A program made the translations under genes and the position numbers. Shown one piece after another: positions 1-64,000 of a stretch of 64,000 bases of DNA. The notes below the pieces were generated by a model that was not told the origin of the DNA, did not search any database, and saw only the letters and a program-made list of their open reading frames with translations. Origin of the DNA: Minisyncoccota bacterium. Its GTDB lineage: Bacteria > Patescibacteriota > Minisyncoccia > Phycocordibacterales > Phycocordibacteraceae. The stretch spans positions 29,842 to 93,841 of the forward strand of contig JAGOSG010000003.1 of NCBI GenBank assembly GCA_018062445.1, written 5' to 3'. Position 1 is the stretch's first letter. The number at the start of each line of letters is the position of its first letter.

Positions 1-19
1 GCTTTCAGGGGGACATTGG

Positions 20-60
20 TTAGGGGACAAAGTTAGCTTTCGACCCCTCGCTTTTAGGGA
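20..60. repeat. family B (TTAGGG/GTTTAGGG-type) motif copy
   Basis: ttaggggacaaagttagctttcgacccctcgcttttagggagg. Confidence 0.4.
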
Positions 61-74
61 GGAGTTGGAGGTTA

Positions 75-112
75 GAAGCTGGAAGCCGACAGCTGAAACC
101 TGACAGCTACTC
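75..112. repeat. family A intergenic repeat copy
   Basis: gaagctggaagccgacagctgaaacctgacagctactc; 3' of virB4. Confidence 0.6.
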
Positions 113-1918
113 AGATGCTTCCCTCTTCTGTTGGGCTATTGCAAGCAGTTGAGATGGGTCTGAGGTGATTATTTGGTCTTCAGTGTAGGATGCAATTATT
201 TTTATGGCGACATGTTTGAGCCCCGCGAAGAAAATCCCCTCACCCACATCAGATTCAAGCAGAAGGTATTTTTCTTCCTCCGTGAGGTTGAATGTTTTTT
301 GTACGGCATCTATGGATGTTGGTGATTGCTTCAAAAGAAGTTGGATTGATGAGTTAGTAAGCATCGGCAGTCCGTAGGGTGATTTTAGGAAGTCCTCAAC
401 ATCTTGAGTAATGGTAGCGAGACCAAGATAGTATTTTCTTCCGCGCTTTGCCATTCCGTAAAGGAACGCTGCAGTATCTTCTGATTTCATCATCCACCAC
501 GCCTCATCAATAACAAGAAGTCGTTTGCGCAAATCTTTTCTCACCGCATTCCAAATGAAGTGCGTAATGATGTACATCGCAATCGTTTTCAGTTCATCCT
601 CCATGTTCCGAACCGAGAACGCAACGAACTTTTTGTTGATGTCCACATTGGTTGGTCGATTAATAAAGCCAGACCATGTGCCCTTGGTGTATTTTGTGAT
701 TCTCTGAACTAAAGACTCACTTCCTTCCATGCCAGCAAGTACCAATTCGAAGTCAGAAAGGAGCGGTGGTTCCATGTTGGTGAAGTCGTTCGCACCAGTA
801 ATGTCTTTGAGTGCATATGTTTCTGTAATTGCGCGGTCAATAATTGCATCTTCTTCAGGAGTAAGACCTCCGAGCATTAAGCGAAATAGTCCCACGAGGT
901 TGATGATGTTTGAGCGGAGAATATCAGCTGGCGATTCATCTTCGCGAGGCACAGGCAAATCAAAAGGATTGATGCGATTTTCTGATGAGAGCGAGATATT
1001 GAAAAATCTTCCACCCACCGCATTTGCAAGATATTCATACTCGCTTTCAGGGTCTATAACAATGACCTCCGTGTCGAACATCAATGACCTCAAGATTTCA
1101 AGTTTTGTGCCGTATGATTTTCCTGAACCTGATTTTGCAAAGGTTACCGAATTGTAGTTTTCAAGTGAAAATCTATCAAAAAGAATCAATGATGAGTTGT
1201 GTCTGTTTATGCCGTAGAGAATTCCTTTATCGCTCGTAAGGTCGAAGGAAATAAACGGGAAGAAACTTGAGAGTGGTGCAGAATTCATCTTTGAATTAAC
1301 CGCCAGTTGGTCATCCCCTATTGGTATGACACTCTTGAATCCTTGTTCTTGTTGGAACAGGGCGGGTTTTATGTAGACAAGCTTTGAGTCAAGAATTGAG
1401 CGCATTTCTGCTTCAGTTTTGTCCAATTCGTCTTGGTTTGTGCCGTAAATTGAGATATAGAGGCCTACATCAAATACTCGTTCTTGCGCTTGTTGGAGTT
1501 GATTTCTGAGTTGCTCGATGTCTTGGTAGGCCGTGTCGAGCATTGGATCCCGCACCATCCCTTTTTCTTGACGGGTCATGATTTGGCTCTGTACCTCAGC
1601 AACTTTTTTCTGAAACTTCCGGAGAATTGCCGCAGTGTCTACAGGATGAATGAATATAGAAATATCGAGCACTCGGTCACGATTAATGATTGGTGCGAAC
1701 CATGTTCCCGATAGGAATCGAGGATACGAAATTACGTAGAATGTGCGCACCAACTTGTCGCCCAAGTTCATTTCACGCGGGGTAATTTTCAGAGCTGATG
1801 GTGCAATGATGTCTGCAAAGTCGAGTTTCGCAGCTTCATAAATATCCTTAGGTAAAAAAGGAGTTAGGGCGTCCTTATTTTTCCCAGCGTTACCTAAAAA
1901 TGTATCGAAGATTCCCAT
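107..1918 (-). CDS. virB4: VirB4/TrbE/TraE-family conjugal-transfer ATPase, C-terminal ATPase portion of a split gene
   Basis: Walker A FAKSGSGKSY, Walker B LLVIDEAWWMM, CagE/TrbE/VirB-type N-region; 603 aa. Confidence 0.8.
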   Translation of the reverse strand: MGIFDTFLGNAGKNKDALTPFLPKDIYEAAKLDFADIIAPSALKITPREMNLGDKLVRTFYVISYPRFLSGTWFAPIINRDRVLDISIFIHPVDTAAILRKFQKKVAEVQSQIMTRQEKGMVRDPMLDTAYQDIEQLRNQLQQAQERVFDVGLYISIYGTNQDELDKTEAEMRSILDSKLVYIKPALFQQEQGFKSVIPIGDDQLAVNSKMNSAPLSSFFPFISFDLTSDKGILYGINRHNSSLILFDRFSLENYNSVTFAKSGSGKSYGTKLEILRSLMFDTEVIVIDPESEYEYLANAVGGRFFNISLSSENRINPFDLPVPREDESPADILRSNIINLVGLFRLMLGGLTPEEDAIIDRAITETYALKDITGANDFTNMEPPLLSDFELVLAGMEGSESLVQRITKYTKGTWSGFINRPTNVDINKKFVAFSVRNMEDELKTIAMYIITHFIWNAVRKDLRKRLLVIDEAWWMMKSEDTAAFLYGMAKRGRKYYLGLATITQDVEDFLKSPYGLPMLTNSSIQLLLKQSPTSIDAVQKTFNLTEEEKYLLLESDVGEGIFFAGLKHVAIKIIASYTEDQIITSDPSQLLAIAQQKREASE

Positions 1919-1920
1919 AA

Positions 1921-2592
1921 TTATATAAATGGTGCGTTAGTTTGATCCACAACGATTGGTTTTTCCAATTCCCCAGGATTGAACTCTTTGTAGAGAAGTT
2001 CTATGACCTCTTCAGTGCCGAGAGGAACAGTTCGCACACCTGTTCGGGCCAACCCTTGTTCCACTACCCCCATTCTCTGCTCTAACTGTGTACGGTGTTC
2101 CTCAAAACCAATAGCATTTTCATCTCTCGATGACAGATTTGTCTTCCCAAACACTTTATTTTGCACTGCCTTTTTTATATCAAGAGCTGGTGGAGAGTAT
2201 GGAACAACAATAAAAAAATGTTTACTCATAATGTTCGCTCTCTCAATGAATGTTTTGATGAACTCTATATATTCGCGCACCTGTATTTTCATCAGTTCCT
2301 CTGTCTGCGCTTTAAGTCGTTCCTCCAGAAGTGCTATGTACGGCCTGATATCGAGTTTTCGAGATTGTATGAAAAACTGAACACTGAAATCAAGCGAATT
2401 CATAAAGCTCTGAAATTGCGAGAGTATGGCGTTTTGTTCGTCCTCTGACTTAAGTGCAAAGTTAATACTTGAAGCAAGCATTACACCGACGAGTGTGCCG
2501 CCTTTCATTACCATCACGCCCCCACGGACTTCCTTTACTGGAACGAAGTCCTGAGCCGCTTTTGTTTTTTTTGTTTTTTCGTCACCAGACAT
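1921..2592 (-). CDS. VirB4 N-terminal domain encoded as a separate ORF (split/frameshifted VirB4)
   Basis: DFVPVKEVRGG..INFALKSEDEQ..SVQF matches Gram-positive VirB4 (PrgJ/TcpF-type) N-termini; stop TAA then 2 nt then ATG of the ATPase ORF. Confidence 0.6.
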   Translation of the reverse strand: MSGDEKTKKTKAAQDFVPVKEVRGGVMVMKGGTLVGVMLASSINFALKSEDEQNAILSQFQSFMNSLDFSVQFFIQSRKLDIRPYIALLEERLKAQTEELMKIQVREYIEFIKTFIERANIMSKHFFIVVPYSPPALDIKKAVQNKVFGKTNLSSRDENAIGFEEHRTQLEQRMGVVEQGLARTGVRTVPLGTEEVIELLYKEFNPGELEKPIVVDQTNAPFI

Positions 2593-2600
2593 AATGTAAT

Positions 2601-2635
2601 AAGCTTCCAGCTGTCAGGTTCCGGCTTTCAGCTTC
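2601..2635. repeat. family A repeat, left inverted repeat flanking the four-helix-bundle gene
   Basis: aagcttccagctgtcaggttccggctttcagcttc; encodes the last residues of the ORF. Confidence 0.6.
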
Positions 2636-2997
2636 TCAATCATTGAAGCAAGCATTCGCCCGATCTCTTTTAGGGAAGCGATACAATCATTATACTCCAC
2701 CTCTTTGATGAATCTTAGATCTTTTGCAATTTCAATTTGTGTTTCCAGCTCACAAAGAGAGCCAACTGACATATAAAGAAATTGCACGAAATCTTTCCTG
2801 CTTCTGCGTCCCCTTCCCTCCGCGATATTCGATGGTATGGATATGGCAGACCGTCTCATCTGGGATGTCAGCCCAAACTTTTCTTCAGTCGGAAAAGAAT
2901 TTGTTATTTTATATAAGCGAATTACGAAGTCTTTTGATTTTTGCCACACCACTAAGTCACGATACGAGAGTATTTTTTGATTTTGAGTTGATGCCAT
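2614..2997 (-). CDS. four-helix-bundle protein (23S rRNA intervening-sequence protein family)
   Basis: YRDLVVWQKS..FP..E.FGLTSQ.RRSAISIPSNIAEG.GR signature; flanked by inverted repeats. Confidence 0.8.
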   Translation of the reverse strand: MASTQNQKILSYRDLVVWQKSKDFVIRLYKITNSFPTEEKFGLTSQMRRSAISIPSNIAEGRGRRSRKDFVQFLYMSVGSLCELETQIEIAKDLRFIKEVEYNDCIASLKEIGRMLASMIEKLKAGT

Positions 2998-3005
2998 TGA
3001 AGTTA

Positions 3006-3040
3006 AAAAGCTGGAAGCTGACAGCTGGAACCTGAAACCT
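3006..3040. repeat. family A repeat, right inverted repeat flanking the four-helix-bundle gene
   Basis: aaaagctggaagctgacagctggaacctgaaacct; inverted relative to 2601-2635. Confidence 0.6.
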
Positions 3041-3479
3041 ACCCCCGCTGTTTCTTGTCACTATACATACTCTCCTTTATATCCAAGCTCCACGCTAAGT
3101 CTTTAATTTTGTTTGAAGTGGCTGAGGGGGCATATTTTGCTGGATCTTCAGCGGGTGTTTGCCCAGGTAGAACAATTTCGTCAGGGAGGACAGTTTTTGA
3201 TTGTTTCTTTTCCCAAATATAGAGTTTTGTGCGAAAAAGGTACTGAAAGCCAGATTCGAGAGCGTTTATAAGTGGTCGGTCATTAATTTTATAGAATGCG
3301 AGCCCAGCACCCAACAGTGCGATTGGTCCACCAATAACTATTGCCAACCAGTGAGGCATAACAAACCAGAGGGCTACGAGAAACCCTCCTCCCCCGACGA
3401 GGTATATAAACTGTACTGCGGTCAGAGGGCCGAAAATTTTGTCTTCAACTTCAACGAATTGAGGAACTTGGAATTGCAT
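3039..3479 (-). CDS. PrgI/VirB3-like conjugation membrane protein
   Basis: N-terminus MQFQVPQFVEVEDKIFGPLTAVQF typical of PrgI family; two TM helices; sits upstream of VirB4. Confidence 0.6.
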   Translation of the reverse strand: MQFQVPQFVEVEDKIFGPLTAVQFIYLVGGGGFLVALWFVMPHWLAIVIGGPIALLGAGLAFYKINDRPLINALESGFQYLFRTKLYIWEKKQSKTVLPDEIVLPGQTPAEDPAKYAPSATSNKIKDLAWSLDIKESMYSDKKQRG

Positions 3480-3486
3480 ACTAATA

Positions 3487-3600
3487 AGAGTATAGCGTTT
3501 AGTAGTTAGCGTCTAGTGTTTTTCATCTAGTCATGGCTTCTAAAAACTTTTATAGCCATCGAAGTTAATGGAGTATTTCTTTAGAATTTCCCTAAACTCT
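3487..3600. repeat. family B motif pair in inverted orientation upstream of the PrgI-like gene
   Basis: tatagcgtttagtagttagcgtctagtg ... ccctaaactctatccactaacccc. Confidence 0.45.
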
Positions 3601-3622
3601 ATCCACTAACCCCTTTCCACTG

Positions 3623-4396
3623 TTACTCTACTGGCTCTCGGTACGGGTCAACCCCTCCTTTGTACGCTGGTTTTGGCGCTTCACTTACCTGTGGTTTTAT
3701 CGATGTGGGGTTTTGGGTTGCGGATGGAGTGCTATCTGTGGTTACTCCTTCTAATTTTTCTTCTGAGATTGGCGTTACCGGTATATCCGTTTCAGTTTTT
3801 TTAGTTTCAGGAGATGCATCTGCAACTAGTCCTAGTTTTTCCGCAACAATGCTTACTGAGGGTGTGTTTACGATTTCTTTTAATGTGACCGATGCTGTTG
3901 CGAGGCGTTTTTTTTCAGCTTCAGCCTCTGCTATTTCTTCAGGGTCAACCCAGCCTTCGATTTCTTCTTTTTCTGCGAGAGCGTCTAATTCTGCATCGGT
4001 CGGCATTCTGGTAGCTTCAGCTCCCTCTTGTGGCTTCGGGCCGAACTCTTCAGCATCCCACCCAGGCTCTGGTTCCATGATATTTTCACGGAGACGGCGA
4101 CTCGCCTCTTTGAAGATGCGGTCATTGAGATCATTTACTATCTCACGCATGGTTGCACTGCTAAGCTCAGGAAGAGCTTGATGGAGGTTGGTTTCAAGTG
4201 CCGACATAGGCTCTAGACCAAGCAGGGTAAGATTGGCAACCTTGCTCATTAAACTACCTTGCCATAAGTTAAGGTGGTTTTTTTTGATTAATCCGTCGTA
4301 TATTTCTGTGATTGTGTTCGAGCTTAAAAAGTCGCGAACTGGTTTCGGCAGTTTATCTTTTGCTTCCGCCCTCTCTTCTTTGGAGTATGTTTTCAT
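3623..4396 (-). CDS. hypothetical acidic protein, low-complexity C-terminus
   Basis: ORF in T4SS-like cluster; no recognisable domain. Confidence 0.45.
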   Translation of the reverse strand: MKTYSKEERAEAKDKLPKPVRDFLSSNTITEIYDGLIKKNHLNLWQGSLMSKVANLTLLGLEPMSALETNLHQALPELSSATMREIVNDLNDRIFKEASRRLRENIMEPEPGWDAEEFGPKPQEGAEATRMPTDAELDALAEKEEIEGWVDPEEIAEAEAEKKRLATASVTLKEIVNTPSVSIVAEKLGLVADASPETKKTETDIPVTPISEEKLEGVTTDSTPSATQNPTSIKPQVSEAPKPAYKGGVDPYREPVE

Positions 4397-4402
4397 ATAT
4401 TG

Positions 4403-7400
4403 TTAACTTCCAAAAGTATCCGTGTAAGCCGTCTCTTGTTCAGGAGTTAAGTGTTTCTGTTTACGCATTTCATCTAACCATGCTCGTGCTGAGTCACGTA
4501 TTGTACCCCCTGCTTTTACAGCGCGAATGAGGCCCCAGATAATAGCTCTCATTTTTGCTGGTGCAATGTACGTGTCTGTTTCGATGGCCTTTAGCTGCCT
4601 ACTGTCGAGTTCCTGAATGAAGTCTCTGCTTCCTAACATTTCTTCGGGCAATTCTTTCACAAGTTCAGCTGCTTCTGCTGGTGGAAGGTTATGGATGAGT
4701 GGTGCAATATCTTCGATGACCGTCGGCGTTTCAGGCACAGGAGGTGTCTCAGGGCTTTCTGGTGCTGCGCCTTCAGTCTGTATAGTAGTTGGCGCTGAAC
4801 CCGAAGAAGTTGCTCGACTTCGTAGTGCACTTGCAATACGAGATCGTGGTGTTTCTTCAAATTCGATTTGCCTCTCGATTGGCTGTCGGCTCACGGCAGA
4901 TGCATTCCTCTCCGCTATAGTCTCTATCTCGCTTGTTCGTCCTAGTCGGGACTCAACTTCTTCAAGTGACGCCATACCAAGACGTCTTCGTTCCTCGTTT
5001 ACCCTCTTTCGCATTTCGTCTGTGACCTCGTATTTTGATTGGCCGTCAGGGTTAGTGAGAATCCACTTTATGGCACTCTCATCACCGTAGACCAACATAC
5101 TGACACCCTGGTCTTCCATCCATACCGTATCTTTTGCAAGTCCGTATGCTTGACCAGCGTTAATGTATTTACCCATAAGCCGCTTACCCAAATCTTCCTG
5201 CTTCATTTCGTCTTGGATTTCGTTTGCCGCCTTTCCTTTGGCATATTTGAAGAAGTTATCTTCGGCGGTCTTTCTTTTTTCTGCCGCTCTGCGCACGTCT
5301 TGGTTTCGGCGGATCTTTCTCAGTTGCGCTTCCTGATCGCTCGTTATGATGCCCTTCTCGGTTTGTTCGCGCATTCGTGTATCAAACTCTTTGTCTGAGA
5401 GAGAGTCACCGTTTTCATCAAATGCATTTCTGGAAAGGAGATTTCGTTCCTGTTCACTCAGTCCCCTAGAAATGCTATTGCCTTGTTCATCTTTGTCTTG
5501 GATTGTGATTGTGTTGAAGACAGCGCTCGCTTCATCGTCAATTTTGAAGTTTATGTTTCCACGACGACGCTTGAGTGCACGCAACTTTCGTTTCTTTCCG
5601 CTCGCGATTCTAGAGTTTTTTTGTAGCTGTGTGTAAACCCCACTTGTTATTGCATCGTTGAATATTTCATTTTCCTGTAGACCCATTTCGAGACCTGGGT
5701 TTGACGTAAAGAAGTCAATTAATTCGTCAGCGGAGACGTTTTTCTTAAGCTCCTCATGGAGCCAGTAGCGTTTATCATTATACTCATCGCTGTATCTAAG
5801 TATTTTGCCCGCTGCCTTAGCTTCGTCCGTTAGTCTTCCATCAGCGGTGAGGTATTTTTCGTCTCCTTTCTTTGTGTCGACCGCATCCACGACTCTTGCT
5901 TCAAAGGCTTGGGCTGAAGTCATAACACCACCGAGGCGAGCCATTCGTATCTCGTCTCTTGTTTCACGGTCTATTGTCTTGTCCTTAACGATTTCGAGGG
6001 ACTGTTCTGTGGTGAGTGCTCGTGCCAACCTTTTGAACTCTGCTTTGTTACGTTTGTACTCTTCCTTAATGAGGTCAGTCGAGACATCGGCAAATGGCTG
6101 TTTCAGTTGATCAGTTGCATCGGCCATGGTGAGCATGATTTTCTCTCCATTCTTATCTACTGCCCCCGTATCGAACTTCTCCGTTCGCTTTAAGCGGTCG
6201 TTGTACGCGAATTTATTTTCCCAACCCCAGTTTCCGTCCTTATCTTTTACCCAACGTCTTCCTTCCCAGAGCGGTACGCCGTTCTTATCGATCTTGTTTC
6301 CATTTTGGTCCACCTTATCTCCGTCTTGCTTTCGCTTTGCTGTCCACTCCGCCCTCTCCTCGTCGTTCATCTTGTGCCAGTTTTTAGGAAGACCTGCTTT
6401 CACGAGGTCTTCCTTGCTGGATTTTCCGGTTATCTTTATGTCGTCTTCACCTTTCGCCACTGCCTTGTCGAACGCAGCTTTTACTGTAGCTTCTTGATCG
6501 AGGTGACCTCCTTTTTTTAGAGCATCCTCCTTTTTCTTGACGTAGTCGCTGACATTCGCGAGTTTGATAGTGCGTTGTTCTCTTTGCTCCTTCAAGTCCC
6601 CATAACTTGTCTTGCTACCAAACTTTGCATCTTTAAGAAACTTAGTGCCTTTCTGTATGCCACGGTCAAGAGTGGCGAGTCCTGGAACTTGGTCGAGGCG
6701 TCTTCCGCCAAGGAATCCCCATTCTCTTGCTGCAATTTTCTCTTCGTACCAGTGTCCAAGTTTATCGCCACCAAATCTCCCGATAGTTTCTCGCGCTGTC
6801 ATAGCCCCAACGTTAGTAGTAACCCAATTTGAAGCCTTGTATACATCGGTAAGGCGTTTTGCAGCTTCACTCATACCTTTAGCGATTTTGAGTGACTGCA
6901 ACATAAAGATTACTGCCACCATGAAAGTGAGTAGTGTGCCAATGAGGTTGGGACTTTCTCCGCTGAATGCGCCACTGGAATTATCAAGAATAGTGAGAGA
7001 AAAACCAACAAGAAGAAAGTACACGGGGGCAAAAAATGCCTGACTGAAAAGCGCTTCCCACCACTCCTTGGCGTATCTATTTATTTGCGGGATGGCAAGA
7101 CCGGCTATGCCGATTGGTGAGGTGATGAGAATGAGAATCAATGCGACGAATCGTCCCAATAATAGTGTGATAGCAGACAGAAATACAAATATTGTGATAC
7201 CAATGACTACGATAGCCAAAAGATCTTGCACGATTGCCATCCACTGGGAATCTTGTTTGATATCCCCAACTTTTTCATCTGCCAGATATGCCGCTATGTT
7301 GTGATTGTTGGTCCGGATGACTCTGTCAAAACGAGAAACAATGGTACAGCTCTCCCTACAATTTTCTGTGGATATGGTTGCCTTGTAGATTGCTGTAGCG

Positions 7401-8011
7401 AGAAAGTTAGAAGAATCAATAACAGCTCCTGCGAAAAAGAAACTAAAGTTTACAAGAAGAGCTGCAATGATGAGTCGCACCAAAAGTTTTTGGGCGTTTA
7501 TTGCTGCAAGATGCAGAATGGTACCAATGGCAGTTGCAATAAGGCCACCAATTATAGCGAGGTTTGCAAGGTCACGCATAATACGCCACGCGATTTGTAT
7601 ACCAACAGCGTCTGATGAGGTGACAAAGTGCCCCATGTTGACGACTAGCTGCTCCACAACGAAATTGAAAAAGCTTCCTACGAGGAAAAGAATAAATGTC
7701 ATTATTTGCACCAGTAGCCAGGTGATTATATGGAGGATGCCCCCAATAAGCTCTCCAAGAGGGTCTATCACGGCATCTTTTATTGCTTCCGCTATCCTGG
7801 CACCAGCCGCACCTTGTTCTGCTGAGTAGGTGGCTTCTGCAGTTTGTTGAGCTGTCGCAGCTTCAGGTGCAACAGTTGCAAGACCGCCAGCCGCCCCGCT
7901 TGCTCCAGGCTCCCCAGCAAATGCTAGATGTGAAGGCACCACAAACCCAGCGAGAGTAATGGTGAGTAAAAGAATTAAAAAAACTTTCTTCATGTCTAAT
8001 AGGTTCTGCAT
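4403..8011 (-). CDS. VirB6/TrbL-like polytopic membrane protein with ~800-aa charged coiled-coil-rich C-terminal extension
   Basis: Signal-like N-terminus, ~6-8 TM helices in the first 400 aa, then K/E/D/R-rich hydrophilic region; 1202 aa. Confidence 0.6.
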   Translation of the reverse strand: MQNLLDMKKVFLILLLTITLAGFVVPSHLAFAGEPGASGAAGGLATVAPEAATAQQTAEATYSAEQGAAGARIAEAIKDAVIDPLGELIGGILHIITWLLVQIMTFILFLVGSFFNFVVEQLVVNMGHFVTSSDAVGIQIAWRIMRDLANLAIIGGLIATAIGTILHLAAINAQKLLVRLIIAALLVNFSFFFAGAVIDSSNFLATAIYKATISTENCRESCTIVSRFDRVIRTNNHNIAAYLADEKVGDIKQDSQWMAIVQDLLAIVVIGITIFVFLSAITLLLGRFVALILILITSPIGIAGLAIPQINRYAKEWWEALFSQAFFAPVYFLLVGFSLTILDNSSGAFSGESPNLIGTLLTFMVAVIFMLQSLKIAKGMSEAAKRLTDVYKASNWVTTNVGAMTARETIGRFGGDKLGHWYEEKIAAREWGFLGGRRLDQVPGLATLDRGIQKGTKFLKDAKFGSKTSYGDLKEQREQRTIKLANVSDYVKKKEDALKKGGHLDQEATVKAAFDKAVAKGEDDIKITGKSSKEDLVKAGLPKNWHKMNDEERAEWTAKRKQDGDKVDQNGNKIDKNGVPLWEGRRWVKDKDGNWGWENKFAYNDRLKRTEKFDTGAVDKNGEKIMLTMADATDQLKQPFADVSTDLIKEEYKRNKAEFKRLARALTTEQSLEIVKDKTIDRETRDEIRMARLGGVMTSAQAFEARVVDAVDTKKGDEKYLTADGRLTDEAKAAGKILRYSDEYNDKRYWLHEELKKNVSADELIDFFTSNPGLEMGLQENEIFNDAITSGVYTQLQKNSRIASGKKRKLRALKRRRGNINFKIDDEASAVFNTITIQDKDEQGNSISRGLSEQERNLLSRNAFDENGDSLSDKEFDTRMREQTEKGIITSDQEAQLRKIRRNQDVRRAAEKRKTAEDNFFKYAKGKAANEIQDEMKQEDLGKRLMGKYINAGQAYGLAKDTVWMEDQGVSMLVYGDESAIKWILTNPDGQSKYEVTDEMRKRVNEERRRLGMASLEEVESRLGRTSEIETIAERNASAVSRQPIERQIEFEETPRSRIASALRSRATSSGSAPTTIQTEGAAPESPETPPVPETPTVIEDIAPLIHNLPPAEAAELVKELPEEMLGSRDFIQELDSRQLKAIETDTYIAPAKMRAIIWGLIRAVKAGGTIRDSARAWLDEMRKQKHLTPEQETAYTDTFGS

Positions 8012-10020
8012 TGGGCTAGCTCTGTAGTTGCGGTTGCGGTCATTTCTGCGAGCAATGTTTTAGATGCATCACGGTCATTGGTAAGAGAAGCGAGGTTATT
8101 TTGCGTATGTATAGGTCCATATGTTTTGAGAGAGTTGAATGCCTCAGAGAGCGCGTTAATTTCAGTAGAAGTTTCAGCACTCCCTACCTCCGATTGCAGT
8201 GCTTCGAGTGATGAAGAGGTGCTGTCTGAATTATCAAACGCAACTGAAGCTAATTCTATTTGGGGAGTGAGCGTAGTATGAACCGTTGAAGATGCCTGGT
8301 TCATTTTTGTGGTTGCCGTTGCAGAATCAATACCCAATCCTCCGCCCTTAGTGACGAGAGCTAGGTAGCAAGCTTGCACAGAAACATACCCGCTCTTTGT
8401 GTTCTCTAGATTAAGAATCATGTCGGCAAGAGTGGCTTGGTATGCGTATTCGATCACCAGCGATTTTTCTATGTTGTCGTTTAAGGTAAGTTTTGTTTGG
8501 TTTGCAGCACTGGCGCCGGTGTTTTGAGTTAGGTTATCAAGATATGAACCATTTCCCGTTGAGCTTTTATTAGACAGCCCAACTAAGCCTTTCAAGCTTG
8601 TGAGAGCCTGCTGACCGAGCTGTGCAAATAAAGAATTTACCAAGCTTCCAATATCATTTGCATTTTGTTGTTGACGCGCACCACTGAGCTGTGTGTCAGT
8701 GTGTACATCTTTTTGGTCAACCCCCGGCGTTGCAACTGCGTATGTTTGTAAGACTAAACATTCTTCCTCCGTGCCTGCCGTACTCCCGTCGCTACAAGTT
8801 ACTTTCGGATAGAACCCCTGACCATCACGGAGCTGTCGTTCTCTGTCGGCGGCAGCCAAAGTGTTTCTCTCCTGGATATACTTTTGGGTAATCATGGTGA
8901 GGCCTTCTGCTGTGCAACCATTCGTCAGAGTAATTGCTAGTCGTGTAGTACGTCTTTCGTCATCTGTTGAACCACATTGTGTAATATCTTTCATACACGC
9001 AACAACATCCACTTTCTCTGCTGGAGGGCATGCTACTTGCTCCGCAAAACTTGTTTTTAAATTAGTATTAGCCACTACATTTCTTTGAACTACAGGAACA
9101 AGAGATGGGACAATTCCACTGTTTGTTAGTAGATTATCAACGACATTTCTAGTGATTATGTCGTTGGTTGTGTGAGTGATTTCTACCAAAGATCTATTTT
9201 CAAAGATTGGCCCACCGTCTCTACCTGTGGTTGTGTATCTGGTATTTTCTTCAGCGAGTCGTGCTGTTGCGTCTATACGAGTTTTGCGTACTAAGACATT
9301 TTGTATACAGGTTACTTCAAGTTGCGTATCTTGGTCAGCTTGAATTTGTTTTGTGTTCCCTTGGATTTTCTGGTTAACATCATGGATTTTTTGAGTGTTG
9401 CTCTGCACCGTGCTGTCGCTCACTGGCACGGCACCCATTCCTCCGCCTATCAAACCTAATGCGCCTCCGGCGAGACCTCCGAGGCCACCACTTCCACCGA
9501 GCAAGCCCCCAATAGAGCCACCAATCCCACTGCTACTCCCGCCAAGTAATCCACTCACGGCGCCACCTATACTGCTTCCGCTACTTCCACCGAGTAAGTT
9601 TCCAACTACATTTCCCAAGCCTGAGCTACTGAGAATACTGCTTATGTTTCCATTACTACCGAGGAGACTTGAAATTATTTGGCCCGTCTGACTTCCGCCG
9701 GTAATGCTGCTGATAATTCCACTTATGTTACCGCCCTGCGCACCACTTAAAAGAGAACTGAGGTTACCTCCTTGGAATAATGATCCAAGTATTCCCGATA
9801 TTGAGCCAAGAGAACCTTGTGAGTTTGATTTACATCCTGCGACTTCAGCAGATTTACTGCTGTCGGTATCTGTGCCTGATGAAGAGAGGTTAATGTCGTT
9901 CGGCAATCCTGGGAGTAGTGTTGGATTGGTATCAATAGTTGTTGCTTCTATTGTCTCGCCAGCCGATACAGACAATGGAGCAAGAGCAAGTAACAAAATT
10001 ATGAGAATTATTTTTTTCAT
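7996..10020 (-). CDS. secreted Gly/Ser-rich repeat protein with Cys-containing C-terminal region (T4SS-associated surface protein?)
   Basis: Signal peptide MKKIILIILLLALAPLSVSA; GGLLGGS repeat tract; 16-nt overlap with upstream gene. Confidence 0.55.
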   Translation of the reverse strand: MKKIILIILLLALAPLSVSAGETIEATTIDTNPTLLPGLPNDINLSSSGTDTDSSKSAEVAGCKSNSQGSLGSISGILGSLFQGGNLSSLLSGAQGGNISGIISSITGGSQTGQIISSLLGSNGNISSILSSSGLGNVVGNLLGGSSGSSIGGAVSGLLGGSSSGIGGSIGGLLGGSGGLGGLAGGALGLIGGGMGAVPVSDSTVQSNTQKIHDVNQKIQGNTKQIQADQDTQLEVTCIQNVLVRKTRIDATARLAEENTRYTTTGRDGGPIFENRSLVEITHTTNDIITRNVVDNLLTNSGIVPSLVPVVQRNVVANTNLKTSFAEQVACPPAEKVDVVACMKDITQCGSTDDERRTTRLAITLTNGCTAEGLTMITQKYIQERNTLAAADRERQLRDGQGFYPKVTCSDGSTAGTEEECLVLQTYAVATPGVDQKDVHTDTQLSGARQQQNANDIGSLVNSLFAQLGQQALTSLKGLVGLSNKSSTGNGSYLDNLTQNTGASAANQTKLTLNDNIEKSLVIEYAYQATLADMILNLENTKSGYVSVQACYLALVTKGGGLGIDSATATTKMNQASSTVHTTLTPQIELASVAFDNSDSTSSSLEALQSEVGSAETSTEINALSEAFNSLKTYGPIHTQNNLASLTNDRDASKTLLAEMTATATTELAQCRTY

Positions 10021-10757
10021 GTTTTATTTTGAAATGCCATCACCGCTAAGAGTAGGGTATCCACACTCCCCTCAGTGTAGCTCTTTGCTTTATTAAATGT
10101 GTCCACATCGGAAAGAGCATCTATAGGATCGCCCTTCCATTTCGCCATGTTCTCAACGGCTCTTGCTAATGCCCCAACACTTTTCACCACTTCTAGGTGT
10201 TCTGTAGCGAGTGCTTTCGGCACCTCCATTATTAGCAGCGATGCTCCTATCTTTTTATATAAATCAGCCGTTGACTGAAGTGCGGGTGTTCCATAAATAT
10301 TGTCATTCATGACACTTTGTGTGAAAACCGTCACTTCATATTTTTTAACCTGACTGGCTTGACTCAAAATGACCACCAGTAGTTTGGAGTATGTGTCTAG
10401 CGAGGCCGTGTCACTGATATTTAAATCAACAAGATTGATGTTCGGCACTATAGCGGGACTCACCACTCTTTCTTTTACTAGCGAGGCAATGATGACGTCG
10501 CGCTCTCTTGCGCTGTAGTTTGTGTTTTCTGCAAGTTTTGCATACAGGTCCTCCGAAAGAGATCCTGTGAGGCTGTTATCTGAGGATTGTGTCACAGTAC
10601 TTGAAACAGATTGCCAACCTGTCATTGTTTCCCCACCAGGGATTACTGTTATTCTTTTTGGTTGATGTAGAAAGGAATACGCAGAAGATCCACCTATAAC
10701 AACGACTGCAAATATCACTGCCCAAAAAGCACCCCCCCATTTATTTTGGGTTTCCAT
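10017..10757 (-). CDS. bitopic membrane protein, possible VirB8-like component
   Basis: Short cytoplasmic N-terminus, single TM (AFWAVIFAVVVIGG), ~210-aa external domain; 4-nt overlap with downstream gene. Confidence 0.45.
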   Translation of the reverse strand: METQNKWGGAFWAVIFAVVVIGGSSAYSFLHQPKRITVIPGGETMTGWQSVSSTVTQSSDNSLTGSLSEDLYAKLAENTNYSARERDVIIASLVKERVVSPAIVPNINLVDLNISDTASLDTYSKLLVVILSQASQVKKYEVTVFTQSVMNDNIYGTPALQSTADLYKKIGASLLIMEVPKALATEHLEVVKSVGALARAVENMAKWKGDPIDALSDVDTFNKAKSYTEGSVDTLLLAVMAFQNKT

Positions 10758-10842
10758 CGTACCGTTAGTATAACCCCAGCTATAAAGGACGATTGTCCTT
10801 TATACATGCCTGTGGGGATTAGAAGCGTAGTGTTAAAAATAA

Positions 10843-10872
10843 AAACATCCGCCTGTTTGGTGGATGTTTTTA
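10843..10872 (-). terminator. intrinsic terminator after the small membrane-protein gene
   Basis: aaaaacatccgcc-tgtttg-gtggatgttttt (one mismatch in stem). Confidence 0.45.
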
Positions 10873-10890
10873 TCGGGGAAAGGTCTTTCG

Positions 10891-11160
10891 CTATTCAGGA
10901 CGATATGGGGCGTATTGTGATTCAAACTCTCGCATGAGAGATTTGATTTCAGCAATAGACAGCTGGTGTCCTTGTTCCACGGACTTTGGCGGAGATTTGG
11001 GGTTTAGAGACAAAGCCACCGCCGAAGCCCCCATAAGTCCTAGGGTAATAAGAAACGCTCTCCAAGAAATTTTCCTCTCCTCTTTCCCTCCATGTTTTTC
11101 ACTCGAATGTGTCATACCTGTTGTCTGATTTTTGATGAGCATACCATAAACACCCCACAA
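10891..11160 (-). CDS. small membrane protein
   Basis: One TM (AFLITLGLMGASAVAL); followed by an intrinsic terminator. Confidence 0.4.
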   Translation of the reverse strand: MWGVYGMLIKNQTTGMTHSSEKHGGKEERKISWRAFLITLGLMGASAVALSLNPKSPPKSVEQGHQLSIAEIKSLMREFESQYAPYRPE

Positions 11161-11251
11161 AGGTCCGACCTTTGTGGGGTGGGGGCATGGTTATTGGGTT
11201 GTTGTGTTAAAAATCTAGGATAGTGGCTCATGAGCAAGTTATAGTGTTGTT

Positions 11252-12163
11252 ATGTCTCGATTTAATGCTATTCCCTACCTCGCTTTCACCTCTATACTGC
11301 TCATTCTTTTACCGTTCGCTGTTCGAGCGAGTGAACCAGCACAAGTAAAGCAGGCGTCATTTGAAGGTACGGTACTCGAGGTTATTCCCTGCACAAACAT
11401 TTCAGGGTCTCTGGTTACGATTGGATCTTCTGGTTCCCAGTTTATATATAGAGGAGGTATTTCAAAATCAGCCCCTACCAATACTTCGCCTGCCGTAGGA
11501 AAAGAAGTCTCAGGGGTGTTATTCCCGTCATTTATTGATTGCGAAGTAGGAAATGGAGCGGAGGCAATCACCTTTAAACGACAATCCATACTTTATTATG
11601 TTTCCGCGAGCACTGCATATGCAGAGTCTTCACAAGCATCAGCACCTAGGTCATCCAATCAATCTCCTAGTTCATCGTCCAACGAGCCTTCTTTTGGTGG
11701 ATTTTCTGGTCTGTTTTCAAAACTCCAGAGTTCTTTCTCATCATTATTTTCTGGAAGTTCTGGGCAAACTCAATCAACTAGTGTCTCAACCCACACGACA
11801 TCAAACTCCAACACTTCTGCCAGTAATATTAATAACGCTAACACGTCTGGGGGAGCATCATCTGCAGGAGGTATAAGCATCAGTCAGCCATATGGCGGGA
11901 TAGTGTTGGCTGTGGTTCCTTGTACCTGTAGTGCGGGCGACTTTATGATCACACTCGGACCTCCTTCAGCAGGCACCTATCTTTTTAGTCCAACGAGTAT
12001 TCCCACCATCTACCCGTACGGATTAATTATTGTTCCTGGAGTTCATCACTTAGGTTTTTATCGCCCCTTTGGGTTCTGTAAGATGATTGCTACACCCTGC
12101 ACCGTTATTCCGATGACACGAGGCACCATCACTTCAGTAGGAACATCTCTACCGGGAAAGTAA
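11252..12163 (+). CDS. secreted Ser/Thr-rich protein with conserved Cys pairs
   Basis: Signal peptide, low-complexity S/T tract, CTC/C..C motifs. Confidence 0.5.
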   Translation: MSRFNAIPYLAFTSILLILLPFAVRASEPAQVKQASFEGTVLEVIPCTNISGSLVTIGSSGSQFIYRGGISKSAPTNTSPAVGKEVSGVLFPSFIDCEVGNGAEAITFKRQSILYYVSASTAYAESSQASAPRSSNQSPSSSSNEPSFGGFSGLFSKLQSSFSSLFSGSSGQTQSTSVSTHTTSNSNTSASNINNANTSGGASSAGGISISQPYGGIVLAVVPCTCSAGDFMITLGPPSAGTYLFSPTSIPTIYPYGLIIVPGVHHLGFYRPFGFCKMIATPCTVIPMTRGTITSVGTSLPGK

Positions 12164-12168
12164 TTTTT

Positions 12169-12975
12169 TTACTTCGCTAAATATTTTGTGAGAGCAAACC
12201 ACTGATCTAGAGTGATATCTTCGGCACGAGCTTTTCCAGGGATACCAACTCGCTCAAGAGCCTCTCCGGAATTAACACCAAGTATTTTTCTTAGGTTTCC
12301 TGCGAGCGTTTTTCTTTTCTGTGCGAAACCTGCTTTTACGATGCGGAAAAAATCTTCTTCTTCAATCTTTTTCAAATTTTTATTTGAAATGTCATACACG
12401 GCAAGTATCGCTGAATCAACTGATGGTGATGGATTGAAGCTTCCTCGAGAAACTGTTTTTATATATTTTGGAGTGCCATATGCTTTTACGGAGAGCGAAA
12501 GAATACTTTCTTTTTTACTTCGTGCAATTCTTTCCGCAACTTCTTTTTGTACCAGAAGTGCAAGCGAGACAGGTTTATTTTTTGCAGTTAAGCATGAGCG
12601 AATTAATTCTCCTGTGATGTAGTACGGAATATTTGCGGCAATTTTGTATGCGCCTTTTGGAAATACTTTATCAGGCGTATAGTCGCGAGCATCGCCCTCA
12701 ATCAGTGTCAGTAAACCCGAACTAAGTTCGTCAGTAAATTTTTCTTTGAGCACCGAAACCATTGCCGGATCTTTTTCAACTGCGGTTACTATTCCTCCAA
12801 GCGAAAGTATTTCTTTGGTTAGCATTCCCTTCCCTGGTCCTATCTCAAGCACCCTGTCTCCATGAGTAACATTTGCAGCAACAGCCACAGCACGGGCAAT
12901 GCCAACGTTAGTGAGTAGATGTTGTCCGAGTTTTGCACCTCGGCGCACTTTAGGTGATCGAGGGGATTTCATCAT
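12169..12975 (-). CDS. rsmA: 16S rRNA (adenine1518/1519-N6)-dimethyltransferase
   Basis: LGQHLL start, SAM motif VLEIGPGKG, KsgA-like length. Confidence 0.9.
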   Translation of the reverse strand: MMKSPRSPKVRRGAKLGQHLLTNVGIARAVAVAANVTHGDRVLEIGPGKGMLTKEILSLGGIVTAVEKDPAMVSVLKEKFTDELSSGLLTLIEGDARDYTPDKVFPKGAYKIAANIPYYITGELIRSCLTAKNKPVSLALLVQKEVAERIARSKKESILSLSVKAYGTPKYIKTVSRGSFNPSPSVDSAILAVYDISNKNLKKIEEEDFFRIVKAGFAQKRKTLAGNLRKILGVNSGEALERVGIPGKARAEDITLDQWFALTKYLAK

Positions 12976-14881
12976 TCCAGAAAGGAAACACTACCACATC
13001 GCGATACTCAGGATCGAGTTCAGTAATGAAAACTGAAGGCATATTTTCCGAGCGTGTGCCAAATATTCGACGCGTTCGCGCATAGGTTGTGTATACAAGA
13101 CTTTTTGCGCGCGTGAGAGCAACATAAAAAAGTCGTCGCTCTTCTTCAGTGTCTACGCCGTCTGCACCATCTCGCTCATGAGGAAATAACCCTTCTTCTA
13201 AGCCAGCAATAAAGACAACACTAAACTCTAAACCTTTTGCGGCGTGTACGGTCATTAACTTCACGCCAGATGCAGGTTTTTCTAGTTCATCTTGATCTGA
13301 CTGTAGTACGGCTTCTTCTATAAGGCGTTCAATACCAGTTCCCAGTGGAAGTGTGTCGTATTTCGTTGCAACAGTAACGAGCTCTTTTAGGTTTTCAAGT
13401 CTCTCTGCATCCTCAGCATTTTTTTCAGAATACAAACGCCACATGCCACTTTCGGTGAGAGCAAAATATACTGCTTCTGATGCGCTTTTTTCCTCTATGG
13501 CTTTTGCGATGCGAGAAAGTGTTTGACGAAAGAGGTGTATTTTTTCTTTTGCTGAAGCAGGAAGGTTTTCTTCTTGATGATTAATTATTTTTGCGAGTGT
13601 GACCTTACCAATGCCACGAGACGGCGTTGCAATTGCGCGTGTTATATCGGCTGCAGAATCAGGGTTCAGGGCTGCGCGCAAATAGGAGAGTGCATCTTTC
13701 ACTTCTTTGCGTTCAAAAAATCGAGTGCCAAGAACTTGGTATGGAACTCCGGCTCGCAAAAATCCTTCTTCCAAGACTCTCGATTGAAAGTTTGCACGAT
13801 ACAAAACTGCAATATCTTCTGCACGAAGCCCTTTCCCTATCAAATTTCGCGCTTCACGTGCAATAAAGTTTGATTCTTCATTTTCATCTGCAAATCCTGC
13901 CACTTGTATTTTTTCTCCATCTTCATTCTTTGTGTGCAATTCTTTGTCTCGGCGATTTACATTTTTTGCTATTGCATCGTTTGCAGCAGATAAAATTGTT
14001 TTGGTGGAACGGTAGTTTTCCGTGAGTAAAATGATTTCTGCATTTGGAAATGCTTTTTCAAAATTCATAATGTGTTCAATGGAAGCTCCTCGCCAGCTAT
14101 AAATGTTTTGATCGACATCACCAACAGCCGCGATATTGCCATGGCGCTCGCTTAGTAATTTTACAATTTCATACTGCACGCGGTTGGTGTCTTGGTACTC
14201 ATCAACGTGAATGTAGTCCCAGGCATTCTGGAAGTGTTCTCGCGCAGGGGGGTGGTTAGTAAGAAGCCAGTGCGCTGTAAGGAGGATGTCATCAAAATCG
14301 AGTGCTTTTTCTTTTTTCAAAATAGCTTCGTAGCGTCCCCAAACTTCTCCAACCGCTTCATCAATATATGAGGATGCATGTTCATTCTGAAATTCTCTCT
14401 GCCCTATGGCCTCCCCTTTCTTTCTGCTCATTATAGAAATTACTTTGCGAGGCTCTAGCTGTTTTGGGTCGAAGCCAGCTGCGGTGATAGCTTCCCTCAT
14501 GGCGCGGGTAGAATCTGCACGGTCATAAATAGTGAAACGCGCTGGCAACCCTACTGCACCGTGGAATGTTTTTATTATTTCCAAGGAGAGCCTATGAAAT
14601 GTGCCTATAAAAGGGTCGTGTCTTGGGGTGTCATATGGAGAAAGAACCAAATCTGTCTTTATAAGGTGGGAGACACGCTCTTTCATCTCCTTAGCTGCCT
14701 TATTGGTGAATGTAACTGCCAAAATGCGTTGCGGTGCGGTACCCTCGCGGATTATTTCAGCTATGCGGTGCACAATAACCCTCGTTTTGCCTGCCCCTGC
14801 CCCTGCCAATATAAGGAGTGCCCCCTTGGAATGCAGAACCGCTTTCTTTTGGGCTTCATTTAGGTGTTTAAGGTGGTCCAC
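12950..14881 (-). CDS. pcrA: ATP-dependent DNA helicase, UvrD/PcrA family
   Basis: LNEAQKKAV..AGAGAGKTRV Walker A; UvrD motifs; 643 aa. Confidence 0.9.
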   Translation of the reverse strand: MDHLKHLNEAQKKAVLHSKGALLILAGAGAGKTRVIVHRIAEIIREGTAPQRILAVTFTNKAAKEMKERVSHLIKTDLVLSPYDTPRHDPFIGTFHRLSLEIIKTFHGAVGLPARFTIYDRADSTRAMREAITAAGFDPKQLEPRKVISIMSRKKGEAIGQREFQNEHASSYIDEAVGEVWGRYEAILKKEKALDFDDILLTAHWLLTNHPPAREHFQNAWDYIHVDEYQDTNRVQYEIVKLLSERHGNIAAVGDVDQNIYSWRGASIEHIMNFEKAFPNAEIILLTENYRSTKTILSAANDAIAKNVNRRDKELHTKNEDGEKIQVAGFADENEESNFIAREARNLIGKGLRAEDIAVLYRANFQSRVLEEGFLRAGVPYQVLGTRFFERKEVKDALSYLRAALNPDSAADITRAIATPSRGIGKVTLAKIINHQEENLPASAKEKIHLFRQTLSRIAKAIEEKSASEAVYFALTESGMWRLYSEKNAEDAERLENLKELVTVATKYDTLPLGTGIERLIEEAVLQSDQDELEKPASGVKLMTVHAAKGLEFSVVFIAGLEEGLFPHERDGADGVDTEEERRLFYVALTRAKSLVYTTYARTRRIFGTRSENMPSVFITELDPEYRDVVVFPFWNDEIPSIT

Positions 14882-15082
14882 AGAAACCCACTATAACAGT
14901 AGGGTGGCAAAATAGACCTGAGGATTGAATCGGGGCCACGCCCTCAGCGTATTTATTTCGATATTTTTACCAGCATTTGTCAACTGTTATGGCATTTTTT
15001 GTTGTCCCCCGAAGCCTTTTAAGACAATTGACTTCAATTTTCAGCTCGGTATAGTGGTTGAACGACTGTTCGTCCGCGTTTC

Positions 15083-16255
15083 TTGTTTTGGCTTAATGGA
15101 GCCATTTTACTTGAAACACCCGTTGGCTACCCTGAGTGGGGATTACATATAAAAACAAAAGAGAACAACGCCCGCGACATTGCACATGCAGGTTCCCGAG
15201 CTACACAAAGAAAGTTTGCTTCGGCTTTCATTGCCGTCATAGTCCTTTTTTCGTGCCTCGGTACATTTAAAGAAGCCCATGCTTCTTTCTTCTCTTCATT
15301 GTCGGACTTTTTTGCTCCCCTATCTTCTGCCGTATCAGAGTCCTCTTCTATTACAGCCTTTTCTGCTTCAAAAACTCCCGCTCTTCGGGCGGCAGTGAAT
15401 GTAGATCCGAATCCGGCAAAGGGTGGTGGAGATATAACCATAGTTGGAGGAGTGGCTCTTGTTCCAGAAACTGGACCAGAGGGGACTCTCGCTGACATAC
15501 AGGACCAGAAGCCACACTCAAATCAGATTTCAATATACGTCGTTCGTGAAGGAGATTCTCTTTCAGAAATCGCTGGAATGTTTCATGTTTCTCCCAATAC
15601 CATTCTTTGGGCAAACAACCTGACAAACGCTAAATCAGTTCGTCCTGGAGATACCCTCGTTATTCTTCCTGTTACTGGAGTTGAGCATGTTGTCTTAAAA
15701 GGTGAAACGCTCGCGTCGATTGTTAAGAAGTATAAGGGCGACATGCAAGAGGTACTAGACTTTAATAGCTTATCCGCAGGAGCAAAGTTGGCGGTCGGTG
15801 ACTCAATCGTTATTCCTGACGGTGTTGATGCCCCACTGGTAACAAAATCTTCCACTCCAACATCGGCAGGCAACTCAAAGCTTATTCGTGGCGCAGGAGG
15901 GCCTATAGTTGAAGGATATTACCTCCGTCCTCTCATTGGCGGTAGAAAGTCGCAGGGACTCCATGGGTATAACGGAGTTGATATTAGTGTTCCAATTGGG
16001 ACATCGGTTATGGCCTCATGCCCCGGTACGGTTCTGGTAAGTAGAGACTCAGGTTGGAACGGAGGATACGGCGATTACATTGTTATTCAGTGTTCAAATG
16101 GAACGCAAACAGTGTACGGTCACCTGTCCAAAACAGAGGTGTCTGCAGGCGCATCAGTGGTTCAGGGGCAGGTGATTGGTCTTTCGGGTAACACCGGCCG
16201 CTCAACAGGTGCACACCTTCACTTCGAGATTCGCGGTGCCACAAATCCTTTTTAA
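15083..16255 (+). CDS. LysM-domain M23 family peptidoglycan metalloendopeptidase
   Basis: Two LysM repeats and C-terminal M23 motifs (HxxxD-like GVDI, GNTGRSTGAHLHFE); true start may be internal or a non-ATG codon. Confidence 0.8.
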   Translation: MFWLNGAILLETPVGYPEWGLHIKTKENNARDIAHAGSRATQRKFASAFIAVIVLFSCLGTFKEAHASFFSSLSDFFAPLSSAVSESSSITAFSASKTPALRAAVNVDPNPAKGGGDITIVGGVALVPETGPEGTLADIQDQKPHSNQISIYVVREGDSLSEIAGMFHVSPNTILWANNLTNAKSVRPGDTLVILPVTGVEHVVLKGETLASIVKKYKGDMQEVLDFNSLSAGAKLAVGDSIVIPDGVDAPLVTKSSTPTSAGNSKLIRGAGGPIVEGYYLRPLIGGRKSQGLHGYNGVDISVPIGTSVMASCPGTVLVSRDSGWNGGYGDYIVIQCSNGTQTVYGHLSKTEVSAGASVVQGQVIGLSGNTGRSTGAHLHFEIRGATNPF

Positions 16256-16258
16256 ATT

Positions 16259-17056
16259 TTAAGCAACGCGCCTTGCGTTATCAAAAAATTCTCCCCCATC
16301 GTTGTTTGGAGTGTCTGTTTGTTCAGGTTCTTCTATGTCAGCATCAGGTAACTCCTCTGACTCGGGTGCTTCTGTTGGGGCATTGTCATTTGCAGGGGGT
16401 CGCCTGAAAGCGGGTTGTGTTGGCTGGTACGCAGGCTTTTGTACAGGCTCATTTTTTTTCTGCGGGTTGACACCATCGACTGATTTATTTGATGTCGGAG
16501 TACTTTTGTTCGGAGTCTCTTTTAATGACTGACTTTGCGGGCGGCCGCTATCTTTATTTACTAAGTGTTCGGCGTCACGATTTCCTTCTGTCCCCCCTGT
16601 TGTTTTGGGAGTGCCACCGCTTTTCTCTGGGCTCCCTTGTGTTGGTGCCCCACCATCTTGTGTTCCAGGATTTTTCCCTTGGAGTGCACGAATGGCTTTC
16701 CCCTCAGCCTCTTCTGTTCTCGATTTTCCTTCGCTTTCTTCTCCAGCTAATGGCTCGGTGTTTGCTTTGTTAATGCGATATGAAATAAATACAAACGATG
16801 TTGAGCATGGCACGAATGGAAGTAGTTCTCCTGCTGCGTTCAGTAGTGTTTCGGCCATCATTTTGTCAGTGTTGTATCCATTAAGCCACCACATGCCACG
16901 GCAATATAGAATAAAGAAATCACCTGCCCCAGGAAGCCAAAAGAGTGCTGCGTCTACGGCAATCGCCCAAGCAAGGTAGGATTTATAGGAGTCTCTCGGT
17001 ATGCGTTTCTTGCCACCGAAAATCGAAAATATGTTACTTTTTGATCCTTCCGCCAT
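16259..17056 (-). CDS. membrane protein (DUF4112-like) with disordered Pro/Thr-rich tail
   Basis: AWAIAVDAALFWLPGAGDFF motif; low-complexity C-terminus. Confidence 0.45.
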   Translation of the reverse strand: MAEGSKSNIFSIFGGKKRIPRDSYKSYLAWAIAVDAALFWLPGAGDFFILYCRGMWWLNGYNTDKMMAETLLNAAGELLPFVPCSTSFVFISYRINKANTEPLAGEESEGKSRTEEAEGKAIRALQGKNPGTQDGGAPTQGSPEKSGGTPKTTGGTEGNRDAEHLVNKDSGRPQSQSLKETPNKSTPTSNKSVDGVNPQKKNEPVQKPAYQPTQPAFRRPPANDNAPTEAPESEELPDADIEEPEQTDTPNNDGGEFFDNARRVA

Positions 17057-17085
17057 GCCTGTATTGTAACCTCGTTTGCTATCGT

Positions 17086-18609
17086 CTACGTACGTAAAAT
17101 GCGTGGACGGTATTGGAGTGCTTCAAGCACATGCTCCGAGCCAACGAGTTCAGAATTTCCAAGGTCAGCAATGGTGCGTGCCAGTCGGAGGACTCGATGA
17201 TACGAGCGAGGTGAAAGTTTGAGATTTTTTGCAGCACCAGTGAGGGTATTTTGTGCGTCAACAGAAATACCTGCTCGTTCGTCAAGAACCTTTGAGGGGA
17301 GCTCACTGTTTGTATGAGTACGCAGTTTTAATTTTTTAGACCGTGCGATTTGTTTTTCTCTGGCACTCATAATACGCTCCCGTACCGTAAATGATTTTTC
17401 AGATTCGTTTTTACTCCCGAGTTTTTCGTGGGGTACATGTGGGACATCAATCCACACATCAATGCGATCAATAATGGCACCGGAGAGTTTTTTTTGAAAA
17501 CGCGCCATCTCTCGCGGGTTGGCATTATTTTCTGGTGGGTTCATTGCCGCCACTAACATGATGTTTGCTGGGAATGTTGTTGAACCGATGGCTCTAGATA
17601 TTGTTATTGCGCGATTTTCCAAAGGTTCCCTGAGTGCCTCAAGTGTTCGCCTATCAAATTCAGGAAATTCATCAAGGAAAAGAACACCACGATGTGCGAG
17701 TGTTATTTCTCCTGGACGAAGTGCGTTACCTCCGCCCACGAGCGCGACATACGATGAGGTGTGGTGTGGTGCCCGGATAGGGGCAAAGCGTATAAGTGTT
17801 TCTGTAAGAGTGCCTGCAACTGAATGGATTGCTGTTACTTCCACGGCTTCTTCAAAAGATAGTGGTGGGAGTATTCCCGCAAGTGCATGAGTGAGCATTG
17901 TTTTTCCTGTGCCAGGTGGTCCCACAAAGGCAATGTTGTGTCTACCCGCTGCAGCAATTTCAAGCCCACGCTTTGCAGTCTCCTGCCCTTTTATATCTGC
18001 AATATCTACCTGTGGAAGTTCACTTTCAACATTTTCTCCCGCATGATGCGGAGTTTCCTGCAACTCTTTTTTCTCTGTAATGTGCTCAATTACTTCTCGA
18101 AGTGATGTTGCCCCAAAAACGGAGATGCCGGCAACGAGAGCAGCTTCACGCGCGTTTTTTTCAGGAACAACTATAGCGGTGAACCCTTTTGCCTTTGCAG
18201 TTAGGGTTGCCGGTAAGATTCCTCGAATCTCTCGAAGTGTTCCATCGAGTGCTAATTCTCCCAAGAATGCTGTTTTTGTAGGGTCGAATGAAATTTCTTC
18301 GGCGGACAGGAGATATGAAAGCGCCATAGGTAAATCAAAAACTGCCCCTTCCTTTTTAAGTCCAGCGGGGGCAAGTGAGATAACTATTTTGTGATTGAAT
18401 GTCTTCGGTGATTTAAAACCAGAATGTTTTATGGCAGCAGAGAGTCGGTCGCGCGCTTCTTCAACGGCTTTATCCGCGAGACCTACAACTGAAAACGCAT
18501 ACAGTGTTTTTTCAGTGACATCTGCTTCCACGGTAACAATTTCAGAGTGAGGAAATCCAGGCTGAACGCTATACACGCGTGCAAACATAGTGAGCATGAT
18601 AGCAGGCAT
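17086..18609 (-). CDS. comM: YifB/ComM family Mg-chelatase-like AAA+ ATPase
   Basis: Lon-like N-domain, Walker A GPPGTGKT, 507 aa. Confidence 0.9.
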   Translation of the reverse strand: MPAIMLTMFARVYSVQPGFPHSEIVTVEADVTEKTLYAFSVVGLADKAVEEARDRLSAAIKHSGFKSPKTFNHKIVISLAPAGLKKEGAVFDLPMALSYLLSAEEISFDPTKTAFLGELALDGTLREIRGILPATLTAKAKGFTAIVVPEKNAREAALVAGISVFGATSLREVIEHITEKKELQETPHHAGENVESELPQVDIADIKGQETAKRGLEIAAAGRHNIAFVGPPGTGKTMLTHALAGILPPLSFEEAVEVTAIHSVAGTLTETLIRFAPIRAPHHTSSYVALVGGGNALRPGEITLAHRGVLFLDEFPEFDRRTLEALREPLENRAITISRAIGSTTFPANIMLVAAMNPPENNANPREMARFQKKLSGAIIDRIDVWIDVPHVPHEKLGSKNESEKSFTVRERIMSAREKQIARSKKLKLRTHTNSELPSKVLDERAGISVDAQNTLTGAAKNLKLSPRSYHRVLRLARTIADLGNSELVGSEHVLEALQYRPRILRT

Positions 18610-18635
18610 TTTGTATCTACTGATATTGATTTATT

Positions 18636-18664
18636 AAAAACACCTCAACGATGAGGTGTTTTTA
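18636..18664 (-). terminator. intrinsic terminator after the dksA/traR-like gene
   Basis: aaaaacacctca-acg-atgaggtgttttt. Confidence 0.65.
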
Positions 18665-18683
18665 AGATTGCACTAAAAAAGTT

Positions 18684-19058
18684 TTATACAGCTTCTCGCA
18701 TGTGCTTTTTGCAGGTGGGAGCAGCTGGGTTTGCTTCGAGACGATCCATTTCAATCGCTTCACCAGAAATTTCACAAGTGCCGTAGGTGCCTTCTGTGAT
18801 TTTTAAAAGTGCATTCATAACTTGATTCAACCTGCCTTCGAGTTCATTGAGAGCCGCATTGTTATCCTGCATGTCTTCAATGATGTCGGCATTGTCATTT
18901 CGATCAGCACCAAATTCATCTCCCGCAGGTTTGACAGGTACCCAGTCCGATGCGTTTGAAGGGTTTCTACTCCCAAGCTCAGAAAGCTCAGTTTCAAGGA
19001 GCACCTTCTCCTCTTCAAGTAATTTCTTAAATTTTACGAGGTCATTTTGTGTGAGCAT
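18684..19058 (-). CDS. DksA/TraR family C4-type zinc-finger protein
   Basis: C-terminal CEISGEAIEMDRLEANPAAPTCKKH zinc finger. Confidence 0.75.
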   Translation of the reverse strand: MLTQNDLVKFKKLLEEEKVLLETELSELGSRNPSNASDWVPVKPAGDEFGADRNDNADIIEDMQDNNAALNELEGRLNQVMNALLKITEGTYGTCEISGEAIEMDRLEANPAAPTCKKHMREAV

Positions 19059-19085
19059 GCGGGTATCCTAACATAGACAGGTCAT

Positions 19086-19152
19086 AGGTGTCAGGTTCCA
19101 GCTGTCAGCTTCAAACCTCTCCCTAGAAGCTGAAACCTAGCACCTTGAACCT
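19086..19152. repeat. family A repeat copy (extended)
   Basis: aggtgtcaggttccagctgtcagcttcaaacc...gaagctgaaacctagcacc; upstream of the traR-like start. Confidence 0.6.
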
Positions 19153-20455
19153 ACTTACTGCTTTGCAGTGAAAGTCGAGTTATTACCTCACGAAGCGTGC
19201 TTTCGTTTGTGGTGATGAGAATGAGGTCTGGGCGAAGGAAGGCATACATAATGTGCCATTCCAACTGACTTTCTCGGACATCAGTATTTTTAATAGTACG
19301 GTCAGTGAATATGAGCGCAGGAGGAGTAGATGCGATGCTTGCGGGAGCAAGCGATGACGGTCTGAAGAAGTTCCCCAATCCTTCATTCATACGAGTTTCC
19401 CATGAAAGCATCGCATCGAATGCATGATCGTATGCAGACACCGTGATTAAAATAAATGGTTGGTTGCGATCAAATGCATGTACACCAACCATGACGCTCC
19501 GTGCATTCCGCACTAGTTCATTTGGTGCACCAAAAAGACCGAGGATGTCGTCCGTGCGAAGGGGAATGCCGTTTTTAGTAATAATAAATGCCTCCACTTC
19601 CCCAAGGTTGAGTGTTGCGGAGTCTTTTATTTTTCCGAGAGTGATAGGTAGGGCTTCCTCGGGCGCGTATTCTACTGTTCTCGAGTGATTTGCAGGTATG
19701 AGTAATCGCTCCGATGTGGCTATGTTTGTTTGTTTATTAAAAACGAACGCTGCGCCGAGGCTCAGTATTCCAATAGCGGTAAGAAAAACTGATCCTATTA
19801 AAAACATTCGCATGCGATTAGCGCGTTTGGTTATTGCCACAGTATCTTCGTAGGGACCTTCGGTTATTGTTCGCTGTTGTTCTGCTCCCACAATTGAAGT
19901 GAGTGTGGTGTTTCGTTTCCTGATTTCAGTGCTGATGTCGTTTGCATAGGTACGCACACGAGGAAGCCCGGTATCGGTCTCAGTGGATTGTTTTATCGCG
20001 TTAATTTCTGGTGGTGGATTTTTCTCCCTTACTGGCTCTTCCTCGAGACCTATCTCACGAGCGCTTCTTTCAAAAGGATTTGCGGCAGGCGTAGATTGTA
20101 AGGTGGGCTTTTCGACTTCTTTTTCAACTTTTGCAACAGGAAAAATTTTCTTCGTTGCTTCAACTACCGCATTGCCTGTATACAAAGAACTTACCGCTTT
20201 TGCTAATGCTTCTACTGTTTTAAATTTCGGCAATGAAGGCGCCTGCATTATCGGCTTCTCTACATTTTTTTCAATGACAGGGAGTGGTTTAGGTGGAACG
20301 ATAGGTTGTGTCGGGGTATTCACCACCATTAAGGAGTGAGGTTCCTGTGTCGGCGCAGCCAATAGAAGCTCGTCTTTAGATGGAAGAGTGTTGTCGACAA
20401 GTGCTTTTTTGTTCTCCTCGTCTATTTCCATTTCGTCTATCATTGTAACCCCCAC
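19151..20455 (-). CDS. hypothetical single-pass membrane protein
   Basis: One TM (MFLIGSVFLTAIGILSLGAAFVF); no recognised domain. Confidence 0.45.
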   Translation of the reverse strand: MGVTMIDEMEIDEENKKALVDNTLPSKDELLLAAPTQEPHSLMVVNTPTQPIVPPKPLPVIEKNVEKPIMQAPSLPKFKTVEALAKAVSSLYTGNAVVEATKKIFPVAKVEKEVEKPTLQSTPAANPFERSAREIGLEEEPVREKNPPPEINAIKQSTETDTGLPRVRTYANDISTEIRKRNTTLTSIVGAEQQRTITEGPYEDTVAITKRANRMRMFLIGSVFLTAIGILSLGAAFVFNKQTNIATSERLLIPANHSRTVEYAPEEALPITLGKIKDSATLNLGEVEAFIITKNGIPLRTDDILGLFGAPNELVRNARSVMVGVHAFDRNQPFILITVSAYDHAFDAMLSWETRMNEGLGNFFRPSSLAPASIASTPPALIFTDRTIKNTDVRESQLEWHIMYAFLRPDLILITTNESTLREVITRLSLQSSK

Positions 20456-20477
20456 CTAACCCTTCCTTCCTTGTGTC

Positions 20478-22604
20478 CTATGCAGCTGGTTTCAATCCTT
20501 TTCGTGTTGCAAACTCTGGATCAATCATTTTTATTGAGAGATTCACGCGTCCTTGATCGTCTACTTCTTTTACTACTACTTTTACAATGTCTCCGACTTT
20601 AAATGCTTCGTCTACCGTCGCTATTCTAAATGGTGCAACTTCAGAAATATGCACCAACCCCTCAGCTTTAGCACTGAGTTTTATGAATGCGCCGAAGTTC
20701 ATGAGACGAGTAACTGGTCCTTCAATAATGTCGCCGACTTTGAATACTCGCGTTATGTCGCGGATGATTTGAGCAGCCTTCTCTGGTGCATCGGCGAGTC
20801 CTGTAAGAAATACTGTGCCGTCATCTTCTATCGTCACTGAGGCAACACCAGTTTCTTCTTCGATTTTTCTAATATTCTTTCCTTGTGGACCGATGACCAT
20901 ACCGATCATGTCGACAGGAATTGAGATAGAAACTATTTTTGGTGCGCGTGGCGAAATATCTTTACGAGGTTCTGCAATAGCGCCAGCCATAACTTCAAGA
21001 ATACTCAGGCGCGCCTTTTTTGCCGCAATAAGTCCTTCTGCTAATACTGCCACTGGTACACCTTCAACTTTTACATCGAGCTGAATTGCAGTTACTCCAT
21101 TTTTTGTACCCGCTACTTTAAAGTCCATGTCGCCATGGTGGTCTTCAGGTCCCTGGATGTCAGTCATTATTGCGTAACGAGTTGGGCTATCGTACATGAC
21201 ACCCATAGCAATACCAGCTACAGGAGATGTCATTGGTACTCCCCCATCCATGAGTGCAAGCGTTGATGCACACACAGAAGCCATGGATGTGGAACCATTT
21301 GATGCGAGCGCTTCAGACACTAAACGAATTGTGTAGGGGAAGACTTCTCTTGATGGAATAGCAGCTGAGAGTGCTTTTTCTGCAAGTGCGCCGTGACCAA
21401 TCATGCGACGATTCATACCACCCATGCGTCCGGTTTCTCCAACTGAAAATGGAGGAAAGTTGTAGTGATGCATGAAGTGCTTTTTTACTTTCTTGCCTTC
21501 AATAGAATCCACCACTTGCGAATCATCGGGTCCACCCAAGGTGAGAGCTGAGAAAACGTGCGTTCCGCCTCGATAGAAAATTCCTGAGCCGTGAAGTATT
21601 GGAGAAAAACCACCTGCCTCAGCGAACAGCGGCCTGAGTTCATCAAGGGCTCTACCGTCAACGCGTTCTTTATTGTCAATGGCGCGGGTACGCATTGCTT
21701 CTGCGACCTGATCTTCAAAATATGAGTCAGCCATTTTCACTATTTCTGGAGCCGTTTCAGCAACGGTTTTCAAAAATCTATCTTTCAATTCCCCCATCGC
21801 CTCTTTACCAGGGACTCCTGAGAAGACTGCTTTTCCAAATTCTCCTTCTACTGCCTTAAAGAATTCAGGAATTTGTGGATCAACAACACGGACGGGTACT
21901 ATTTTTTTCTGCTTGCCCATAGCAGTGATTATTTCTTTTTGGAATTTCTGTATTTTTTCGATTTCTTCAACTCCGCGCGTTAGTGCAGCGGTGAGTACAT
22001 CCTCATCGACTTCTTTTGCGCCAACCTCAACCATAGTAACAACACCGTCTTTACCACACACCAGTAAGTCGAGTTCTGCGTCATCGGCATTTCTCATTGC
22101 GTAGGTAGGGTTCACGATAAATTCAGTCGTTCCCTTTTTTCGTCCAATGCGCACTGCAGATACGGGACCATTCCATGGGGTTGGAGAGATAGCGAGGGCG
22201 ATTGATGCAGCATTCACTGCAAGAATATCTGGGTCGTCTTCTTCAATTGAAAGTACCGTAGTAACCACCTGTACTTCTTGGCGGAGATTGCTATCAAAGA
22301 GTGGGCGCACCGTGCGGTCAATGACACGTCCAGAAAGAATGGCGTCCTCAGACGGCCTGCCTTCCCTGCGGATATACTGTGAACCTAAAATAGAGCCTGC
22401 CGCATAAAACTTCTCTTCGTACTCAACGGTGAGTGGAAAATAATCAATGTCATTGCGCTCTTTTTTACTCATGACTGCCGTTGCAAACACTATCGTGTTG
22501 CCGTAGCGAACAATGACACTTCCGTGCGCTTGCTCAGCAAGGTCTGTGAATGTAGCGGTTAATTTCTTCCCGCCAATTTCAGTCGAGAATTCTTTTTTTT
22601 GCAT
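20478..22604 (-). CDS. pnp: polyribonucleotide nucleotidyltransferase (PNPase)
   Basis: Two RNase PH domains, KH and S1 domains; 708 aa. Confidence 0.95.
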   Translation of the reverse strand: MQKKEFSTEIGGKKLTATFTDLAEQAHGSVIVRYGNTIVFATAVMSKKERNDIDYFPLTVEYEEKFYAAGSILGSQYIRREGRPSEDAILSGRVIDRTVRPLFDSNLRQEVQVVTTVLSIEEDDPDILAVNAASIALAISPTPWNGPVSAVRIGRKKGTTEFIVNPTYAMRNADDAELDLLVCGKDGVVTMVEVGAKEVDEDVLTAALTRGVEEIEKIQKFQKEIITAMGKQKKIVPVRVVDPQIPEFFKAVEGEFGKAVFSGVPGKEAMGELKDRFLKTVAETAPEIVKMADSYFEDQVAEAMRTRAIDNKERVDGRALDELRPLFAEAGGFSPILHGSGIFYRGGTHVFSALTLGGPDDSQVVDSIEGKKVKKHFMHHYNFPPFSVGETGRMGGMNRRMIGHGALAEKALSAAIPSREVFPYTIRLVSEALASNGSTSMASVCASTLALMDGGVPMTSPVAGIAMGVMYDSPTRYAIMTDIQGPEDHHGDMDFKVAGTKNGVTAIQLDVKVEGVPVAVLAEGLIAAKKARLSILEVMAGAIAEPRKDISPRAPKIVSISIPVDMIGMVIGPQGKNIRKIEEETGVASVTIEDDGTVFLTGLADAPEKAAQIIRDITRVFKVGDIIEGPVTRLMNFGAFIKLSAKAEGLVHISEVAPFRIATVDEAFKVGDIVKVVVKEVDDQGRVNLSIKMIDPEFATRKGLKPAA

Positions 22605-22694
22605 GTATCTCTTTGTTATGAGATTCGCAGATTTCAGGTTCGGCGAGCCGTCCTGCCTATCTGAGAACCTCGCTTTTAATATGTTGAGTATAGC

Positions 22695-22726
22695 AAAAAA
22701 CGCCTTTTGTGAAAGACGTTTTTTGT
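22695..22726 (-). terminator. hairpin with flanking A/T runs in the NYN-pnp intergenic region (terminator or pnp leader processing hairpin)
   Basis: aaaaaacg-(14-nt loop)-cgtttttt. Confidence 0.3.
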
Positions 22727-22745
22727 AAAGTGTCTGCTGTTACAA

Positions 22746-22788
22746 AAAGCTGAAAGCTGAAAGCTGGAACCTGACACCTGAAAGCTTC
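22746..22788. repeat. family A repeat copy
   Basis: aaagctgaaagctgaaagctggaacctgacacctgaaagcttc; between NYN stop and pnp start. Confidence 0.6.
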
Positions 22789-22792
22789 TCAG

Positions 22793-23416
22793 CTATCTCT
22801 CATCCGTATCTGATCCAACTACCATAGGAGCAGAGTCGTCATCATCGAATGTTCCATGTTTTGGGGCAGTGCCAATTGCTTCTGCTGCCATATCAAGGAA
22901 GTTTTTGCCGTGAGGCATGAGGAACTTTTTAGGTTCTTCCGACATGTCAATAAAGTCGTTTGCGGACTCTATGAGTCGTGCTGAGGATGATTTACCAAAC
23001 GAGATAACTTCCACTTGTGTGCCGTGGCTGTTTTTAAGGTACTCAACGAGCGGTACGAAGTCCCCGTCCCCTGTTGCAAGGATAACGGCATCTAGTTTTG
23101 GAGCCATCTTTACAGCATCAACTGCCATACCAACATCCCAGTCTGCCTTCTTTGCACCACCATAGAAAATTTGGAGATCCTTTGTTTTAGTTTCGATACC
23201 AATTTTTGTCAGTGCATCAAAAAATGCTTTCTCTTCGCCAGATTCTGTTGTCACTACATACGCGACTGCACGAATAAGGATGCGCCCCGCAACTGATTCC
23301 TTTAGAACATTTGCGAAATTGACCCTCGCTTTGTATAAGTTTTTTGCACTGTGATAGAGATTTTGTGTGTCTATGAAGACACCAACCCTCTGTGCTTTGT
23401 GTTTAATTGCTGCCAT
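22793..23416 (-). CDS. NYN-domain (LabA-like) protein
   Basis: RVGVFIDTQNLYHSAK.. N-terminus typical of PF01936. Confidence 0.75.
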   Translation of the reverse strand: MAAIKHKAQRVGVFIDTQNLYHSAKNLYKARVNFANVLKESVAGRILIRAVAYVVTTESGEEKAFFDALTKIGIETKTKDLQIFYGGAKKADWDVGMAVDAVKMAPKLDAVILATGDGDFVPLVEYLKNSHGTQVEVISFGKSSSARLIESANDFIDMSEEPKKFLMPHGKNFLDMAAEAIGTAPKHGTFDDDDSAPMVVGSDTDER

Positions 23417-23420
23417 ATAA

Positions 23421-23456
23421 ATTAGGTTTTAGGTGCTAGCTTCTAGGAACTAGCTT
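23421..23456. repeat. family B leader motif upstream of the NYN gene
   Basis: aaattaggttttaggtgctagcttctaggaactagc; coding sense ..cctaaaacctaatttATG. Confidence 0.5.
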
Positions 23457-23583
23457 AATGAAAATAAGTAATTAATTTAAAAATATCGACCTCTTGAGTG
23501 TAGACGGTCTAAGGTCAGAGTAGCTTACAAGAAGAACGGATATAGCCGTCTCTTCATACTACTCCCCGTTGAGTAAAAAAGAT

Positions 23584-23751
23584 TCAAGCGGTTCCTACGG
23601 TCCTGCGTCGTCGCCCGTCTTTAGTGTCAGGATTCCTAGGCCCACTGATGAGTCTTGCTATAGCATCAAGCGCCTCTTGAGCCCGTTCATTTCGGCGGGC
23701 ACTTCTGAATGATCCGTTACCTTCACTGTGAGATGTTCCTGCTTCTCCCAT
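23584..23751 (-). CDS. possible small ORF (55 aa) in rpsO-NYN gap
   Basis: ATG..TGA frame MGEAGTSHSEGNGSFRSARRNERAQEALDAIARLISGP..; below ORF-track cut-off; no SD. Confidence 0.2.
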   Translation of the reverse strand: MGEAGTSHSEGNGSFRSARRNERAQEALDAIARLISGPRNPDTKDGRRRRTVGTA

Positions 23752-23846
23752 ATTTTTTTGCTTATGAAAATTACTTTCCTAAGCAACAATTATACTACCT
23801 CGGTAGCAAACTCAAAAAACAATTCAGAAGGATAAATGCAGAGAAA

Positions 23847-24113
23847 CTACTTCTTCAAGCCCAAACTCTTGATGACCTTGTTGTATTCCTTTTTGTCGGA
23901 CTTTTCGAGGTATTTGAGGTGGCTTCGTCGGTCAGCAACCATCTGAAGAAGGCCCCGGCGTGAGTGCTTATCCTTGAGGTGCTTGCGGAGGTGTGTGGTT
24001 AATTCACCGATTTGTTTCGTTAAAAGGGCAACTTGAACAGATGCTGAGCCAGTATCAGTCTGGTGTTTCTGTACGGTCTTCATAACCCGTGCTTTCTGCG
24101 TTTTGGTGAGCAT
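23847..24113 (-). CDS. rpsO: 30S ribosomal protein S15
   Basis: MLTKTQKARV..GSASVQVALLT..HSRRGLLQMV..; start taken at the internal Met of the ORF. Confidence 0.9.
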   Translation of the reverse strand: MLTKTQKARVMKTVQKHQTDTGSASVQVALLTKQIGELTTHLRKHLKDKHSRRGLLQMVADRRSHLKYLEKSDKKEYNKVIKSLGLKK

Positions 24114-24156
24114 GTGCGCCAATATACCACGCACTTAGGCTTTTCGCAAGAATATT

Positions 24157-25086
24157 GTGCGAAGTTGGCGTTATACTCTATGGATGGATATTCAGAACCT
24201 GAAACGAGAATTTCTTGAATACATTGAGATCACTAAAGGTCGAAGTATAAAAACTGTTGAAAATTACGACCACTACCTCACTCGCTTCCTCGAATTTTCA
24301 AAAGCGAGTGATGTTGCTGATGTGAGCGAAGAAAAACTTCGTGAATTTCGTTTGTGGCTTAACCGCCAGCCAGGCACAGCTGGCAATATGATGAAACGCA
24401 AAACTCAGAACTACTACCTTATTGCGCTTCGCGCATTTTTAAAATTTCTTGCAAAGCGAGGCATTAAAGCGCTTCCCCCTGAACATATTGAGCTTGCAAA
24501 GGTTCCGGAGCGCTCACTCGACCTCATTACAGCGAACGAATTGGAGCGGTTAATGAAGTCTCCTGTGGGGAATGGAGTAAAAGAGCTCCGTGACAGAGCC
24601 ATTATGGAAATGTTTTTCTCAACCGGGCTTCGTGTCTCCGAATTATGTGCACTTGATACTGATTTAGACCTTTCTCGTGATGAACTCTCTGTTCGCGGAA
24701 AAGGCGATAAAGTGCGTGTAGTGTTTCTCTCCCCTACCGCAAAGACCAGCGTGTCTGCGTATTTAAAAGCACGAAAAGATATGGCCGAAGCTTTGTTTGT
24801 TCGACATAGTACGGGGAAGAAAATTCCTTCACGTCTCACCCCTCGCTCTATAGAGAATATTATAAAAAGTTGTGCCATTAAGGCAGGTATTACAAAAAAA
24901 GTTACCCCTCACGTCATTCGCCACTCGTTTGCCACTGATCTTTTGGAAAATGGTGCTGATTTACGTAGCGTTCAAGCCCTTTTAGGTCATGCAAATATTG
25001 CCACTACGCAGATTTATACGCACGTTACCGACAAGCACCTCCTCGATGTACATAAGGCGTTTCATGGAAAGAAAAGAGTGAAGTAA
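24157..25086 (+). CDS. xerD: tyrosine site-specific recombinase XerC/XerD family
   Basis: SAM-like N-domain; catalytic R..HxxR..Y (RHSFATDLLENGADLRSVQALLGHANIATTQIYTHV). Confidence 0.85.
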   Translation: MRSWRYTLWMDIQNLKREFLEYIEITKGRSIKTVENYDHYLTRFLEFSKASDVADVSEEKLREFRLWLNRQPGTAGNMMKRKTQNYYLIALRAFLKFLAKRGIKALPPEHIELAKVPERSLDLITANELERLMKSPVGNGVKELRDRAIMEMFFSTGLRVSELCALDTDLDLSRDELSVRGKGDKVRVVFLSPTAKTSVSAYLKARKDMAEALFVRHSTGKKIPSRLTPRSIENIIKSCAIKAGITKKVTPHVIRHSFATDLLENGADLRSVQALLGHANIATTQIYTHVTDKHLLDVHKAFHGKKRVK

Positions 25087-25099
25087 CATGTTTTGAAGT

Positions 25100-25897
25100 A
25101 TGAAACTCATATCGTGGAACGTGAACGGCATTCGGGCAGTCCATAGGAAGGATCTCTTCGTACCGTTTGTAGAGAAATACAAGCCAGACATTCTCTGTTT
25201 GCAAGAAACAAAGGCAGAACAGCACCAGTCAGAAGTGGATTTGCCTGAGTATGAGGAATATTGGAATTCAGCCACGAAGAAAGGCTATGCAGGCACAGCA
25301 ATTTTCACCCGCATGAAACCCAAGAGTGTTCTTCTCGACTTTCCAAGCGACATTGTTTCAAAGTTTGCATTCAAAGATTCGTACGGCGACACTAATAGCG
25401 AAGGCAGGGTACTTGCCCTTGAATTTGAGAAGTTTTTTGCAGTAACGGTTTACACACCAAATTCTAAACCTGACCTAAGTCGTTTAAAGCTTCGCCACTC
25501 TGTGTGGGATACGGCCTTTCTTTTGTATATGAAGCAATTAGAAAAGAAAAAGCCAGTTATTTTTTGTGGTGACTTGAATGCAGCACACACTGAAGATGAC
25601 CTTGCAAATCCGAAAGCAAATGAGGGTGAGCACGGATTCACTAAGGAAGAGCGAGAAGGAATTGATTCTATTATCAAGGCGGGTTTTGTTGATTCATTTA
25701 GGATATTTACGAAAGGGAAAGGACACTATAGTTGGTGGAGTCATTTTGCAAAGTCTCGCGAGCGAAATGTTGGCTGGCGTATTGATTACTTTTTTGTTAG
25801 CAAAGCCCTTGCACCTTCTGTAAAAAAAGCAGAAATCCTCCCACAAGTTTTAGGCTCTGACCATTGCCCTGTCACCCTCGAAATCAAGATCGAATAG
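25100..25897 (+). CDS. xth: exodeoxyribonuclease III
   Basis: MKLISWNVNGIRA..LCLQETK; ExoIII/APE fold, 265 aa. Confidence 0.9.
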   Translation: MKLISWNVNGIRAVHRKDLFVPFVEKYKPDILCLQETKAEQHQSEVDLPEYEEYWNSATKKGYAGTAIFTRMKPKSVLLDFPSDIVSKFAFKDSYGDTNSEGRVLALEFEKFFAVTVYTPNSKPDLSRLKLRHSVWDTAFLLYMKQLEKKKPVIFCGDLNAAHTEDDLANPKANEGEHGFTKEEREGIDSIIKAGFVDSFRIFTKGKGHYSWWSHFAKSRERNVGWRIDYFFVSKALAPSVKKAEILPQVLGSDHCPVTLEIKIE

Positions 25898-26281
25898 AAT
25901 GTGCCCGATATAGGTGTTTCCCGTTCTGTGCAACCTCCGGAGGTTGCACAGAAGAGCCTCAAACGAATATAGGTAAACGATATGCACAGGGTAAAGCTAG
26001 GAATTCCTAAAGGACAGGAGATAATCATATAGGACAGTTCTTTCCTGAGGCAGATCAGAAGCCCAAGTTATACGCGCTTTCAAAAAACATTGATAAAGAG
26101 GCGCTATAAAGGCATCTGCCCTTAAAGGCTCGCTATACGGGGATTCCGTACAGCGGGCTTTTTCTATAGGACATGAGTAGGAGTTGCTGTTTCTATTTTC
26201 ACTAAACTCTAGTCACTAAGTGATCCCCGTGGATCTGACGAAGCCTGTTCCCTACGGAACCGACGAAGCGTCGCCTGCTTC

Positions 26282-27745
26282 TTATACATGGTGCTTTGCT
26301 CTGATTTCTTCAAGTTCTTTCTCTTCCGCCTTTTCACGAGCTTTTTTCCCCTCTTCCCCCATCTCTTTGAGCGTGGAATCCTCCATTAGTGACAGAATCT
26401 GAACTTTTTCTTCCAGATATTCTTTCGTATTCTTTTTGGGGTCTTCTAGCACCTCTTCTAGTAATGCGTGCAATATCCAACCAACTCGAGGCCCTGGTTT
26501 TTCACCGAGGATTTTTATAACGGATTCTCCATTAACTGCCAGCATGGCAACCGAGATAGGATCACGAAGCGCCTCATCCACCATTGATTTATATTTACGA
26601 AAACGAAATGGCTGCTCCTTAGGGCGACCAGTACCAATGCGGTCGCAGATACGGAGATTCAGGAGGTCCCAAATATTTTCCTGCCCAACATTAACTATCA
26701 TGCGCCTAACGGCTGAAAGTGTAATTTTGTCAGGGTCTGAAAAGAACATGTGCCAGCGCACCAGCTTAGTCGTTTTTTCAATGATTTCGTTTGGGAATTT
26801 TAAATCTTGAAGAGCCCGTTTTGCCACTCGAGCACCAACCACTTCATGTCCATGGAATGTCCAATCCTTTTTTTCATCAGACCACCGCCTAGTTTCTGGT
26901 TTTGAGATGTCATGGAAAAGCGCAGCAAGGCGGATGATAAACGGCCACTCTTTGTCAGCAGCATGTTGCATGGCGCGAAGCAGGTGTTCGAATACATCGA
27001 ATGAGTGTGCCTGATTTTGTCCTATGCCAATTCCCCGCTCGATGTCTGGTGCAATATATTTCAAAAGCCCAAGTTTATGGGAAAGAAAGATTGCTTGCAT
27101 CGGCGTGGCAGTTTCAAGAATACGAATAAATTCATCACGGATTCTTTCTTTAGATATTTTTTCAAGTTGTGGAGCATTTGCGTGCAAGGCCTCAGCCGTC
27201 TCTTGTTCAATAGCAAACCCTAGTTCTGCCGAAAGACGAACGCCACGCATCATGCGAAGAGCATCTTCTTGAAAGCGTGCACTAGGGTTTCCTACGGCTT
27301 TAATTAAGCATTTTTTTATGTCTTCATGGCCCCCGTGCAGATCCACCATCTCCCCTGTTTTTGGTCGATATGCGATGGCGTTCACTGTAAAATCTCTCCG
27401 TTTTAAATCTTCCTCCAGAGAAACACCAAACTCCACACTGTCGGGTCTTCGGGCATCTGAGTAGGTGCCTTCTTTGCGGTATGGTGTGACCTCAATAACC
27501 TTAAGTGTTGGGTCTTCCGACTCCCCTACTACGCCGACAGTTCCATATGTATTTTCATAGAAAGTTTCTGGAAATATTTTCTGTATCTCTTCAGGTGTTG
27601 CATTTGTTGTAAGATCCCAATCTTTCGGTTTTTTCTCAAGAATAATGTCACGAACGCAACCTCCAACTAGGTATGCTTCAAAGCCGGTATTCTCAAGGCC
27701 ATCAGCAACGAGCAGTACTTCTTTTGGAATTGCTAATTTCGTCAT
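26282..27745 (-). CDS. cca: CCA tRNA nucleotidyltransferase with HD domain
   Basis: GGCVRD nucleotidyltransferase motif and C-terminal HD domain. Confidence 0.85.
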   Translation of the reverse strand: MTKLAIPKEVLLVADGLENTGFEAYLVGGCVRDIILEKKPKDWDLTTNATPEEIQKIFPETFYENTYGTVGVVGESEDPTLKVIEVTPYRKEGTYSDARRPDSVEFGVSLEEDLKRRDFTVNAIAYRPKTGEMVDLHGGHEDIKKCLIKAVGNPSARFQEDALRMMRGVRLSAELGFAIEQETAEALHANAPQLEKISKERIRDEFIRILETATPMQAIFLSHKLGLLKYIAPDIERGIGIGQNQAHSFDVFEHLLRAMQHAADKEWPFIIRLAALFHDISKPETRRWSDEKKDWTFHGHEVVGARVAKRALQDLKFPNEIIEKTTKLVRWHMFFSDPDKITLSAVRRMIVNVGQENIWDLLNLRICDRIGTGRPKEQPFRFRKYKSMVDEALRDPISVAMLAVNGESVIKILGEKPGPRVGWILHALLEEVLEDPKKNTKEYLEEKVQILSLMEDSTLKEMGEEGKKAREKAEEKELEEIRAKHHV

Positions 27746-27815
27746 AGGCTCATTGTACGATAGGAACTTGGCACTCTAGTGGCTCGAGTATAAGAAAATT
27801 TCTGTGTGAAATTTA

Positions 27816-27975
27816 ATTGTACTCCCGGAGGGATTCGGTCACGCATAATTTTCCTCTGAAAATTTTAGCTAAGCCTCTCGGCACGATTTTCTAATCGCCC
27901 GCCTCACTCGCCTTCGCTCGCTCCGGCTTTCGAATCCCTCCGCAACATAGCAAAATCTGCTAACGCCGATTTTTT
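27816..27975 (-). ncRNA. tRNA-Arg-associated structured element (family of 3)
   Basis: Immediately 3' of tRNA-Arg on the minus strand; contains hairpin tagcagattttgcta, core ggagggattcgaaagccggagcg, and ends gtgaccgaatccctccgggagt, a copy of the tRNA-Arg T-arm/acceptor 3' end. Confidence 0.4.
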
Positions 27976-27978
27976 ATG

Positions 27979-28050
27979 TGCTCCCGGAGGGATTCGAACC
28001 CCCAACGACTGCTTCGAAGGCAGTTATGATATCCATTTCACTACAGGAGC
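27979..28050 (-). tRNA. tRNA-Arg (anticodon TCG)
   Basis: Manual fold: acceptor gctcctg/cgggagc, anticodon loop cTTCGAa, T-arm ggggg-ttcgaat-ccctc. Confidence 0.85.
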
Positions 28051-28172
28051 AACTGTTCTATCCTACGCTACACATTCGCTTCAAACAAATACCCCTTCAA
28101 AAGAAGGTCGGTGTTCTTGTAGAGCGTTCCCCTAGTCTCACTGACTCGAAGTGTGCTATAAATAAGCACATT

Positions 28173-28243
28173 GCGGGTATGGTTTAGTGGTAGAATGCGT
28201 CCTTGCCAAGGACGAGACTCGGGTTCGATTCCCGATACCCGCA
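28173..28243 (+). tRNA. tRNA-Gly (anticodon GCC)
   Basis: Acceptor gcgggta/tacccgc, anticodon loop tTGCCaa, T-loop ttcgatt; CCA not encoded. Confidence 0.9.
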
Positions 28244-28265
28244 CAAAAAATGAAGTTTTTTGTGC
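28242..28265 (+). terminator. hairpin with flanking A/T runs after tRNA-Gly
   Basis: cacaaaaaa-tgaag-ttttttgtg; the 5' arm is the tRNA 3' end. Confidence 0.5.
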
Positions 28266-28412
28266 GGGTATAGCAAGCCATTTGTTTGGCTTGCGTAAGG
28301 GAATCGAAGCGCGGAGCGATGTTTCCCGTTGCGGGAAACCGTGAGCGGGGGTTGCGACCGAGGCGAACATGGGTGAGCCGAGAGTTGTAACCGATTCCCG
28401 ATACCCGCACCA
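28264..28412 (+). ncRNA. tRNA-Gly-associated structured element (family of 3)
   Basis: Starts gcgggtat (same as tRNA-Gly 5' end), hairpin agcaagcca..tggcttgc, core gtaagggaatcgaagcgcggagcg, internal hairpin gtttcccgttgcgggaaac, ends gtaaccgattcccgatacccgcaCCA (21-nt copy of the tRNA-Gly 3' end plus encoded CCA). Confidence 0.45.
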
Positions 28413-28705
28413 ATTTTTATGTCAGCAGAGATAGTAGACTTTGAGTCGGCTCGCAGGAGTGACTTGTGGCGCAAGGCCCGCCCTCTAGTTGGCGCTCAAA
28501 TTATTCTTACTTTGAAGTGTTGGCGTGACAAGCCCAATAAACCAATCTCCAGGTTTCATTTACTTGGCACAGGAGTCAGTACATCTGGTAGACCAAGTTT
28601 ATTTGTACAAGCAGGCAGAGTCACTACATCGATAGCTATAGGCTTCGATGAGATAGACCGCATCGATTTTGAAAGTTGGGGTAAGGATGTTCCATAAGAA
28701 ACGCG

Positions 28706-28717
28706 TTTCACGTGAAA
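28706..28717. promoter_or_regulatory. perfect palindrome TTTCACGTGAAA (copy 1)
   Basis: 12-bp palindrome, repeated 151 bp downstream at the yraN start. Confidence 0.35.
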
Positions 28718-28856
28718 TATATGACCTTTATAGACGTTTTTGTGGATAACACTGTGCCTTATGTGTATAAAGGACATAATGTATTGTCCATGAATATGCC
28801 TCTAATCATTTAAATGGCTTTAAATAAAGGTTTATTGTAAAAGACAAATTTAGTAG

Positions 28857-28868
28857 TTTCACGTGAAA
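28857..28868. promoter_or_regulatory. perfect palindrome TTTCACGTGAAA (copy 2), abutting the yraN start codon
   Basis: Identical 12-mer ending 2 nt before the ATG at 28870. Confidence 0.35.
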
Positions 28869-28869
28869 C

Positions 28870-29271
28870 ATGGCTAAGCATAATGAAGTAGGAAAAATTG
28901 GAGAGGGTATAGCGAAGGAATTCCTTATGGGAAAAGGGTTTATATTTGTATCTGCAAACTACCGTAAACCATATGGAGAAATAGACCTTATCTTCAAGGA
29001 CATCTCAAATAAGTATGTATTTATTGAGGTTAAGAGTGTTTCATGGGAAACGCCCACCACAGGCAATCCTTCTGTTTCCCATGAAACACCTCACCCAGAG
29101 GAGAATATTCATCCCCAGAAGATTCAAAGATTGAAGCGAGTTATACAAACCTACCTTGTTTCACATGAAATAGTGGGGGATTGGCAGTTTGATGTCATTG
29201 CAGTTTTTCTTGATCAGAAAAACCAAAATGCCAAAATCAGGCATTTAAAAAATATTATCTTAGAGACTTAA
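28870..29271 (+). CDS. yraN: YraN family (UPF0102) endonuclease-like protein
   Basis: GEIDLIF.D....VFIEVK motif. Confidence 0.75.
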   Translation: MAKHNEVGKIGEGIAKEFLMGKGFIFVSANYRKPYGEIDLIFKDISNKYVFIEVKSVSWETPTTGNPSVSHETPHPEENIHPQKIQRLKRVIQTYLVSHEIVGDWQFDVIAVFLDQKNQNAKIRHLKNIILET

Positions 29272-29282
29272 ATCAAACTTAG

Positions 29283-29353
29283 TCGGGGCGCCGAGAATCG
29301 AACTCGGTCTATCTGCTCCCAAAGCAGACGTACTACCGGTATACTACGCCCCG
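29283..29353 (-). tRNA. tRNA-Pro (anticodon TGG)
   Basis: Minus-strand fold: acceptor cggggcg/cgccccg, anticodon loop tTTGGGa, T-loop ttcgatt. Confidence 0.85.
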
Positions 29354-29575
29354 AGGCGAGGAAGAGAATGGGTGCTCGCACACATTCTTTCCGAGACGAA
29401 GGGGCGAAAACTTGGCTTCCAAGTTTACAACCCGAGACATCTCCGGAACGGAGAAGCGAACCTCCCCTCCCGTTTCACCTCAGACAATACCACTTTTTTC
29501 AAAAAAAAGCTCTTCTGTTAAGTAGAGATTCTATGTCCTTTAGAAAATTAAGCATAGTGTTGCTATACTGCCCAA

Positions 29576-30952
29576 ATGAGACCAACCACCTCCTTTGATT
29601 CATTCTCACCAATCGATTATCGATACTGGGACGAATCACTTTCTCCGTATTTTTCTGATAGGGGATTTTTAGACTATAAAATGCAAGCAGAAATTGCTCT
29701 TTTAAAGGCGCTTGAGAAACACAAGATGTGCCCGGCCTCTGTTGTTCAGGAAGTAGAAATCGCATGCAAATCTGTTACCTCTGAAGAAGTATATGAGGAA
29801 GAGGAGCGTATCAAGCACGACATTCGAGCGCTGGTGAATGTGATTCGTTCAAAAGTGTCTGACAGTGCAAAGCCATTTGTACATATGACGGCTACATCGT
29901 ATGACATTATTGATACGGCAAACGCTGCGCGATTTCGTGATGCAACACAGAAAGTTCTCGTTCCTGCACTGAAAGATCTTGAAAAAGTACTCATTGATTT
30001 AACTCTTCGTGAAGCAGGCACAGTACAGGTCGGGCGTACGCATGGACAGCATGCGGTTCCCATAACATTTGGTTTTGCACTGTCAGGCTACGTGAGTCGT
30101 TTAGGTGTCTGCATCGAAGCGCTTGATGCTCTTGCGAAAGAGCTTCGAGGAAAGTTTTCCGGTGCAGTTGGTGCATACAACGCATCATCACTTTTCTTTG
30201 ATGACCCTGAGGGTTTTGAGAATGATGTACTCACAGGGCTAGGTCTCCAAGCTTCAGAGCAATCAACACAAGTTACACAACCAGAGCCAATGGCGCGTTT
30301 GATGGCAGAGGTTTCTATTACTCTCGGTGTACTCGCCAATCTTTCTGATGATATGCGCGCACTACAGCGTACAGAAATAGGGGAGATAGGGGAGGAATTT
30401 GAAGCTTCTCAAGTTGGATCTTCAACGATGCCACAAAAGAGAAACCCTATAAATTTTGAAAATGTAAAAAGTATTTGGAAAATAGTAATGCCTCGCGTTG
30501 TAACTATTTTTCTAGACCAAATTAGTGAGCATCAACGAGACCTCACCAATTCGGCTTCGTCTCGTACCTATGGTGAGTCAATCGCATACACCTTGTCTGC
30601 GGTGAAGCGTTTAACTAAGACAATGTCGAAGTTGAAGGTAGACATGGGTAATCTTGAAAAAAATCTTGCCCTTGGTCGTGGATCGGTCGCTGCGGAACCC
30701 CTCTACATTATCCTCGCGTCTCTAGGGCATCCTGATGCGCATGAAAAAGTTCGAAATCTTACGCTCACTGCAGGACAGGAAGGGAAGGGGTTAGAAGAAG
30801 TGGCACTAAGTGATGCTGAAATGGCGCCATATCTTTTGCGGATGACTGAAGCACAGAAAAATATACTTAAAAATCCATCCTTATATACAGGAATCGCAGA
30901 GAAAAAGGCGAAAGCGGTTGCTGAAAATTGGCACAAAAGATTGTCACTTTAA
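29576..30952 (+). CDS. purB: adenylosuccinate lyase
   Basis: Fumarate-lyase signature GSSTMPQKRNPINFEN (PurB-type SSxMPxKxNPIxFEN). Confidence 0.8.
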   Translation: MRPTTSFDSFSPIDYRYWDESLSPYFSDRGFLDYKMQAEIALLKALEKHKMCPASVVQEVEIACKSVTSEEVYEEEERIKHDIRALVNVIRSKVSDSAKPFVHMTATSYDIIDTANAARFRDATQKVLVPALKDLEKVLIDLTLREAGTVQVGRTHGQHAVPITFGFALSGYVSRLGVCIEALDALAKELRGKFSGAVGAYNASSLFFDDPEGFENDVLTGLGLQASEQSTQVTQPEPMARLMAEVSITLGVLANLSDDMRALQRTEIGEIGEEFEASQVGSSTMPQKRNPINFENVKSIWKIVMPRVVTIFLDQISEHQRDLTNSASSRTYGESIAYTLSAVKRLTKTMSKLKVDMGNLEKNLALGRGSVAAEPLYIILASLGHPDAHEKVRNLTLTAGQEGKGLEEVALSDAEMAPYLLRMTEAQKNILKNPSLYTGIAEKKAKAVAENWHKRLSL

Positions 30953-31184
30953 AAATGGCAAAGATTCGGATGGGTGCTTCCGAATCTTTCCCCCGTCTTC
31001 GCTCGAAAAATATGAAAGTAAAACTCTCATGTTCTTTCTCGCTTGCCGTGTAAAACTTTCTACGGAAACCTCGAGAGTTTTTCTGCCGTCCTTAGCTCGA
31101 GAATGTAAAAGAGGACTTTCCCGTTCCCCTCGCTTTCGTCGGCAGTAAGTGCGACCCGTCTTTCCCGTCTTACAATAGGAGAAC

Positions 31185-31706
31185 ATGAAGGGAAGTACTG
31201 AAGAGGCTTTTCTGGCGGTATTCCGTGAACATTATGACGGACTTTTTCGACACGCCTTCTTTCGAGTGAGCTCACGGGAACGCGCACTCGATCTCACACA
31301 AGATACTTTTATCAAAGCATGGGATTATCTTCGTGGCGGTGGAGAAGTAAAACAGTTTAAGGGATTTTTATACCGCATTATGCACAATCTCATCATCGAC
31401 GAGTACCGTCGCAAAAAAGCAGAGTCGCTTGATGGTATGAGTGATGAGCGCCGGGCACATATAGATGCAGACATGGCTGAGGGTAGTGTATGGGAAACGG
31501 AAGAGCATATTGATGAAGAAGCGCTTGTAGTGAAGGTGCGTGAACAGCTCACGAATCTTTCACCCGAGTATTGTTCAGTCGTAACGATGCGCTACATAGA
31601 CGGGTTTTCTCCAAAGGAAATTTCACAGATGACGGGTGAGACGGAAAATGTAATATCAGTCAGGCTTCATCGCGCCATTATTAAACTTCGCACCATGCTC
31701 TCATAA
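31185..31706 (+). CDS. RNA polymerase sigma-70 factor, ECF subfamily
   Basis: Region 2 (FIKAWDYL..) and region 4 HTH (GFSPKEISQMTGETENVISVRLHRA). Confidence 0.85.
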   Translation: MKGSTEEAFLAVFREHYDGLFRHAFFRVSSRERALDLTQDTFIKAWDYLRGGGEVKQFKGFLYRIMHNLIIDEYRRKKAESLDGMSDERRAHIDADMAEGSVWETEEHIDEEALVVKVREQLTNLSPEYCSVVTMRYIDGFSPKEISQMTGETENVISVRLHRAIIKLRTMLS

Positions 31707-31707
31707 C

Positions 31708-32949
31708 TTGCATATGAAAATTAATCTCACTGATTACATAAAAAAAGCTGGCGATACCACATCGCTCTCGGCATTGGAGCGAGAGAAGCTTGAGGGTGTG
31801 TTGACTGAATATATGGCGATGAAGCCAATACGGGGCGTGCATTCGTCTAAAGATGAGCGTCATGTAGAGACTAAAGGAAGTTTTTTCTCGTCCTCGTTTT
31901 TTGTGCATTCAAAGAGAAAATATATCCCTATCGCAATTGTTTTAGGGCTCCTGCTCTCGGGCACTGCGTCGTATGCCGCAGAAGGTTCTATGCCGGGTGA
32001 TTTGTTGTATCCAGTAAAGGTGGGCGTTAATGAAAAAGTGGGAGGCGCGCTAGCATTGTCTTCCGAGTCTAAAGCTAAGTTGCAGGCTGAGTTTGCGGAG
32101 CGTCGTCTTTCGGAGGCCACGAATCTCGCGGTTGATAATAAGTTGACTGCTGACGTACGAGCAAAACTTTCAGATGACTTTGCAAAGCACGCTGACTTGG
32201 CGGTAGCGCAAACAAAAGATTTAGAAAAGAAAAATGTAGCTATTGCAATTGGTCTTGCGTCAAATTTTGAAAGCAATCTCTCTGCTCATGAGGCACTTCT
32301 TGTACAAATTGATACACAGGGTGATGCAGATGATCTCGTGCAACTTATTCGTGCGAAATCACGCACGGTAGGAGAGCTTCGTATGAAGGCTGAGGGTGGG
32401 GTGCATGTGAGAGCACGGGCTTCCGAAGACACTTCAGCATCTATTGCAACAGAAACAAAAAATACAGATGGAGTAGATACTAAAGAAAGAGCCGCTCTTG
32501 CAATGGGAGAAGTGGCAAAAACTGCAGTTAAAGACTCGGCTGTTCTATTGGCGCGCGTTTCGGGAAATCTTGAAGCATCCGCGAACCTAAATGCACAAGC
32601 GCAAGTGAAGACTGCGTCAGATCTTGTTATAAAAGGCGATGCATTTCTCGAAAAAAAGAATTTTACTGGCGCGTTCCAGTCATACCAGAATGCATTAGTC
32701 ACAGTGAGAAGACTGTCAGTATATCTGAATGTGTCAAAAAAGGTTCAAATAAACATTTTTCATCCGGACGAGAAGGTTTCTGAGAACGAGAAGAAAGACA
32801 AGTTTATTGAGAGTCGTCAGGATGCTGAGGATAGGTCAGGATCGAGGCAGGTTGAAAGTAGTGGGCAGATAGATATTGAGTCAAAGGTGCACACAGGGAG
32901 TGTGAATATTCTAGATACTGGAAGAGTGCGTGTTGATATAGGAATCTAA
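31708..32949 (+). CDS. putative anti-sigma factor / DUF5667-like membrane protein
   Basis: Immediately follows ECF sigma (stop/start overlap), cytoplasmic N-domain, single TM (IPIAIVLGLLLSGTASYAA), extracytoplasmic helical domain. Confidence 0.5.
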   Translation: MHMKINLTDYIKKAGDTTSLSALEREKLEGVLTEYMAMKPIRGVHSSKDERHVETKGSFFSSSFFVHSKRKYIPIAIVLGLLLSGTASYAAEGSMPGDLLYPVKVGVNEKVGGALALSSESKAKLQAEFAERRLSEATNLAVDNKLTADVRAKLSDDFAKHADLAVAQTKDLEKKNVAIAIGLASNFESNLSAHEALLVQIDTQGDADDLVQLIRAKSRTVGELRMKAEGGVHVRARASEDTSASIATETKNTDGVDTKERAALAMGEVAKTAVKDSAVLLARVSGNLEASANLNAQAQVKTASDLVIKGDAFLEKKNFTGAFQSYQNALVTVRRLSVYLNVSKKVQINIFHPDEKVSENEKKDKFIESRQDAEDRSGSRQVESSGQIDIESKVHTGSVNILDTGRVRVDIGI

Positions 32950-33065
32950 GGATAGGGTTTTTGTAGATCGCGTAAGATTCGGACAGAGCAATAATACCGA
33001 GTTCTCCCAAATCTTCTATTCGGTGCTCTATTTGAAAAAAATTCGAGGTCGAGGTAAAATAAAGC

Positions 33066-34595
33066 ATGATTGTAGTTCTCAATTTTGGAGGACAGTTTGC
33101 TCACCTTATTGCAAGAAGGGTCCGTGATCTCGGCGTGAAGGCCGAGATTTTGCATGGAGACGCAACGATAGCTGAGATTCAATCCCTGAATCCCGTGGGC
33201 GTTATTCTCTCAGGAAGCCCGCATTCAGTACTCGAAGGTGGTCCGCTACCAGACAAGCGAGTATTTGAGCTTGGTATCCCTGTTCTTGGTATTTGTTACG
33301 GGCATCAATTAATGGCGCATCTTTTAGGTGGAAAGGTGCAAAATAAAGAGAATAAAGAGTTCGGAAAAGAAGTTGTTTCAATAAAAAAGAAAACAGGCAT
33401 TCTTAAAGGACTTGTAGCGAAAGAGGTTGTATGGTTTTCACACGGCGATCAAGCAACAAAGTTACCAAAAGGATTTGTAATTACGGCTTCTACTAAAACG
33501 TGTGCACATGCAGGATTTGCAGACGAGAAACGCAGGTTTTTTGGTATTCAATTTCATCCAGAAGTAACACATACGGTCCATGGGAAAAAAATAATTTCTA
33601 ATTTTATTTTTGGTATCTGCAAAGCCAAAAAAGATTGGGATATGAAGTCTGTTGCGAAAAATATTATTGTAGACTTAAAAAAAGAAATTGGTGACGGACA
33701 TGTGGTGGTCGGTATTTCTGGTGGCGTGGATTCGCTTGTTGCTGCCACTCTGCTCTATAAAGCAATAGGAAATCGTCTGCACGCAGTTTTTGTAGATACA
33801 GGCTTACTCCGCAAAGGGGAAGTGGAGAGCGTTTCCAAATCTCTTCGCTCACAGGGATTCAAAAACCTGCATGTTATTGATGCAAGTGACATGTTTTTAT
33901 CGCGTTTGGTGGGGGTTATTGAACCAGAAGAAAAGCGCAAAATTATTGGACACTCGTTTGTAGAGGTTTTTGAAAAAGCGCTGACTGAAGAACTAAAGGC
34001 ATATCCAATTGGCTACCTTGCGCAGGGGACTATTTATCCTGATCGTGTTGAGTCAGCCTCAACATCGAAACACTCATCCAAAATAAAAAGTCATCACAAT
34101 CTCACACTACCCGAGCGAATGAAATTAAAAATAGTTGAGCCAGTGAAAGATCTGTATAAGGATGAGGTGCGTCGTGTTGGAGAAGAATTAGGATTGCCAC
34201 ATGCGCTCGTATGGCGCCACCCATTCCCAGGCCCAGGGCTTGCGATTCGTATTGTTGGTGAGATTACACCTGAACGCCTTGCGATTTTGCGTGAAGCAGA
34301 CGCTGTGTTTACTGAAGAGCTAAAGCTGGCAGGGGAGTACGAGAAGATTTGGCAGTCATTCGCCGCATTATTGCCTCTCAAAGTAGTTGGCGTTATGGGT
34401 GATGCTCGCACGTATGAGTACATAATTGCGCTTCGCGCAGTTGACTCCATAGATGGAATGAGCGCTGACTGGCACAAGATGCCACACGAACTTTTGGAGA
34501 AAATCTCAAGTGCCATAGTTGGCAAAGTTCGTGGTGTAAATCGGATTTTGTACGATGTTACCCAGAAACCTCCTGCAACTATTGAGTACGAGTAG
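33066..34595 (+). CDS. guaA: GMP synthase (glutamine-hydrolysing)
   Basis: GATase1 domain (GICYGHQLM), ATP-PPase SGGVDS, C-terminal dimerisation domain ..TIEYE. Confidence 0.95.
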   Translation: MIVVLNFGGQFAHLIARRVRDLGVKAEILHGDATIAEIQSLNPVGVILSGSPHSVLEGGPLPDKRVFELGIPVLGICYGHQLMAHLLGGKVQNKENKEFGKEVVSIKKKTGILKGLVAKEVVWFSHGDQATKLPKGFVITASTKTCAHAGFADEKRRFFGIQFHPEVTHTVHGKKIISNFIFGICKAKKDWDMKSVAKNIIVDLKKEIGDGHVVVGISGGVDSLVAATLLYKAIGNRLHAVFVDTGLLRKGEVESVSKSLRSQGFKNLHVIDASDMFLSRLVGVIEPEEKRKIIGHSFVEVFEKALTEELKAYPIGYLAQGTIYPDRVESASTSKHSSKIKSHHNLTLPERMKLKIVEPVKDLYKDEVRRVGEELGLPHALVWRHPFPGPGLAIRIVGEITPERLAILREADAVFTEELKLAGEYEKIWQSFAALLPLKVVGVMGDARTYEYIIALRAVDSIDGMSADWHKMPHELLEKISSAIVGKVRGVNRILYDVTQKPPATIEYE

Positions 34596-34741
34596 CTCAC
34601 CTTTTCGGTTTTTCGGATACCATTTTTTCTTCTGATTTCGGTTTTATTTTTGCCTCTGGTGCACCACGGCCTTCGCCAATAAATGCTTGCCCGTCATTGT
34701 TGTACGGCCACGGAGCCGATTCTTTTTTGTTCATAGTGTTT

Positions 34742-35440
34742 TTAAGTGTTGGTAGTGCTCGTGCCCATGAGGGCGTTTTTCCCTTTCAGGAAGACCGCTT
34801 CGAAGTTGCGGACGGTTATAAGTGGTCGTAGGTCGTTGTCGCGCATTCCACTCCCACTTTGCACAAGGTCTGCCGTTATATCTGCAACACCAAATGCTGG
34901 GGCACCCTCTACTGAGCCATCCATATATTCAATTGATTTTGGAATTATATTTTTTGTAGCAAGGTAGTTTGCTACTATTTTTGGGAATGATGTTGCTATT
35001 GTTTTCCCATTTATGCCCTCCAGTGTTGTTATTGGTGAGTTTTTAGGAATTTGAATAACTAACGAAGATTCCGCACTACCTAATTTTGTGGCAATAAGGT
35101 CTTCTAACCCCATTTCAATTGCTTTGTCTTCTCCTACAATTCCAAAATCAGCTTGCCCTCTTTCGACTAATCTTGGTATGTCACTTTGTTTGAATAAACC
35201 GATTTTTAGATTAGGGGCTAAAATTGGCGAAATCACCACTCTCTTGTCTCGTTTTTTGGAGTCGATTTCTGGGACATCTATTCCGGCAGTTTCCAAGCAG
35301 GTAGATAATAATGCCCATGAAATTGCCGACAGTCTGCCGTCTTTCTGAATAGCAATGCGGAGATCTTCCTGCGTCTCTATTGCTTTGGAGAGAATATTGA
35401 TTGCTTCTTTCATACGCTGTATGGCCATATAGGTCGCCAC
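34742..35440 (-). CDS. hisG: ATP phosphoribosyltransferase (HisG-like)
   Basis: LRIAIQKDGRLS N-terminus and HisG fold; no other his genes nearby. Confidence 0.7.
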   Translation of the reverse strand: MATYMAIQRMKEAINILSKAIETQEDLRIAIQKDGRLSAISWALLSTCLETAGIDVPEIDSKKRDKRVVISPILAPNLKIGLFKQSDIPRLVERGQADFGIVGEDKAIEMGLEDLIATKLGSAESSLVIQIPKNSPITTLEGINGKTIATSFPKIVANYLATKNIIPKSIEYMDGSVEGAPAFGVADITADLVQSGSGMRDNDLRPLITVRNFEAVFLKGKNALMGTSTTNT

Positions 35441-35670
35441 CCATTACCGTCGCAGTTCACGCAGGGCTTGCTGTCGTCATCCCACTTCTCGCATTTCACT
35501 ACACGACGAACTCCCCTGCATATCTCGCAGGTCTTATTTGAGCCTCTACACAGAGGACAGATAATTGATTCTTCGCGTTCTTTTTCTATTATCACTTTTC
35601 TTTCGAGTCGCCTATAGAGACCAAATGCTCTCCACATGGCCTGTTTTGTTACACTGAGTTTCTCGTTCAT
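35410..35670 (-). CDS. small Cys-rich zinc-ribbon protein
   Basis: Three CxxC pairs; overlaps hisG start by 31 nt; preceded by 32-bp palindrome. Confidence 0.45.
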   Translation of the reverse strand: MNEKLSVTKQAMWRAFGLYRRLERKVIIEKEREESIICPLCRGSNKTCEICRGVRRVVKCEKWDDDSKPCVNCDGNGWRPIWPYSV

Positions 35671-35725
35671 ATTTTTTTATTAGATTTGTATTTTTTATTC
35701 GTTTATTTTTCCCTTCTACTTTGTG

Positions 35726-35757
35726 TATGTATCACTGTAGTACTACAGTGATACATA
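35726..35757. promoter_or_regulatory. perfect 32-bp palindrome TATGTATCACTGTAGTACTACAGTGATACATA (copy 1)
   Basis: Exact self-complementary 32-mer about 55 nt upstream of the zinc-ribbon/hisG start; identical copy at 36378. Confidence 0.6.
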
Positions 35758-35801
35758 GCGGAAAGCGTTCTTGTGTTCAACGATGAAGGTTCAGCCATTC
35801 A

Positions 35802-36020
35802 CTAGCCTTCACGGAGAAGGTCCCAAGGATCTGCCTTACTGCTCTCTAATATTTTCCGCATCTCTCTGTCTTCCTCAGTGAACGCTCCAGGTGTGTTGCG
35901 TTTAATCAGAAAGTTTTTATCCTTGAGTCGCAGAGGTTTCTGTCTTCTACTTTTTCCATTTTCCATAATTGATGTAGTTAGCATAATAAAAAACCGCCTG
36001 TGGGGCGGTATGCATTTCAT
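35802..36020 (-). CDS. hypothetical small basic protein (uncertain)
   Basis: ORF between palindrome copy 1 and the TrpR-like gene; the annotated longest ORF overlaps the upstream gene, so the start is taken at an internal Met. Confidence 0.25.
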   Translation of the reverse strand: MKCIPPHRRFFIMLTTSIMENGKSRRQKPLRLKDKNFLIKRNTPGAFTEEDREMRKILESSKADPWDLLREG

Positions 36021-36051
36021 TTTTCTTTTCTTGCCTCTGATTTTTATCAGA

Positions 36052-36375
36052 TTATTTTTTATGCAGTCGAGAAATGATGGTGCTGTATCCGCCCCGTCCA
36101 TGGTGGAGCCAATGGGAAACACGACTCACTGTCGTAGTTGATGCACCTGTTTCGTCTGCTGCGTTGCGGTAGGAAACATCTTTGGTAAGGAGGCGAGCAA
36201 TAGCAAAACGCTCAGCAAACGCTTCCAGCTCTGCCTTAGTGCAAAGGTCACGCATGAATGCAGAACACTCCTCACGATTTTTTAGTGAAAGAAAGGCAGT
36301 ATATAAAGCCTCTAGGTTTTGCTTCGAACCTGAGGTTTTTGCAGAGGCTTTGTTTGTGGTGTTCACTCTATTCAT
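36052..36375 (-). CDS. TrpR/YerC/YecD-family DNA-binding protein
   Basis: HTH LTKDVSYRNAADETGASTTTVSRVS resembles Trp-repressor family; start taken at internal Met so the CDS begins 3 nt downstream of palindrome copy 2. Confidence 0.6.
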   Translation of the reverse strand: MNRVNTTNKASAKTSGSKQNLEALYTAFLSLKNREECSAFMRDLCTKAELEAFAERFAIARLLTKDVSYRNAADETGASTTTVSRVSHWLHHGRGGYSTIISRLHKK

Positions 36376-36377
36376 GG

Positions 36378-36409
36378 TATGTATCACTGTAGTACTACAG
36401 TGATACATA
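36378..36409. promoter_or_regulatory. perfect 32-bp palindrome (copy 2), putative autoregulatory operator
   Basis: Identical to 35726-35757; immediately upstream of the TrpR-like gene. Confidence 0.6.
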
Positions 36410-36533
36410 CTGTAGCAGAGAGATGTAGATGAAGTCAAGTTGGGCGGAAACGGGGCTAGGTTGGGGGCAGATGATGTCGAGCCGAAAGCAGATGTTGCCT
36501 TAAAGACCTTTTGTGTCTTGGGAAGATAGATTG

Positions 36534-37694
36534 CTATCGGCTTTCTATGGCTTTTATCAGTTGTGCAGTGAGTGCTGGAGCTACGGTGCTCCCAAAGGTT
36601 TGTGCCGCTACCGCAGTATCACCGTTAAGGTAGGTATCAATACCTACACCAGATTCTTTTTTGAAGTCCCGAATGATATAGGAAGTTGTAATTGCGCGTA
36701 AATCACGGGAAGCAGTGTCAGGCGCATCAGTTGCCGTTACGATAATGCCTATGAGAGAGCCAATGTCGTTCACTGCAGCACCTCCGGATGCCCCTTGCTG
36801 GGCAACAACGGAGCCTCCCAAAGAGAACAGATCGATAGTGTCTGTTTTGAAAGTAAATAATTCCTCGACACGCGTTATTGCCGAGCTGGCATAGAGATCC
36901 TTTTGTACCGTAATGCCTCCTAAAAATCCCGCAGGGTAGCCTGCGGCAATGAGTGTCTGCCCTTCCTCAGGTGGAGTAATAGATACCGAGAGAAATGAAA
37001 ATGCTGTGGGCAGTATGATATTTGGATGCACTGTTCCTGTGATACGCAAGAATGCATAGTCGTGCTCCCCGTTTCCTGTTGGTTTTGATTGATTTATTTT
37101 TGATGCGTTATCAGCAATCCATGAAGGAGGAAGGAAAAGAAGCTCTGCTGTGTATTTTGGCTGAGCAGGGCTTCCTGTTCGAATAGTGCATTCTATAAAT
37201 CCAGGACTCGGGTAGTCTTTAAGAAGAAGATATTGTCCAACATGAGAGTTTGTAATGATGGTGCCCCTTGGATCGATAATGACACCGCTAGCAGAAATAG
37301 AATTTAAAGGCCCTGCGTTTTTTGTTACGCAGATGATATTCACGATCGCTTCGCGCACCTTATTATTGAGTGCTATTTGATTTACGGACCCTTTTACAGG
37401 AGGGGTGGTAATAACTGCAACAGTTGTTTTTGGGGTAGTCGTTTGTTTCGGTGTGGTGGTAGTTAGTTTTTTTGCTGGACTAATTTCGCTGGCGCCACTC
37501 TCTGTCGCCTTTGTGTTGCCGTTGATGATATCGGCAAGAGTGCTGGTTGAGATAGCTCCGAATGAATTTTGTGGACTCGTTGTTGTGTTTTCTTGTGAAA
37601 TTGAAACATGATCAGGGGAGGTCGATAACCCAGCTACTATGGCAAATGCGAGTCCTGCGAGTGCAAACAAGAGTGTACGAAGGAAAGCGAACAT
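36534..37694 (-). CDS. S1-family trypsin-like serine protease, membrane-anchored
   Basis: N-terminal TM; catalytic-region motifs TNSHV and GGSGGAAVN (Ser protease GDSGG-like). Confidence 0.8.
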   Translation of the reverse strand: MFAFLRTLLFALAGLAFAIVAGLSTSPDHVSISQENTTTSPQNSFGAISTSTLADIINGNTKATESGASEISPAKKLTTTTPKQTTTPKTTVAVITTPPVKGSVNQIALNNKVREAIVNIICVTKNAGPLNSISASGVIIDPRGTIITNSHVGQYLLLKDYPSPGFIECTIRTGSPAQPKYTAELLFLPPSWIADNASKINQSKPTGNGEHDYAFLRITGTVHPNIILPTAFSFLSVSITPPEEGQTLIAAGYPAGFLGGITVQKDLYASSAITRVEELFTFKTDTIDLFSLGGSVVAQQGASGGAAVNDIGSLIGIIVTATDAPDTASRDLRAITTSYIIRDFKKESGVGIDTYLNGDTAVAAQTFGSTVAPALTAQLIKAIESR

Positions 37695-37706
37695 CTTGTT
37701 AGTTTA

Positions 37707-37735
37707 CAGGTGCTAGGTGTCAGGTTCCAGCTTTT
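37707..37735. repeat. family A repeat copy
   Basis: caggtgctaggtgtcaggttccagctttt; 13 nt upstream of the protease start. Confidence 0.55.
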
Positions 37736-37786
37736 GGAGTCAATGCTTCTGGCTTTAAGCGCTTAGTTTTGATAGAGTTGAGCAAC

Positions 37787-37857
37787 GCGGGATTAGTTTA
37801 ATGGTAGAACATCAGTTTTCCAAACTGATAGCAAGGGTTCGATTCCCTTATCCCGCA
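37787..37857 (+). tRNA. tRNA-Trp (anticodon CCA)
   Basis: Acceptor gcgggat/atcccgc, anticodon loop tTCCAaa, T-loop ttcgatt. Confidence 0.85.
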
Positions 37858-37866
37858 CCTTAATTA

Positions 37867-37895
37867 AAATGACCCGCTTTCTGCGGGTCATTTTA
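37867..37895 (+). terminator. intrinsic terminator after tRNA-Trp
   Basis: aaaatgacccgc-tttc-tgcgggtcatttt. Confidence 0.55.
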
Positions 37896-37906
37896 ATTTA
37901 CGGATA

Positions 37907-38058
37907 GCGGGATGAGTGAGCAAATGGCTTTGCTCACGTAGGGAATCGAAAAGCGCAGGCATATTTTTGTTTGCGTTTCGCAAGGCAAAAATGCCGAGCT
38001 GGGGTCGCGAGAAATTTCCGTCAGGAAATTTACTTGTGACCGATTCCCTTATCCCGCA
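37907..38058 (+). ncRNA. tRNA-Trp-associated structured element (family of 3)
   Basis: Starts gcgggat (same as tRNA-Trp 5' end), hairpin gagtgagcaaa..tttgctcac, core gtagggaatcgaaaagcgcagg, nested hairpins, ends gtgaccgattcccttatcccgca (copy of the tRNA-Trp 3' end). Confidence 0.45.
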
Positions 38059-38065
38059 CCCATTT

Positions 38066-38093
38066 AAAAACCCCGCCATTAGGCGGGGTTTTT
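38066..38093. terminator. bidirectional intrinsic terminator
   Basis: aaaaaccccgcc-atta-ggcggggttttt, between the Trp element and the hup 3' end. Confidence 0.6.
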
Positions 38094-38116
38094 AAATGAA
38101 ACTTTCTTCCTAAAAG

Positions 38117-38389
38117 TTACTTCACCGCATCCTTAAGACCCTTTGCTGCACGGAATTTTGGTACGCGCATAGAAGGAACCTTAATGCTCTCGCCAGTGCG
38201 AGGATTACGACCAGTTCTAGCTGGGCGCATCTTTGTTGAGAAGATACCCAATCCTGCGATTGATACCTCATCGCCTTTCTTAAGGGCAGCAATAATAGAA
38301 TCAACTACGGTTTCAACAACAGCCTCAGACTGTGTCTTAGTACCGCCGAGCATATCGTGAACTTTTCCTGCGAGATCTGCTTTATTCAT
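38117..38389 (-). CDS. hup: HU family DNA-binding protein
   Basis: MNKADL..GLGIFSTKMRPARTGRNPRTGE..; 90 aa. Confidence 0.9.
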   Translation of the reverse strand: MNKADLAGKVHDMLGGTKTQSEAVVETVVDSIIAALKKGDEVSIAGLGIFSTKMRPARTGRNPRTGESIKVPSMRVPKFRAAKGLKDAVK

Positions 38390-38542
38390 GAAATATAAAC
38401 TAGTGGCTAATCGCCATTATTTTCTAAAGGGCGTTAAAACATTATATACATAGGCTTTTTTCATGCAATACCTAACGGGAAAGTTGACTTAGCCTTAGGG
38501 TAATGTATAAAAGATTGAACAGGGCAGTAAAAATTCAAAAAA

Positions 38543-38704
38543 ATGGCACATTCAGTTGAAATAACACATGACCGTGGCGGGTACTTTCAAGCCCTAGAAG
38601 ATGCATATAATTTTTGTGGGAGTGATCTCGACAAAGACGCAGGAATGAAGGGTGAAAGACGAGATGCTTGTGTTGAGGGGTTTTTGAAGGGGCGTGGTTT
38701 TTGA
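38543..38704 (+). CDS. possible small ORF (53 aa)
   Basis: MAHSVEITHDRGGYFQALEDAYNFCGSDLDKDAGMKGERRDACVEGFLKGRGF; lies between hup and the rny terminator; under ORF-track cut-off. Confidence 0.2.
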   Translation: MAHSVEITHDRGGYFQALEDAYNFCGSDLDKDAGMKGERRDACVEGFLKGRGF

Positions 38705-38722
38705 TGTTTTTAATATACGAAC

Positions 38723-38753
38723 AAAAAACGCCCATTTTAGGGCGTTTTTTGTT
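38723..38753 (-). terminator. intrinsic terminator downstream of rny
   Basis: aaaaaacgccc-atttta-gggcgtttttt. Confidence 0.6.
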
Positions 38754-38769
38754 CGTATCGGTTGCTGTT

Positions 38770-40299
38770 CTAGTGCGCAAATTCTATGGTTCTCGTCTCT
38801 CTGATTACGTTAATTTTCACTTCACCAGGATAATGCATTTCATTTTCAACACGCATAGCGATATTGCGAGCTAAATCATGTGCCTGTAAGTCTGAAATTT
38901 CTTCTGGTTTTACGAAGATGCGCACCTCACGACCTGCTTGAATCGCATATGCTTTCTCAACTCCCGCAAATGATGTAGCGATCGCCTCAAGCTCCTGCAA
39001 GCGCTTGATGTAGTTCTCTACAGAGTCTCGGCGTGCGCCTGGGCGACCACCTGAGATTGAATCTGCCACCTGCACGATGAGGGATTCCATAGTCTCATAA
39101 GGGTATTCTTCGTGGTGTGCCTGCATTGCCTGAATGACACGCTTATCAACGCCAAATTTTTCGAGAATTCTTCGGCCAATCTCTACATGTGTACCTTGGA
39201 CTGCATGGTCTACTGCTTTGCCTATGTCATGCAGGAGTGCTCCCGTCTTTGCAACCTTTACATCAAGTCCTAATTCTGTCGCCAGTACGCCTGCGATGTG
39301 CGCCATTTCAATCGAGTGCTGGAGAACATTTTGTCCATAGCTAGTGCGGAAGTACAAACGCCCAAGGATAGACATAAGACGAGGGTCAAGACCGTGAATA
39401 CCACACTCATAGGCCGCCTGCTCAGCCTTCTCTTTCATTACTTTACCGATTTCTTCTTTTGCTTTTTCAACAGCGTCTTCAATGCGTGCAGGTTGTATGC
39501 GAGCATCAATGATGAGATTCTCAAGAGCAACACGCGCGATGTTTCTGCGCACTGGGTCGAAGCACGAGAGAGTAATGGCACCCGGTGTATCGTCAACAAT
39601 CAAATCAACACCTGTTGCTCGCTCAAAGGCACGGATATTTCTTCCTTCTCTGCCGATGATTTTTCCCTTGATGTCATCTGATGGAATAGGAACCGAAGAG
39701 GTGAGTACATCAGAGTGTACTGAGTTGCCCATGCGGTGAATTGCGGTCGTCAAAATCTCCCGAGCTTTTGCATCGAGTCTCTCCTTGCCATCAATTTCGA
39801 GTTTTTGTACTCGAACCATCATGTCTTCCTCGTGATTTTTTTCTAAGCCCCTGAAGAGCTCTGCTCTCGCTTCTTCTTCGGTGAGCTTTGCCACATCTTG
39901 GAGAGATTTCTCACGGTCAAGAATGAGTTTGTCGGCACGCTCTTTGATTCGCTTCACTTCTTCTATTTGTGCCTTGATGCGATCGGCTTCTTTATCAATA
40001 TCAAGCTGTCGTTTATCCAGATAGGTTTCTTTTTCTCCAATACGTTTTTCCTTAAGGAGCGCTGCTTCTTCTTTAAGGCGGAGTTCATCACGAAGTCCCG
40101 CTTCTAACTTACCGGATTCTTTTTCTCCTTCAGAGATAATTCTTTTTGCTTCTTCTCTTGCCTCAAGCAACCGTTGCTTGATTTGAAGTTCTACTGAACC
40201 TTTTTGCCCAAGAGCAACAAGTAAGCGAAGTGCATATCCTGCACCAATGCCAATAAGACCCGTGAGGGCGAGGACGATGAGGAGTGTGGTTGTAGACAT
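38770..40299 (-). CDS. rny: ribonuclease Y
   Basis: N-terminal TM, coiled coil, KH domain, HD domain (HDIGK). Confidence 0.9.
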   Translation of the reverse strand: MSTTTLLIVLALTGLIGIGAGYALRLLVALGQKGSVELQIKQRLLEAREEAKRIISEGEKESGKLEAGLRDELRLKEEAALLKEKRIGEKETYLDKRQLDIDKEADRIKAQIEEVKRIKERADKLILDREKSLQDVAKLTEEEARAELFRGLEKNHEEDMMVRVQKLEIDGKERLDAKAREILTTAIHRMGNSVHSDVLTSSVPIPSDDIKGKIIGREGRNIRAFERATGVDLIVDDTPGAITLSCFDPVRRNIARVALENLIIDARIQPARIEDAVEKAKEEIGKVMKEKAEQAAYECGIHGLDPRLMSILGRLYFRTSYGQNVLQHSIEMAHIAGVLATELGLDVKVAKTGALLHDIGKAVDHAVQGTHVEIGRRILEKFGVDKRVIQAMQAHHEEYPYETMESLIVQVADSISGGRPGARRDSVENYIKRLQELEAIATSFAGVEKAYAIQAGREVRIFVKPEEISDLQAHDLARNIAMRVENEMHYPGEVKINVIRETRTIEFAH

Positions 40300-40745
40300 A
40301 GGTCACGCGCGGCGTGCCGATGTATACAAAAATAGTTCAAACTTAAACGAAGTGTACGTCGTCGGATCGAGTACTGAAAATTCTGGCTAAAATAACACTG
40401 TTCGTCATGTATCTGCTCTGTTTTTGCATTATCGGTCGTTATCGCTACTATTCAAATTTGATCATAAAAGGGACTTTCTTAGTGTATCAGATGAGGAGTG
40501 TCTTAAGCAATAAATAATTGTGTTTAGTGCATTTTGCTGTATTCTAGCCATTATGAAAATGGAAGCTACCCCGAGAGAGGTTCCGCCATCTGGGGTCGAT
40601 ATGGCTCCAGTGCACCGTGCACTACTTCAGACTGGTCGTAATGCGTATAGTCTTGGTGACAAAGGGCGCCTTGAGAGCGTCAAAGGATTGATGCGCTTTT
40701 TTGGGTTTCAGATCCCAATTTGAGGTTTTCTTTGGACTTAACCGC

Positions 40746-41393
40746 CTAGTCTTTCGAGCCTCTCTTGTAGATATCGTCAATGATGCCGTATTTCTTGGCT
40801 TCATCTGAGGTCATCCAATAGTCACGCTCAGCATCAGCTTCAACTTGTGCGAAGGTTTTGCCAGTATTCTTTGCGAGAATTTTATTGAGATTCTCTTTGG
40901 TGCGGAGGATGTGCTTTGCAGCGATTGCAATATCTGTTGCTTGTCCTTCTACGCCACCCATAACCTGGTGAATCATTACTTCTGAGTTTGGAAGGGTGAA
41001 GCGCTTGCCTTTTTTACCCGCCGAAAGAATGACAGCGGCAGCAGAAGCAGCAATACCAACGCACACCGTTGCGATGTCAGGCTTTACGTAGTTCATGGTG
41101 TCCAAGATTGCCAAGCCTGCAGATACTGAGCCACCCGGAGAGTTTATATAAAGGAACACATCTTTTTTTGGATCTTCCGCTTCAAGGAAAAGAAGTTGAG
41201 CAATAACAAGGTTCGCAGTGTAGTCATCAATCGGACCTCCCAAGAAAACAATGCGCTCTTTTAGAAGGCGCGAGTAGATGTCATACGCACGTTCACCGAG
41301 AGCGGTTTTTTCAATGACCATTGGGATGACACTGTTTGAAGGGGCTTGTGTTTTTTTGTTCGTCATAGTGTCTTCACTATACTCCAGCTTCAC
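40746..41393 (-). CDS. clpP: ATP-dependent Clp protease proteolytic subunit
   Basis: [23 protein letters not shown], active-site region [11 protein letters not shown]; start may be the internal Met. Confidence 0.9.
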
Positions 41394-42186
41394 TTTTCAC
41401 GCCAAGTCCAGATTGTTTGTCGAGTCGTTTTGCTTCCGCCCACGCCAGCTCAAAAATTTTTTTCATGGCGTCAGCAATCTCTGCACTCTCTATGATGATG
41501 CCGAGTTTTTCTCGCCATGAAGCAATCATTACTTTGTTGTCATATACATTGATTGCGGGATGAAAGCCAAATTGATCGGCCGGAACAAACACTGATTCAC
41601 GATATTCTTCGGGGTCTTTTTTTGCCCGCTCTATTCCCATTGAGGTCTGCGGGAATATCGCGCGCATAAATAATTTTCTCTTCGCGCGTCGTCGGTAGTA
41701 TTCTGGAAAGTATCCTTTTATGACGGAATGCTGATCTTCAATAGAGGAGAAAGCGATTATATTGTCCGACTCTGCCTTTAAACTATCTTCAAAAACATAC
41801 CGCAAGCCTTCGATTCCTTCATAAAACTTAATTTGAGGTCGAGTTGCAGATTTTTGTATTAGCTTAAGCTCAGATGCAAATTCCTTAGCTTTCTCAGCGG
41901 CTCGGGTAGATTCTTCAGCTTGCTTCTCTAGGTATGTTGCAAGTTTATCGGGAGACTCTGCGTAGTATTCTTGCTTCGGTTTTTTCCCTGACATGCTCGC
42001 GAGCCCTTTATTGATGAGTGAATCAAGGATTACATAGGTAGTGGCTCGATTAACATTTGCCTTACGCGATGTCTGCGCAACGGTACCTCTATCAATAGTT
42101 AGGAGGGCGATATACACAGAGGCTTCTTTCTCTGAGAGGCCAAAGGAAATCAATTTTCCGGTGAGATTATCGACTGGTTTTTTCAT
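41377..42186 (-). CDS. TrmB-family transcriptional regulator
   Basis: N-terminal wHTH ([13 protein letters not shown]..), C-terminal TrmB-like domain; upstream of clpP. Confidence 0.55.
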
Positions 42187-42192
42187 ATTTCC

Positions 42193-42222
42193 ATTATATT
42201 CTTATTACTCAAATTGTGTCAA
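42193..42222 (-). promoter_or_regulatory. sigma-70-like promoter (TTGACA-18-TATAAT) for the TrmB-like gene, near-leaderless
   Basis: Minus-strand reading ttgaca caatttgagtaataagaa tataat ending ~7 nt before the ATG at 42186. Confidence 0.4.
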
Positions 42223-42301
42223 TAAAAATTAACAGAAAAATGTGAATATCGAATCAATCATATTTTAAATATGTATTTCAAATATATATTGAAAATATAG
42301 A

Positions 42302-42329
42302 TTGACAAAAAAAGATTGCTCAATATACT
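42302..42329 (+). promoter_or_regulatory. sigma-70-like promoter (TTGACA-16-TATACT) on plus strand with no annotated plus-strand gene downstream
   Basis: ttgaca aaaaaagattgctcaa tatact. Confidence 0.3.
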
Positions 42330-42459
42330 AGCCACATATGAAGCGAGAAGCATTATCCACGCATGTAGCAGAACAGCCTATACCGTTTCCTCTAAGGTGG
42401 TGGTGTAGTCGATGCAGAGACTGGCATCGGCTCAGATGTCCAAGGACATCTTTATAGCG

Positions 42460-43521
42460 TTAGCTCTTAGGAGTTTCCGTAGGTTTTTCTTCGGATGATT
42501 CTACGATATCGATTGGTTCTTTTGAAATTGAGCGGGCACCAAGGAGTTCCCAGACTTTTTCACGCATGACGGTTGCACGGACATACTGATGTGCGCGGTC
42601 GTGTTCCACGCCTTGCTCAATGAGTGCGTGTGCAAGTCGTTCTTCATCTTTTGAGTCAGCTTCTATTTTTTCTGCACGAGCTATCTCACCGAAAATAAGA
42701 TCGAGAGCAACACGCTTTTCTGCAGGAACTTGGAGTTCTGCACGAACGGTGTCTTCAGTCTTGCCGATGCGCTTCAAGTAGTCATTGAAGGGAACGCCTT
42801 GCGCTGCAACATCGCGTTTCGTTGCGTCCAAGAGCGCTCCTGCTTCTTCGCCGATTATGAGTTTAGGGATAGCGCATGATGCTTTTTCAATCAATGCTTC
42901 CGCTATAGCACCTCGCTTTTTTTGAAGTTCGCGCTCTTTCACGGCACGCACCGATTCTTCTTTGAGGAAGTGCTCAACAGCGAGCGAATTTTCAAAGCCA
43001 AGCTTCTTTGCCTCGTCGTCAGAGAGAATGGTGGTTGCGTCTCCCGTGGACTGGGTCATTTGCCTTGCTTGCATGCGAAGTGCCTGAAGGGCTGCTTCTT
43101 GTTCCTTTTCTTCATCGAGGGCAGGGAGTTTGGCAGATGCTTTTTTTGCAACATCTTTGAAGTTCTCAATTGAACAACTTGGCGCAACGATAGCAACGAT
43201 TTCAAAGGGAACATCAGTATCTATGTCAGAAGCACCTAAGGTTGCGGCAACGGGCATGATTGGCATAACCGCATGTTCTTTTAGTAATTCTTCCACTTTT
43301 GATTTCAGTGCATCTTCCGCGGCTTCCCTCCAGAGGGCTTTTTCTCCTACATGCTCGCGCACCTTTTCAATTGGCGCTGTACCTTTGCGGAAGCCTGGCA
43401 ATGTTATTTCACGATGAATAGCCGTCAAAGTTCTCTCCTTCGTTTGTATGACGAGGTCTTTTGGAATAGTGCCTGAAATTGAAACTTCAGCATTTGGGCG
43501 AGTGTCTTTTTTTGTTTGCAT
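42460..43521 (-). CDS. tig: trigger factor (short form)
   Basis: N-terminal ribosome-binding domain with GFRKG motif; 353 aa. Confidence 0.85.
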   Translation of the reverse strand: MQTKKDTRPNAEVSISGTIPKDLVIQTKERTLTAIHREITLPGFRKGTAPIEKVREHVGEKALWREAAEDALKSKVEELLKEHAVMPIMPVAATLGASDIDTDVPFEIVAIVAPSCSIENFKDVAKKASAKLPALDEEKEQEAALQALRMQARQMTQSTGDATTILSDDEAKKLGFENSLAVEHFLKEESVRAVKERELQKKRGAIAEALIEKASCAIPKLIIGEEAGALLDATKRDVAAQGVPFNDYLKRIGKTEDTVRAELQVPAEKRVALDLIFGEIARAEKIEADSKDEERLAHALIEQGVEHDRAHQYVRATVMREKVWELLGARSISKEPIDIVESSEEKPTETPKS

Positions 43522-43555
43522 AAGTGTCTATCCTAACGCATCGTCATGGTAAAGC

Positions 43556-43592
43556 AAAAGCCCGCCCTCAATCCTTGAGGGCGGGCTTTTGG
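43556..43592 (-). terminator. intrinsic terminator
   Basis: aaagcccgccctcaa-tcc-ttgagggcgggctttt. Confidence 0.7.
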
Positions 43593-43607
43593 CGAAGTGA
43601 TTAGTTA

Positions 43608-43961
43608 TTACTGAGCACTTGCGCCTCCATTTACCGTAGCAGCAGAGCTTTCAATGCCTGAAAAATCAGTGGCATTGATGTCAGCTTCAATGCTGTCTAA
43701 TTCATCTGATGAGCTCTGACTTAAAGCAGCTTGCACATCAGGATCGTTAGATGTTTGAAGTTCTTCAACGGTGCCGGCTGGTGCATCAACTGATAGTTTT
43801 TCAAGACTCTGATTCAAGAAGTACCAAGCTCCTGCTGCAAGGATGCTCACGATAATCACAATGACGGCAATTGGACCAATAGCCATAGTACTTTTCTTCG
43901 GCATTTCGGTTGATGATGTCGAGGTTGGGGGAGGAGTTTGAGTAGCTTCGTTTGTGTCCAT
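43608..43961 (-). CDS. small membrane protein
   Basis: Single TM (MAIGPIAVIVIIVSILAAGAWYF), acidic C-terminus. Confidence 0.45.
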   Translation of the reverse strand: MDTNEATQTPPPTSTSSTEMPKKSTMAIGPIAVIVIIVSILAAGAWYFLNQSLEKLSVDAPAGTVEELQTSNDPDVQAALSQSSSDELDSIEADINATDFSGIESSAATVNGGASAQ

Positions 43962-43988
43962 ATTTTTATTTTAGTTTTTAAAAAGAAT

Positions 43989-44801
43989 TTATATTCTTGG
44001 CGTTGTGGTTGCGTTTTGGCGGATAGCACGAGCTGCTACACCGAGCTTCTTAACTGCGCTTTCAATTGCTTCACGCGCTTTCTTTATATGCATCTGCGCA
44101 CTATCTGTAGTGGTGCGGATAGGGGCGAGACTTGCTGATACAGCTGCCATGTTGGATGCGTTCAATATACTTACCGCTGCCGCTTGTATGGTTGAAAGAT
44201 CTTGTTTTGCAGCTGCGATTTCAGTTTTTGCAATTGCTATGTCAGTCCGTGCGTCAGTGGTGTTTCCGCCTGCCTGATCTATTTTTGTGGCACGCGATTC
44301 AATACGTACAATGATTTCTTCCAGTCGATGAATGACAGCAAGGAGTCTTTCTGCAAGGCGTTTCATTTCCTCTTTGATTCTTTGTTCGTTGCGTTCGCGT
44401 GTAGTAGTGCTCATATTCCCAGGTCGAGTTGTAGAGGCAATTCCAGGGCGTACTACTGGGCGAGTACTTGAACCAGCACGATCATCCATGCGATCACGAA
44501 TTGGTGTTGTTGAAGCGCGTGGTGGCATTGGACGAGGAGGTACTCCTACAGTTGTTGAGCCATGACCTCCAACTAGAATAGGTCGATCTGGCTGGTGTCC
44601 TGGTCTTACTGGGTCGGTATAACCAGCTCTAGGGTCTGTCTTTTGGTTATTGTTCCCGAGATTATCAAGATATGCTTTTGCAGAAGGTATTTTTGGTAAC
44701 ACCCTTGCGCCCGTTTCTTCCGCCGATGCAACGGTTGCAGAGCTGGCGATGAGCACTACTGCAATGAGTGCGAGTGCGTTATATGTCCATGTGCGTTTCA
44801 T
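43989..44801 (-). CDS. secreted hypothetical protein
   Basis: Signal peptide; Pro/Thr/Arg-rich linker; helical C-terminal domain. Confidence 0.5.
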   Translation of the reverse strand: MKRTWTYNALALIAVVLIASSATVASAEETGARVLPKIPSAKAYLDNLGNNNQKTDPRAGYTDPVRPGHQPDRPILVGGHGSTTVGVPPRPMPPRASTTPIRDRMDDRAGSSTRPVVRPGIASTTRPGNMSTTTRERNEQRIKEEMKRLAERLLAVIHRLEEIIVRIESRATKIDQAGGNTTDARTDIAIAKTEIAAAKQDLSTIQAAAVSILNASNMAAVSASLAPIRTTTDSAQMHIKKAREAIESAVKKLGVAARAIRQNATTTPRI

Positions 44802-44903
44802 AGTGGTTCAATGGTTAGTTTTTACAATAACAACCATCCAAATACCTATTTAGATGTTTCTATACATTATATAGCTCGTGGCAGTGTTGGGAAGCTAAAA
44901 AGC

Positions 44904-44942
44904 AAAATCCCCGCTTTTCTCTAGAGAAAAGCGGGGATTTTG
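44904..44942 (-). terminator. intrinsic terminator downstream of ppa
   Basis: aaaatccccgcttttctc-taga-gaaaagcggggatttt. Confidence 0.7.
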
Positions 44943-44945
44943 AGG

Positions 44946-45476
44946 CTATGCGGGGAACTTTTCTTTGTAGAGTCCCAAGGATTTTGCAAATGCTTCCTTC
45001 GCCTCTTTTGCTCCTTTGAACCCTTGGATATCAACAACATTTTCTTTTCCTTTGAGCTGTTTGTATGTCTCGAAAAAGTGTTGGATTTCTTTGATGGTGT
45101 GCTTGTTTACATCAGCAAGGTCTTTCACCTCGTCCCAGCGCTTATCTTTCACAGGCACTCCGAGTACTTTGAAATCTGATTCGCCATCGTCAATCATTTC
45201 CATGACTGCTACAGGACGTACTTTTACAAGAATGCCGGGGTGAATAGGAAAGGTAGAAAGCACCATAACATCGAGTGCGTCGCCATCATCCCAGAGTGTC
45301 TTTGGTACAAAACCGTAGTCAACTGGATATGGGGCGGATGAGTAGTTCGCTCGATCAAGTTTAATGAGTCCTGTTTCTTTATCGATCTCGTATTTATTGT
45401 GTGAACCCTTAGGAATTTCAATAATGACATTTATCTCGTCTGCAGTACCTGGGTCTATGTCGTGCCAAAGATTCAT
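44946..45476 (-). CDS. ppa: inorganic pyrophosphatase
   Basis: Family I PPase motifs (DGDALDVMVL, EIPKGS.NKYE). Confidence 0.9.
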   Translation of the reverse strand: MNLWHDIDPGTADEINVIIEIPKGSHNKYEIDKETGLIKLDRANYSSAPYPVDYGFVPKTLWDDGDALDVMVLSTFPIHPGILVKVRPVAVMEMIDDGESDFKVLGVPVKDKRWDEVKDLADVNKHTIKEIQHFFETYKQLKGKENVVDIQGFKGAKEAKEAFAKSLGLYKEKFPA

Positions 45477-45479
45477 AAA

Positions 45480-45520
45480 TTAGGTTTTAGTGATTAGGGT
45501 ATAGAGTTTAGTGTATCAAG
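45480..45520. repeat. family B leader motif upstream of ppa
   Basis: aaattaggttttagtgattagggtatagagtttagtgtatc; the same aaattaggttttag start as at the NYN gene. Confidence 0.5.
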
Positions 45521-45522
45521 AA

Positions 45523-46770
45523 TTACGCGTCAGCTTTTTCTACTGATTGCTCAATGGGAGCTTCTTCGATTGCTTCGGTTTCTGCCTCACCAACCTCTTT
45601 ATCTTCAGGAGAAGAGAGTTCTTCTGCTGATAGTCCGACTGCGCCACCTTCATTTTCGCTCACCGCTACTGCTGTTCCGCCAACAGGGCGGATGTCGATT
45701 GACCAGCCAGTTAGTTTGGCGGCGAGGCGTACATTTTGACCACCGCGACCAATAGCAAGAGATTGCTGGTCTTCTGATACCTCGGCAACTGCACGGTGTG
45801 TTTCTTCATCAAGTTCAATTGAAAGAATTTGAGCAGGGGAGAGTGCGTCTTCAATAAATTGCTTTATTTCTTCTGACCATTCGATGATATCGATGCGTTC
45901 ACCTCCGAGTTCACTCATGACTGTTGAAACACGAACACCTCTCTGACCTACAAGTGCACCCACTGGGTCGATGCGTGAATCAGTTGCGTGTACGGCAACT
46001 TTTGAGCGACCACCAGCTTCACGAGCAATTGCTTTTATAACAACGGCGCCACTTGCGATTTCAGGTACTTCAAGTTCAAAAAGTTTTTCCAAGAATTTTG
46101 GATGTGCTCGGGACAAACGCAAGAATACTCCACGCACCCCTTCTTCAACTGAGAAGAGGTATGCGCGAACACGCTCACCCGCACGGTAACGCTCACCGGG
46201 GATTTGCTCGTGGTATGGCATGATGCCCGTTGCACGACCCAAGTCGACATACAGGTTTCCACGCTCAATGCGTTGCACGATGCCGTGAACGATATCGCCT
46301 TCTTTTCCGCCGTATTCTTCAACAACTGAAGCTCGTTCTGCTTCACGAATTTTCTGCATGATGACTTGCTTCGCGGTTTGTGCGGCAATGCGTCCGAAGT
46401 CAGTCTTTTTTTCTAGAGGAAATATGAGTTCGTCACCCACAGCAACATCTCTTTTAATTCTCTTTGCATCTTCAAGGAAAAGGAAACGCTCTTCGTTGTA
46501 GTGAGGACGATCGTCGCCTTCTTCTACGGGCGATTCGTCGCCGTCCATACGAACCTCTTCAGGTGCGACAACCATTTTTACTTGGTAGAAATCAACACCA
46601 CCCGTTGAAATATCAAAATGTGCGCGAACTATTTGGTCACGCTTTCCGTACTCACGCTTATAGGCAGTTGCAACAGCACCTTCAATGGCTTCTATCATTT
46701 TGTCACGAGGGATACCTCGCTCTTCAGAGAGTTGTTCGATGACGAGGTTTATTGTTTTTAGGTCAAACAT
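45523..46770 (-). CDS. nusA: transcription termination/antitermination factor NusA
   Basis: N-terminal domain, S1 and two KH domains. Confidence 0.9.
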   Translation of the reverse strand: MFDLKTINLVIEQLSEERGIPRDKMIEAIEGAVATAYKREYGKRDQIVRAHFDISTGGVDFYQVKMVVAPEEVRMDGDESPVEEGDDRPHYNEERFLFLEDAKRIKRDVAVGDELIFPLEKKTDFGRIAAQTAKQVIMQKIREAERASVVEEYGGKEGDIVHGIVQRIERGNLYVDLGRATGIMPYHEQIPGERYRAGERVRAYLFSVEEGVRGVFLRLSRAHPKFLEKLFELEVPEIASGAVVIKAIAREAGGRSKVAVHATDSRIDPVGALVGQRGVRVSTVMSELGGERIDIIEWSEEIKQFIEDALSPAQILSIELDEETHRAVAEVSEDQQSLAIGRGGQNVRLAAKLTGWSIDIRPVGGTAVAVSENEGGAVGLSAEELSSPEDKEVGEAETEAIEEAPIEQSVEKADA

Positions 46771-46771
46771 G

Positions 46772-46800
46772 TTAGTTAAGGACTAGTGTTTAGGGGTAAG
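46772..46800. repeat. family B leader motif upstream of nusA
   Basis: gttagttaaggactagtgtttaggggtaag. Confidence 0.45.
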
Positions 46801-46901
46801 AAAGCGTCAATCTTCCAAAAAAAGAGGCCCGCTACGCGGACCCATGGAGGGAAACTGACTTCAAAAGTATAGCGCGGGGAGGTGTCGCTGTCAATTACAT
46901 C

Positions 46902-46927
46902 AAAAAAGACACCTTGAGTGTCTTTTT
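46902..46927. terminator. bidirectional intrinsic terminator
   Basis: aaaaaagacac-cttgag-tgtctttttt. Confidence 0.6.
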
Positions 46928-46950
46928 TGATGTAACAGAGCCAAAGGTCT

Positions 46951-47292
46951 CTAATAACGGTCTCGAGGTCGGGTAACCATCCGCCAAAGTTTTCCAGCCC
47001 AGGTCAGTGAAAGCCAAGCTGCAACATCGAATGCAATAACTTCTTTGTGAGTTACAATCCCATCAAACCCATCTCTCAACAGCTCTGCATTTGCTCCAAT
47101 AATATCTCCGAGGTATGGCACCAATGAAACATTCTGAGCTTCAGGAGCTTTACTTCCAAGCGTAGATGGAAGATGTGTAAGTGTAGGAATGTCTCCTGTG
47201 TGTAAATTTCGTTCGGGATTTGTTCTTCGTACGGTGCGCGCAACTTGCGGTCTTTCGAATCTGAATCCTTCACCAACAGTAATGTCAGTCAT
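46951..47292 (-). CDS. hypothetical protein
   Basis: 113-aa ORF upstream of nusA; no recognised motif. Confidence 0.3.
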   Translation of the reverse strand: MTDITVGEGFRFERPQVARTVRRTNPERNLHTGDIPTLTHLPSTLGSKAPEAQNVSLVPYLGDIIGANAELLRDGFDGIVTHKEVIAFDVAAWLSLTWAGKLWRMVTRPRDRY

Positions 47293-47460
47293 ATATATAA
47301 TTTCTTTGTATTTCTAATCCGCGCAGGGTACTACACTTAAATCACTCTGTCAAGTACTCCCCCTTAGGCATTTTTAATGCCACTTTCTGGTATTTTTTCC
47401 GCCATCTTTTAATTTTTTCTTCTTGATATTTCATTTCTAATTTTATTTTTAATATTTCGC

Positions 47461-47547
47461 CCTCCTACCGCCTGTCTCGTTTCAGCTCAACATCGGCGGT
47501 CCCCGAAACGGGATCGGAGGAAAATTGAAGCAATTCAATTTTCCTCC
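47461..47547 (+). promoter_or_regulatory. structured pilB 5' leader with mutually exclusive pairings
   Basis: cctcc/ccgcc...ggcgg/ggagg stems plus a cccgaaacggg hairpin, versus a 14-bp hairpin ggaggaaaattgaa-gcaa-ttcaattttcctcc that reuses the ggagg. Confidence 0.35.
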
Positions 47548-47580
47548 ACTAAACCCTATTCACTAAACGCTCAACCCTGC
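47548..47580. repeat. family B leader motif upstream of pilB (reverse orientation)
   Basis: actaaaccctattcactaaacgctcaaccctg. Confidence 0.45.
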
Positions 47581-47605
47581 TCTGCGATGTTATTCTTACC
47601 AAAGA

Positions 47606-49342
47606 ATGATTGTTCCTGACGCACAATTAAAGACATTCATAATTGATTCTGGCTTAGTATCTCGTAAGGATTTTGAAGCTGCAGAGCGAGATGCAAAAGA
47701 CACAGGGCAACCGTTGAGTGACGCCCTCGTCTCGGGAGGAGTCTTGGGTGAAGACGAACTTCGTCGTATGCAGGCGCACATACTCGGCATTCCTTTTATA
47801 TCTCTTGCTGGCATAAAGATAGATTTTGAAGTTCTCTCGCTTATCCCTGAACCTATTGCCCGCAAGCATAATGTCATTGCTTACAAAAAAACTGCGGATG
47901 CATTGGAAGTTGCCATGCTCTATACCGGCGACTTAGAGCCACTTAATTTCATAAAAAAGAAAATTGGCTTAAAGATTTTGCCTCGACTTACTGACACGGC
48001 ATCTCTGAAAAGTGCACTGCTGCAGTATCAAAAATCCCTCAAGGAGGAGTTTGGCAATATTATTCAGGGCGCGTCACTTTCAATAGAAGATAATCCCTCC
48101 TTAGATACTGCTGGGTTAAAAAAACTTGCTGATGATCTGCCTGTTATAAAGGTGGTTGATACGCTTCTTCGACACGCAATTGTTCAGGGTGCATCTGACA
48201 TACACATTGAACCTTTGGAAGAAATGCTTCTAGTTCGTTATCGCATTGACGGGATACTCCATGACGCAATGGAGTTGCCAAAAAATATTTCAGCAGGAGT
48301 AACAGCACGTATTAAGGTTTTGGCCAATTTAAAACTTGATGAGAAACGTCTTCCGCAAGATGGGCGTTTTAAAATGGAAGCAGATAGAGAGCGAGTGTCC
48401 TTGCGTGTATCGGTGATGCCAACGTATTTTGGAGAAAAGACTGTGATGCGGTTACTTAGAGAAGGTGGTGGAGGTTTTACTCTCGAATCATTAGGTTTCC
48501 ATGGTGTTGCACTAGAGCGGATACATTCAGCCTCTAAGCAGTCGACAGGAATGATTTTGATGACGGGACCAACTGGCAGTGGAAAGACGACGACTCTCTA
48601 TACGATTTTGGATATTCTAAACACTCCTGATGTAAATATTTCTACCATTGAAGATCCTATCGAATATCAAATGCCTCGTGTAAACCAGACACAAGTGAGA
48701 GCCGACATTGGATTTACTTTCGCATCGGGACTCCGCTCACTTGTGCGTCAAGATCCCGACATAATAATGGTAGGAGAAATTCGCGACACTGAAACAGCAT
48801 CGCTCGCCATTAATGCAGCACTCACTGGACACCTCGTCCTTTCAACTTTGCACACTAACTCAGCTGCAGCGACTATCCCTCGGCTCATGGACATGGAAGC
48901 CGAGCCGTTTCTTCTCGTATCAACACTCCGTGTCATCGTTGGGCAGAGACTTGTTCGTCGTCTGGCATCGGACCGTACTGAATATATTCTTTCTGAAGAG
49001 GAAATTGCACAATTAAAATCTGCTGTAGATATTGATAGGGTGCTTGCTGTTTTGAAAGAAGAAAAACTCATTCCTAAAGAGGCAACTATTAAAGAAATTC
49101 CATTCTTTAAACCAAAAGAAAATGGCGTCTCCCCTGATGGATATTCGGGACGTATCGGTATACACGAAGTATTGCCAGTGACGCATGAAGTACGAGAGCT
49201 TATTCTCAAGCGAGTTTCGGCCGATGACATCGAGCTACAAGCAAAGCGCGAAGGTATGCTTACAATGGTTGAGGATGGTATTTTCAAGGCAGTTACCGGA
49301 GTTACAACCATTGAAGAAGTTCTCCGAGTTATATCTGAATAA
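47606..49342 (+). CDS. pilB: type IV pilus assembly ATPase PilB (GspE family)
   Basis: N-terminal GspII_E domain, Walker A GPTGSGKTTT, Asp and His boxes; 578 aa. Confidence 0.9.
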   Translation: MIVPDAQLKTFIIDSGLVSRKDFEAAERDAKDTGQPLSDALVSGGVLGEDELRRMQAHILGIPFISLAGIKIDFEVLSLIPEPIARKHNVIAYKKTADALEVAMLYTGDLEPLNFIKKKIGLKILPRLTDTASLKSALLQYQKSLKEEFGNIIQGASLSIEDNPSLDTAGLKKLADDLPVIKVVDTLLRHAIVQGASDIHIEPLEEMLLVRYRIDGILHDAMELPKNISAGVTARIKVLANLKLDEKRLPQDGRFKMEADRERVSLRVSVMPTYFGEKTVMRLLREGGGGFTLESLGFHGVALERIHSASKQSTGMILMTGPTGSGKTTTLYTILDILNTPDVNISTIEDPIEYQMPRVNQTQVRADIGFTFASGLRSLVRQDPDIIMVGEIRDTETASLAINAALTGHLVLSTLHTNSAAATIPRLMDMEAEPFLLVSTLRVIVGQRLVRRLASDRTEYILSEEEIAQLKSAVDIDRVLAVLKEEKLIPKEATIKEIPFFKPKENGVSPDGYSGRIGIHEVLPVTHEVRELILKRVSADDIELQAKREGMLTMVEDGIFKAVTGVTTIEEVLRVISE

Positions 49343-49406
49343 CTTAGGTACACATGGTGTACCAATTAGCACACTAAGAATTATTTTTTGACGTTATACT
49401 GAAAAA

Positions 49407-50621
49407 GTGAAATTCAAAGTTACAGCGATCACTCAGACTGGTGAAACGTATTCCGATATCGTTGACGGAGTTGATCGTTTTGCGGTGCACCACGATATAC
49501 GCGAGAGAGGTGACCGAGTACTGGAACTCAAAGAGGTGCGCGCGAACAACTTATTTTCACTCGACGCTATTCTAGAAATTTTTCACACTGTTTCACTTGA
49601 TGAAAAAGTAATTCTCACACGCAATCTTGCCACAATGGTTGAAGCGGGTTTAACTATTTCTCGCTCACTTGAGGTGGCAAAGAGGCAAACACGCAATACC
49701 CACTTGCAAGAAGTTTTGATCGAAATAATTACCAGTGTAAAGAAAGGAGAGTCTTTCTCTACCGCTCTTTCTGCATTTCCTAAAATGTTTACCTCCCTTT
49801 TGGTTTCCATGGTGCGCGCTGGAGAAGAATCGGGGAAATTGACCGAGTCATTGCGCGTCGCATCTATTCAAATGGAACGCGCATCTAATTTGCAGAAAAA
49901 AATTAAAAGCGCACTTATTTACCCGAGCATTGTTTTGAGTGCAATGGTTTGTATTGGTATACTGATGTTGATATATGTTGTTCCTACATTGTCAGGAACT
50001 TTTAGAGAGTTACATGCATCTCTACCCCCCACAACTCAATTCATAATTAGTGCCAGTGATTTTTTGATTCACAACACAGTGATTGCACTAGTGTTATTAG
50101 GGATTTTTATCTTTGTATTGCTTTCGGTGGTTCGATCAGCGAAGGGAAAAATTTTCTTGGACTGGTTTCTTTTAAAGGTTCCTATCATCGGTGGACTGAT
50201 CGTTGAAGTGAATGTTGCTCGTGCGACCCGCACACTCGCTTCATTGTTTTCATCGGGAGTCGATATGGTTTTGTCGGTCAAGATTACCCATGATGTGCTC
50301 GAGAATAGTCAGTATAAAAAGGTTTTTGTTGAAGCTGAGAAAAGTCTTACCGAAGGGTCGCCCCTCTCACTATCTCTCGCAAAACATCCTACTCTTTTCC
50401 CACCGTTGGTTGCTGAGATTGTTGCTGTGGGCGAAGAAACAGGGCGCTTGTCGAGCCTTCTTAAGGAAACCGCAGAATTTTATGAAGAATCGGTTGAGCG
50501 AAAAACAAAAGACCTCTCTACAGTTATTGAGCCATTTCTCATGGTTATTATTGGCGCTATGGTTGGTTTTTTTGCGATTTCGATGATTGCTCCTATCTAC
50601 TCGCTGTCGAGTCATATTTAA
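49407..50621 (+). CDS. pilC: type IV pilus inner-membrane platform protein PilC (GspF family)
   Basis: Two GspF repeats, 3 TM; 404 aa. Confidence 0.9.
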   Translation: MKFKVTAITQTGETYSDIVDGVDRFAVHHDIRERGDRVLELKEVRANNLFSLDAILEIFHTVSLDEKVILTRNLATMVEAGLTISRSLEVAKRQTRNTHLQEVLIEIITSVKKGESFSTALSAFPKMFTSLLVSMVRAGEESGKLTESLRVASIQMERASNLQKKIKSALIYPSIVLSAMVCIGILMLIYVVPTLSGTFRELHASLPPTTQFIISASDFLIHNTVIALVLLGIFIFVLLSVVRSAKGKIFLDWFLLKVPIIGGLIVEVNVARATRTLASLFSSGVDMVLSVKITHDVLENSQYKKVFVEAEKSLTEGSPLSLSLAKHPTLFPPLVAEIVAVGEETGRLSSLLKETAEFYEESVERKTKDLSTVIEPFLMVIIGAMVGFFAISMIAPIYSLSSHI

Positions 50622-50623
50622 AT

Positions 50624-50656
50624 GAGGTGTCAGCTTTCAGCTTTCAGCTTTCAGGG
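50624..50656. repeat. family A repeat copy (triple GCTTTCA)
   Basis: gaggtgtcagctttcagctttcagctttcaggg; between pilC stop and the pilin start. Confidence 0.6.
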
Positions 50657-50658
50657 AA

Positions 50659-51074
50659 TGCGGAAGAAGATTTCGCGAGGGATGACACTTATCGAGGTAG
50701 TTGTTGCAGTCTCTTTGATGCTTATAATTTTCTTGGGGTTTTTTGGTGCGTATGCTGCATCCGCTACATTAGTGCAAAGTATCGCGTCGCGGACAAATGC
50801 GAGTGCGCTTATTGCAGGCACTATCGAATATGCGAGAGGGCTTCCCTATGTGAGCGTCGGGGTTGTTGGCGGTGCCCCCCCGGGAGTTTTGGTGTCCACT
50901 GAATCACGAGTTGTTAATAATATTCTGTACACGCTTCGAACAGTGGTGACATATAAGGATGATCCAGCGAATGGCGCAGGTGCGGGCGATTATAAGGTAG
51001 TAAAAGTTGAGGCAAGTTGGAATATACGCGGATTTTCACACAGCATGTCTGCGGTTACCTATGTTGCACCATAA
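50659..51074 (+). CDS. prepilin-type N-terminal cleavage/methylation domain protein (pilin/pseudopilin)
   Basis: KKISRG|MTLIEVVVAVSLMLI class III signal with E+5; start taken at Met downstream of the family A repeat. Confidence 0.75.
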
Positions 51075-51146
51075 AAACAACACAGAGCGAGCATGACCCC
51101 GTTGTGAATTTTTGCCATAGAATAAGGAAAGGCTCAGTACTTTGAG

Positions 51147-51788
51147 ATGACACATATGATCAAGAAACATTCACAATCACGCATTCTGCTCGCAAGGCGA
51201 GCATGGCAAAAATCTACAACAGGGATGAGTTTGATAGAGGTTTTGGTGACCCTCGCGGTCGTTTCATTGATTATGGTGAGTGCATCAAATTCGGTATTGG
51301 CGCTCTACAAAACAAACAACACAGGGACTCGCGCCCTAACGCAAATTAGCAGCGCTCGGTCTGCGCTCACGGCATTGATGACGGACTTGCGGAGCGTGGC
51401 GTATGGCAATGGCGGTTCGTATCCAATTGTGTCGATGTCTGCTTCGTCATTAACTTTTTTTAGTAACATTCCAAACAGCACTGGAGCTACGCGTTTTCAA
51501 TATCAAATTAATGGAACAACACTTTCTCGGAGCCAAGTGAGCGCAGGTACTCCGCCAACATACAGTGGTGTTCCAGTGAGTGAGTCGCTAGTCACATACA
51601 TACGGAGCGGCGCTGGCTCTGCGGCACTTTTCCGCTATTACGATCGCAACGGTATTGAAGTTACTGATATGAATCGAGTAACTGATGTAGCGTCAATACT
51701 GGTTTCTATTGATGTACTTGCTCCGGGAATGAGTACACCGTTTATACTTACTGCCACTACCACGCTTCGTAATTTAAAAACACCATGA
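51147..51788 (+). CDS. prepilin-type N-terminal domain protein (minor pilin)
   Basis: TTG|MSLIEVLVTLAVVSLIM with E+5. Confidence 0.7.
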   Translation: MTHMIKKHSQSRILLARRAWQKSTTGMSLIEVLVTLAVVSLIMVSASNSVLALYKTNNTGTRALTQISSARSALTALMTDLRSVAYGNGGSYPIVSMSASSLTFFSNIPNSTGATRFQYQINGTTLSRSQVSAGTPPTYSGVPVSESLVTYIRSGAGSAALFRYYDRNGIEVTDMNRVTDVASILVSIDVLAPGMSTPFILTATTTLRNLKTP

Positions 51789-53011
51789 AGAAGGTTCCAG
51801 GTTCCTACTCCAAAAGTGCGGGAGGGTTTATGACCGTTTTTGTACTTATTGCTTCTGCCGTTTTTTTCTTTCTGCTCTCTGATTTTATGAGTGCGCTCAC
51901 ACTTGAGAGAACTAAGGAGCGCTTTGGGTCCGAGACTGACAAAGCATTCAGTATTTCTGAGGCAGGCCTTGAATACTATCGATGGCATTTCGCAGAATTT
52001 CCTGCCGATGTACAAGATGGTACTGGTTCGTCGGGGCCATATGTACATGCGGTTTTGGATCCAGAAAGCGGAGCTACTGTCGGGAATTTTTCTCTCGCTA
52101 TCTCAGGCATTACTTCCTGCGGGGTGCTCACCTCTGCAACCGTACGTTCGACTGGTTGGGCATTAGAAAATGCGTCACACACAAAAACACTTATTGCTCA
52201 GTATGGGACGGAGACGTTGGCGGCATCAACAAGTCCAGCAAAGTCTGATGGGGCAGTGATTAATACCACCCTCACAAACTTAAAAACATATGCACAAACA
52301 TCGGGGGTATATCTTGCGCCTGCATCGGGTGGAGCATATGGATACAAAATTGTTTTCAAGTCGAACGGGACATTTGATGCGAGTCCGGTGACTGCAGTTA
52401 CTGAGATAATGGGATATTCAGATGATGAAGGTTGGGAGGAAGAAAACACAATAATTACTTCAATTGGCGCCACCATAAATTACGCCATACCTGCAGGATG
52501 TCCCGTTGTCTTTGTAGAAGATTCTGTTTGGCTTGAGGGGGTCGTGTCTGGAAAGGTTACATTCGCCGCTGCAAATATGGCGAGCCCCAGTATTAAGCCA
52601 GACATTATTATTACTGGAAATATTACCTATGCGCATGCATATGATGATGGGTTGACTGCAATTGCTGAGCGATCAGTATTGATTTCACTCCAATCACCCG
52701 ATGTGTTGCAGATGAATGGTGTTTTCGTGGCAGGCACTGGCCATTTTGGGCGACATCGCTATGATTCCTCGGGTACGCACGCTGTTCCTACTGGCCTGCA
52801 GTCATATGTACTTCGTTCCACGCTAAATACCTTCGGTACATTTGCATCGCCTGGTACTGTTGAAACAAAATGGACATCCTCTGGCGCGTTTATTTCGGGC
52901 TATAGCACTCGGACAGATGTCCACGATGCTCTCTTGGCACAACTGCCACCACCATTCACTCCAGCAATAGCCAGTGGATTTCGTATTATTGATTGGCGTA
53001 CGCAGGACTAG
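51785..53011 (+). CDS. putative minor pilin / PilX-GspK-like pilus protein
   Basis: N-terminal hydrophobic segment AGG|FMTVFVLIASAVFFFLL without E+5; 4-nt overlap with the preceding pilin gene. Confidence 0.45.
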   Translation: MKKVPGSYSKSAGGFMTVFVLIASAVFFFLLSDFMSALTLERTKERFGSETDKAFSISEAGLEYYRWHFAEFPADVQDGTGSSGPYVHAVLDPESGATVGNFSLAISGITSCGVLTSATVRSTGWALENASHTKTLIAQYGTETLAASTSPAKSDGAVINTTLTNLKTYAQTSGVYLAPASGGAYGYKIVFKSNGTFDASPVTAVTEIMGYSDDEGWEEENTIITSIGATINYAIPAGCPVVFVEDSVWLEGVVSGKVTFAAANMASPSIKPDIIITGNITYAHAYDDGLTAIAERSVLISLQSPDVLQMNGVFVAGTGHFGRHRYDSSGTHAVPTGLQSYVLRSTLNTFGTFASPGTVETKWTSSGAFISGYSTRTDVHDALLAQLPPPFTPAIASGFRIIDWRTQD

Positions 53012-53012
53012 C

Positions 53013-53090
53013 TACTAGTAGGGGTTAGGGTTTAGAGATTAGCGTTTAGGGAAAATTCCAATTCAAAGCTCTTTCCTAAACCCTTCTCAA
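53013..53090. repeat. family B motifs in both orientations upstream of tpiA
   Basis: ggggttagggtttagagattagcgtttaggg ... ctttcctaaaccc. Confidence 0.5.
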
Positions 53091-53108
53091 ACATGTTACG
53101 ATTTCTCA

Positions 53109-53861
53109 ATGAAGAAATTGATTGTGGGGAATTGGAAACTCTATGTGAGTACTCCTGCCGAAGGGAAAAAGCTTATTCGGGACATTGATAAAAAATTGCC
53201 ACGTGGACTGAAAGTAGAAGTGGCTCTTTGCCCTCAGGTGTCGCTCGCGCCACTTTTGAAGAGTAGTTACGGCGGAAAGCGTATAGCCTTTGGTACTCAG
53301 GATGTTTTTTTCGAAGAGGGCGGGGCTCACACGGGGCAGACTTCACCGAAGGCTCTCGTTTCGTCGGGAATTAAATATGTGATTATTGGGCATGCTGAGC
53401 GACGTCGAGAGGGAGATACCGACGACATTGTTGCAAAGAAAGCGATCACTGCAATTAAGGCAAAATTACATCCCGTTATTTGTGTTGGGGAGCCTACGCG
53501 AGACACTGAAGGTGCGTATCTCACCTACTTAACTAACAACGTAGTGTCTTCACTCTCGCGTATTAATGCAGTAGACGCTTCGAAATTTACGATAGCGTAT
53601 GATCCACTTTGGGCGATTGGTGCCACGGAGGCTCCATCTCCTCGTATTGTTGCAGAGGCAGTGATGTTTATCCGCAAGACCATCGCAGATATGTGGGGAC
53701 GAGAGAGCGCGCTTAAGGTGCGCATCATCTATGGGGGATCAGTCAATGCAGAAAGTGCCGCATTGTTTGCGGCAACTCCCGGCATACAAGGACTTCTTCC
53801 TGGGCGTGCAAGTGTTAATGCTGAAGAATTTACAAATATTGTTCGCGCATTTCAAAAATAA
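53109..53861 (+). CDS. tpiA: triosephosphate isomerase
   Basis: GNWK, IIGHAERR, YGGSV motifs. Confidence 0.9.
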   Translation: MKKLIVGNWKLYVSTPAEGKKLIRDIDKKLPRGLKVEVALCPQVSLAPLLKSSYGGKRIAFGTQDVFFEEGGAHTGQTSPKALVSSGIKYVIIGHAERRREGDTDDIVAKKAITAIKAKLHPVICVGEPTRDTEGAYLTYLTNNVVSSLSRINAVDASKFTIAYDPLWAIGATEAPSPRIVAEAVMFIRKTIADMWGRESALKVRIIYGGSVNAESAALFAATPGIQGLLPGRASVNAEEFTNIVRAFQK

Positions 53862-53872
53862 TTATTACTCAC

Positions 53873-54991
53873 ATGCGTTCCATTGAAGAATGTACTGATT
53901 TAAAGGGTGCGCGCGTATTACTCCGAGCATCTCTGAATGCTCCGATTGTGAATGGCGTAGTTTCTGATGGTATTCGTATTGATAGAGCACTCCGAACAAT
54001 TAATTTTCTTATTGCAAAAGGTGCGCGTATCGTACTCGCAAGTCACATGAGTGACTCCGCTGGTTCATTATTCCCGGTTTATGAATATTTAAAAGAAAAA
54101 GTTTCTCTTACTTTTGTTAATGATATTGTGGGAAACATTGCGCAAGACGCCGTGGGGTCACTCAAGGATGGGGAGATAGTTCTTCTCGAAAATCTCCGTC
54201 GTAATGCTGGAGATAAAACAAATGATCCCGCGTTTGCCAAGAGTCTTGCATCCCTCGCTGATATTTTTGTAAATGATGATTTTCCCGTATCGCATCGTTC
54301 GCATGCTTCTGTTGTCGGTGTGGCAGAACTTTTACCAGCATACGCAGGTTTGCAGTTTCTCGATGAAGTTGCAGGCCTTACGCCCGCACTCACCCCTAAC
54401 AGCCCATCGCTTGCAATAGTTGGTGGTGCGAAACTTGCCACGAAGGTTGCATTAATAGAGACATTGCTTAAAAAATATGACTCCGTGTTTGTTGGTGGGG
54501 CTATTGCCAATGATTTTTTCAAAGCAAAAGGATACGAAGTGGGATTGTCTCTTGTGTCGGGAAATGATACCGCCAAGACCATGCTTGGTAATTCAAAAAT
54601 AATTCTTCCGGAGTTCGTCACAGTAGAAGGGCCCAATGGACGACGAGACATCCTTGCGAGCGAGGTTGGGGCAGACGAAGCTATTTTAGATATTGCCCCC
54701 GCATCTGTTCAAGCACTCCAACCTATTATTAATGCATCACATTCAATACTGTGGAATGGTCCGATGGGAAATTTTGAAAAAGGATTTACCGCAGGAACGG
54801 ACGCACTTGCCGCTGCCATTGCTGGGTCATCTGCAGAATCTATCGTTGGTGGAGGAGATACGCTTTCATCAATTCAAAACCTCGGACTCATGGACAAGTT
54901 CACCTTCGTTTCAACCGCAGGTGGTGCGATGTTGGATTTTCTTGCAAACGGAACACTGCCTGGGATTGAAGCGATTGAGAAAAATTCTTAG
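53873..54991 (+). CDS. pgk: phosphoglycerate kinase
   Basis: RxxLNxP N-terminus; nucleotide-binding GGGAxxxD-like region GGGDTLS. Confidence 0.9.
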   Translation: MRSIEECTDLKGARVLLRASLNAPIVNGVVSDGIRIDRALRTINFLIAKGARIVLASHMSDSAGSLFPVYEYLKEKVSLTFVNDIVGNIAQDAVGSLKDGEIVLLENLRRNAGDKTNDPAFAKSLASLADIFVNDDFPVSHRSHASVVGVAELLPAYAGLQFLDEVAGLTPALTPNSPSLAIVGGAKLATKVALIETLLKKYDSVFVGGAIANDFFKAKGYEVGLSLVSGNDTAKTMLGNSKIILPEFVTVEGPNGRRDILASEVGADEAILDIAPASVQALQPIINASHSILWNGPMGNFEKGFTAGTDALAAAIAGSSAESIVGGGDTLSSIQNLGLMDKFTFVSTAGGAMLDFLANGTLPGIEAIEKNS

Positions 54992-55401
54992 TTTAAAATA
55001 CTCCGTATTTTCTCCGCAACAATTTTCGCTTCGCCTTCTTTGTATTCAGTTCCTACCCATGGCTTGTGGAAGTCACCTTCAATGCGGGGAATGATGTGTA
55101 TGTGTGCGTGGAAGACGAGCTGGTGTGCAGCAGGTTCGTTATTCATTGCGAGGTTAATGCCATCTGCTCCGACAGCTTCTTTTATTTTAGGTCCAAGATA
55201 GTGCACAGTTTTCATTACTTCCAGCCAAACACCGATCGGCATGTCCAGCATGTTTCTGTAGTGAGTTTTTGGAACCACAAGTGTGTGGCCTGCATTGTTG
55301 GGACGAATATCAAGAAATGCGAACGTGTGTTCATTTTCAAATATAATTTCCGCAGGAATTTCTCTCGCAACGATTCTACAGAAAAGACAATCGGTTTCCA
55401 T
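54988..55401 (-). CDS. HIT family (histidine triad) hydrolase
   Basis: CLFCRI...HxHxHxx triad HAHIHIIPR; start taken at internal Met (METDCLFC). Confidence 0.8.
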   Translation of the reverse strand: METDCLFCRIVAREIPAEIIFENEHTFAFLDIRPNNAGHTLVVPKTHYRNMLDMPIGVWLEVMKTVHYLGPKIKEAVGADGINLAMNNEPAAHQLVFHAHIHIIPRIEGDFHKPWVGTEYKEGEAKIVAEKIRSILN

Positions 55402-55426
55402 ATGTGAAAATGGTATCATGCCCTGA

Positions 55427-57088
55427 ATGCAGATACTCCACCCATTAGTCGAGCGAATTTTAGAGAACAGGAAGATTACAGACAAAGAATTGTTTTTGAA
55501 TCCTCTCTACGATGCTCGTCATGACCCGTTTCTTTTGAAGGGAATGGATGTCGCGGTAGCTCGCATTCTTGACGCAATAAAAAAGAAAGAAAAGATTTGT
55601 GTTTGGCATGACTACGATTGCGATGGTATTCCAGGAGGAGCACTCCTCTTTGATTTTTTTCGTCGCATTGGATATGAAATAGAAACATATGTACCCGAGC
55701 GGAGCGAAGGATATGGTTTGAATGTTCCCGGCATTGATTCTCTGAAAGAAAAAGGAATCTCTCTCATCATCACTGTTGATTGTGGAATCACTGATGTTAG
55801 AGAGGTGGCTCATGCAAGCGCTGTTGGAATTGAAACAATTGTCACTGACCACCATCTTCCACAGGCAACACTTCCACCGGCACTTGCAGTTATCAATGCA
55901 CACCAAGCAGACGACGTGTATCCATTCAAGGGACTTTGTGGCACGGGAGTTGCATTTAAGTTAGTTGAGGCTTTGATTCAAAAAGGTTCGTTTGATATTC
56001 AGGAAGGCTCGGAGAAATGGCTTTTGGATTTAGTCGCTGTTGCAACGGTTGCGGACATGGTTCCACTAACCGGAGAAAATAGAACACTCGTAAAATTTGG
56101 ACTTACGGTTTTGAGAAAAGGCAGGCGTCCTGGACTCAAAGCGCTTCTTGAAGCTGAACGAATACCCCTGATGACCGCTCTAGAAGATGACATAGCTTTT
56201 TCTATCGCACCAAAAATAAATGCAGCATCGCGCATGAAAAGTCCCAAGCTTTCTTTTGAACTGTTAACCACTGAATCAGATTCGCGAGCGCGCGAAATTG
56301 CCAAAGAGTTGGTGCAGTTAAATCAGGAACGAAAAATTGAAGGAATGCGTGTGGCGAAAGATGTAAAGAAGCGCATGGAAATGACACCCACATCGGACTC
56401 CGTGATTGTGATGGGGAGTCAGTCGTGGAGGCCGTCACTTTTAGGAATTGCTGCAACGAGTGTTGTTGAAACGTATCAACGAACAGTGTGTTTGTGGGGA
56501 ATGGATGGAGGATTAATTAAAGGCTCATGCAGGTCAAATGGCACGGTGAACATTGTTTCTTTAATGGTGGAAGCCAAAGACGCATTTTTGGATTTTGGCG
56601 GACATGAACTTGCGGGCGGTTTTTCTGTCTCGCCTGAAAAAATTCATGATCTACCATTAAAGCTTCAACAAGCGCTTGAACTAATTACAGCAAGAGGGGG
56701 TGAGGAGATAGATTCGGGTGGCAGGAATAAAGGAATAGTGGAAAGCTCGCTCACCCTTGCCGAAGTAAATGATGTTGCGTTCGATGCACTCCGCTCACTT
56801 GGCCCATTCGGGATGGAGAACCCCAAACCATTTTTTCGGTTTCACGATGTTTCAATTATTGGAATTAATTATTTTGGTAAAGCAAAGGATCACCTCCGAC
56901 TTACTCTCGCTGATGATTCAGGTAGGAAGGCCGATGCGATAGTCTTTTTCGTTCCACGCTCTCTATTTAAGGAGAAACTGGGTCTTCTTTCAGTTGGTGA
57001 TGTTTGCACCATTGAAGCCTCTGTGGAACGCTCTTACTTTGCAGGTAGGAAGGAGCTCAGATTGCGGGTAGAGAATGTGATTGTCTAG
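55427..57088 (+). CDS. recJ: single-stranded-DNA-specific exonuclease RecJ
   Basis: DHH motifs (HDYDCDGI, TDHH), DHHA1 domain (GGHELAGG). Confidence 0.9.
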   Translation: MQILHPLVERILENRKITDKELFLNPLYDARHDPFLLKGMDVAVARILDAIKKKEKICVWHDYDCDGIPGGALLFDFFRRIGYEIETYVPERSEGYGLNVPGIDSLKEKGISLIITVDCGITDVREVAHASAVGIETIVTDHHLPQATLPPALAVINAHQADDVYPFKGLCGTGVAFKLVEALIQKGSFDIQEGSEKWLLDLVAVATVADMVPLTGENRTLVKFGLTVLRKGRRPGLKALLEAERIPLMTALEDDIAFSIAPKINAASRMKSPKLSFELLTTESDSRAREIAKELVQLNQERKIEGMRVAKDVKKRMEMTPTSDSVIVMGSQSWRPSLLGIAATSVVETYQRTVCLWGMDGGLIKGSCRSNGTVNIVSLMVEAKDAFLDFGGHELAGGFSVSPEKIHDLPLKLQQALELITARGGEEIDSGGRNKGIVESSLTLAEVNDVAFDALRSLGPFGMENPKPFFRFHDVSIIGINYFGKAKDHLRLTLADDSGRKADAIVFFVPRSLFKEKLGLLSVGDVCTIEASVERSYFAGRKELRLRVENVIV

Positions 57089-57138
57089 CGTAAGGTGTCT
57101 GCAGAAATTTTGATTGAGGTATACGATACAATACCCAA

Positions 57139-57558
57139 ATGTCGCACATAATTATTTATACTGATGGAGGTTCGCGAGGTAATCCAGGACCGTCAGGGGC
57201 TGGCGCTGTCGTCAAAGATTTGAAAGGGAAGAATGCGGCGAGCATCTCGGCTTTTTTAGGTACGCGCACTAATAATTGGGCAGAGTATGAGGCGCTTATT
57301 TTGGCACTTCGTGCAACGGTTGATTCGTTTGGAACGCCAGTGCCACATCCTGTGATTGTGAGAATGGATTCAGAATTAATTGTTCGTCAGATGAAAGGGG
57401 AGTACAAAGTGAAGCATCCGGTACTTAAAGAACAACACACAAAAGTGCGTGTACTCATTGCAGAATCATTTCCTCAGATAAAATTTATGCACATACCGCG
57501 CGAAGAAAATAGCGAAGCGGACGCTCTTGCAAACGAAGCAATGGATCGAGGGGTTTGA
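57139..57558 (+). CDS. rnhA: ribonuclease HI
   Basis: IYTDGGSRGNPGPSGAG..; catalytic D/E/D pattern; 139 aa. Confidence 0.85.
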   Translation: MSHIIIYTDGGSRGNPGPSGAGAVVKDLKGKNAASISAFLGTRTNNWAEYEALILALRATVDSFGTPVPHPVIVRMDSELIVRQMKGEYKVKHPVLKEQHTKVRVLIAESFPQIKFMHIPREENSEADALANEAMDRGV

Positions 57559-57598
57559 TTGTCAGTATGTCTTTATTTTTCTCTCCTAAAAACTCTGT

Positions 57599-59008
57599 AT
57601 GATATATCATACAGAGTTTTTCAAGAGTTTTTTTGTTCGAAATGTCGTTCCGATACTCTGCATTGGGATTGTTGTTGGCGCAGGAGCGTATTCGGTACTG
57701 GTGCCTGAAAAACTTCATTCGATTTTTGAAGACTCAGTTGATACTAGTGTTGTCATTGAAGGCGTTGTAGTGAGAGACTCTGACCAGCGTGAACGCACCA
57801 CACACCTTGTTGTGAAAGTGCAAAAGTTGAATGGTGTTTCTGTTGCAGAAAAAGTACGAGTACTTCTCTTTGCGGATTCGTTTGAGACTGCCGTCTATGG
57901 TGATCGCATTAGTGTAAAAGGAAAACTTAAAAAACCTGAGCCTTTTGAAACTGACTCAGGGCGAACATTTAATTATCCAAAGTATCTTCGTGCACATAAC
58001 ATTCTCTACACCATTTCATTTCCGCAGGTTACGAAACTGGCAACAGGAGAGGGGCATCCAATTGTTGCGGGACTTCTATCTGTTAAACATTTATTTATTA
58101 AAGGAATTGAGCGTGCAGTTCCAGAACCTCAATCCGCACTTCTTGCGGGTTTACTTCTCGGTGAAAAACAATCGCTCGGAGAAAAAATAACAGGGGCATT
58201 TAGGAATGCTGGCGTGGTGCACATTATTGTTCTCTCTGGCTACAACGTTGCGCTCGTGATTCAGTGGATTTCTTTTGTTTTTCTAAAAATATTTTCACGC
58301 AAAGTTGCATATAGTTTCTCTGCGGTTTTTGTCATTGGCTTTGCAGTGATGACTGGCGGATCTGAGACAACTATTCGCGCACTCATCATGGCACTCTTAA
58401 TGATGGTTGCAACTGTTTTGCATCGGCCAAAGGCAGCACTTCGTATGCTCGCAATTGCGGCAGCGGTGATGGCTCTTTGGAATCCATACATTGTTCTTTA
58501 TGATCTTTCGTTCCAGCTCTCCATTCTTGCAACGCTCGGACTTATACTCTTTTCTGAAACAATCGCCAGTCGTTTGAAGTTCATTCCCGATTTTAGATAT
58601 TTCCCATTTCGTGAAATTGTTTCAACTACTCTTGCAACGCAGGTGACGGTGTTGCCACTTCTTATATTTTCTATCGGGGCGGTGTCATTAGTTTTTTTGC
58701 CAGCTAATGTTTTGGTTCTTCCTGCAGTTCCGATTGCAATGTTTGTTGGATTCTTTGCATCAATTATCTCACTTGTCTCTCCGGTACTTGCTTTCCCGTT
58801 AAGCATTCTCGGTTATGGAATTCTTTCCTATATTATTTCTATAGCAACATTTTTCGGCTCATTGCCGTTTGCATCACTCCCTATTCCACGAGAGTGGATG
58901 TGGCCACTTTTGATGATACTTGGATTTTTGTATGGAGTGGCAGGCTTGTTGTTTTTGCGTCTTAGGAAGGGAAACGCGATTGAACCACAGCGCCATTCAA
59001 ATTTTTAA
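57599..59008 (+). CDS. comEC: ComEC/Rec2-family DNA-uptake channel protein (DUF4131 plus competence domain; lacks MBL domain)
   Basis: N-terminal OB-like DUF4131 region then polytopic Competence domain; 469 aa. Confidence 0.8.
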   Translation: MIYHTEFFKSFFVRNVVPILCIGIVVGAGAYSVLVPEKLHSIFEDSVDTSVVIEGVVVRDSDQRERTTHLVVKVQKLNGVSVAEKVRVLLFADSFETAVYGDRISVKGKLKKPEPFETDSGRTFNYPKYLRAHNILYTISFPQVTKLATGEGHPIVAGLLSVKHLFIKGIERAVPEPQSALLAGLLLGEKQSLGEKITGAFRNAGVVHIIVLSGYNVALVIQWISFVFLKIFSRKVAYSFSAVFVIGFAVMTGGSETTIRALIMALLMMVATVLHRPKAALRMLAIAAAVMALWNPYIVLYDLSFQLSILATLGLILFSETIASRLKFIPDFRYFPFREIVSTTLATQVTVLPLLIFSIGAVSLVFLPANVLVLPAVPIAMFVGFFASIISLVSPVLAFPLSILGYGILSYIISIATFFGSLPFASLPIPREWMWPLLMILGFLYGVAGLLFLRLRKGNAIEPQRHSNF

Positions 59009-59537
59009 AGAATGCCTCTATATAGGTCTTTTTTTCGGCTGGAGTGTAGTCCACCATGTAGGCGTGTTCCCACATATCAAGAGCGAGGATTGTCTTTGTG
59101 TCATTGAGTTGTCCTAGCTCGTGGTCAGCAACAAAGTGAGTGATGAAGTTTTTGGTGGTCGCATCATATGAAAGCAGTGCCCAGCCGATGCCTCGCATCA
59201 TTCCGACTGCTTTGAATTCGTTCTCCCAAGATTCATATGAGCCATATTGCGCCGCCAGCGCATCTTTCAGAGGGTCTTCGATAGGGGTGGGCGTTCCCTC
59301 CCACTGTGAGAAGTAGTGTTCGTGCATTCGCATGCCGTTCCACTCAAATCCGATGCGTCGAGTTACTTCAGCGAGAGCGTATGCATTTTTTTCAGAATCT
59401 TTTTTTAAGTCTACAGCAGTTTCCTCAAGTGTGTTTAAGAATTTTACATAGCCCTCATAGAGCTTGATGTGTACTTCCAGCTGTTTTGGCGAAATACCGT
59501 CTAAGTTTCCAAAGTTGAATTTTTTTGCAGTGTACAT
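58962..59537 (-). CDS. sodA: Fe/Mn superoxide dismutase
   Basis: DMWEHAY signature; convergent 47-nt overlap with the comEC 3' end. Confidence 0.85.
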   Translation of the reverse strand: MYTAKKFNFGNLDGISPKQLEVHIKLYEGYVKFLNTLEETAVDLKKDSEKNAYALAEVTRRIGFEWNGMRMHEHYFSQWEGTPTPIEDPLKDALAAQYGSYESWENEFKAVGMMRGIGWALLSYDATTKNFITHFVADHELGQLNDTKTILALDMWEHAYMVDYTPAEKKTYIEAFFKNLNGAVVQSRFPS

Positions 59538-59578
59538 ATGGGTGAGGGTATAGCGTTTAGGGGATAGGGTTTAGGGAA
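59538..59578. repeat. family B leader motif upstream of sodA
   Basis: atgggtgagggtatagcgtttaggggatagggtttaggg. Confidence 0.5.
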
Positions 59579-59623
59579 ACATCTTCTGAGTAGCTACTCT
59601 AGCCTTGGTGCCATTATATCATT

Positions 59624-60466
59624 GTGGGTATGGCACGCATTTTTTTGATCGGGCTACTCATTTTTGGGAACATTTTTGTCTGGACGGTTCCTATTCCCCA
59701 CGGACTCAAAGTTTCTTTTTTAAATATTGGGCAAGGGGATTCTATTTTTATAGAAGGTCCGACAGGCATTCAAATGCTTGTTGATGCCGGCCCCCCTGAT
59801 AAATCAGTGCTTAGAGAATTAGGAAGTGTGATGCCTATGTTTGATCGCTCCATTGATGCTGTTGTTGAGACGCATCCAGACCAAGATCATCTTGGGGGTA
59901 TTCCTGATGTGTTTGAGCGCTACAGGGTGGGAGCATTTTTGGAACCAGGAATTCCAAACGACACGAAAGCGACGAAAGCAACTGTTGTCGCAATCAAAAA
60001 GTCGGGAGTAAAAAATGTTGTTGCTAGACGTGGCATGCGACTCATCTTAGGTGGTGGTGCGTATGCAGATATTCTTTTCCCAGATAGAGATGTATCCAAG
60101 ATTGAAACAAACACGGGCTCCATCGTCATGCGTGTTGTGTATGGAAACACATCATTTTTATTAAATGGGGACGCTCCGCAGGTTATTGAAAAGTATTTAA
60201 TTTCGATTGATGGTAAAAATCTCCAGAGCACTATTTTGAAAGCCGGGCACCATGGTTCAAAAAACTCCAGTGCACCTGAATTTGTGAAAGTAGTTAATCC
60301 AGAGTACGGAATATTTTCTCGTGGATGCGATAATAAGTACGGGCACCCAGCACCTAGGGTTGTGGATCTATTTCAGAGTCTCGATATTCCTATTCTTGAT
60401 ACCTGCAAGAATGGCAGAGTCACTTTCCTATCAGATGGCCGTACTCTCAAGGTTGCCAAATACTAA
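59624..60466 (+). CDS. MBL-fold metallo-hydrolase (ComEC C-terminal beta-lactamase-like domain as separate gene)
   Basis: N-terminal TM; HPDQDH, GD, AGHHGS motifs typical of the ComEC MBL domain. Confidence 0.75.
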   Translation: MGMARIFLIGLLIFGNIFVWTVPIPHGLKVSFLNIGQGDSIFIEGPTGIQMLVDAGPPDKSVLRELGSVMPMFDRSIDAVVETHPDQDHLGGIPDVFERYRVGAFLEPGIPNDTKATKATVVAIKKSGVKNVVARRGMRLILGGGAYADILFPDRDVSKIETNTGSIVMRVVYGNTSFLLNGDAPQVIEKYLISIDGKNLQSTILKAGHHGSKNSSAPEFVKVVNPEYGIFSRGCDNKYGHPAPRVVDLFQSLDIPILDTCKNGRVTFLSDGRTLKVAKY

Positions 60467-60680
60467 CGGATGTTTAGGCAGGAACGCAAATCACACACTC
60501 ATTTCTTTTGTGCGAGAACATATATGCGGGACGTTCTTTGCTGCACAAATTGCAGACTCTCACTACCCACTCTTCAAGGAGTGAGCGGCTTCTGTTTGGT
60601 GGAAATCTTTTTTCTGACATATGTTTCACAATAAAAAAACTCCCTAACGTAAACGGCGTACCGTCTACCTTAAAGAGTGG

Positions 60681-60923
60681 TTAAATAATATTAGCTTTTT
60701 TGAGTGTCTTAAAAGCACCACGCTTCGCAATAGTCTTTACAGCACGAGCTGAAAGAAGAAGCGAGATATGCTTATTAAGCTCAGGCACAAAGATTTTGTG
60801 CTTTTGTAGGTTTGCCTTACGGCGCACCTTGCCGCATGGGTTGTACTGCGTCGCACGAGTGCGATTTGAATACCTCCCTCCGACGAGAGATGATTTACCA
60901 GTTACAGCGCATGCCTTAGCCAT
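60681..60923 (-). CDS. rpmB: 50S ribosomal protein L28
   Basis: MAKACAVTGK..; 80 aa. Confidence 0.9.
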   Translation of the reverse strand: MAKACAVTGKSSLVGGRYSNRTRATQYNPCGKVRRKANLQKHKIFVPELNKHISLLLSARAVKTIAKRGAFKTLKKANII

Positions 60924-60971
60924 AGTTTTTAGAGGATACCATCCTAAAAATGAAAAGTAAATCCCACGCTC

Positions 60972-61010
60972 AGAGTTTAGTTATTAGCCACTAGGGTTTA
61001 GGGACGATTC
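60972..61010. repeat. family B leader motif upstream of rpmB
   Basis: gagtttagttattagccactagggtttagggacg. Confidence 0.45.
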
Positions 61011-61017
61011 CTATTGG

Positions 61018-61734
61018 CTAGTTACTCTTCTCTAGGTACGCAACAATGGTACGACGCTTCCATGCACTTCCGTCAGCATGCTTGTGTTTGAAAGATTTTT
61101 CGATTTTGTGGATAGTGAAATAGGGCTCGAAGAACTCGCGCAGTGCCTCTTCTGTCCACACATATTCAGCCGTGTGTATTTCTGGGTGAATGTACATTCC
61201 CACCTCATCTCCTGGGCTTTCGCGAAGTAGGCGCTTGGCATGAGAATCGTCATCAAGAAGGAACGATTTAAAGAAAAGCCACCCTCCTGGTTTTAAGACA
61301 CGGAGTATTTCAGTTCGTAATTGTTCCCGTCCGGCAGTCTTCAAAACATGCGAGCTCATCATGTCGAGAGTGATAGTGACTGATGCATCTGGCAAGGGAA
61401 TTGGCTTCTCCATATCTTGTACAAAAAATTTGATAGGCAAACCTTCGCCTGCTTTTTTGGCGACAGTGATTGCTACTTCTGAAAGATCGTACCCGACGCC
61501 GCGCATACCAAATGTGTTTGCAAGATATATGAGGTTGCGTCCGTTACCGCATCCAATATCAAGTGCCTGTGCGGTTACATTAAGGAATTTTTTTCCATAT
61601 TCGCGCATCAAGAATCTTCCGAACTTTTCCAAGTCTTCAGATGGTTCGACAGAGAGTGCAAGGTGAGGATTTGCACCACCAGTGCGGTCTGATTTACCGT
61701 ATTCTTTATTCCAGAAATTGTTTTGTCGACTCAT
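61018..61734 (-). CDS. class I SAM-dependent methyltransferase
   Basis: ALDIGCGNGRN motif I; VLKPGGWLF post-I. Confidence 0.8.
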   Translation of the reverse strand: MSRQNNFWNKEYGKSDRTGGANPHLALSVEPSEDLEKFGRFLMREYGKKFLNVTAQALDIGCGNGRNLIYLANTFGMRGVGYDLSEVAITVAKKAGEGLPIKFFVQDMEKPIPLPDASVTITLDMMSSHVLKTAGREQLRTEILRVLKPGGWLFFKSFLLDDDSHAKRLLRESPGDEVGMYIHPEIHTAEYVWTEEALREFFEPYFTIHKIEKSFKHKHADGSAWKRRTIVAYLEKSN

Positions 61735-61737
61735 GAG

Positions 61738-61775
61738 AGTAGCTGTCAGGTTCTAGGTGTCAGCTTTCAGCTTTA
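61738..61775. repeat. family A repeat copy
   Basis: agtagctgtcaggttctaggtgtcagctttcagcttt; directly upstream of the methyltransferase ATG. Confidence 0.6.
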
Positions 61776-61798
61776 AATCTGAAATTTAACCTCTTTAA

Positions 61799-62539
61799 TT
61801 ATTTGAGAGCACCTTGGTGTCCGCGACTCCATTCGTAGAAGACTATTGCGGCGGAAGCGGCAGCATTTAATGATTCGGTGCGTGGATGTACAGGAATACG
61901 AAGCAACACATCGCAGAGACTTTCAGTTTTCTCACGAATGCCTTTTCCTTCATTCCCAACGATAAACAACGATGGTTCACTGAAAGATTCATCAATTAAA
62001 GATTGTGCGCCTTTACCTGCAAGTCCGTATGTCCAAAATCCTTTCTCCTTAAGAAGACGAATGGTTTGATTTACATTGCCAATAGTTACTAGAGGAATAC
62101 GGAATGCCATACCTGCTGATGTTTTTACAACCGCCCCTGTTATTGGAGCTGTTCGGTGTTCAGGGATTAAGACAGCGGAAAGTCCCATCGCTGCAGCGGA
62201 GCGAATTATTGCGCCTACATTGTGTGGGTCCTGCAATTCTCCTAGAAGTACCAATGCTGGCTTTTTAGAAATATTGAGTGTCTGTATGAATGTTTCAAAA
62301 GGAACCAAGAGCGCCTCGGTATCGATTATGGCGACGATACCTTGATGCACTGCATCGTTGCCCACCATATCGCTCCCTTTGAGTGTAGCGATAGTTATTT
62401 TTTTCTTCTCTAAAAGATTTTTTATTTTTTCATCATCAAAGACCGGCGAAAGGAAAACTTTCTTAACTACATGCGTGGCATGCTCGACCGCCTCAGCGAC
62501 GGCGTGCTTTCCATATATATAGACTTTTTCTCGTTGCAT
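61799..62539 (-). CDS. rlmB: 23S rRNA (guanosine-2'-O)-methyltransferase RlmB / SpoU-TrmH family
   Basis: N-terminal SpoU_sub_bind domain, LVLLGELQDPHNVGAIIRSA motif. Confidence 0.8.
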   Translation of the reverse strand: MQREKVYIYGKHAVAEAVEHATHVVKKVFLSPVFDDEKIKNLLEKKKITIATLKGSDMVGNDAVHQGIVAIIDTEALLVPFETFIQTLNISKKPALVLLGELQDPHNVGAIIRSAAAMGLSAVLIPEHRTAPITGAVVKTSAGMAFRIPLVTIGNVNQTIRLLKEKGFWTYGLAGKGAQSLIDESFSEPSLFIVGNEGKGIREKTESLCDVLLRIPVHPRTESLNAAASAAIVFYEWSRGHQGALK

Positions 62540-62560
62540 AGTGCGAGTGTAGCATCGAAG

Positions 62561-62614
62561 AGCTTTCAGGTGCCAGCTTTCAGCTTGGGTTAAAACCTGA
62601 CACCTATAACCTGA
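62561..62614. repeat. family A repeat copy in a divergent promoter region
   Basis: agctttcaggtgccagctttcagcttgggttaaaacctgacacctataacctga; between the rlmB and M50 protease starts. Confidence 0.6.
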
Positions 62615-62626
62615 TACACTATTCTC

Positions 62627-63256
62627 ATGGAATTCCTCATCGGCATCGTTATAGTTATTCTCTCAATAATCCTTCATGAGATTGCGCATGGCTTTGTAGC
62701 TAACTGGCTCGGCGATCCAACAGCGCGTTATGCGGGGAGATTGACCCTCAACCCATTGCCACATATTGATCCAGTAGGCTCAATTCTCATTCCGGGAATA
62801 CTTGCTCTAACAGGCTCCTCTTTTTTGATCGGATGGGCAAAACCGGTTCCTTATAATCCCTACAATTTAAAGAATCAGCGATGGGGAGAGGCGATGGTGG
62901 GGGTTGCGGGCCCGCTCACTAACATCCTCATTGCCCTTATATTTGGCCTTATTTTACGTTTTTCGGGTTCTTTGGGGCTTTCGGGGGCGATTCTCGGCAT
63001 ATGCGTAACCGTGGTATACGCCAATCTCGTGCTGGCAATCTACAATCTCATCCCAATACCACCTCTCGATGGCTCAAAAGTCCTCCGTTCTATCCTTCCA
63101 AGCAATCTCGCTGTCGCCTATGGACGCCTTGAAACCTCAATGTATGCGCTCGGCCCTTTTGGGCTGATTATGGTCAGCCTTGTTGCCATATACCTCTTAT
63201 GGCCGTACCTTTCGGGCTTTGTGCAGACCCTTTTCTCATTAATTGTTGGTACTTAA
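62627..63256 (+). CDS. site-2 protease family (M50) membrane metalloprotease, short form
   Basis: HEIAHG zinc motif in TM1; polytopic; LDG motif. Confidence 0.75.
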   Translation: MEFLIGIVIVILSIILHEIAHGFVANWLGDPTARYAGRLTLNPLPHIDPVGSILIPGILALTGSSFLIGWAKPVPYNPYNLKNQRWGEAMVGVAGPLTNILIALIFGLILRFSGSLGLSGAILGICVTVVYANLVLAIYNLIPIPPLDGSKVLRSILPSNLAVAYGRLETSMYALGPFGLIMVSLVAIYLLWPYLSGFVQTLFSLIVGT

Positions 63257-63711
63257 AAGCAGACTATTTAAAGACTATGGCACGCGAAGGGGTACAAAAA
63301 GGAAAGTGCGGGTACAAGAGATGTGGAACCTTAGGTTGGCACTACGGAGAATATGGGTTTCGGTGCTCAAAACACAAGCCCGCAGTGTAGATATTTTGGT
63401 GTTTCCTTATAAGGGCTCTACTTAAGCCTACTTTAGGCTGTCTGAGGTGAAAAACTTGACATGTGCTGTAGTTTTGGGTTATGTTGAACAATAATGAGAA
63501 TTTCACATGAGCGTCGAAACATAAAGCCTAGGTGCGGTGTTTGTGATGAGAGGGGTAAAAATTTCCAAGTTCGTTGGACTGATCGTGGATATCGGTGTAA
63601 AGCCCACTAGGATTTTAGGTATTTTGAAATAAAGAATAGCTCGCACTGTTGCGTTTTTGAGCCTTGCCTTGTATAGTATCCGAACTGCCCTTGCGCAGTT
63701 TTTTCGTAACA

Positions 63712-64000
63712 ATGGCTACAATAAATCAACTGAGGAAAAATCCTCGCAAAAAAACATCTCGCAAGACGAAAACCGTTGCTTTGTCGCGTGGTTTCAACGT
63801 ATTAAAGAATCGCCCTACCTTCTACCCTTCACCATTTAAACGAGGTGTTTGTACAAAAGTAACAACAAAGACTCCAAGAAAGCCAAACTCAGCTGTTCGT
63901 AAAATTGCTCGTGTTCGCTTAACAAACGGAATGGAAGTCACCGCATACATCCCTGGTGAAGGTCACAACTTGCAGGAACACTCAGTGGTTATGCTCCGTG
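63712..64000 (+). CDS. rpsL: 30S ribosomal protein S12 (5' partial, runs off window)
   Basis: [30 protein letters not shown]..; not in ORF track because no stop within the window. Confidence 0.9.

Follow-up and report, generated by a model that had tools for sequence, protein, structure and literature searches.

Lineage-specific arrays of degenerate heptads at the edges of intergenic spacers in a tiny-genome Parcubacteria bacterium

The window analysed here, a stretch of 64,000 nt from a tiny-genome (Parcubacteria) bacterium, carries a lineage-specific class of heptad arrays at the edges of its intergenic spacers. The arrays are grouped with intergenic heptamer or intervening sequence (IVS)-type elements that are already known, and their function is proposed by inference. 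They may be the arms of selfish IVS-type hairpin elements with a fast turnover rather than a Shine-Dalgarno substitute acting by rRNA pairing, a reading that we judge about evenly poised between right and wrong. It is preferred to a ribosome-binding signal because the arrays are built in the same way as the arms of a PF05635 cassette.

A first-pass annotation had described a discrete leader motif, family B, directly upstream of unrelated genes. The motif is present at all genes named there (PrgI-like, NYN, ppa, nusA, pilB, tpiA, sodA and rpmB), and the positions were confirmed. Allowing at most two mismatches, the pattern CCCTAAACCCT gave 36 matches compared to 11.3 ± 3.6 expected from shuffles, and none of 100 shuffles reached 36. 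Non-genic DNA, which makes up 11.8 % of the window, holds 22 of the 36 matches (binomial p = 3e-12). Within 70 nt upstream of start codons, 15 matches are in coding sense and six antisense, in agreement with the mostly coding-sense orientation reported before; four of these six are the sodA array viewed from its divergent neighbour gene. While the placement is real, the motif is not discrete, since the matches keep a 7-nt register inside arrays of about 35 nt that consist of five degenerate tandem heptads and also occur inverted after stop codons. Nor does family B (CTAAACC) stand apart: it and family A (CTGAAAG), including the AGCTGAA family of the earlier annotation, are variants of one heptad-array class. 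The junction described as identical in NYN and ppa shares 16 bases (CTAAAACCTAATTTAT), but the ATG is shifted by 2 nt in NYN.

The heptad consensus is CT-R-A-H-M-N on the gene-sense strand and N4-YAG on the other, and G is almost missing at positions 5 and 6 in the aligned arrays and the unit matrix. As RNA, the CT-sense array is predicted to be fully unstructured (MFE = 0). The self-match of intergenic DNA in the window is 0.293 at lag 7 and 0.292 at lag 14 compared to about 0.26 at other lags, and no such periodicity was seen in its coding DNA. Intergenic AG/CT runs at exact 7-nt spacing comprise five units in 13 cases, six in two and four in one, with 0.03 five-unit runs in shuffles; this peak at five was repeated in the related loci L007, L008 and L009.

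An array is present in 14 of the 38 spacers of the window, and 33 of 41 arrays have the 3' end of their CT strand no more than 25 nt away from an ORF boundary (19 starts, 14 stops). Since arrays are CT-sense directly before start codons and AG-sense directly after stop codons, two arrays in one spacer make an inverted repeat, and the heptad family of such paired arms is always identical. One rule describes all orientations: the YAG strand runs 5' to 3' from the ORF boundary, be it a stop codon, a start codon or a core promoter, into the spacer. Distances from array to ATG span 0-43 nt, and for 11 of the 19 start-facing arrays the gap is just 0-3 nt, with a narrow heptad phase. Roughly half of the window's arms are without a partner (solo arms), e.g. 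those of ppa, NYN, sodA and the protease gene.

Paired arms include a five-unit, CT-sense family B array at 3482-3516 (minus strand), which ends 2 nt before the PrgI-like ATG (3479), and its inverted AG-sense partner of five units at 3592-3626 (plus), which abuts the stop of the minus-strand gene 3623-4396. At 19074-19108 (minus), a five-unit, CT-sense family A array is followed directly by the extended -10 TGTTAGGAT and stops 15 nt short of the DksA/TraR-like ATG; its six-unit, AG-sense partner at 19123-19164 (plus) follows after a 14-nt loop and overlaps the stop of gene 19151-20455 (minus). The tpiA spacer holds a five-unit, AG-sense family B array at 53015-53049 (minus), 3 nt after the stop of gene 51785-53011, and a CT-sense partner arm of two to three units (CCTAAACCCT; 53069-53084, plus) upstream of the tpiA extended -10 TGTTACGAT. 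In a divergent spacer, a four-unit family A array at 62556-62583 (minus), CT-sense for the SpoU-like gene, lies upstream of the extended -10 TGCTACACT and is the inverted partner of a three-unit family A array at 62597-62614 (plus), CT-sense for the M50 protease gene.

Further arrays follow stop codons. A family A array (AGAAGCT GGAAGCC GACAGCT GAAACCT GACAG; 77-108, plus) abuts the stop of the TraG/VirB4-like gene 107-1918 (minus), an AG-sense family A array of six units without a partner arm begins 1 nt after the NYN stop (22750-22791, plus), and one of five units separates the pilC stop from the true pilin start at 50659 (50620-50654, minus). Facing start codons in CT sense are five-unit family A arrays 1 nt before the ATGs of the trypsin-like protease (37696-37730, minus) and the methyltransferase (61736-61770, minus), and a mixed A/B array of five units (CTAGTTC CTAGAAG CTAGCAC CTAAAAC CTAATTT; 23419-23453, minus) 2 nt before the NYN ATG. 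Five-unit, CT-sense family B arrays fill the 46-nt nusA-ppa spacer up to the ppa ATG at a distance of 0 nt (45477-45511, minus) and lie 2 nt before the sodA ATG (59540-59574, minus), 22 nt before the pilB ATG (47549-47583, plus) and 43 nt before the ATG of rpmB (minus-strand ORF 60681-60923), here upstream of the conserved rpmB promoter/leader (60967-61001, minus). The CT-sense family B array of nusA (46785-46805, minus) has three units, compared to five in L007, and is located 14 nt before the ATG and downstream of a TTGACA-17-TATACT promoter. A family B remnant of three units (CACTAAA CTCTAGT CACTAA; 26202-26281, plus) is broken by two copies of a double-hairpin mini-element of about 30 nt.

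The window shares the intergenic lag-7 periodicity with its closest relatives (L007, L009); this periodicity is weak in L008 and absent in about 70 other Patescibacteria loci compared, in line with the lineage-specific nature suggested earlier. Near-identical strains differ by 7n indels, array loss or exchange of the whole spacer for another heptad family. With flanking genes that are 99-100 % identical in such strains, the arrays are dispensable. Upstream of tpiA, a family B inverted repeat is replaced by a family A inverted repeat between strains whose sequences, starting 15 nt ahead of the ATG, are 99.95 % identical, and strains with identical L28 show 7n indels, losses and family swaps as well. 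In the orthologous spacers of L008 and L009, arrays stand at the same position and in the same orientation but belong to other heptad families, and the loops are unique to each locus.

A translation-initiation or promoter element had been proposed for the motif, which fits the coding-sense arrays 0-3 nt from many ATGs and their unstructured RNA but not the stop-side arrays, the dispensability or the lack of rRNA pairing. The reported absence of Shine-Dalgarno sequences from these leaders is true, but it applies to the whole window, where a GGAG, GAGG or AGGA 4-mer occurs at -18 to -4 in only 6 of 60 genes. In 13 of 60 genes, TAnnnT has its first base precisely at -12, compared to 1.2 expected per position, and about 40 % of the genes are leaderless, with their -10 box at -12. 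The loss of Shine-Dalgarno sequences is attributed to this largely leaderless gene organisation. A Shine-Dalgarno-like action by rRNA pairing was rejected, since the G-poor sense strand would be unable to pair with a pyrimidine-rich 16S tail and the distance to the ATG varies over 0-43 nt.

A start-proximal signal of another kind is unlikely; here, the CT-sense array would serve translation independently of Shine-Dalgarno sequences, as a leader or standby site to which S1 or Csp proteins bind, or would be an upstream element of the promoter. Such a signal would explain the 19 arrays facing a start codon, 11 of them almost touching it, their MFE of 0 alongside absent Shine-Dalgarno motifs, and the G-poor region upstream of starts (G 0.16, C 0.22) that is found in this clade only. 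The upstream reach of the 30S footprint is 35 nt, which matches the array length, and the nusA array is probably part of a transcribed leader because it lies downstream of a strong promoter. A start-proximal expression signal as such is the idea of the earlier annotation and of MacGregor's proposal for TAACTGA. However, 14 like arrays adjoin stop codons in inverse orientation, arrays are lost or cut to two units in strains with identical proteins, the distance to the ATG or -10 is variable, and orthologous sites differ freely in heptad family. In the tpiA, dksA-like, spoU-like and M50 protease genes, an extended -10 lies between array and ATG and would place the array outside that transcript. 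There is also no tie to high expression, as the S15, HU, tig and clpP genes are without arrays. At leadered or internal genes such as nusA and ppa, the G-poor tract may still aid Shine-Dalgarno-independent initiation.

The link to IVS elements is provided by the PF05635/PF22296 four-helix-bundle gene (23S rRNA IVS protein, S23p, bAvd-like; 2614-2997, minus), which lies in the loop between two family A arms in the cassette 2593-3045. The downstream, CT-sense arm (2593-2640, minus) overlaps the last PF05635 codons and ends 9 nt before the TraC-like ATG, and the upstream arm (2998-3045, plus), AG-sense in the sense of the gene and five units long, begins at the PrgI-like stop codon. Both MFE and centroid folds pair the two arms. 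A family B-armed S23p gene was not found for this organism, so that only family A arms are tied to a cassette here, which counts against the hairpin element reading. PF05635 genes are likewise bracketed by inverted 7- or 8-nt arrays in locus L065, Andersenbacteria, Dojkabacteria and Capnocytophaga canimorsus, where the gene sits between sdhA and sdhB. Of 62 unrelated metagenomic PF05635 genes, which come from many environments, 58 are accompanied within 70 nt by a tandem repeat of period 7 or 8. A stricter periodicity score was positive for 29 of 62 upstream and 34 of 62 downstream flanks (one downstream with period 10), compared to 2 of 427 control segments and, for period 7/8, 17 of 1320 background intergenic flanks. 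Upstream flanks aligned to the reverse complement of their downstream flanks with a median score of 15 compared to 7 for mismatched pairs, and G exceeds C in the upstream arm at 53 of the 62 loci. In the TraC-like/TraG-like interval, a cassette is polymorphic for presence and absence, and the PrgI-TraC site in a relative holds a different cassette with different arms.

According to the hairpin element reading, full copies would carry a gene in the loop, others would be gene-less miniature copies or solo arms, and all would occupy precisely the interval from a stop codon to the start or promoter that follows. In a transcribed two-arm spacer, the arms would be able to pair into a long stem that RNase III would cut, by analogy with the Coxiella 23S rRNA IVS. 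Such a cut would separate neighbouring cistrons and leave a G-poor, unstructured CT arm beside the downstream AUG. Several observations speak against this: solo arms cannot make a stem, yet are as well formed as paired ones and persist among strains, arms in divergent leaderless-promoter spacers would stay untranscribed, and the sense RNA folds better than the antisense in 4 of 10 spacers, i.e. it is not favoured. Hairpin z-scores are modest (-0.8 to -2.7), no compensatory substitutions between strains were seen, and no RNase III gene was found within the window. Since a plain stem needs neither tandem periodicity nor a fixed number of five units, something else must also be at work, perhaps a protein that binds the repeats or a mechanism that generates them.

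Binding of each five-heptad arm by an oligomeric nucleic-acid-binding protein is likewise an unlikely explanation. The most attractive putative binder would be a pentameric S23p/Avd-like four-helix-bundle protein with one subunit per heptad; a global DNA-binding regulator, as proposed for paired sites in Geobacter, or an omega-type heptad binder are alternatives. The sharp peak at five units, the mostly 3.5-5.5 copies in PF05635-flanking arms and the well-formed solo arms are consistent with this, as are the five chains per entry of the PDB relatives 2GSC and 2RLD and the reported S23p homopentamer (PMC4990558). The arm family also follows the S23p variant, with family A arms around a 78 %-identical protein and AATGAGC arms around a divergent paralogue, but this co-variation is also expected from cassette co-inheritance. 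Furthermore, the heptads of a single genome vary widely (CTAAACC, CTGAAAG, CTAGCAC and others) and have only CT-R and the G-poor positions in common, which offers specific recognition little to act on. According to the Coxiella study, S23p is probably not even produced in that organism (PMC4990558). Rather unlikely, too, is a non-functional mutational product, i.e. microsatellites from heptamer slippage, or filler left by break repair, that are tolerated only where spacer DNA is dispensable and therefore end exactly where constraint starts. The boundaries exactly at stop codons and extended -10 agree with this, as do 7n indels, losses and perfect (AGCTTCC)5 runs beside decayed arrays. The YAG-strand geometry, running from flank to spacer centre on both sides, might result from extending two 3' ends and then joining them. 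Among the long simple repeats of bacteria, heptamers are the most frequent according to Mrazek, as cited in PMC4679880. Nevertheless, 13 five-unit arrays to one of four units is unlike open-ended slippage, orientation is kept at orthologous sites across species despite family turnover, and the roughly 40-fold association with PF05635 genes is specific and spans phyla. Very improbable are G-quadruplex-forming regulatory repeats or true telomere-like repeats. Family B contains TAGGGTT and TAGGGGT units, and G-quadruplex repeats have been suggested before, with the units GGGAATC in Xanthomonas and GGGGAYT in Nostoc. However, four intact GGG runs are rare in family B (e.g. TAGAGAT, TAGCGTT, TAGTGAT), and family A (CAGCTTT, CAGGTGT) and other families are without G-tracts; G-tract-free family A arrays with identical anatomy argue against G-quadruplexes as the common principle. 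The likeness of the degenerate units to the plant telomere repeat (TTTAGGG) is coincidental, as the first-pass annotation had assumed, and telomere identity is excluded because the arrays are internal and five units long.

The arrays resemble several known systems. The TAACTGA repeats of Beggiatoaceae have the same placement (PMC4679880), and in Geobacter metallireducens, tandem heptads (MTYCTGA) in groups of five form eight pairs, which were read as global regulator sites (PMC2700814). Placement and orientation match exactly the repeats of Rehm et al. 2015 (PMC4692102): there, the G-rich strand reads antisense in the 50 bp preceding an ORF and sense in the 50 bp following a stop, and convergent pairs occur. 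In the IVS of Coxiella, RNase III cleaves the stem made by the terminal inverted repeats, and it does so at the first heptamer of a tandem series that lies upstream of the S23p ORF and varies from 2 to 4 copies among strains (PMC4990558). The bracketing of PF05635 genes by heptad arms is the architecture of this RNase III-excised 23S rRNA intervening sequence.

The leader motif that the first-pass annotation had placed upstream of the PrgI-like gene, NYN, ppa, nusA, pilB, tpiA, sodA and rpmB was found at all eight of these genes, and its occurrences are concentrated in non-genic DNA. Allowing up to two mismatches, CCCTAAACCCT has 36 matches in the window, compared to 11.3 ± 3.6 expected, and 22 of these fall within non-genic DNA, which makes up 11.8 % of the window (p = 3e-12). 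Upstream of starts, 15 matches are in coding sense and 6 in antisense. Some matches follow each other in steps of 7 nt (45482, 45489, 45496 and 45503; 59545, 59552, 59559 and 59566), and Tandem Repeats Finder reported period-7 and period-14 arrays with two unit types, TAGGGTT and AAAGCTG. The self-identity of intergenic DNA is 0.293 at lag 7 and 0.292 at lag 14, compared to about 0.26, with no excess in coding DNA. Because generic lag-7 window detectors are insensitive to degenerate units, they were dropped, and arrays were detected in intergenic DNA as in-phase AG dinucleotides (CT on the opposite strand) repeated exactly every 7 nt. Five in-phase units were counted in 13 arrays of the window, six in two and four in one, while shuffled sequences yielded 0.03 for five units. 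The same five-unit peak is found in the closest relatives, L007 and L009, and in L008. Among spacers of 30 nt or more, arrays are present in 14 of 38.

On the CT strand, the units follow the consensus CT-R-A-H-M-N, with G nearly excluded at positions 5 and 6. The aligned units also show a 14-nt super-period (CTAAACS CTATMCC; CTGGAAC CTGACAC). Since they fit one consensus with shared G-poor positions, family B (CTAAACC) and family A (CTGAAAG, CTGACAC) are variants of one class, and the NYN array mixes both. The units presumably resemble the NAG-N4 RNA-binding sites of HutP/TRAP-like proteins and the CTR sites of DnaG primase.

The window originates from a Parcubacteria/Paceibacteria (CPR) metagenome-assembled genome and has a GC content of 44 %. 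It is 100 % identical to GCA_017992865.1 (JAGONU01) across 5.1 kb and syntenic with VMHB01000002.1 of 'Parcubacteria group bacterium Greene0714_7', whose aligned segments are 87-98 % identical. Its genes include a T4SS-like cluster (TraG-like, TraC-like, PrgI-like and TrbL-like), PNPase, NYN, S15, tRNAs, RNase Y, ClpP, trigger factor, ppa, nusA, pilBC with pilins, tpiA-pgk, recJ, comEC, sodA and rpmB (60681-60923, minus strand, Pfam L28). A search for rRNA genes found none in the window, and no rnc (RNase III) gene lies within it.

Of the 41 arrays in the window and L007-L009, 33 have an ORF boundary no more than 25 nt from the 3' end of their CT strand (a start in 19, a stop in 14), and the distances from array end to ATG are 0, 1, 2, 3, 15, 16, 22 and 43 nt. 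Arrays before starts are CT-sense, which is the placement described by the first-pass annotation, and arrays after stops are AG-sense. Starts and stops alike obey a single orientation rule, in which the YAG strand reads 5' to 3' from the unique flank toward the spacer. Therefore, the paired arrays of one spacer form an inverted repeat of fixed handedness, as in the co-directional spacers at 3482/3592, 19074/19123 and 53015/53069 and in the divergent spacer at 62556/62597. The paired spacers are predicted to fold as imperfect hairpins (-24 to -41 kcal/mol; z-scores from -0.8 to -2.7), and solo CT arrays have an MFE of 0. Arms within one spacer always belong to the same unit family, whereas arrays on both sides of one gene do not. 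For this reason, namely that the arrays flanking the PrgI-like and NYN genes differ in family while spacer arms match, a 'closed loop' pairing of arrays at the 5' and 3' ends of one mRNA was rejected. An 'insulator' with stop codons in all frames was also rejected, as 42-67 of 78-90 units contain a stop codon whichever strand is read, without asymmetry.

The 7-nt periodicity is limited to the genus-level clade of the window, and within this clade the arrays turn over rapidly. In orthologous spacers, position and orientation are kept while the unit family changes. The nusA-ppa spacer carries family B in the window and L007, ACAGTTT/ACAGCTA in L008 and CAGGTGT/TAGGTTT in L009. Upstream of tpiA, strains with 99.95 % identity from 15 nt before the ATG onward have a wholly different spacer; the alternative contains (AGCTTCC)5 ... 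(GAAAGCT)n instead of the family B pair, and the breakpoints of this swap are the upstream stop codon and the extended -10. Strains with identical L28 differ in neighbouring spacers by 14- and 21-nt indels, array loss, a 30-nt insert and the replacement unit families TTGAATC and TTGGAAT. In a variant of the dksA-like locus, five substitutions were found in about 90 nt of arms compared to none in the 111 nt of downstream flank, and none of them is compensatory. Since the spacer loops are unique to each locus, an identity as multicopy MITE was rejected.

A double-hairpin mini-element of about 30 nt, GTGATCCCTTCGGATC-CGATGARGCATCG-CC, was found only inside or directly beside heptad arrays. It occurs in two tandem copies at 26222-26281 of the window and in the compared loci L007 (~5004), L008 (~5459), L093 (~852), L101 (~346) and L108 (~2544); in L101 and L108, the central part of the SpoU-to-methyltransferase array is replaced by it. 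The element has the appearance of a tiny mobile insert with the arrays as its target, and we take it to be comparable to cyanobacterial small dispersed repeats. The short-read Logan contigs L003, L004 and L094, which stem from this population, start or end inside heptad arrays, and the repeats therefore break assemblies. Heptad arrays may thus be under-represented in MAGs.

Some elements of other kinds were seen in the window and in L007. Downstream of tRNA-Gly-GCC (28245-28418) and tRNA-Gly-TCC (37860-38090), a segment of about 170-220 nt terminates in a duplicate of the tRNA 3' end (…CGATTCCCGATACCCGCACC / …CGATTCCCTTATCCCGCACC) and includes GGGAATCGAA(A/G)CGC. These segments resemble a small element integrated at the tRNA 3' end, and at the second site the insert of L007 is different and longer (658 nt vs 422 nt). 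At ~3380-3690, L007 contains a segment of about 310 nt with the terminal inverted repeats ATCCCGTTAGAAAT..GCGAATGC / GCATTCGC..ATTTCTAACGGGAT, inserted directly after the conserved TGTTACGATTTCTCAATGAA promoter/start that is orthologous to window position 53109 (tpiA start); the tpiA frame resumes from a new ATG downstream of it. The NYN gene and rpsO are separated by 430 nt without genes (23417-23846); this region has no Rfam match at the gathering threshold and may hold an unannotated small gene or RNA.

The first-pass annotation had proposed a translation-initiation or promoter element, a reading that is only partly supported, by the CT-sense placement before starts but not by Shine-Dalgarno pairing or a fixed promoter spacing. 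Shine-Dalgarno-like 4-mers (GGAG, GAGG, AGGA) at -18 to -4 were found in 6 of 60 genes, which confirms their reported absence, but for all genes and not for the array-bearing ones alone. This is explained by the gene organisation, which appears largely leaderless. A -10-like TAnnnT is located at exactly -12 in 13 of 60 genes, compared to a background of 1.2 per position, and starts at -15 to -11 in 25 of 60; five genes have an extended -10 (TGnTAnnnT) at -12. Examples of such leaderless-type starts are 41377-42186 (TTGACA-17-TATAAT-GGAAAT-ATG), 53094-53111, 19056-19073, 62540-62556 and 62612-62629. Leaderless starts lacking a Shine-Dalgarno sequence affect gene calling in this clade. Gene-sense arrays are G-poor, with at most 4 % G at unit positions 5 and 6 and G mainly at positions 3 and 7, and show no purine-rich complementarity of the Shine-Dalgarno type to 16S rRNA. 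This argument rests on the conservation of the pyrimidine-rich (CCUCC) 16S tail, as the organism's own 16S lies outside the window. Moreover, array ends lie 0-43 nt from the ATG and not at the fixed spacing of about 5-10 nt expected of a Shine-Dalgarno sequence.

The relation to promoters is similarly variable. In the tpiA, dksA-like, spoU-like and M50 protease genes, an extended -10 lies between array and ATG, and the array would therefore be outside that transcript; nusA has a strong promoter 96 nt upstream, so its array probably lies within a leader. Arrays overlap the -10 or end 1-30 nt upstream of it, which does not correspond to the fixed distance of a sigma-70 -35 or UP element, and the heptad phase of the -10 varies between genes. 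A promoter scan showed no enrichment (24 found vs 29 expected). A -35 role of CTGACA-like units was rejected, since no consistent distance separates them from the -10 and the extended -10 type predominates among the promoters.

Some arms enclose a gene. At 2593-3045, two family A arms flank a gene (2614-2997, minus strand) whose product matches the PF05635/PF22296 profiles (23S rRNA IVS protein, S23p, bAvd-like) and has the PDB relatives 2GSC and 2RLD, with five chains each. The AG arm begins at the stop codon of the PrgI-like gene; the CT arm overlaps the last codons of the S23p gene and ends 9 nt before the ATG of the TraC-like gene. In both MFE and centroid folds, the arms are predicted to form a closing stem of about 35-40 bp. 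A homologue at locus L065 (53 % identical) is bracketed likewise, as are homologues in Capnocytophaga canimorsus (between sdhA and sdhB), Andersenbacteria and Dojkabacteria. For 58 of 62 metagenomic PF05635 genes, a tandem repeat lies no more than 70 nt away. The 89 flanking arrays have a period of 7 in 49 cases and of 8 in 34, mostly with 3.5-5.5 copies. Upstream flanks are strictly periodic at 29 of the 62 genes and downstream flanks at 34 (one of the latter with period 10), compared to 2 of 427 control segments and, for period 7 or 8, 17 of 1320 intergenic flanks of other Patescibacteria. The median score of upstream flanks against the reverse complement of their own downstream flanks is 15, compared to 7 for mismatched pairs, and the upstream arm is G-rich at 53 of the 62 loci. 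No family B-armed S23p gene of the window organism is present among the loci listed; B-like arms occur at the unrelated metagenome loci L282 and L290.

In the relatives L324 and L325, the TraC-like and TraG-like genes, which are 2 nt apart in the window, are separated by a second cassette. It encodes a protein with 78 % identity to the S23p of the window and has family A arms; no target-site duplication was seen between the filled and the empty site. At the PrgI-TraC site, L324 has a different S23p with different arms (AATGAGC). The surrounding region (107-10757) is a conjugation/T4SS-like cluster with TraG/VirB4-like, TraC-like, PrgI-like, 1202-aa TrbL-like and further proteins. Its spacers are hot spots for gain, loss and replacement of S23p cassettes between strains (L096-L098, L324, L325), and the C-terminal tails of the TraC-like protein beside the insertion site are wholly different across three versions.

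With regard to this anatomy, turnover and PF05635 association, we infer that the arrays represent the arms of selfish hairpin elements of the IVS type, some of which are complete while others are miniature copies or solo arms. Co-transcribed paired arms would form RNase III-sensitive stems, whose cleavage would separate neighbouring cistrons, and the G-poor arm remaining at the AUG would be at least harmless and might aid Shine-Dalgarno-independent initiation. However, half of the arms are solo, and arms at divergent leaderless promoters would stay untranscribed. Nor is there a sense-strand signature: selection of a sense-strand RNA hairpin via G.U pairs is unsupported, as only 4 of 10 spacers fold better as the sense strand and strain substitutions are non-compensatory. 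A stem alone would also leave the tandem periodicity and the five-unit length unexplained. These two properties point to a periodic binder, for which the pentameric S23p is the obvious candidate, or to a repeat-generating mechanism.

A broader reading, which we consider rather unlikely, is that five-unit heptad or octad arrays are the cognate cis sites of pentameric S23p/Avd-like four-helix-bundle proteins, and that arrays and proteins make up a widespread, hitherto overlooked class of mobile 'intervening-sequence' cassettes with insertion precisely at the edges of ORFs. Orphan heptamer repeats, including Xanthomonas GGGAATC, the Nostoc STRR-type, Beggiatoa TAACTGA, the Geobacter paired sites and the arrays in about one third of this Parcubacterium's spacers, would then be non-autonomous or solo derivatives. 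For the known intergenic heptamer repeats (cyanobacterial STRR, TAACTGA, Xanthomonas GGGAATC and the Geobacter paired sites), there is no agreed origin or function. The window presents this phenomenon in a minimal CPR genome with arrays in about one third of spacers, and it adds a strict five-unit anatomy with one orientation rule, very fast turnover between near-identical strains and a statistical link to PF05635 (S23p/Avd-like), whose rRNA-borne relatives are excised by RNase III. If this link is true, a four-helix-bundle family that is among the largest without a known function outside diversity-generating retroelements gains a testable nucleic-acid partner, and the origin of the orphan heptamer repeats is explained.

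Several known systems share features with the arrays. Their likeness to telomeric repeats is coincidental, as previously assumed, since they are internal, five-unit, degenerate and present in both orientations. REP/BIME and MITE-type repeats are likewise short, hairpin-capable extragenic elements that occur as inverted pairs between genes of the same direction and may influence mRNA ends, whereas the arms of the window are tandem repeats with locus-unique loops and not palindromes. Instead of a palindromic unit of about 35 nt with a RAYT, single arms have an MFE of 0, and no Y1 transposase is present among the annotated window genes; for this comparison, no RAYT, transposase or target-site duplication was seen. 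The intergenic heptameric repeats GGGAATC of Xanthomonas and GGGGAYT of Nostoc were interpreted as G-quadruplexes (Rehm et al. 2015, PMC4692102). They share with the arrays the tandem heptamers enriched in non-coding DNA, with a small preferred copy number (four there, five here), a G-rich strand that is antisense in the 50 bp before ORFs and sense in the 50 bp following stops (33 of 41 arrays here), many convergent pairs between co-directional genes, and a kept position with varying length and sequence among close relatives. In contrast, the clade of the window, with its reduced CPR genome, combines several unrelated unit families. Four consecutive G-tracts are missing, as family A lacks GGG and family B is interrupted by TAGCGTT, TAGAGAT and TAGTGAT. 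Since most unit families lack G-tracts, G-quadruplexes are not the unifying property. The link to PF05635 cassettes is absent from that work.

Geobacter metallireducens has eight opposite-strand pairs in which each site consists of five tandem heptads MTYCTGA with a CTGA core, interpreted as IHF/HU-type binding sites without comparative or strain data (PMC2700814). As in the window, the two sites of a pair are found on the 3' side of one gene and the 5' side of the following gene (proB-proA, moaA-mosC), whereas there is only a single unit family with 16 sites per genome. The TAACTGA direct repeats of marine Beggiatoaceae, cyanobacteria and Bacteroidetes, grouped with the cyanobacterial STRR heptamers (MacGregor 2015, PMC4679880), are also mostly intergenic heptamers (2-6 copies) in forward orientation, ending a few nt before starts that lack a ribosome-binding site and containing stop codons in all frames in forward sense. 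However, they consist of a single exact unit, mostly in 2-3 copies, inverted pairs are nearly absent and post-stop arrays are unreported; CTAAACC, CTGAAAG and the other units found here share only the CTRA core with it. A scan of viral_contigs (IMG/VR) for (CTRANNN)5 gave at least 120 matches, many of them unrelated long arrays (L112-L191). Those listed reach about 19 units and include CTGACCC, CTAACCA/CTAACAA, CTGATAA (= TAACTGA) and CTAAACC x15 on contigs of very different GC content, with many dispersed arrays in L188, L114, L174 and L187, which shows that the CTRA core is widespread.

No statement linking solo heptamer arrays with PF05635 cassettes was found in the literature searched, including PMC4990558, PMC4692102, PMC2700814 and PMC4679880. 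IVSs with an S23p ORF are known from the 23S rRNA of Coxiella, Leptospira and others, and S23p is a homopentamer (Warrier et al. 2016, PMC4990558). The Coxiella IVS is a selfish element in which 2-4 strain-variable tandem heptamers GACAGAT precede the S23p ORF and RNase III cuts the terminal-repeat stem at the first heptamer (PMC4990558). Like this IVS, the cassette at 2593-3045 has a PF05635 ORF in the loop of a long stem of terminal inverted repeats, here predicted, and tandem heptamers of strain-variable number in the arm upstream of the ORF, which in the IVS is the 5' arm with a CAG core (GACAGAT); gene-less spacers contain the arms only. Excision by RNase III is assumed here by analogy. 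Instead of residing in helix 25 or 45 of 23S rRNA, every copy found here, with or without the gene, lies between protein-coding genes, and gene-less and solo arms are more numerous than full copies.

Follow-up and report, generated by a model that had tools for sequence, protein, structure and literature searches.

Known systems of the clade and layout of the locus

Chromosomal type IV secretion systems (T4SSs) with no relaxase, and with no coupling protein (T4CP) in the locus, have been described in Patescibacteria, including that of Southlakia epibionticum (SEML1_0006-0019), by Wang et al. (2023, Cell, PMC10633639) and Quinonero-Coronel et al. (2025, Microb Genom, PMC12102498). Their conjugation-independent reading is already published, having been stated for Saccharibacteria in the former and for the whole phylum in the latter. 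These loci combine VirB6 and PrgI/VirB3 with a separately encoded TrsD and a VirB4 of MPF_FATA descent, and a VirB2-like pilin lies nearby.

Here we analysed 64,000 nucleotides (the window) of a genome belonging to the Paceibacteria (Parcubacteria), where a block with the same components is flanked by uvrD-ksgA on one side and the genes of the replication origin on the other; the pilin is seen in relatives. This position matches the neighbourhood reported for Paceibacteria (ksgA, rnpA, rpmH, dnaA, dnaN; PMC12102498), and a review (PMC12857230) also matches the present T4SS. S. epibionticum differs in having a pilin array and an adjacent lysozyme/peptidase, neither of which is seen at the present locus.

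The original prediction placed eight to nine co-directional minus-strand genes at 107-11160, and the ORF list of the window, with coordinates rechecked, gives nine ORFs filling this block. Starts and stops abut or overlap at 10020/10017, 8011/7996, 4403/4396 and 1921/1918, which fits a single operon, and GC is flat (0.42-0.47), so that there is no compositional island. The nine ORFs are real, but the limits are not those of the locus, which is cut by the window edge; in relatives more conserved genes lie beyond VirB4. The features are as follows.

107-1918, minus: VirB4 ATPase, 603 aa, NTPase part, MPF_FATA / CD1110-type (NCBIfam NF045971, Pfam P-loop_TraG)
1921-2592, minus: TrsD-like protein, 223 aa, VirB4 N-domain homologue (NCBIfam TrsD/TraD, 1e-8)
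2602-3033, minus: passenger cassette, four-helix-bundle / 23S-rRNA-IVP gene (2614-2997) with flanking repeats (Pfam 23S_rRNA_IVP, 1e-41)
3039-3479, minus: PrgI / VirB3-like small membrane protein, 146 aa (PF12666, 5e-9, above cutoff)
3523-6831, no strand assigned: hypervariable recombination cassette, VirB6 tail plus p257, ~3.3 kb (nucleotide identity breakpoints)
3623-4396, minus: p257, cytosolic accessory protein, 257 aa (no TM segment; iterative HMM family)
4403-6832, minus: VirB6 C-terminal tail, aa 394-1202, hypervariable allele 'A' (AF2 model, allelic comparison)
6833-8011, minus: VirB6 core, aa 1-393, signal peptide and polytopic VirB6/TrbL domain
7996-10020, minus: p674, secreted protein, 674 aa (signal peptide; iterative HMM family)
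10017-10757, minus: p246, bitopic protein, 246 aa (N-terminal TM segment; AF2)
10891-11160, minus: p89, small single-TM protein, 89 aa, first operon gene (ORF list, TM prediction)
11151-11181, minus: perfect 15-bp-stem hairpin, operon leader (inverted-repeat search, RNA fold)
11252-12163, plus: p303, divergent secreted Ser/Gly/Thr-rich protein (signal peptide)

The VirB4, PrgI/VirB3 and VirB6/TrbL assignments of the original prediction each received a Pfam or NCBIfam match, that of VirB6 being just at the cutoff (Pfam TrbL/VirB6, 8.5e-6 over aa 174-371). VirB4 matches conju_CD1110 (NF045971; E=1e-110, 371 bits against a cutoff of 325) and the Pfam TraG P-loop (9e-22), and its translation shows Walker A (GSGKS) and Walker B (LLVIDEAW) motifs. 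The TrsD-like protein at 1921-2592, which the prediction had left unnamed, is encoded by an ORF separate from VirB4, in another frame after a 2-nt gap; it also matches VirB4 models, over the first ~150 positions of these models, and its counterparts in relatives carry the label PF26593 TraC-like. Its gene directly precedes that of VirB4 in 78 of 81 loci, while PrgI, with a hydrophobic hairpin at aa 19-49, is present in 75 of the 81. The block also contains the ORF 2614-2997, which is no T4SS part. This IVP gene is bracketed by 27-nt inverted copies (2602-2628 and 3007-3033, 89% complementary) of a dispersed repeat with 6 copies in the window against 0 expected, and IVP genes occupy differing cluster positions in 9 of 81 loci; the cassette is unrelated to the T4SS.

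Among 574 candidate stretches encoding a relative, the best 80 loci, all from Paceibacteria, show 73-85% VirB4 identity, and the order uvrD-ksgA-...-VirB6-PrgI-TrsD-VirB4 recurs across them, the site being between uvrD-ksgA and yidC-rnpA-rpmH/dnaA-dnaN. Downstream sequence of 5 kb or more is available for 54 related loci; in 52 of them, VirB4 is followed by a PKD-like protein, a pilin slot and a ~400-aa bitopic protein (p400), then yidC and dnaA, with a VirB2-like pilin (PF18895) in 48. In L082, a very close relative, the genes from comM to virB4 are ordered as in the window, and VirB4 is followed by proteins of 322, 310 and 404 aa, then jag, yidC, rnpA, rpmH and dnaA. From these relatives we infer that the locus extends past position 1, where genes for a secreted PKD-like protein, a VirB2-like pilin and a ~400-aa bitopic protein would be followed by yidC/rnpA/rpmH and dnaA. 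The prediction had named, as evidence against itself, a VirD4 or relaxase immediately outside the window at position 1. By this proxy none is there: in those 52 loci three conserved T4SS-associated genes, together with the yidC group, take up the space from VirB4 to dnaA, leaving no room for a relaxase or T4CP.

Read from their sequences, p89, p246 and p674 are accessory proteins, secreted or anchored in the membrane, and are conserved throughout the class. The secreted Gly/Ser-rich nature predicted for p674 was confirmed, with a signal peptide, a Gly/Ser/Leu-rich region (aa ~65-195) and then a Cys-containing domain; C63, C238, C331, C369, C409, C421 and C671 are invariant. It is translationally coupled to VirB6, and an iterative HMM finds its family in 42 of 54 positional orthologues; galactose-binding or fn3 domains occur in a few relatives, and a search for PDB sequence matches gave none. 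The proposal that p246 is VirB8-like is not supported, as its AF2 model is all-helical (pLDDT 70-88 over aa 62-246) and no VirB8 is found among the Foldseek matches, the best of which (E=0.1) are talin-rod / four-helix bundles. As modelled, p246 is an extracellular all-helical domain on an N-terminal TM anchor; its family is found in 39 of 49 positional orthologues (iterative HMM), and TSP3 Ca-binding repeats occur in 10 of 36 relatives. The p89 protein is 96% identical in a relative (L001). Its listed TTG start is overlapped by the leader hairpin (RNA fold of 11120-11251, minus strand: -34.4 kcal/mol, z=-4.1), and the true start is probably an in-frame ATG at about 11142. On the other side, p303 is found at the same position in close relatives (78-100% identity), many distant relatives have opposite-strand N-TM proteins there, and its sequence context suggests that it is possibly associated with the locus.

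The VirB6 tail and its cytosolic partner

The 1202-aa VirB6 (4403-8011) was predicted to bear a charged tail of ~800 aa. Indeed, a signal peptide and about seven hydrophobic helices extend to aa ~375, and the 828 residues beyond contain 147 K+R and 145 D+E (~35% charged). The last hydrophobic helix is followed by five K/R within 18 residues, and the tail has no Cys, whereas the secreted p674 has invariant ones. The AF2 model has a mean pLDDT of 81.6, with values mostly above 90 in the tail over model residues 440-1000 and 1070-1170, on an alignment in which only about 12 sequences cover the tail. It comprises a helical multidomain region, a disordered linker (aa ~1037-1098) and a C-terminal ~105-aa helical domain. 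None of 40 family members has a Pfam domain in the tail, structural matches are only generic helical-repeat ones, and only 14 representatives occur among 1.84 billion proteins. On this confident model the 810-aa tail is a folded helical multidomain structure, which is apparently a new finding.

The neighbouring p257 has neither signal peptide nor TM segment. It consists of an N-terminal ~110-aa helical domain, an acidic Pro/Thr-rich linker and a C-terminal DPYRE motif, which is invariant in the family alignment and occurs only at this terminus. No Pfam or NCBIfam family was found for p257; an iterative HMM places its family in 53 of 54 positional orthologues. Right after it, relatives have 0-2 further genes for small, variable cytosolic proteins.

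Compared with L084, the window shows a nucleotide identity of 97-100% over 6900-13800, falling to about 45% over 4400-6899, with a left breakpoint at 6831 common to L082, L083 and L084; identity to L082 resumes from 3522, at 89%. We compared five genomes whose VirB4, TrsD, PrgI and p246 are 97-100% identical (VirB4 99-100%). Their tails fall into three deep alleles, 20-33% identical between types and 90-93% within, which are remote homologues (hhalign 99.6%). The p257 N-terminal domain co-varies with the tail allele, being 55-61% identical between tail types and 93-97% within. Moreover, the alleles do not follow the VirB6 core lineages but are shuffled among them; the comparison genomes are all metagenome assemblies, in which joins between co-occurring strains at the conserved junction could exaggerate this core/tail discordance, not create three alleles. 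These comparisons indicate that tail and p257 are swapped as a cassette between otherwise near-identical strains, which is apparently new.

Function of the system

The predicted lack of relaxase, T4CP (VirD4) and VirB11 was upheld by profile searches of the block and the 20 largest other window ORFs. The latter include ComM, PNPase, CCA-adding enzyme, PurB, GuaA, RNase Y, NusA, PilB, PilC, RecJ, ComEC and a putatively XerC/D-type recombinase, so that pilB/pilC, comEC, comM and recJ do lie elsewhere in the window, as had been claimed. Since T4CP homologues lie far from virB4 in most Patescibacteria (PMC12102498), absence from the locus does not imply that the genome lacks one.

The locus is very probably a non-conjugative chromosomal T4SS of the Patescibacteria clade, derived from monoderm MPF_FATA machinery, in which the tail and p257 form an exchanged cognate pair. 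Fixed location and gene content support the original reading of a conjugation-independent system of a reduced-genome episymbiont rather than a mobile element. By their sequences, VirB4 and its detached N-domain homologue TrsD provide the ATPase, and PrgI/VirB3 with the extended VirB6 the membrane translocon or pilus-assembly base. The machine would not conjugate DNA and could serve contact-dependent exchange with a host cell, through protein export or import of host material. This role is suggested by the absence of relaxase and T4CP and by Tn-seq in Saccharibacteria, the essentiality data being from Saccharimonadia, a class other than Paceibacteria.

We prefer a cytoplasmic tail, given the K/R residues after the last helix, the Cys-free tail and a co-varying p257 without signal peptide or TM segment. 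Tail and p257 would then form a substrate-docking or regulatory platform that replaces a locus-encoded coupling protein. The invariant DPYRE may anchor p257 to a conserved partner, while the tail allele could set strain-specific substrate or partner specificity, tail and p257 N-domain being inherited and exchanged together as the 3.3-kb cassette.

An alternative that we consider unlikely is a surface-exposed tail. The tail would be part of, or extend, a stalk or channel (DotA-type) choosing host cells or structures under host-driven diversifying selection, with p257 as a cytoplasmic chaperone or assembly factor. Deep divergence limited to the tail, with neighbours 97-100% identical, would fit this, as would the periplasmic helices a5-a7 of R388 VirB6 and the adhesion-type domains (TSP3, galactose-binding, fn3, PKD) in other extracellular parts of the locus in relatives. 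However, the K/R-rich segment right after the last helix, the lack of Cys in 828 residues against conserved cysteines in the secreted partners, the charged composition and the cytosolic partner argue against exposure.

It is improbable that the tail, or its last ~105-aa domain, is a delivered effector or toxin with p257 as immunity protein or chaperone. The layout does resemble polymorphic toxins, with a conserved N-terminal machine domain, a variable C-terminus and a co-varying downstream gene, as well as a disordered Pro/Thr/Glu linker before the compact C-terminal domain and the small variable genes after p257 in relatives. Yet none of 40 tails contains a toxin or enzyme domain, variation spans the entire 800-aa helical region rather than a short C-terminal module, and the class-wide p257, with its conserved architecture and invariant motif, looks more like a machine component than an immunity protein.

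Import of DNA or nucleotides from host or environment by a ComB- or Ced-like system also seems quite doubtful. The missing relaxase and T4CP, the presence of ComEC, ComM, RecJ and PilB/PilC in the window, and the ABY1 class, where T4SS loci adjoin competence genes (PMC12102498), speak for it; but here the competence genes are 5-50 kb away, outside the conserved locus, CedB matches at 31 bits against a cutoff of 700, and comEC, unlike the essential T4SS, is dispensable in Saccharibacteria.

A decayed integrated conjugative element that lost its relaxase and coupling protein, or has them outside the window, is very improbable: the VirB4, TrsD and PrgI families do stem from monoderm conjugative elements and a tyrosine recombinase lies at 24157-25086, but the recombinase (Pfam phage-integrase match, putative XerC/D-type) is 13 kb off among housekeeping genes, location and gene order next to dnaA are fixed across the best 80 related loci, GC is flat, no att-like flanks or tRNA border were found (nearest tRNA at about 28 kb), and VirB4 is highly conserved among close strains.

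Comparison with other secretion systems

Within the parts of the text of PMC10633639 and PMC12102498 available to us, neither the ~250-1200-aa VirB6 tails of Paceibacteria and their allelic cassette, nor the DPYRE-tailed cytosolic partner and the p246, p674, PKD and p400 families are described. With monoderm conjugative T4SSs of the pGO1/pSK41/pIP501 type the locus shares the TrsD and VirB4 (TrsD-TrsE) gene pair and a PrgI-type VirB3. Unlike them, the block has no relaxase, T4CP, VirB1-type hydrolase or recognisable VirB8-fold protein, and the locus is chromosomal and vertically inherited.

Legionella DotA, F-plasmid TraG and pCW3 TcpH are extended VirB6 proteins. In this group, which includes the Rickettsiales VirB6 paralogues (Alvarez-Martinez and Christie 2009), a polytopic core is likewise followed by a large hydrophilic domain, whose role is unknown (PMC12857230). 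The present tail shares no detectable sequence with them and has a helical-repeat-like fold; here, moreover, it takes the form of alleles in strains that are nearly identical, and varies together with a downstream gene. In the IncI2 plasmid T4SS (PMC11873049), the diversity of a conserved cluster is likewise concentrated in VirB6 and one co-varying partner; in that system the partner, VirB5, is a secreted stalk protein and the sequences diverge modestly, whereas here the partner is cytosolic and the alleles are 20-33% identical.

Gene content of the block

The secretion-gene block at 107-11160 had been described as a co-directional minus-strand module, and nine consecutive open reading frames (ORFs) were indeed found on that strand, with transmembrane (TM) segments taken from TM prediction:

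107-1918, minus: VirB4 ATPase, monoderm CD1110/MPF_FATA type (NCBIfam NF045971 and Pfam)
1921-2592, minus: TrsD-like protein of 223 aa, a separate ORF 2 nt upstream of virB4 in a different frame
2614-2997, minus: 23S rRNA intervening sequence four-helix-bundle protein (IVP; Pfam, 1e-41), unrelated to secretion
3039-3479, minus: PrgI/VirB3 (PF12666, 5e-9)
3623-4396, minus: p257, 257 aa, without TM segment
4403-8011, minus: VirB6-like protein of 1202 aa, with a signal peptide, ~7 hydrophobic helices up to residue ~375 and a PF04610 match
7996-10020, minus: p674, 674 aa, in which a signal peptide and a stretch rich in Gly/Ser/Leu precede a domain with invariant cysteines
10017-10757, minus: p246, 246 aa, bitopic
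10891-11160, minus: p89, 89 aa, one TM segment

The proposed VirB4 ATPase, PrgI/VirB3-like protein and 674-aa secreted Gly/Ser-repeat protein are all borne out by these features; VirB4 matches NF045971 with E=1e-110 (NCBIfam, 371 bits, cutoff 325) and the Pfam TraG P-loop profile at 9e-22. The product of 1921-2592, overlooked in the original prediction, matches TrsD/TraD (NF041427, 1e-8) together with the first ~150 positions of VirB4 models. Neighbouring gene ends overlap or almost touch, as in one operon, and the GC content is flat across the window. A perfect hairpin with a 15-bp stem (11151-11181, minus) lies in the operon leader and overlaps the listed TTG start of the p89 ORF; the RNA fold of 11120-11251 has -34.4 kcal/mol (z=-4.1), and the hairpin may be an attenuator, a stabiliser or a product of chance. 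Scans for sigma-70 promoters and terminators returned counts at or below shuffle expectation, and the Rfam scan found four tRNAs and nothing else.

The IVP gene is bracketed by two inverted copies of a dispersed intergenic repeat of ~26 nt (AAGCTGGAAGCTGACAGCTGGAACCT), present six times at no more than 3 mismatches against 0 expected (76-101, 2602-2627, 3008-3033, 19093-19118, 22747-22772 and 61748-61773), which looks like a REP/MITE-like element. Directly after the virB4 stop, positions 65-110 repeat the 5' flank of the IVP cassette (2997-3042, 83%) and positions 30-60 repeat a piece of the 3' end of the IVP gene (2646-2676); positions 1-110 thus look like a degenerate second IVP cassette. 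In 9 of 81 related loci an IVP gene is found within the T4SS cluster, in intergenic positions that differ from locus to locus, which suggests a small mobile cassette.

Identity and position of the secretion locus

In a VirB4 scan using one genome per species, at least 600 stretches matched, and 574 of the matches listed encode a relative. VirB4 is 73-85% identical in the best 80 of these at least 574 relatives; where a taxon is named, these 80 all come from Patescibacteria metagenome-assembled genomes, mostly Paceibacteria/Parcubacteria (Kaiser-, Zambryski-, Taylor-, Adler- and Nomurabacteria). On sequence grounds, the window VirB4 is assigned to the MPF_FATA lineage, nearest to other Patescibacteria VirB4 proteins. 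The related loci share a conserved order, namely uvrD-ksgA, variable membrane or secreted genes, VirB6, a cytosolic gene, PrgI, TrsD and VirB4, and a TrsD gene adjoins virB4 in 78 of 81. The block likewise has VirB3 (PrgI) and VirB6 near virB4 and the Paceibacteria-pattern position at ksgA/rnpA/rpmH/dnaA; ksgA lies at 12169-12975, and the dnaA side, outside the window, is present in a close relative (L082) and in 49 of 54 relatives.

Of the 54 loci with enough sequence, 52 encode a PKD-like secreted protein, a VirB2-like pilin and a ~400-aa bitopic protein (p400) downstream of VirB4. A pilin match (PF18895, best E 5e-8) was obtained in 48 of the 54 loci, with the gene 1-2.7 kb past virB4; beyond p400, jag/yidC/rnpA follow on the opposite strand, with dnaA-dnaN 4-8 kb from virB4. 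None of the pilin, PKD-like and p400 genes was found in the window by tblastn, and therefore the window edge cuts the locus right after virB4. An exact-sequence search with the window VirB4 yielded no contig, and the contig L001, whose VirB6 is 98% identical to that of the window, stops inside virB4, so the sequence beyond position 1 was deduced from other relatives. Gene order in L082 is that of the window from comM through virB4, after which L082 has genes for proteins of 322, 310 and 404 aa followed by jag, yidC, rnpA, rpmH and dnaA; judged by this proxy, no relaxase or VirD4 gene would lie just beyond position 1, where one would have spoken against the original prediction. The T4SS operon is transcribed toward the rpmH/dnaA origin region in the related loci L002-L081, head-on to replication if oriC is there; the cumulative GC skew of the window has its minimum at ~27-28 kb, not at the left edge, with no obvious fit to an origin just left of position 1.

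The reported lack of relaxase, VirD4 and VirB11 also held, as searches of the block and of the 20 largest ORFs in the rest of the 64-kb window gave no match to a relaxase, a VirD4-type coupling protein or VirB11. Among these 20 ORFs we recovered the housekeeping, type IV pilus and competence genes that had been placed elsewhere in the window. ComEC is apparently split, with DUF4131 and Competence domains in 57599-59008 (plus) and its metallo-beta-lactamase domain encoded 600 nt further downstream by an ORF of its own (59624-60466, plus). The ORFs 19151-20455 (minus, 434 aa) and 51785-53011 (plus, 408 aa), the latter just downstream of pilB/pilC, have no Pfam match. A LysM and M23 peptidase (15083-16255, plus), encoded two genes from ksgA and at the same position in L082 and L086, could be the missing VirB1-type cell-wall hydrolase or an ordinary division enzyme.

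Between virB4 and dnaA there is no room for a relaxase or a coupling protein (T4CP) in 52 of 54 relatives or in L082. The locus is shown to hold a fixed position beside the origin, vertically inherited and without DNA-processing genes. An ICE or conjugative T4SS would be marked by a relaxase, a T4CP, an integrase or att borders and an insertion site that varies; none of these signs was found for the locus in the sequence scanned and the relatives, and a decayed ICE is very unlikely. The system was described by Wang et al. 2023 (PMC10633639). In Quinonero-Coronel et al. 2025 (PMC12102498), Patescibacteria VirB4 proteins form a monophyletic clade nested in MPF_FATA, the commonest virB4 companion is TrsD, followed by PrgI and VirB6, relaxases are almost absent, T4CP genes are mostly elsewhere in the genome, and the Paceibacteria neighbourhood comprises ksgA, rnpA, rpmH, dnaA and dnaN. 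The match to both studies supports the identification of the block as the MPF_FATA-derived chromosomal T4SS already described for the Patescibacteria clade. The interpretation as a conjugation-independent chromosomal T4SS rather than a mobile element is therefore supported by the relatives and the published system, and was already known.

The VirB6 tail and the accessory proteins

The 1202-aa VirB6/TrbL-like protein with a charged tail proved to be as described. PF04610 matches residues 174-371 (E=8.5e-6, 26.1 bits, cutoff 25.9) and 18 of 40 family members (best 1.4e-8). The polytopic core has ~7 hydrophobic helices, where at least five are expected of a VirB6/TrbL protein, and its fold is similar to solved VirB6, the best structural match being DotA. 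Beyond the last hydrophobic helix, 828 residues form a large hydrophilic, cysteine-free C-proximal part with 147 K+R and 145 D+E. VirB6 ranges from 608 to 1560 aa in 55 relatives (median ~790); an extended VirB6 is the rule in the class, and the window protein is large, not unique.

The AlphaFold model of the mature protein (residues 33-1202, 60-sequence alignment) has a mean pLDDT of 81.6. Model residues ~440-1000 are predicted mostly at pLDDT >90 as all-helical with one small beta element, followed by a disordered Pro/Thr/Glu linker (protein residues ~1037-1098) and a confident C-terminal helical domain of ~105 residues. A disordered Lys/Glu tail was accordingly rejected on this mostly confident helical model. 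The structural neighbours of the tail are generic helical repeats only, blastp found no internal repeats in it, and no Pfam domain was found in any of 40 VirB6 tails. Against PDB sequences, the VirB6 family profile gave chance or low-complexity matches only, and TrwI was not recovered by sequence. The tail family is rare: a set of 1.84 billion clustered proteins includes 14 representatives, and in nearly all of them the tail is the C-terminal part of a VirB6-sized protein.

Iterative HMM searches on positional orthologues recovered p246 in 39 of 49 loci, p674 in 42 of 54 and p257 in 53 of 54, which shows that all three are genuine families belonging to the Paceibacteria cluster. None of them matched Pfam, NCBIfam or a PDB sequence, and scans of 46 p257-, 38 p674- and 36 p246-family members gave no family-wide Pfam domain; the p246 and p674 profiles gave chance or low-complexity matches only against PDB sequences. 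The bitopic VirB8-like candidate did not hold up: p246 is bitopic, but its model (residues 62-246, pLDDT 70-88, shallow alignment of 13 sequences) is an all-helical bundle and no VirB8-type sequence match was found. Foldseek against the PDB gave weak four/five-helix-bundle matches (best E=0.1, talin rod) and no VirB8, TraM, PrgL or TcpC chain. VirB8, which has an NTF2-like alpha+beta fold, was rejected for p246 on this predicted fold; p674 and p400 might still have a VirB5- or VirB8-like role. Since 10 of 36 p246 relatives carry bacterial TSP3 calcium-binding repeats beside the membrane anchor, and a few p674 relatives carry galactose-binding or fn3 domains, both proteins look extracellular.

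In the p257 family, an N-terminal helical domain of ~110 residues is followed by an acidic linker, variable and rich in Pro/Thr, and the C-terminus is an invariant DPYRE-x(2-3)-stop. Translated in six frames, the window contains DPYRE a single time, and all 52 near-stop occurrences in related loci belong to the gene that precedes PrgI. Blastp detected no similarity of p257 to the VirB6 tail, and nothing relevant was found in the literature on the DPYRE motif or hypervariable VirB6 extensions in Patescibacteria.

Exchange of the tail/p257 cassette and its possible role

In homologues with 95-97% identity to the window VirB6 over the first 380 residues, the tail is only 31% identical (P0002, on contig L084) or undetectable by BLAST (P0004). 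At the nucleotide level, L084 is 97-100% identical to the window over 6900-13800 and ~45% over 4400-6899. The left breakpoint, at 6831 (codon ~394, ~20 residues past the last hydrophobic helix), is common to L082, L083 and L084, and identity in L082 is back to 89% from 3522. Comparing all VirB6 cores and all tails with one another shows that the two have been shuffled among relatives.

Identity of VirB6 core and tail between homologues
Window and P0002: core 97%, tail 32%
Window and P0004: core 95%, tail 9%
P0003 and P0007: core 97%, tail 11%
P0004 and P0007: core 79%, tail 93%
P0002 and P0003: core 74%, tail 90%

A gene-by-gene amino-acid identity matrix was built for five close genomes.

Amino-acid identity in five close genomes
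VirB4: 99-100%
TrsD: 97-99%
PrgI: 97-99%
p246: 97-100%
p674: 90-99%
VirB6 core: 75-79% between its two lineages
VirB6 tail: 90-93% within and 20-33% between its three types
p257 residues 1-110: 93-97% within a tail type and 55-61% across tail types

These identities indicate that the N-terminal domain of p257 follows the tail type. The types are remote homologues by profile-profile comparison (99.6% probability, 21% identity), and are ancient alleles, not unrelated insertions. The compared genomes are all metagenome assemblies, in which mis-joins of co-occurring strains might exaggerate the discordance of core and tail. However, P0004 and P0007 are each found on three contigs (for P0004 two places are shown, from different samples; for P0007 one), and however the flanks are joined, three alleles exist between flanks that are nearly identical. 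A gene-conversion system of the pilE/pilS type was rejected, silent tail copies, its expected sign, being absent elsewhere in the window.

Over 7500-8099, a segment spanning the extracellular N-terminal portion of VirB6 and the last part of p674, identity to L084 dips to 91-93% in a stretch otherwise at 98-100%. Between p257 and PrgI, close relatives also have zero to two members of a family of small cytosolic genes ('MEKGSFWDHFWG...') (L001 8433-8954; L084 9425-9904; L085 8024-8539 and 8832-9245; L086 14320-14838 and 15111-15632). These paralogues are 137-173 aa long, most start with MEKGSFWD.FWG, and they have no family match; their copy number differs between near-identical strains, and the window has none, its p257-PrgI gap being only 144 nt.

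The gene set is that of a minimal monoderm T4SS membrane complex (VirB4 and TrsD, VirB3, VirB6) with extracellular accessory proteins. The T4SS is present in ~80% of Patescibacteria genomes and is essential for epibiotic growth in Saccharibacteria; Saccharibacteria Tn-seq and the published surveys point to a machine for contact-dependent exchange with a host cell, not conjugation. Within it, we infer that tail and p257 may be a cognate pair. A cytoplasmic tail is favoured because a K/R-rich stretch follows the last helix, because the tail is highly charged and cysteine-free, whereas the secreted partner has invariant cysteines, and because the co-varying p257 is cytosolic. With p257, the tail could then act as a substrate-docking or regulatory platform replacing a locus-encoded coupling protein, and p257 might be anchored by its conserved DPYRE peptide to some conserved component.

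In the main rival reading the tail is extracellular and would determine host specificity, in keeping with R388 VirB6, of which only two helices span the membrane, with DotA as the best structural match and with a hypervariability that hints at exposure. A polymorphic effector/immunity pair is less likely: the C-terminus varies and the downstream gene co-varies with it, but Pfam finds no toxin domain in 40 tails, and p257, whose C-terminal motif is conserved, is a universal component. A role in DNA uptake (ComB/Ced) is also less likely, as CedB and CedD score 31 and 15 bits against cutoffs of 700 and 600, outside these families, and comEC, comM and recJ lie outside the conserved locus.

Returning to the cognate pair, we propose tentatively, judging the combined reading somewhat improbable as a whole, that the tail and the p257 N-domain form a specificity module of the Paceibacteria T4SS. 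Its alleles, at 20-33% identity, would be kept by balancing or frequency-dependent selection and spread by homologous recombination at the borders in the VirB6 core and the p257 C-terminus, and the allele would set the cargo or the partner cell. If true, a core T4SS subunit would hold a strain-level self/non-self, host-range or substrate code.

The T4SS itself is a further instance of a system already in the literature, and its recognition in the original prediction is ordinary as a discovery. What may matter is its internal anatomy, with a folded 800-residue tail, a conserved cytosolic DPYRE partner and evidence for their joint swap between strains in which the other T4SS genes are 97-100% identical. 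To our knowledge, the folded Paceibacteria VirB6 tail, the three-allele cassette with its co-varying partner and the DPYRE family are not described in the literature searched. What 'extended VirB6' domains do is recognised as an unsolved problem (PMC12857230), and the co-varying polymorphic tail/partner pair offers an experimental handle on that role and on the T4SS cargo.

Follow-up and report, generated by a model that had tools for sequence, protein, structure and literature searches.

The repeats dispersed through the 64-kb stretch of DNA analyzed here (the window), termed family A, represent one flavor of a class of intergenic modules found throughout the genome, each built of three to six units with a 7-nt period and polar with respect to strand. 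These modules occupy the unconstrained DNA from a stop codon to the start codon or −10 box of the next gene.

Identification of heptamer arrays

The initial annotation described nine family A copies as nonrandom, dispersed, intergenic, and close to gene starts, and this was borne out: all nine were found exactly where it placed them or a few nucleotides away. The consensus exceeded chance, with five matches in the window at ≤3 mismatches and none in 100 dinucleotide shuffles; the remaining copies are more diverged and were recovered by a repeat search of the window. Each copy is a tandem array of three to six degenerate heptamers with YAG every 7 nt. The family is larger than described: it merges with a second flavor, B (GGGTTTA-type), and with mixed arrays of the same class, giving a total of 20 arrays of at least three units in 17 of the ~46 intergenic gaps. 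The 7-nt periodicity, the link to the B flavor, and the strand polarity relative to genes had been missed, and two presumed single copies (19086-19152 and 62561-62614) each consist of two arrays in inverted orientation.

Among periods 3 to 12, 7 was the sole enriched short period (36 scanning windows with at least 20 of 28 self-matches; none at the others), and 13 runs of at least four units with YAG at 7-nt spacing were present, compared with 0.06 expected. The units follow the grammar Y-A-G-[G/C]-[T/G]-[T/G/A]-[T/C/A]. A and G occur in 78 of 78 units, while the other four positions vary; the units were chosen by their YAG period, and this invariance is meaningful only because the 10 arrays detected by sequence-blind period-7 autocorrelation also show it. 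In family A arrays, GGT-type units lie 5' of GCT-type units, and the array ends in CAGCTTTTT. This ordered composite of nonidentical units recurs unchanged in order at many slots, where copies of the 27-nt composite are near-identical (96% over 26 to 28 nt).

Position and polarity relative to genes

Arrays are oriented such that the G/T-rich strand, which carries YAG, has its 5' end toward the adjacent gene, regardless of the direction of that gene. This end adjoins the nearest gene in 18 of 20 arrays (p = 2e-4, rpmB gene model included), and the same polarity was found in independent Paceibacterota loci with gene models from crude ORF calls (46 versus 17, p = 1.7e-4). In the mRNA sense, YAG thus follows stop codons and CTR precedes start codons, the CTR-sense arrays stopping 4 to 19 nt short of the start. 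Long gaps carry both orientations: gaps with a gene on either side hold two opposed arrays, which in most cases form a hairpin with each other.

In three arrays, all A-type and on the minus strand, the TAG that opens the first unit is the upstream gene's stop codon: 76..112 (TAGCTGT, CAGGTTT, CAGCTGT, CGGCTTC, CAGCTTC), where the VirB4/TraC-like ATPase gene 107..1918 ends (107-109); 3006..3041 (TAGGTTT, CAGGTTC, CAGCTGT, CAGCTTC, CAGCTTT), where the PrgI-family gene 3039..3479 ends, the array lying 13 nt from the start of gene 2614..2997; and the arm 19116..19153, which begins with the stop of gene 19151..20455. YAG is likewise in sense in the B-type arrays directly after the stops of genes 3623..4396 (3585..3621, minus strand, ending in GTTTAGGGAAA) and 51785..53011 (53013..53056, plus strand), as well as in the A-type array 22743..22790 (minus strand), which follows the NYN-domain gene 22793..23416 at 12 nt from the stop and precedes both an intrinsic terminator and the pnp leader. 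The CCA-adding/poly(A) polymerase gene 26282..27745 is followed, 63 nt beyond its stop, by a short B-type array of three units (26195..26224, minus strand).

CTR is in the sense of the downstream gene in the B-type array 3487..3523 (plus strand; the partner of 3585-3621), 13 nt upstream of the PrgI gene start; in the A-type arm 19072..19115 (plus strand), upstream of the dksA/traR-like gene 18684..19058 and followed by an extended −10-like TGtTAGGAT at −15..−7; in the B-type array 45475..45518 (plus strand), which fills the 46-nt NusA-pyrophosphatase gap; in the short B-type array 47542..47578 (minus strand), 40 nt upstream of the PilB (T2SSE) gene 47606..49342; and in the A-type array 61734..61777 (plus strand), 5 nt upstream of the methyltransferase gene 61018..61734. 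The same holds for 2601..2635 (plus strand; A-type, with one degenerate CGG unit), which precedes gene 1921..2592 at a distance of 9 nt from its start. The description of all copies as intergenic is nearly right: this array extends over the seven final codons and the stop of the 23S-IVS-protein gene 2614..2997, and the others have no coding overlap beyond stop codons. Further plus-strand arrays are located 6 nt upstream of the NYN gene start (23417..23460; mixed, CTAG-rich), between tRNA-Gly and the trypsin-like protease gene 36534..37694 in a divergent gap, 5 nt upstream of the latter (37694..37737; mixed/A-type), and 13 nt upstream of the Fe/Mn-SOD gene 58962..59537 (59540..59581; B-type, five G3+ tracts). 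A partial complementary B-type arm (53065..53091, minus strand) precedes tpiA and is followed by an extended −10-like TGtTACGAT at −15..−7. The divergent SpoU/M50 gap contains two A-type arms, one on the SpoU-methylase side (62561..62590, plus strand), with TGcTACACT at −15..−7 of the SpoU start, and one on the M50-peptidase side (62590..62619, minus strand), whose last CTG supplies the TG of TGaTACACT at −15..−7 of the M50 start.

There are two exceptions to the polarity rule. The clear one is the A-type array 50625..50657 (plus strand; three CAGCTTT units and a final CAGGGAA), which has the PilC stop (50621) on one side and the true pilin start (50658) on the other and in which YAG is in sense beside a start codon. 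The other, to the rule that the 5' side is the one nearer a gene, is the B-type array 60965..61008 (plus strand), 16 nt from the methyltransferase stop and 47 nt from the start of rpmB (L28; 60681..60923, minus strand), with CTR in sense. Pfam searches showed that the neighboring genes had been identified essentially correctly (DksA/TraR zinc finger, trypsin-like protease, pilin, methyltransferase, M50 peptidase, and pnp); the four-helix-bundle gene encodes a 23S-rRNA-IVS four-helix-bundle protein. The genes beside arrays are functionally unrelated to one another.

Folding

Inverted array pairs form hairpins at four slots of the window. The 19072-19115 and 19116-19153 pair folds at −30.1 kcal/mol, the pair in the SpoU/M50 gap at −29.1 kcal/mol (z, −3.1; minus strand), and the tpiA allele, whose second arm is only partial, at −22.7 kcal/mol (z, −1.7). 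Two-array alleles at the slots exchanged between strains folded well, at −30 to −61 kcal/mol (z, −1.6 to −5.6). Single arrays showed no significant RNA structure when folded against background (z, ~0), and the RNA of 45475..45518 is wholly unstructured (minimum free energy [MFE], 0).

Variation between strains and distribution in the phylum

The modules are remodeled fast at the DNA level, as shown by perfect tandem expansions, by exchange of whole A and B cassettes, and by the recurring ordered composite. In conspecific strains with identical flanking proteins, the same slot holds either an A-type or a B-type cassette. Upstream of pnp, an A-type array in the window corresponds to a B-type array in L001, with flanks >95% identical. 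At the dksA slot, L146 has a nonhomologous B-type hairpin despite flanks of 99.7% and 97.5% identity and an identical dksA (375/375). At the tpiA slot, (GCTTCCA)5 and an A-type arm replace the B-type cassette of the window in L153 and L154, the flanks in L154 being 98.7% and 99.3% identical to those of the window. Polarity was kept in all swapped alleles. The retention of hairpins across nonhomologous alleles could mean selection for RNA or DNA structure, which would speak against filler.

Other arrays were conserved: 3006..3041 is identical in L163, which also retains 3487..3523 though its upstream gene content differs, and 23417..23460 is nearly identical in L001 and L150. The array 59540..59581 is identical in six strains, and such unchanged slots speak against the explanation favored below.

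Across 80 loci (1.36 Mb) of Paceibacterota (CPR), the phylum of the host, whose genome is tiny, period 7 was the only enriched noncoding period (71 arrays versus 4 to 9 at control periods), and its arrays are patchily distributed. The flavors are lineage specific. L002 to L005, the closest relatives beyond L001, have almost no arrays, which fits nonessentiality but also dependence on a lineage-specific factor. TAG-N4 arrays with differing N4 were present in the unrelated lineages L012, L025, L026, L031, L041, L045, L049, and L060; this recurrence in several other lineages and the A-G invariance resemble sequence-specific recognition more than filler. Among period-7 arrays detected sequence-blind phylum-wide, AG/CT is conserved in only about a third.

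Possible origin and function

Shine-Dalgarno (SD) cores were found in only 7 of the 63 window genes, whereas TAnnnT boxes starting at −15..−11 precede 25 of 63 (about 4 expected). At dksA, tpiA, SpoU, M50, and PilB, an extended −10-like box at about −15..−7 lies between the array and the ATG, which predicts leaderless transcripts without the array. In the SpoU/M50 gap, both arrays are upstream of both predicted −10 boxes and would not be transcribed, suggesting that any function is at least partly exerted at the DNA level.

Our best guess from these sequence comparisons, with a probability of roughly 45%, is that the arrays are polar boundary or filler modules acting at the DNA level and remodeled by slippage and template copying. 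Slipped-strand or template-switch copying from one array to another, rather than transposition, would account for their origin and spread. Instead of gene-specific regulatory sites, they would be boundary or filler elements of a general kind in transcription units that are compact and mostly leaderless. Polarity may be maintained by the copying mechanism itself or by selection, possibly to keep the sense strand before starts free of G-rich, SD-like, or structured sequence, or to separate neighboring units by a hairpin or roadblock.

Less probably, the arrays could serve in cis as binding sites of an oligomeric protein that recognizes A-G at 7-nt intervals in nucleic acid; as transcription enters or leaves a gene, the protein would act there as a polar insulator or terminator or would protect the 3' end. 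The HutP site consists of three XAG motifs with 4-nt spacers (XAG-N4-XAG-N4-XAG), of which A and G are read specifically (PMC2425495), and its register is identical to the YAG-N4 of the window arrays. The A-G invariance, also in the arrays found sequence-blind, the TAG-N4 arrays of eight unrelated lineages, and the survival of polarity through allele swaps would suit such a reader. However, half of the arrays have YAG on the strand that is antisense to the neighboring gene, the position of the SpoU/M50 arrays upstream of both −10 boxes means that an RNA-level reader cannot be general, AG/CT is mostly not conserved across the phylum, close relatives lack arrays at the same slots, and no HutP, TRAP, or other candidate reader was found among the 63 window proteins. 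Of the readings offered initially, a REP/MITE-like element comes nearest, given the hairpin pairs and the cassette exchange, but MITE hallmarks (terminal inverted repeats and target-site duplications) were not seen at the arrays. We consider it unlikely that the arrays are REP/REPIN-like selfish elements, in which the inverted pair would be mobilized by a RAYT-type (Y1) transposase encoded elsewhere and single arrays would be decayed halves. The folding pairs at four slots, lineage-specific flavors, patchy distribution, near-identical 27-nt composites, and cassette differences between near-identical strains agree with this, but single arrays are neither palindromic nor folded, the units are direct heptamer repeats unlike REPs, replacement is always in the same slot with polarity kept and without target duplication, and no Y1 transposase is encoded in the 64 kb. 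In addition, the polarity rule is common to plain Xanthomonas/Nostoc heptamer simple sequence repeats (SSRs), which are not associated with mobile elements (PMC4692102).

A role as unstructured, G-poor 5' leaders or translational enhancers (S1/Csp-type binding) of SD-less genes, as proposed for TAACTGA repeats (PMC4679880), seems quite improbable. The end of CTR-sense arrays shortly before starts, the MFE of 0 of B-type leaders, the scarcity of SD cores, and the match to Beggiatoaceae in orientation and lack of a ribosome-binding site (RBS) favor it, but about half of the arrays follow stops in the opposite orientation, and the −10-like boxes at the five genes named above lie between array and ATG. 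The proposal of shared promoters with CTGACA as a −35-like element, or of operators for one regulator, is largely refuted, and we regard it as very unlikely. CTGACA-17/18-TAnnnT matches occur at two arrays, upstream of the M50 and dksA genes, and several arrays lie within the region from −16 to −50 at predicted leaderless promoters. However, no other array overlaps a low-stringency sigma-70-like match, the number of such matches does not exceed chance (26 versus 32 expected; 19 versus 27), CTGACA is spaced variably from the nearest −10-like box when measured by hand (12 to 19 nt), and no −35-like hexamer is present in the B-type alleles of the same slots. Arrays also occur directly after stops, in convergent gaps, and in 21- to 46-nt operon junctions, and their neighbor genes share no common function. 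G-quadruplex formation, proposed for GGGNATC-type heptamers (PMC4692102), is scarcely credible here: some B-type arrays have three to five G3+ tracts at 7-nt spacing and obey the polarity rule of the published repeats, but family A arrays, without any G3 tract, are also subject to this rule and take the place of B-type arrays in their slots.

Relationship to known heptamer repeats

In polarity, unit number, turnover, and intergenic location, the arrays belong with the known bacterial intergenic heptamer repeats, i.e., cyanobacterial STRR, the Xanthomonas/Nostoc GGGNATC type, and Beggiatoaceae TAACTGA. Family A thus joins a long-known class. The Xanthomonas/Nostoc heptamers obey a polarity rule relative to genes, prefer four units (4 to 5 per array), and accompany the same genes in relatives despite extensive variation in sequence and length (PMC4692102); the polarity rule and rapid turnover are shared with the window arrays. 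TAACTGA repeats are forward oriented, in 2 to 6 copies, 1 nt upstream of RBS-less start codons (PMC4679880). Their orientation toward start codons is shared with the window arrays, and the antisense unit, CAGTTAT, fits the unit grammar of the latter.

Internal structure of the repeats

The dispersed intergenic repeat family described in the initial annotation (here family A) is real and highly non-random. All nine listed copies are present as described, and the 34-nt consensus recurs well above chance, with five copies at ≤3 mismatches compared to none in 100 shuffles; the remaining listed copies are more diverged members that were recovered by repeat finding. The decisive feature, which had been missed, is the internal 7-nt tandem structure. 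Every listed copy is a short tandem array of 7-nt units, such as TAGGTGT CAGGTTC CAGCTGT CAGCTTC. Tandem Repeats Finder (TRF) reported period 7 or 14 at 12 sites of the window, and in a sequence-blind autocorrelation covering periods 3 to 12, period 7 was the only enriched short period (36 autocorrelation windows at ≥20/28 vs 0). A search for C/T-A-G at 7-nt spacing identified 20 arrays with at least three units in the window, and 13 runs of at least four units were observed where 0.06 would be expected. The G/T-rich strand carrying this triplet is referred to below as the YAG strand and the complementary sense as CTR.

Family A accounts for about half of the 20 arrays and is built of the units GGTGTCA, GGTTCCA, GCTKTCA, and GCTTTCA. 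The other arrays are of a second flavour, B (GGGTTTA, GCGTTTA, and GAGATTA), or are A/B mixtures (23417-23460, 37694-37737, and 61734-61777). Because both flavours occur within single arrays, we treat them as one class, with the pooled unit grammar Y-A-G-[G/C]-[T/G]-[T/G/A]-[T/C/A]. Family A shows order beyond that of a simple repeat: GGT-type units are placed on the 5' side of GCT-type units, the arrays terminate in CAGCTTTTT, and an ordered 26- to 28-nt composite is shared by different intergenic gaps (slots) at 96% identity. The arrays do not consist of the near-perfect units of a strict simple sequence repeat, as the TRF matches were 68 to 100% and the units within an array mostly differ. 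The only perfect arrays are 50630-50654 and the (GCTTCCA)5 of two strain contigs, L153 and L154. In the window, no Rfam family was matched at gathering thresholds besides four tRNAs.

Position and polarity relative to genes

The window is 89% coding, and the 20 arrays are located in 17 of its ~46 intergenic gaps (37%). The description of the copies as entirely intergenic thus applies to all 20 arrays, none of which overlaps a gene beyond a shared stop codon, but not to a further copy at 2601-2635, which spans the final seven codons of a gene. In 18 of the 20 arrays, the 5' end of the YAG strand is the gene-proximal end (p = 2e-4, with the rpmB gene call corrected), typically at a distance of 4 to 14 nt from the nearest gene, and the polarity is the same whether that gene ends there (same strand) or starts there (opposite strand). 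Read in the mRNA sense, YAG arrays follow stop codons, several of them opening with the stop codon TAG itself, and CTR arrays (…ACCTGACACCTA…, …CCCTAAACCC…) are found before start codons. At starts, about 12 arrays are in the CTR sense and stop 4 to 19 nt short of the ATG; the YAG strand is antisense to the adjacent gene in about half of the arrays.

Four two-gene gaps contain facing arrays, one in each orientation, which form inverted doublets (3487-3621, 19072-19153, 53013-53091, and 62561-62619). Divergent gaps make up 4 of the 17 array slots, and arrays are not under-represented there. Based on Pfam, the adjoining genes have no common function: they encode VirB4, PrgI, a 23S-IVS protein, DksA/TraR, an NYN-domain protein, Pnp, a protease, NusA, a pyrophosphatase, PilB, PilC, a pilin, TIM, SOD, ribosomal protein L28, two methyltransferases, and an M50 peptidase.

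Two of these neighbourhoods deserve a comment of their own. The short minus-strand ORF 60681-60923 is annotated by Pfam as L28 (rpmB) in identical public contigs, and the overlapping plus-strand ORF 60700..60960, favoured by the longest-ORF caller, is spurious. The 23S-rRNA-intervening-sequence gene (four-helix bundle, bAvd-like; 2614..2997) is located within a VirB4/PrgI/TrbL type IV secretion cluster and is flanked by two inverted family A arrays (2601-3041) that are 89% complementary over 27 nt, an arrangement that resembles an IVS-style stem enclosing an ORF.

Folding, promoters, and apparently leaderless transcription

Secondary structure, suggested initially as a check, was confirmed for the inverted array pairs, which fold well (-30.1, -29.1, and -32.6 kcal/mol; z -1.6 to -3.1), but not for single arrays, which are indistinguishable from shuffles (z -0.8 to +0.9; two with an MFE of 0). 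As inverted pairs alone fold, RNA structure was rejected as a general property of the arrays. Ordinary bidirectional intrinsic terminators are present elsewhere in the genome, so the arrays are not its terminators; a terminator consensus scan showed no enrichment and one weak terminator-like overlap.

The proposal that the CTGACA motif provides a -35 element, or that the copies are shared operator modules, was not borne out. Sigma-70-like matches were below the shuffle means, with only two array overlaps, and the spacing from CTGACA to the -10 box, measured by hand, was uneven (12 to 19 nt) rather than a fixed 16 to 18 nt. Moreover, many arrays are placed after stop codons, and B-type alleles replace A-type alleles at identical promoters.

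A Shine-Dalgarno core at -18..-4 was found in only 7 of the 63 window genes. A -10-like TAnnnT box starting at -15..-11 of the start codon is present in 25 of the 63 genes, compared to about 4 expected; 13 of the boxes are at exactly -12, and 9 of the 25 have an extended TGn. Examples of the -10-like boxes are located at 11240-11251, 29564-29575, 53094-53108, and 62612-62626. Judged by these sequence signals, the genome appears to be largely leaderless, in which case many start-adjacent arrays, as well as both arrays of the SpoU/M50 gap, would be upstream of the transcription start.

Distribution beyond the window

Judged by its pnp neighbourhood, the window is from a Candidatus Paceibacterota bacterium (Parcubacteria, CPR). 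In 80 Paceibacterota pnp loci together with the window (1.36 Mb), 71 arrays of period 7 and 44 of period 14 were identified, compared to 4 to 9 arrays for non-triplet control periods in the same sequences. Crude longest-ORF calling misplaced 22 of the 71 inside ORFs, most of which were spurious short ORFs or reading frames extended too far at the 5' end. The arrays are distributed patchily among lineages. Many lineages use units of their own, frequently of the form TAG-N4, and L041, L049, L060, L064, and L069 are, like the lineage of the window, rich in arrays, whereas the next-closest relatives (L002 to L005) have almost none. In independent Paceibacterota and metagenome loci oriented by YAG, the polarity was followed in 46 cases and violated in 17 (p = 1.7e-4). 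When the arrays were oriented by G+T skew and all loci were pooled, the bias was weak (41 vs 26 within 15 nt); the YAG triplet had to be used for orientation.

A metagenome scan with the 18-mer AGGTKTCAGGTTCCAGCT returned 57 matches, which is roughly the chance level by a rough estimate, and ~25 of them are inside heptamer arrays. Family A-like arrays were found in contigs with a GC content of 0.43 to 0.68. Among viral contigs, there were three matches, with arrays in one contig (L139). Two metagenome contigs with a GC content of about 0.57 (L113, 2385-2681, and L124, 3645-3941) carry ~300-nt arrays of the near-perfect heptamers GTGGACA, GTGGTCA, GCTCTCA, and GCTTTCA, indicating that long STRR-like arrays of the YCAG unit type exist outside this lineage. 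We found no reports of heptamer repeats in CPR bacteria in the literature searched.

Exchange of arrays between strains

In orthologous slots, the flanks are conserved, and the array is sometimes replaced wholesale. In the slot upstream of pnp, the window has a CAG-type array, and the syntenic relative L001 (85 to 95% nucleotide identity in the pnp neighbourhood) has a TAG-type array at the same place, with flanks that are >95% identical. The same was seen among much closer strains. Eight public contigs encode an identical DksA, and in the dksA slot (after gene 19151..20455) seven of them have the A-type hairpin of the window, one with a few substitutions. The eighth, L146, has a non-homologous B-type hairpin related to the L001 allele, while its flanks are 99.7% and 97.5% identical to those of the window and its dksA is identical at 375/375 positions. 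In the tpiA slot, the window shares a B-type cassette with L152 and L155, and L153 and L154 have a perfect (GCTTCCA)5 after the stop codon, followed by a spacer and an A-type CTR arm. The TIM protein of the latter two is identical to that of the window, and the flanks of L154 are 98.7% and 99.3% identical.

In both polymorphic slots, the swapped segment starts at the upstream stop codon and ends immediately ahead of an extended -10-like box (TGtTAGGAT or TGtTACGAT) at -15..-7 of the downstream ATG. The polarity is retained in all alleles. Those with two arrays fold at -30 to -61 kcal/mol, with z values down to -5.6; the tpiA allele of the window, whose second arm is only partial, reaches -22.7 kcal/mol (z -1.7). 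No duplicated flank was seen at the swapped alleles in these comparisons, and other slots are unchanged in up to six strains. The exchange of A and B cassettes within fixed slots of near-identical strains is a new observation. Strains with identical flanking genes and either A- or B-type cassettes constitute a natural experiment, through which public metagenomes and metatranscriptomes can be used directly to test models of slippage, copying, and selection.

Public short-read contigs of the same species (L141, L147, and L150) begin or end inside arrays, L141 starting in the array upstream of pnp, indicating that heptamer repeats fragment the short-read assemblies of this population. In practice, arrays can thus break assemblies and can also be absorbed by over-extended ORF calls.

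Comparison with known heptamer repeats

The closest counterparts are the GGGAATC repeats of Xanthomonas and the GGGGA[C/T]T (STRR1) repeats of Nostoc described by Rehm et al. in 2015 (PMC4692102). These are non-coding, with four units preferred, and are nearer to the 5' neighbouring ORF whatever its orientation, which puts the G-rich strand in sense behind stops and in antisense ahead of starts. Some overlap stop codons, inverted copies can form stem-loops, and the same inter-gene slots are occupied with extensive sequence and length variation between close relatives, next to genes without a common function (PMC4692102). The window arrays share the 7-nt tandem units with a preference for ~4, the non-coding bias, the polarity, the stop codon overlap, the reuse of slots with variable arrays, the unrelated neighbours, and the stem-loops of inverted copies. 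However, their units are degenerate, each consisting of YAG and a variable, G/T-rich N4, where the published units are near-perfect; G tracts are lacking in family A, the host has an ultra-small CPR genome, and divergent gaps show no depletion of arrays. The adherence of a G-tract-free flavour to the same polarity rule is a new observation.

MacGregor (2015) reported TAACTGA direct repeats in marine Beggiatoaceae, some Cyanobacteria, and Bacteroidetes (PMC4679880). They occur in 2 to 6 forward copies, most often 1 nt upstream of start codons lacking an RBS, and are almost all intergenic, with "split" sets containing related 7-mers and some that run into the end of the preceding ORF; for BOGUAY, a single inverted repeat was described (PMC4679880). 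Heptamer units in small copy numbers, mixtures of related units, the intergenic location, and occasional overlap with an upstream ORF end are all seen in the window, where start-adjacent arrays are likewise forward-oriented a few nucleotides before RBS-less starts. The CTGA core is common to family A units (AACCTGA and AAGCTGA), and the antisense unit CAGTTAT fits the YAG grammar and the orientation of the window arrays. In contrast to the TAACTGA repeats, about half of the window arrays follow stops in the opposite orientation, and inverted pairs are common. The tandem TAACTGATAACTGA is absent from both strands of the window, which contains one single TAACTGA.

As summarized in PMC4679880, a survey of 2007 ranked heptamers first in abundance among the long simple repeats of many bacteria, and polymerase slippage has been proposed as their origin. 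The cyanobacterial STRR and long simple sequence repeats (LSSR; Mazel 1990 and Mrazek 2007) are introduced in PMC4692102 and PMC4679880 as tandem heptamers over-represented in intergenic DNA, with a sporadic phylogenetic distribution and arrays that can be long and perfect. Measured against these summaries, the intergenic enrichment and sporadic distribution agree, whereas the window arrays are short, degenerate, and composite, with a conserved unit order. The window contains none of the three canonical STRR units and, apart from the single TAACTGA, no other published heptamer unit. It does have the traits of the LSSR/STRR class, namely, a 7-nt head-to-tail unit, a non-coding bias, proximity to the 5' neighbour, and variation within slots (pnp, dksA, and tpiA). 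The arrays are therefore better described as a CPR member of the known class of polar heptanucleotide repeats. Their presence in 37% of the intergenic gaps extends the heptamer phenomenon to a phylum that is expected to purge non-functional DNA.

Possible origin and role of the arrays

Our preferred reading, to which we assign a probability of roughly 45%, is that the arrays, as members of the heptamer repeat class, are polar modules that serve as boundaries or filler at the DNA level and are generated and homogenised by slippage and template-switch copying and tolerated or selected solely in the orientation seen. The main rivals are selfish elements, protein-binding sites, and translational leaders. 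REPIN-like selfish elements would share with the arrays the extragenic location, the many dispersed copies, and the lineage-specific sequences, and the REP-like reading of the initial annotation agrees with the hairpin-forming inverted doublets, but these occupy only 4 of the 17 slots, and single arrays do not fold alone. In addition, unlike REP, BIME, and REPIN elements, the arrays lack palindromic single units, have an internal periodicity of 7 nt, and are swapped as cassettes within fixed slots instead of being inserted at new sites. A Pfam search of the 63 window proteins revealed no RAYT (Y1 transposase) and no other transposase or trans-acting candidate. A MITE origin, also suggested initially, is not supported, as the arrays are direct repeats and neither terminal inverted repeats nor target site duplications were seen. 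By analogy to HutP, the arrays could instead be sites for a protein reading A-G every 7 nt. The HutP site in the Bacillus hut leader is (XAG-N4)3, with A-G invariant, the first base free, and 4-nt spacers (PMC2425495), and the window arrays have at least three XAG triplets with 4-nt spacers in the identical register. However, HutP has just one regulatory site, on the RNA of one operon, and the arrays are on either strand and genome-wide; about half being antisense, they are not sense-strand leader or terminator sites, and no window protein matched PF09021 (HutP). If the arrays were unstructured translational leaders, CTR-sense B arrays would suit, being wholly unstructured (MFE 0), but a purely RNA-level role cannot be general, given the apparent leaderlessness. 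Rho rut sites are a further idea, against which stands that the A-type CTR strands are not G-poor. Cyanobacteria are not known to encode Rho, yet their heptamer repeats obey the same rule.

Several other roles were considered and rejected as general explanations. G3 tracts, of which a G-quadruplex calls for ≥4 per array, number zero in family A arrays and three to five in some B-type arrays, which rules out G-quadruplex formation as a general property. Since family A substitutes for G-rich arrays in the same slots, G-quadruplexes cannot unify heptamer repeats either. ComEC and type IV pilus genes are present, but a DNA uptake sequence is at odds with arrays that are degenerate, purely intergenic, and different between near-identical strains. 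A three-frame stop barrier (TAG every 7 nt) does not fit family A, which uses CAG, or the antisense half of the arrays.

A bolder reading, which we consider unlikely, is that the arrays mark the activity of a DNA-level system, so far unrecognised and shared across phyla, by which G/T-rich heptamers would be read or written in a strand-polar manner at gene boundaries. Such a system might be a polar boundary or roadblock protein that would insulate the back-to-back leaderless transcription units of a streamlined genome, or it might add repeats from a template, or switch templates, at intergenic breaks. From each gene, the G/T-rich strand extends 5' to 3' toward the gap centre; its direction is that of a telomere G-strand, and the B unit GGGTTTA equals TTTAGGG. 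If true, either form would account for the polarity, the inverted pairs, and the cassette swaps within fixed slots, as well as for the rule common to CPR, Xanthomonas, Nostoc, and Beggiatoaceae.

Other sequence features of the window

Second copies of the tRNA-Gly(GCC) and tRNA-Gly(UCC) 3' ends are located 166 and 201 nt downstream, respectively (28219-28250 and 28385-28416; 37840-37859 and 38041-38060, the second pair being identical at 20/20 positions). From their sequence, these duplications resemble attL/attR-type sites left behind by elements that had inserted in tRNA genes. A perfect 33-nt palindrome, GTATGTATCACTGTAGTACTACAGTGATACATA, is present in two identical copies 652 nt apart (35725-35757 and 36377-36409), which flank the Trp-repressor-like gene region 36052..36438. 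An ORF-free gap of ~390 nt (23461-23846) separates rpsO (S15) from the NYN gene; it is ~90% conserved with L001, had no Rfam match at the gathering score, and could encode a non-coding RNA or represent a decayed gene. Besides the heptamers, the window has a single non-triplet periodic signal, an AT-rich tandem repeat with a 13- to 14-nt unit, ATATTTAAAATAT, in ~3 copies (42260-42318), which is located in a 273-nt gap upstream of the trigger factor gene and might be an iteron or a DNA-unwinding element.
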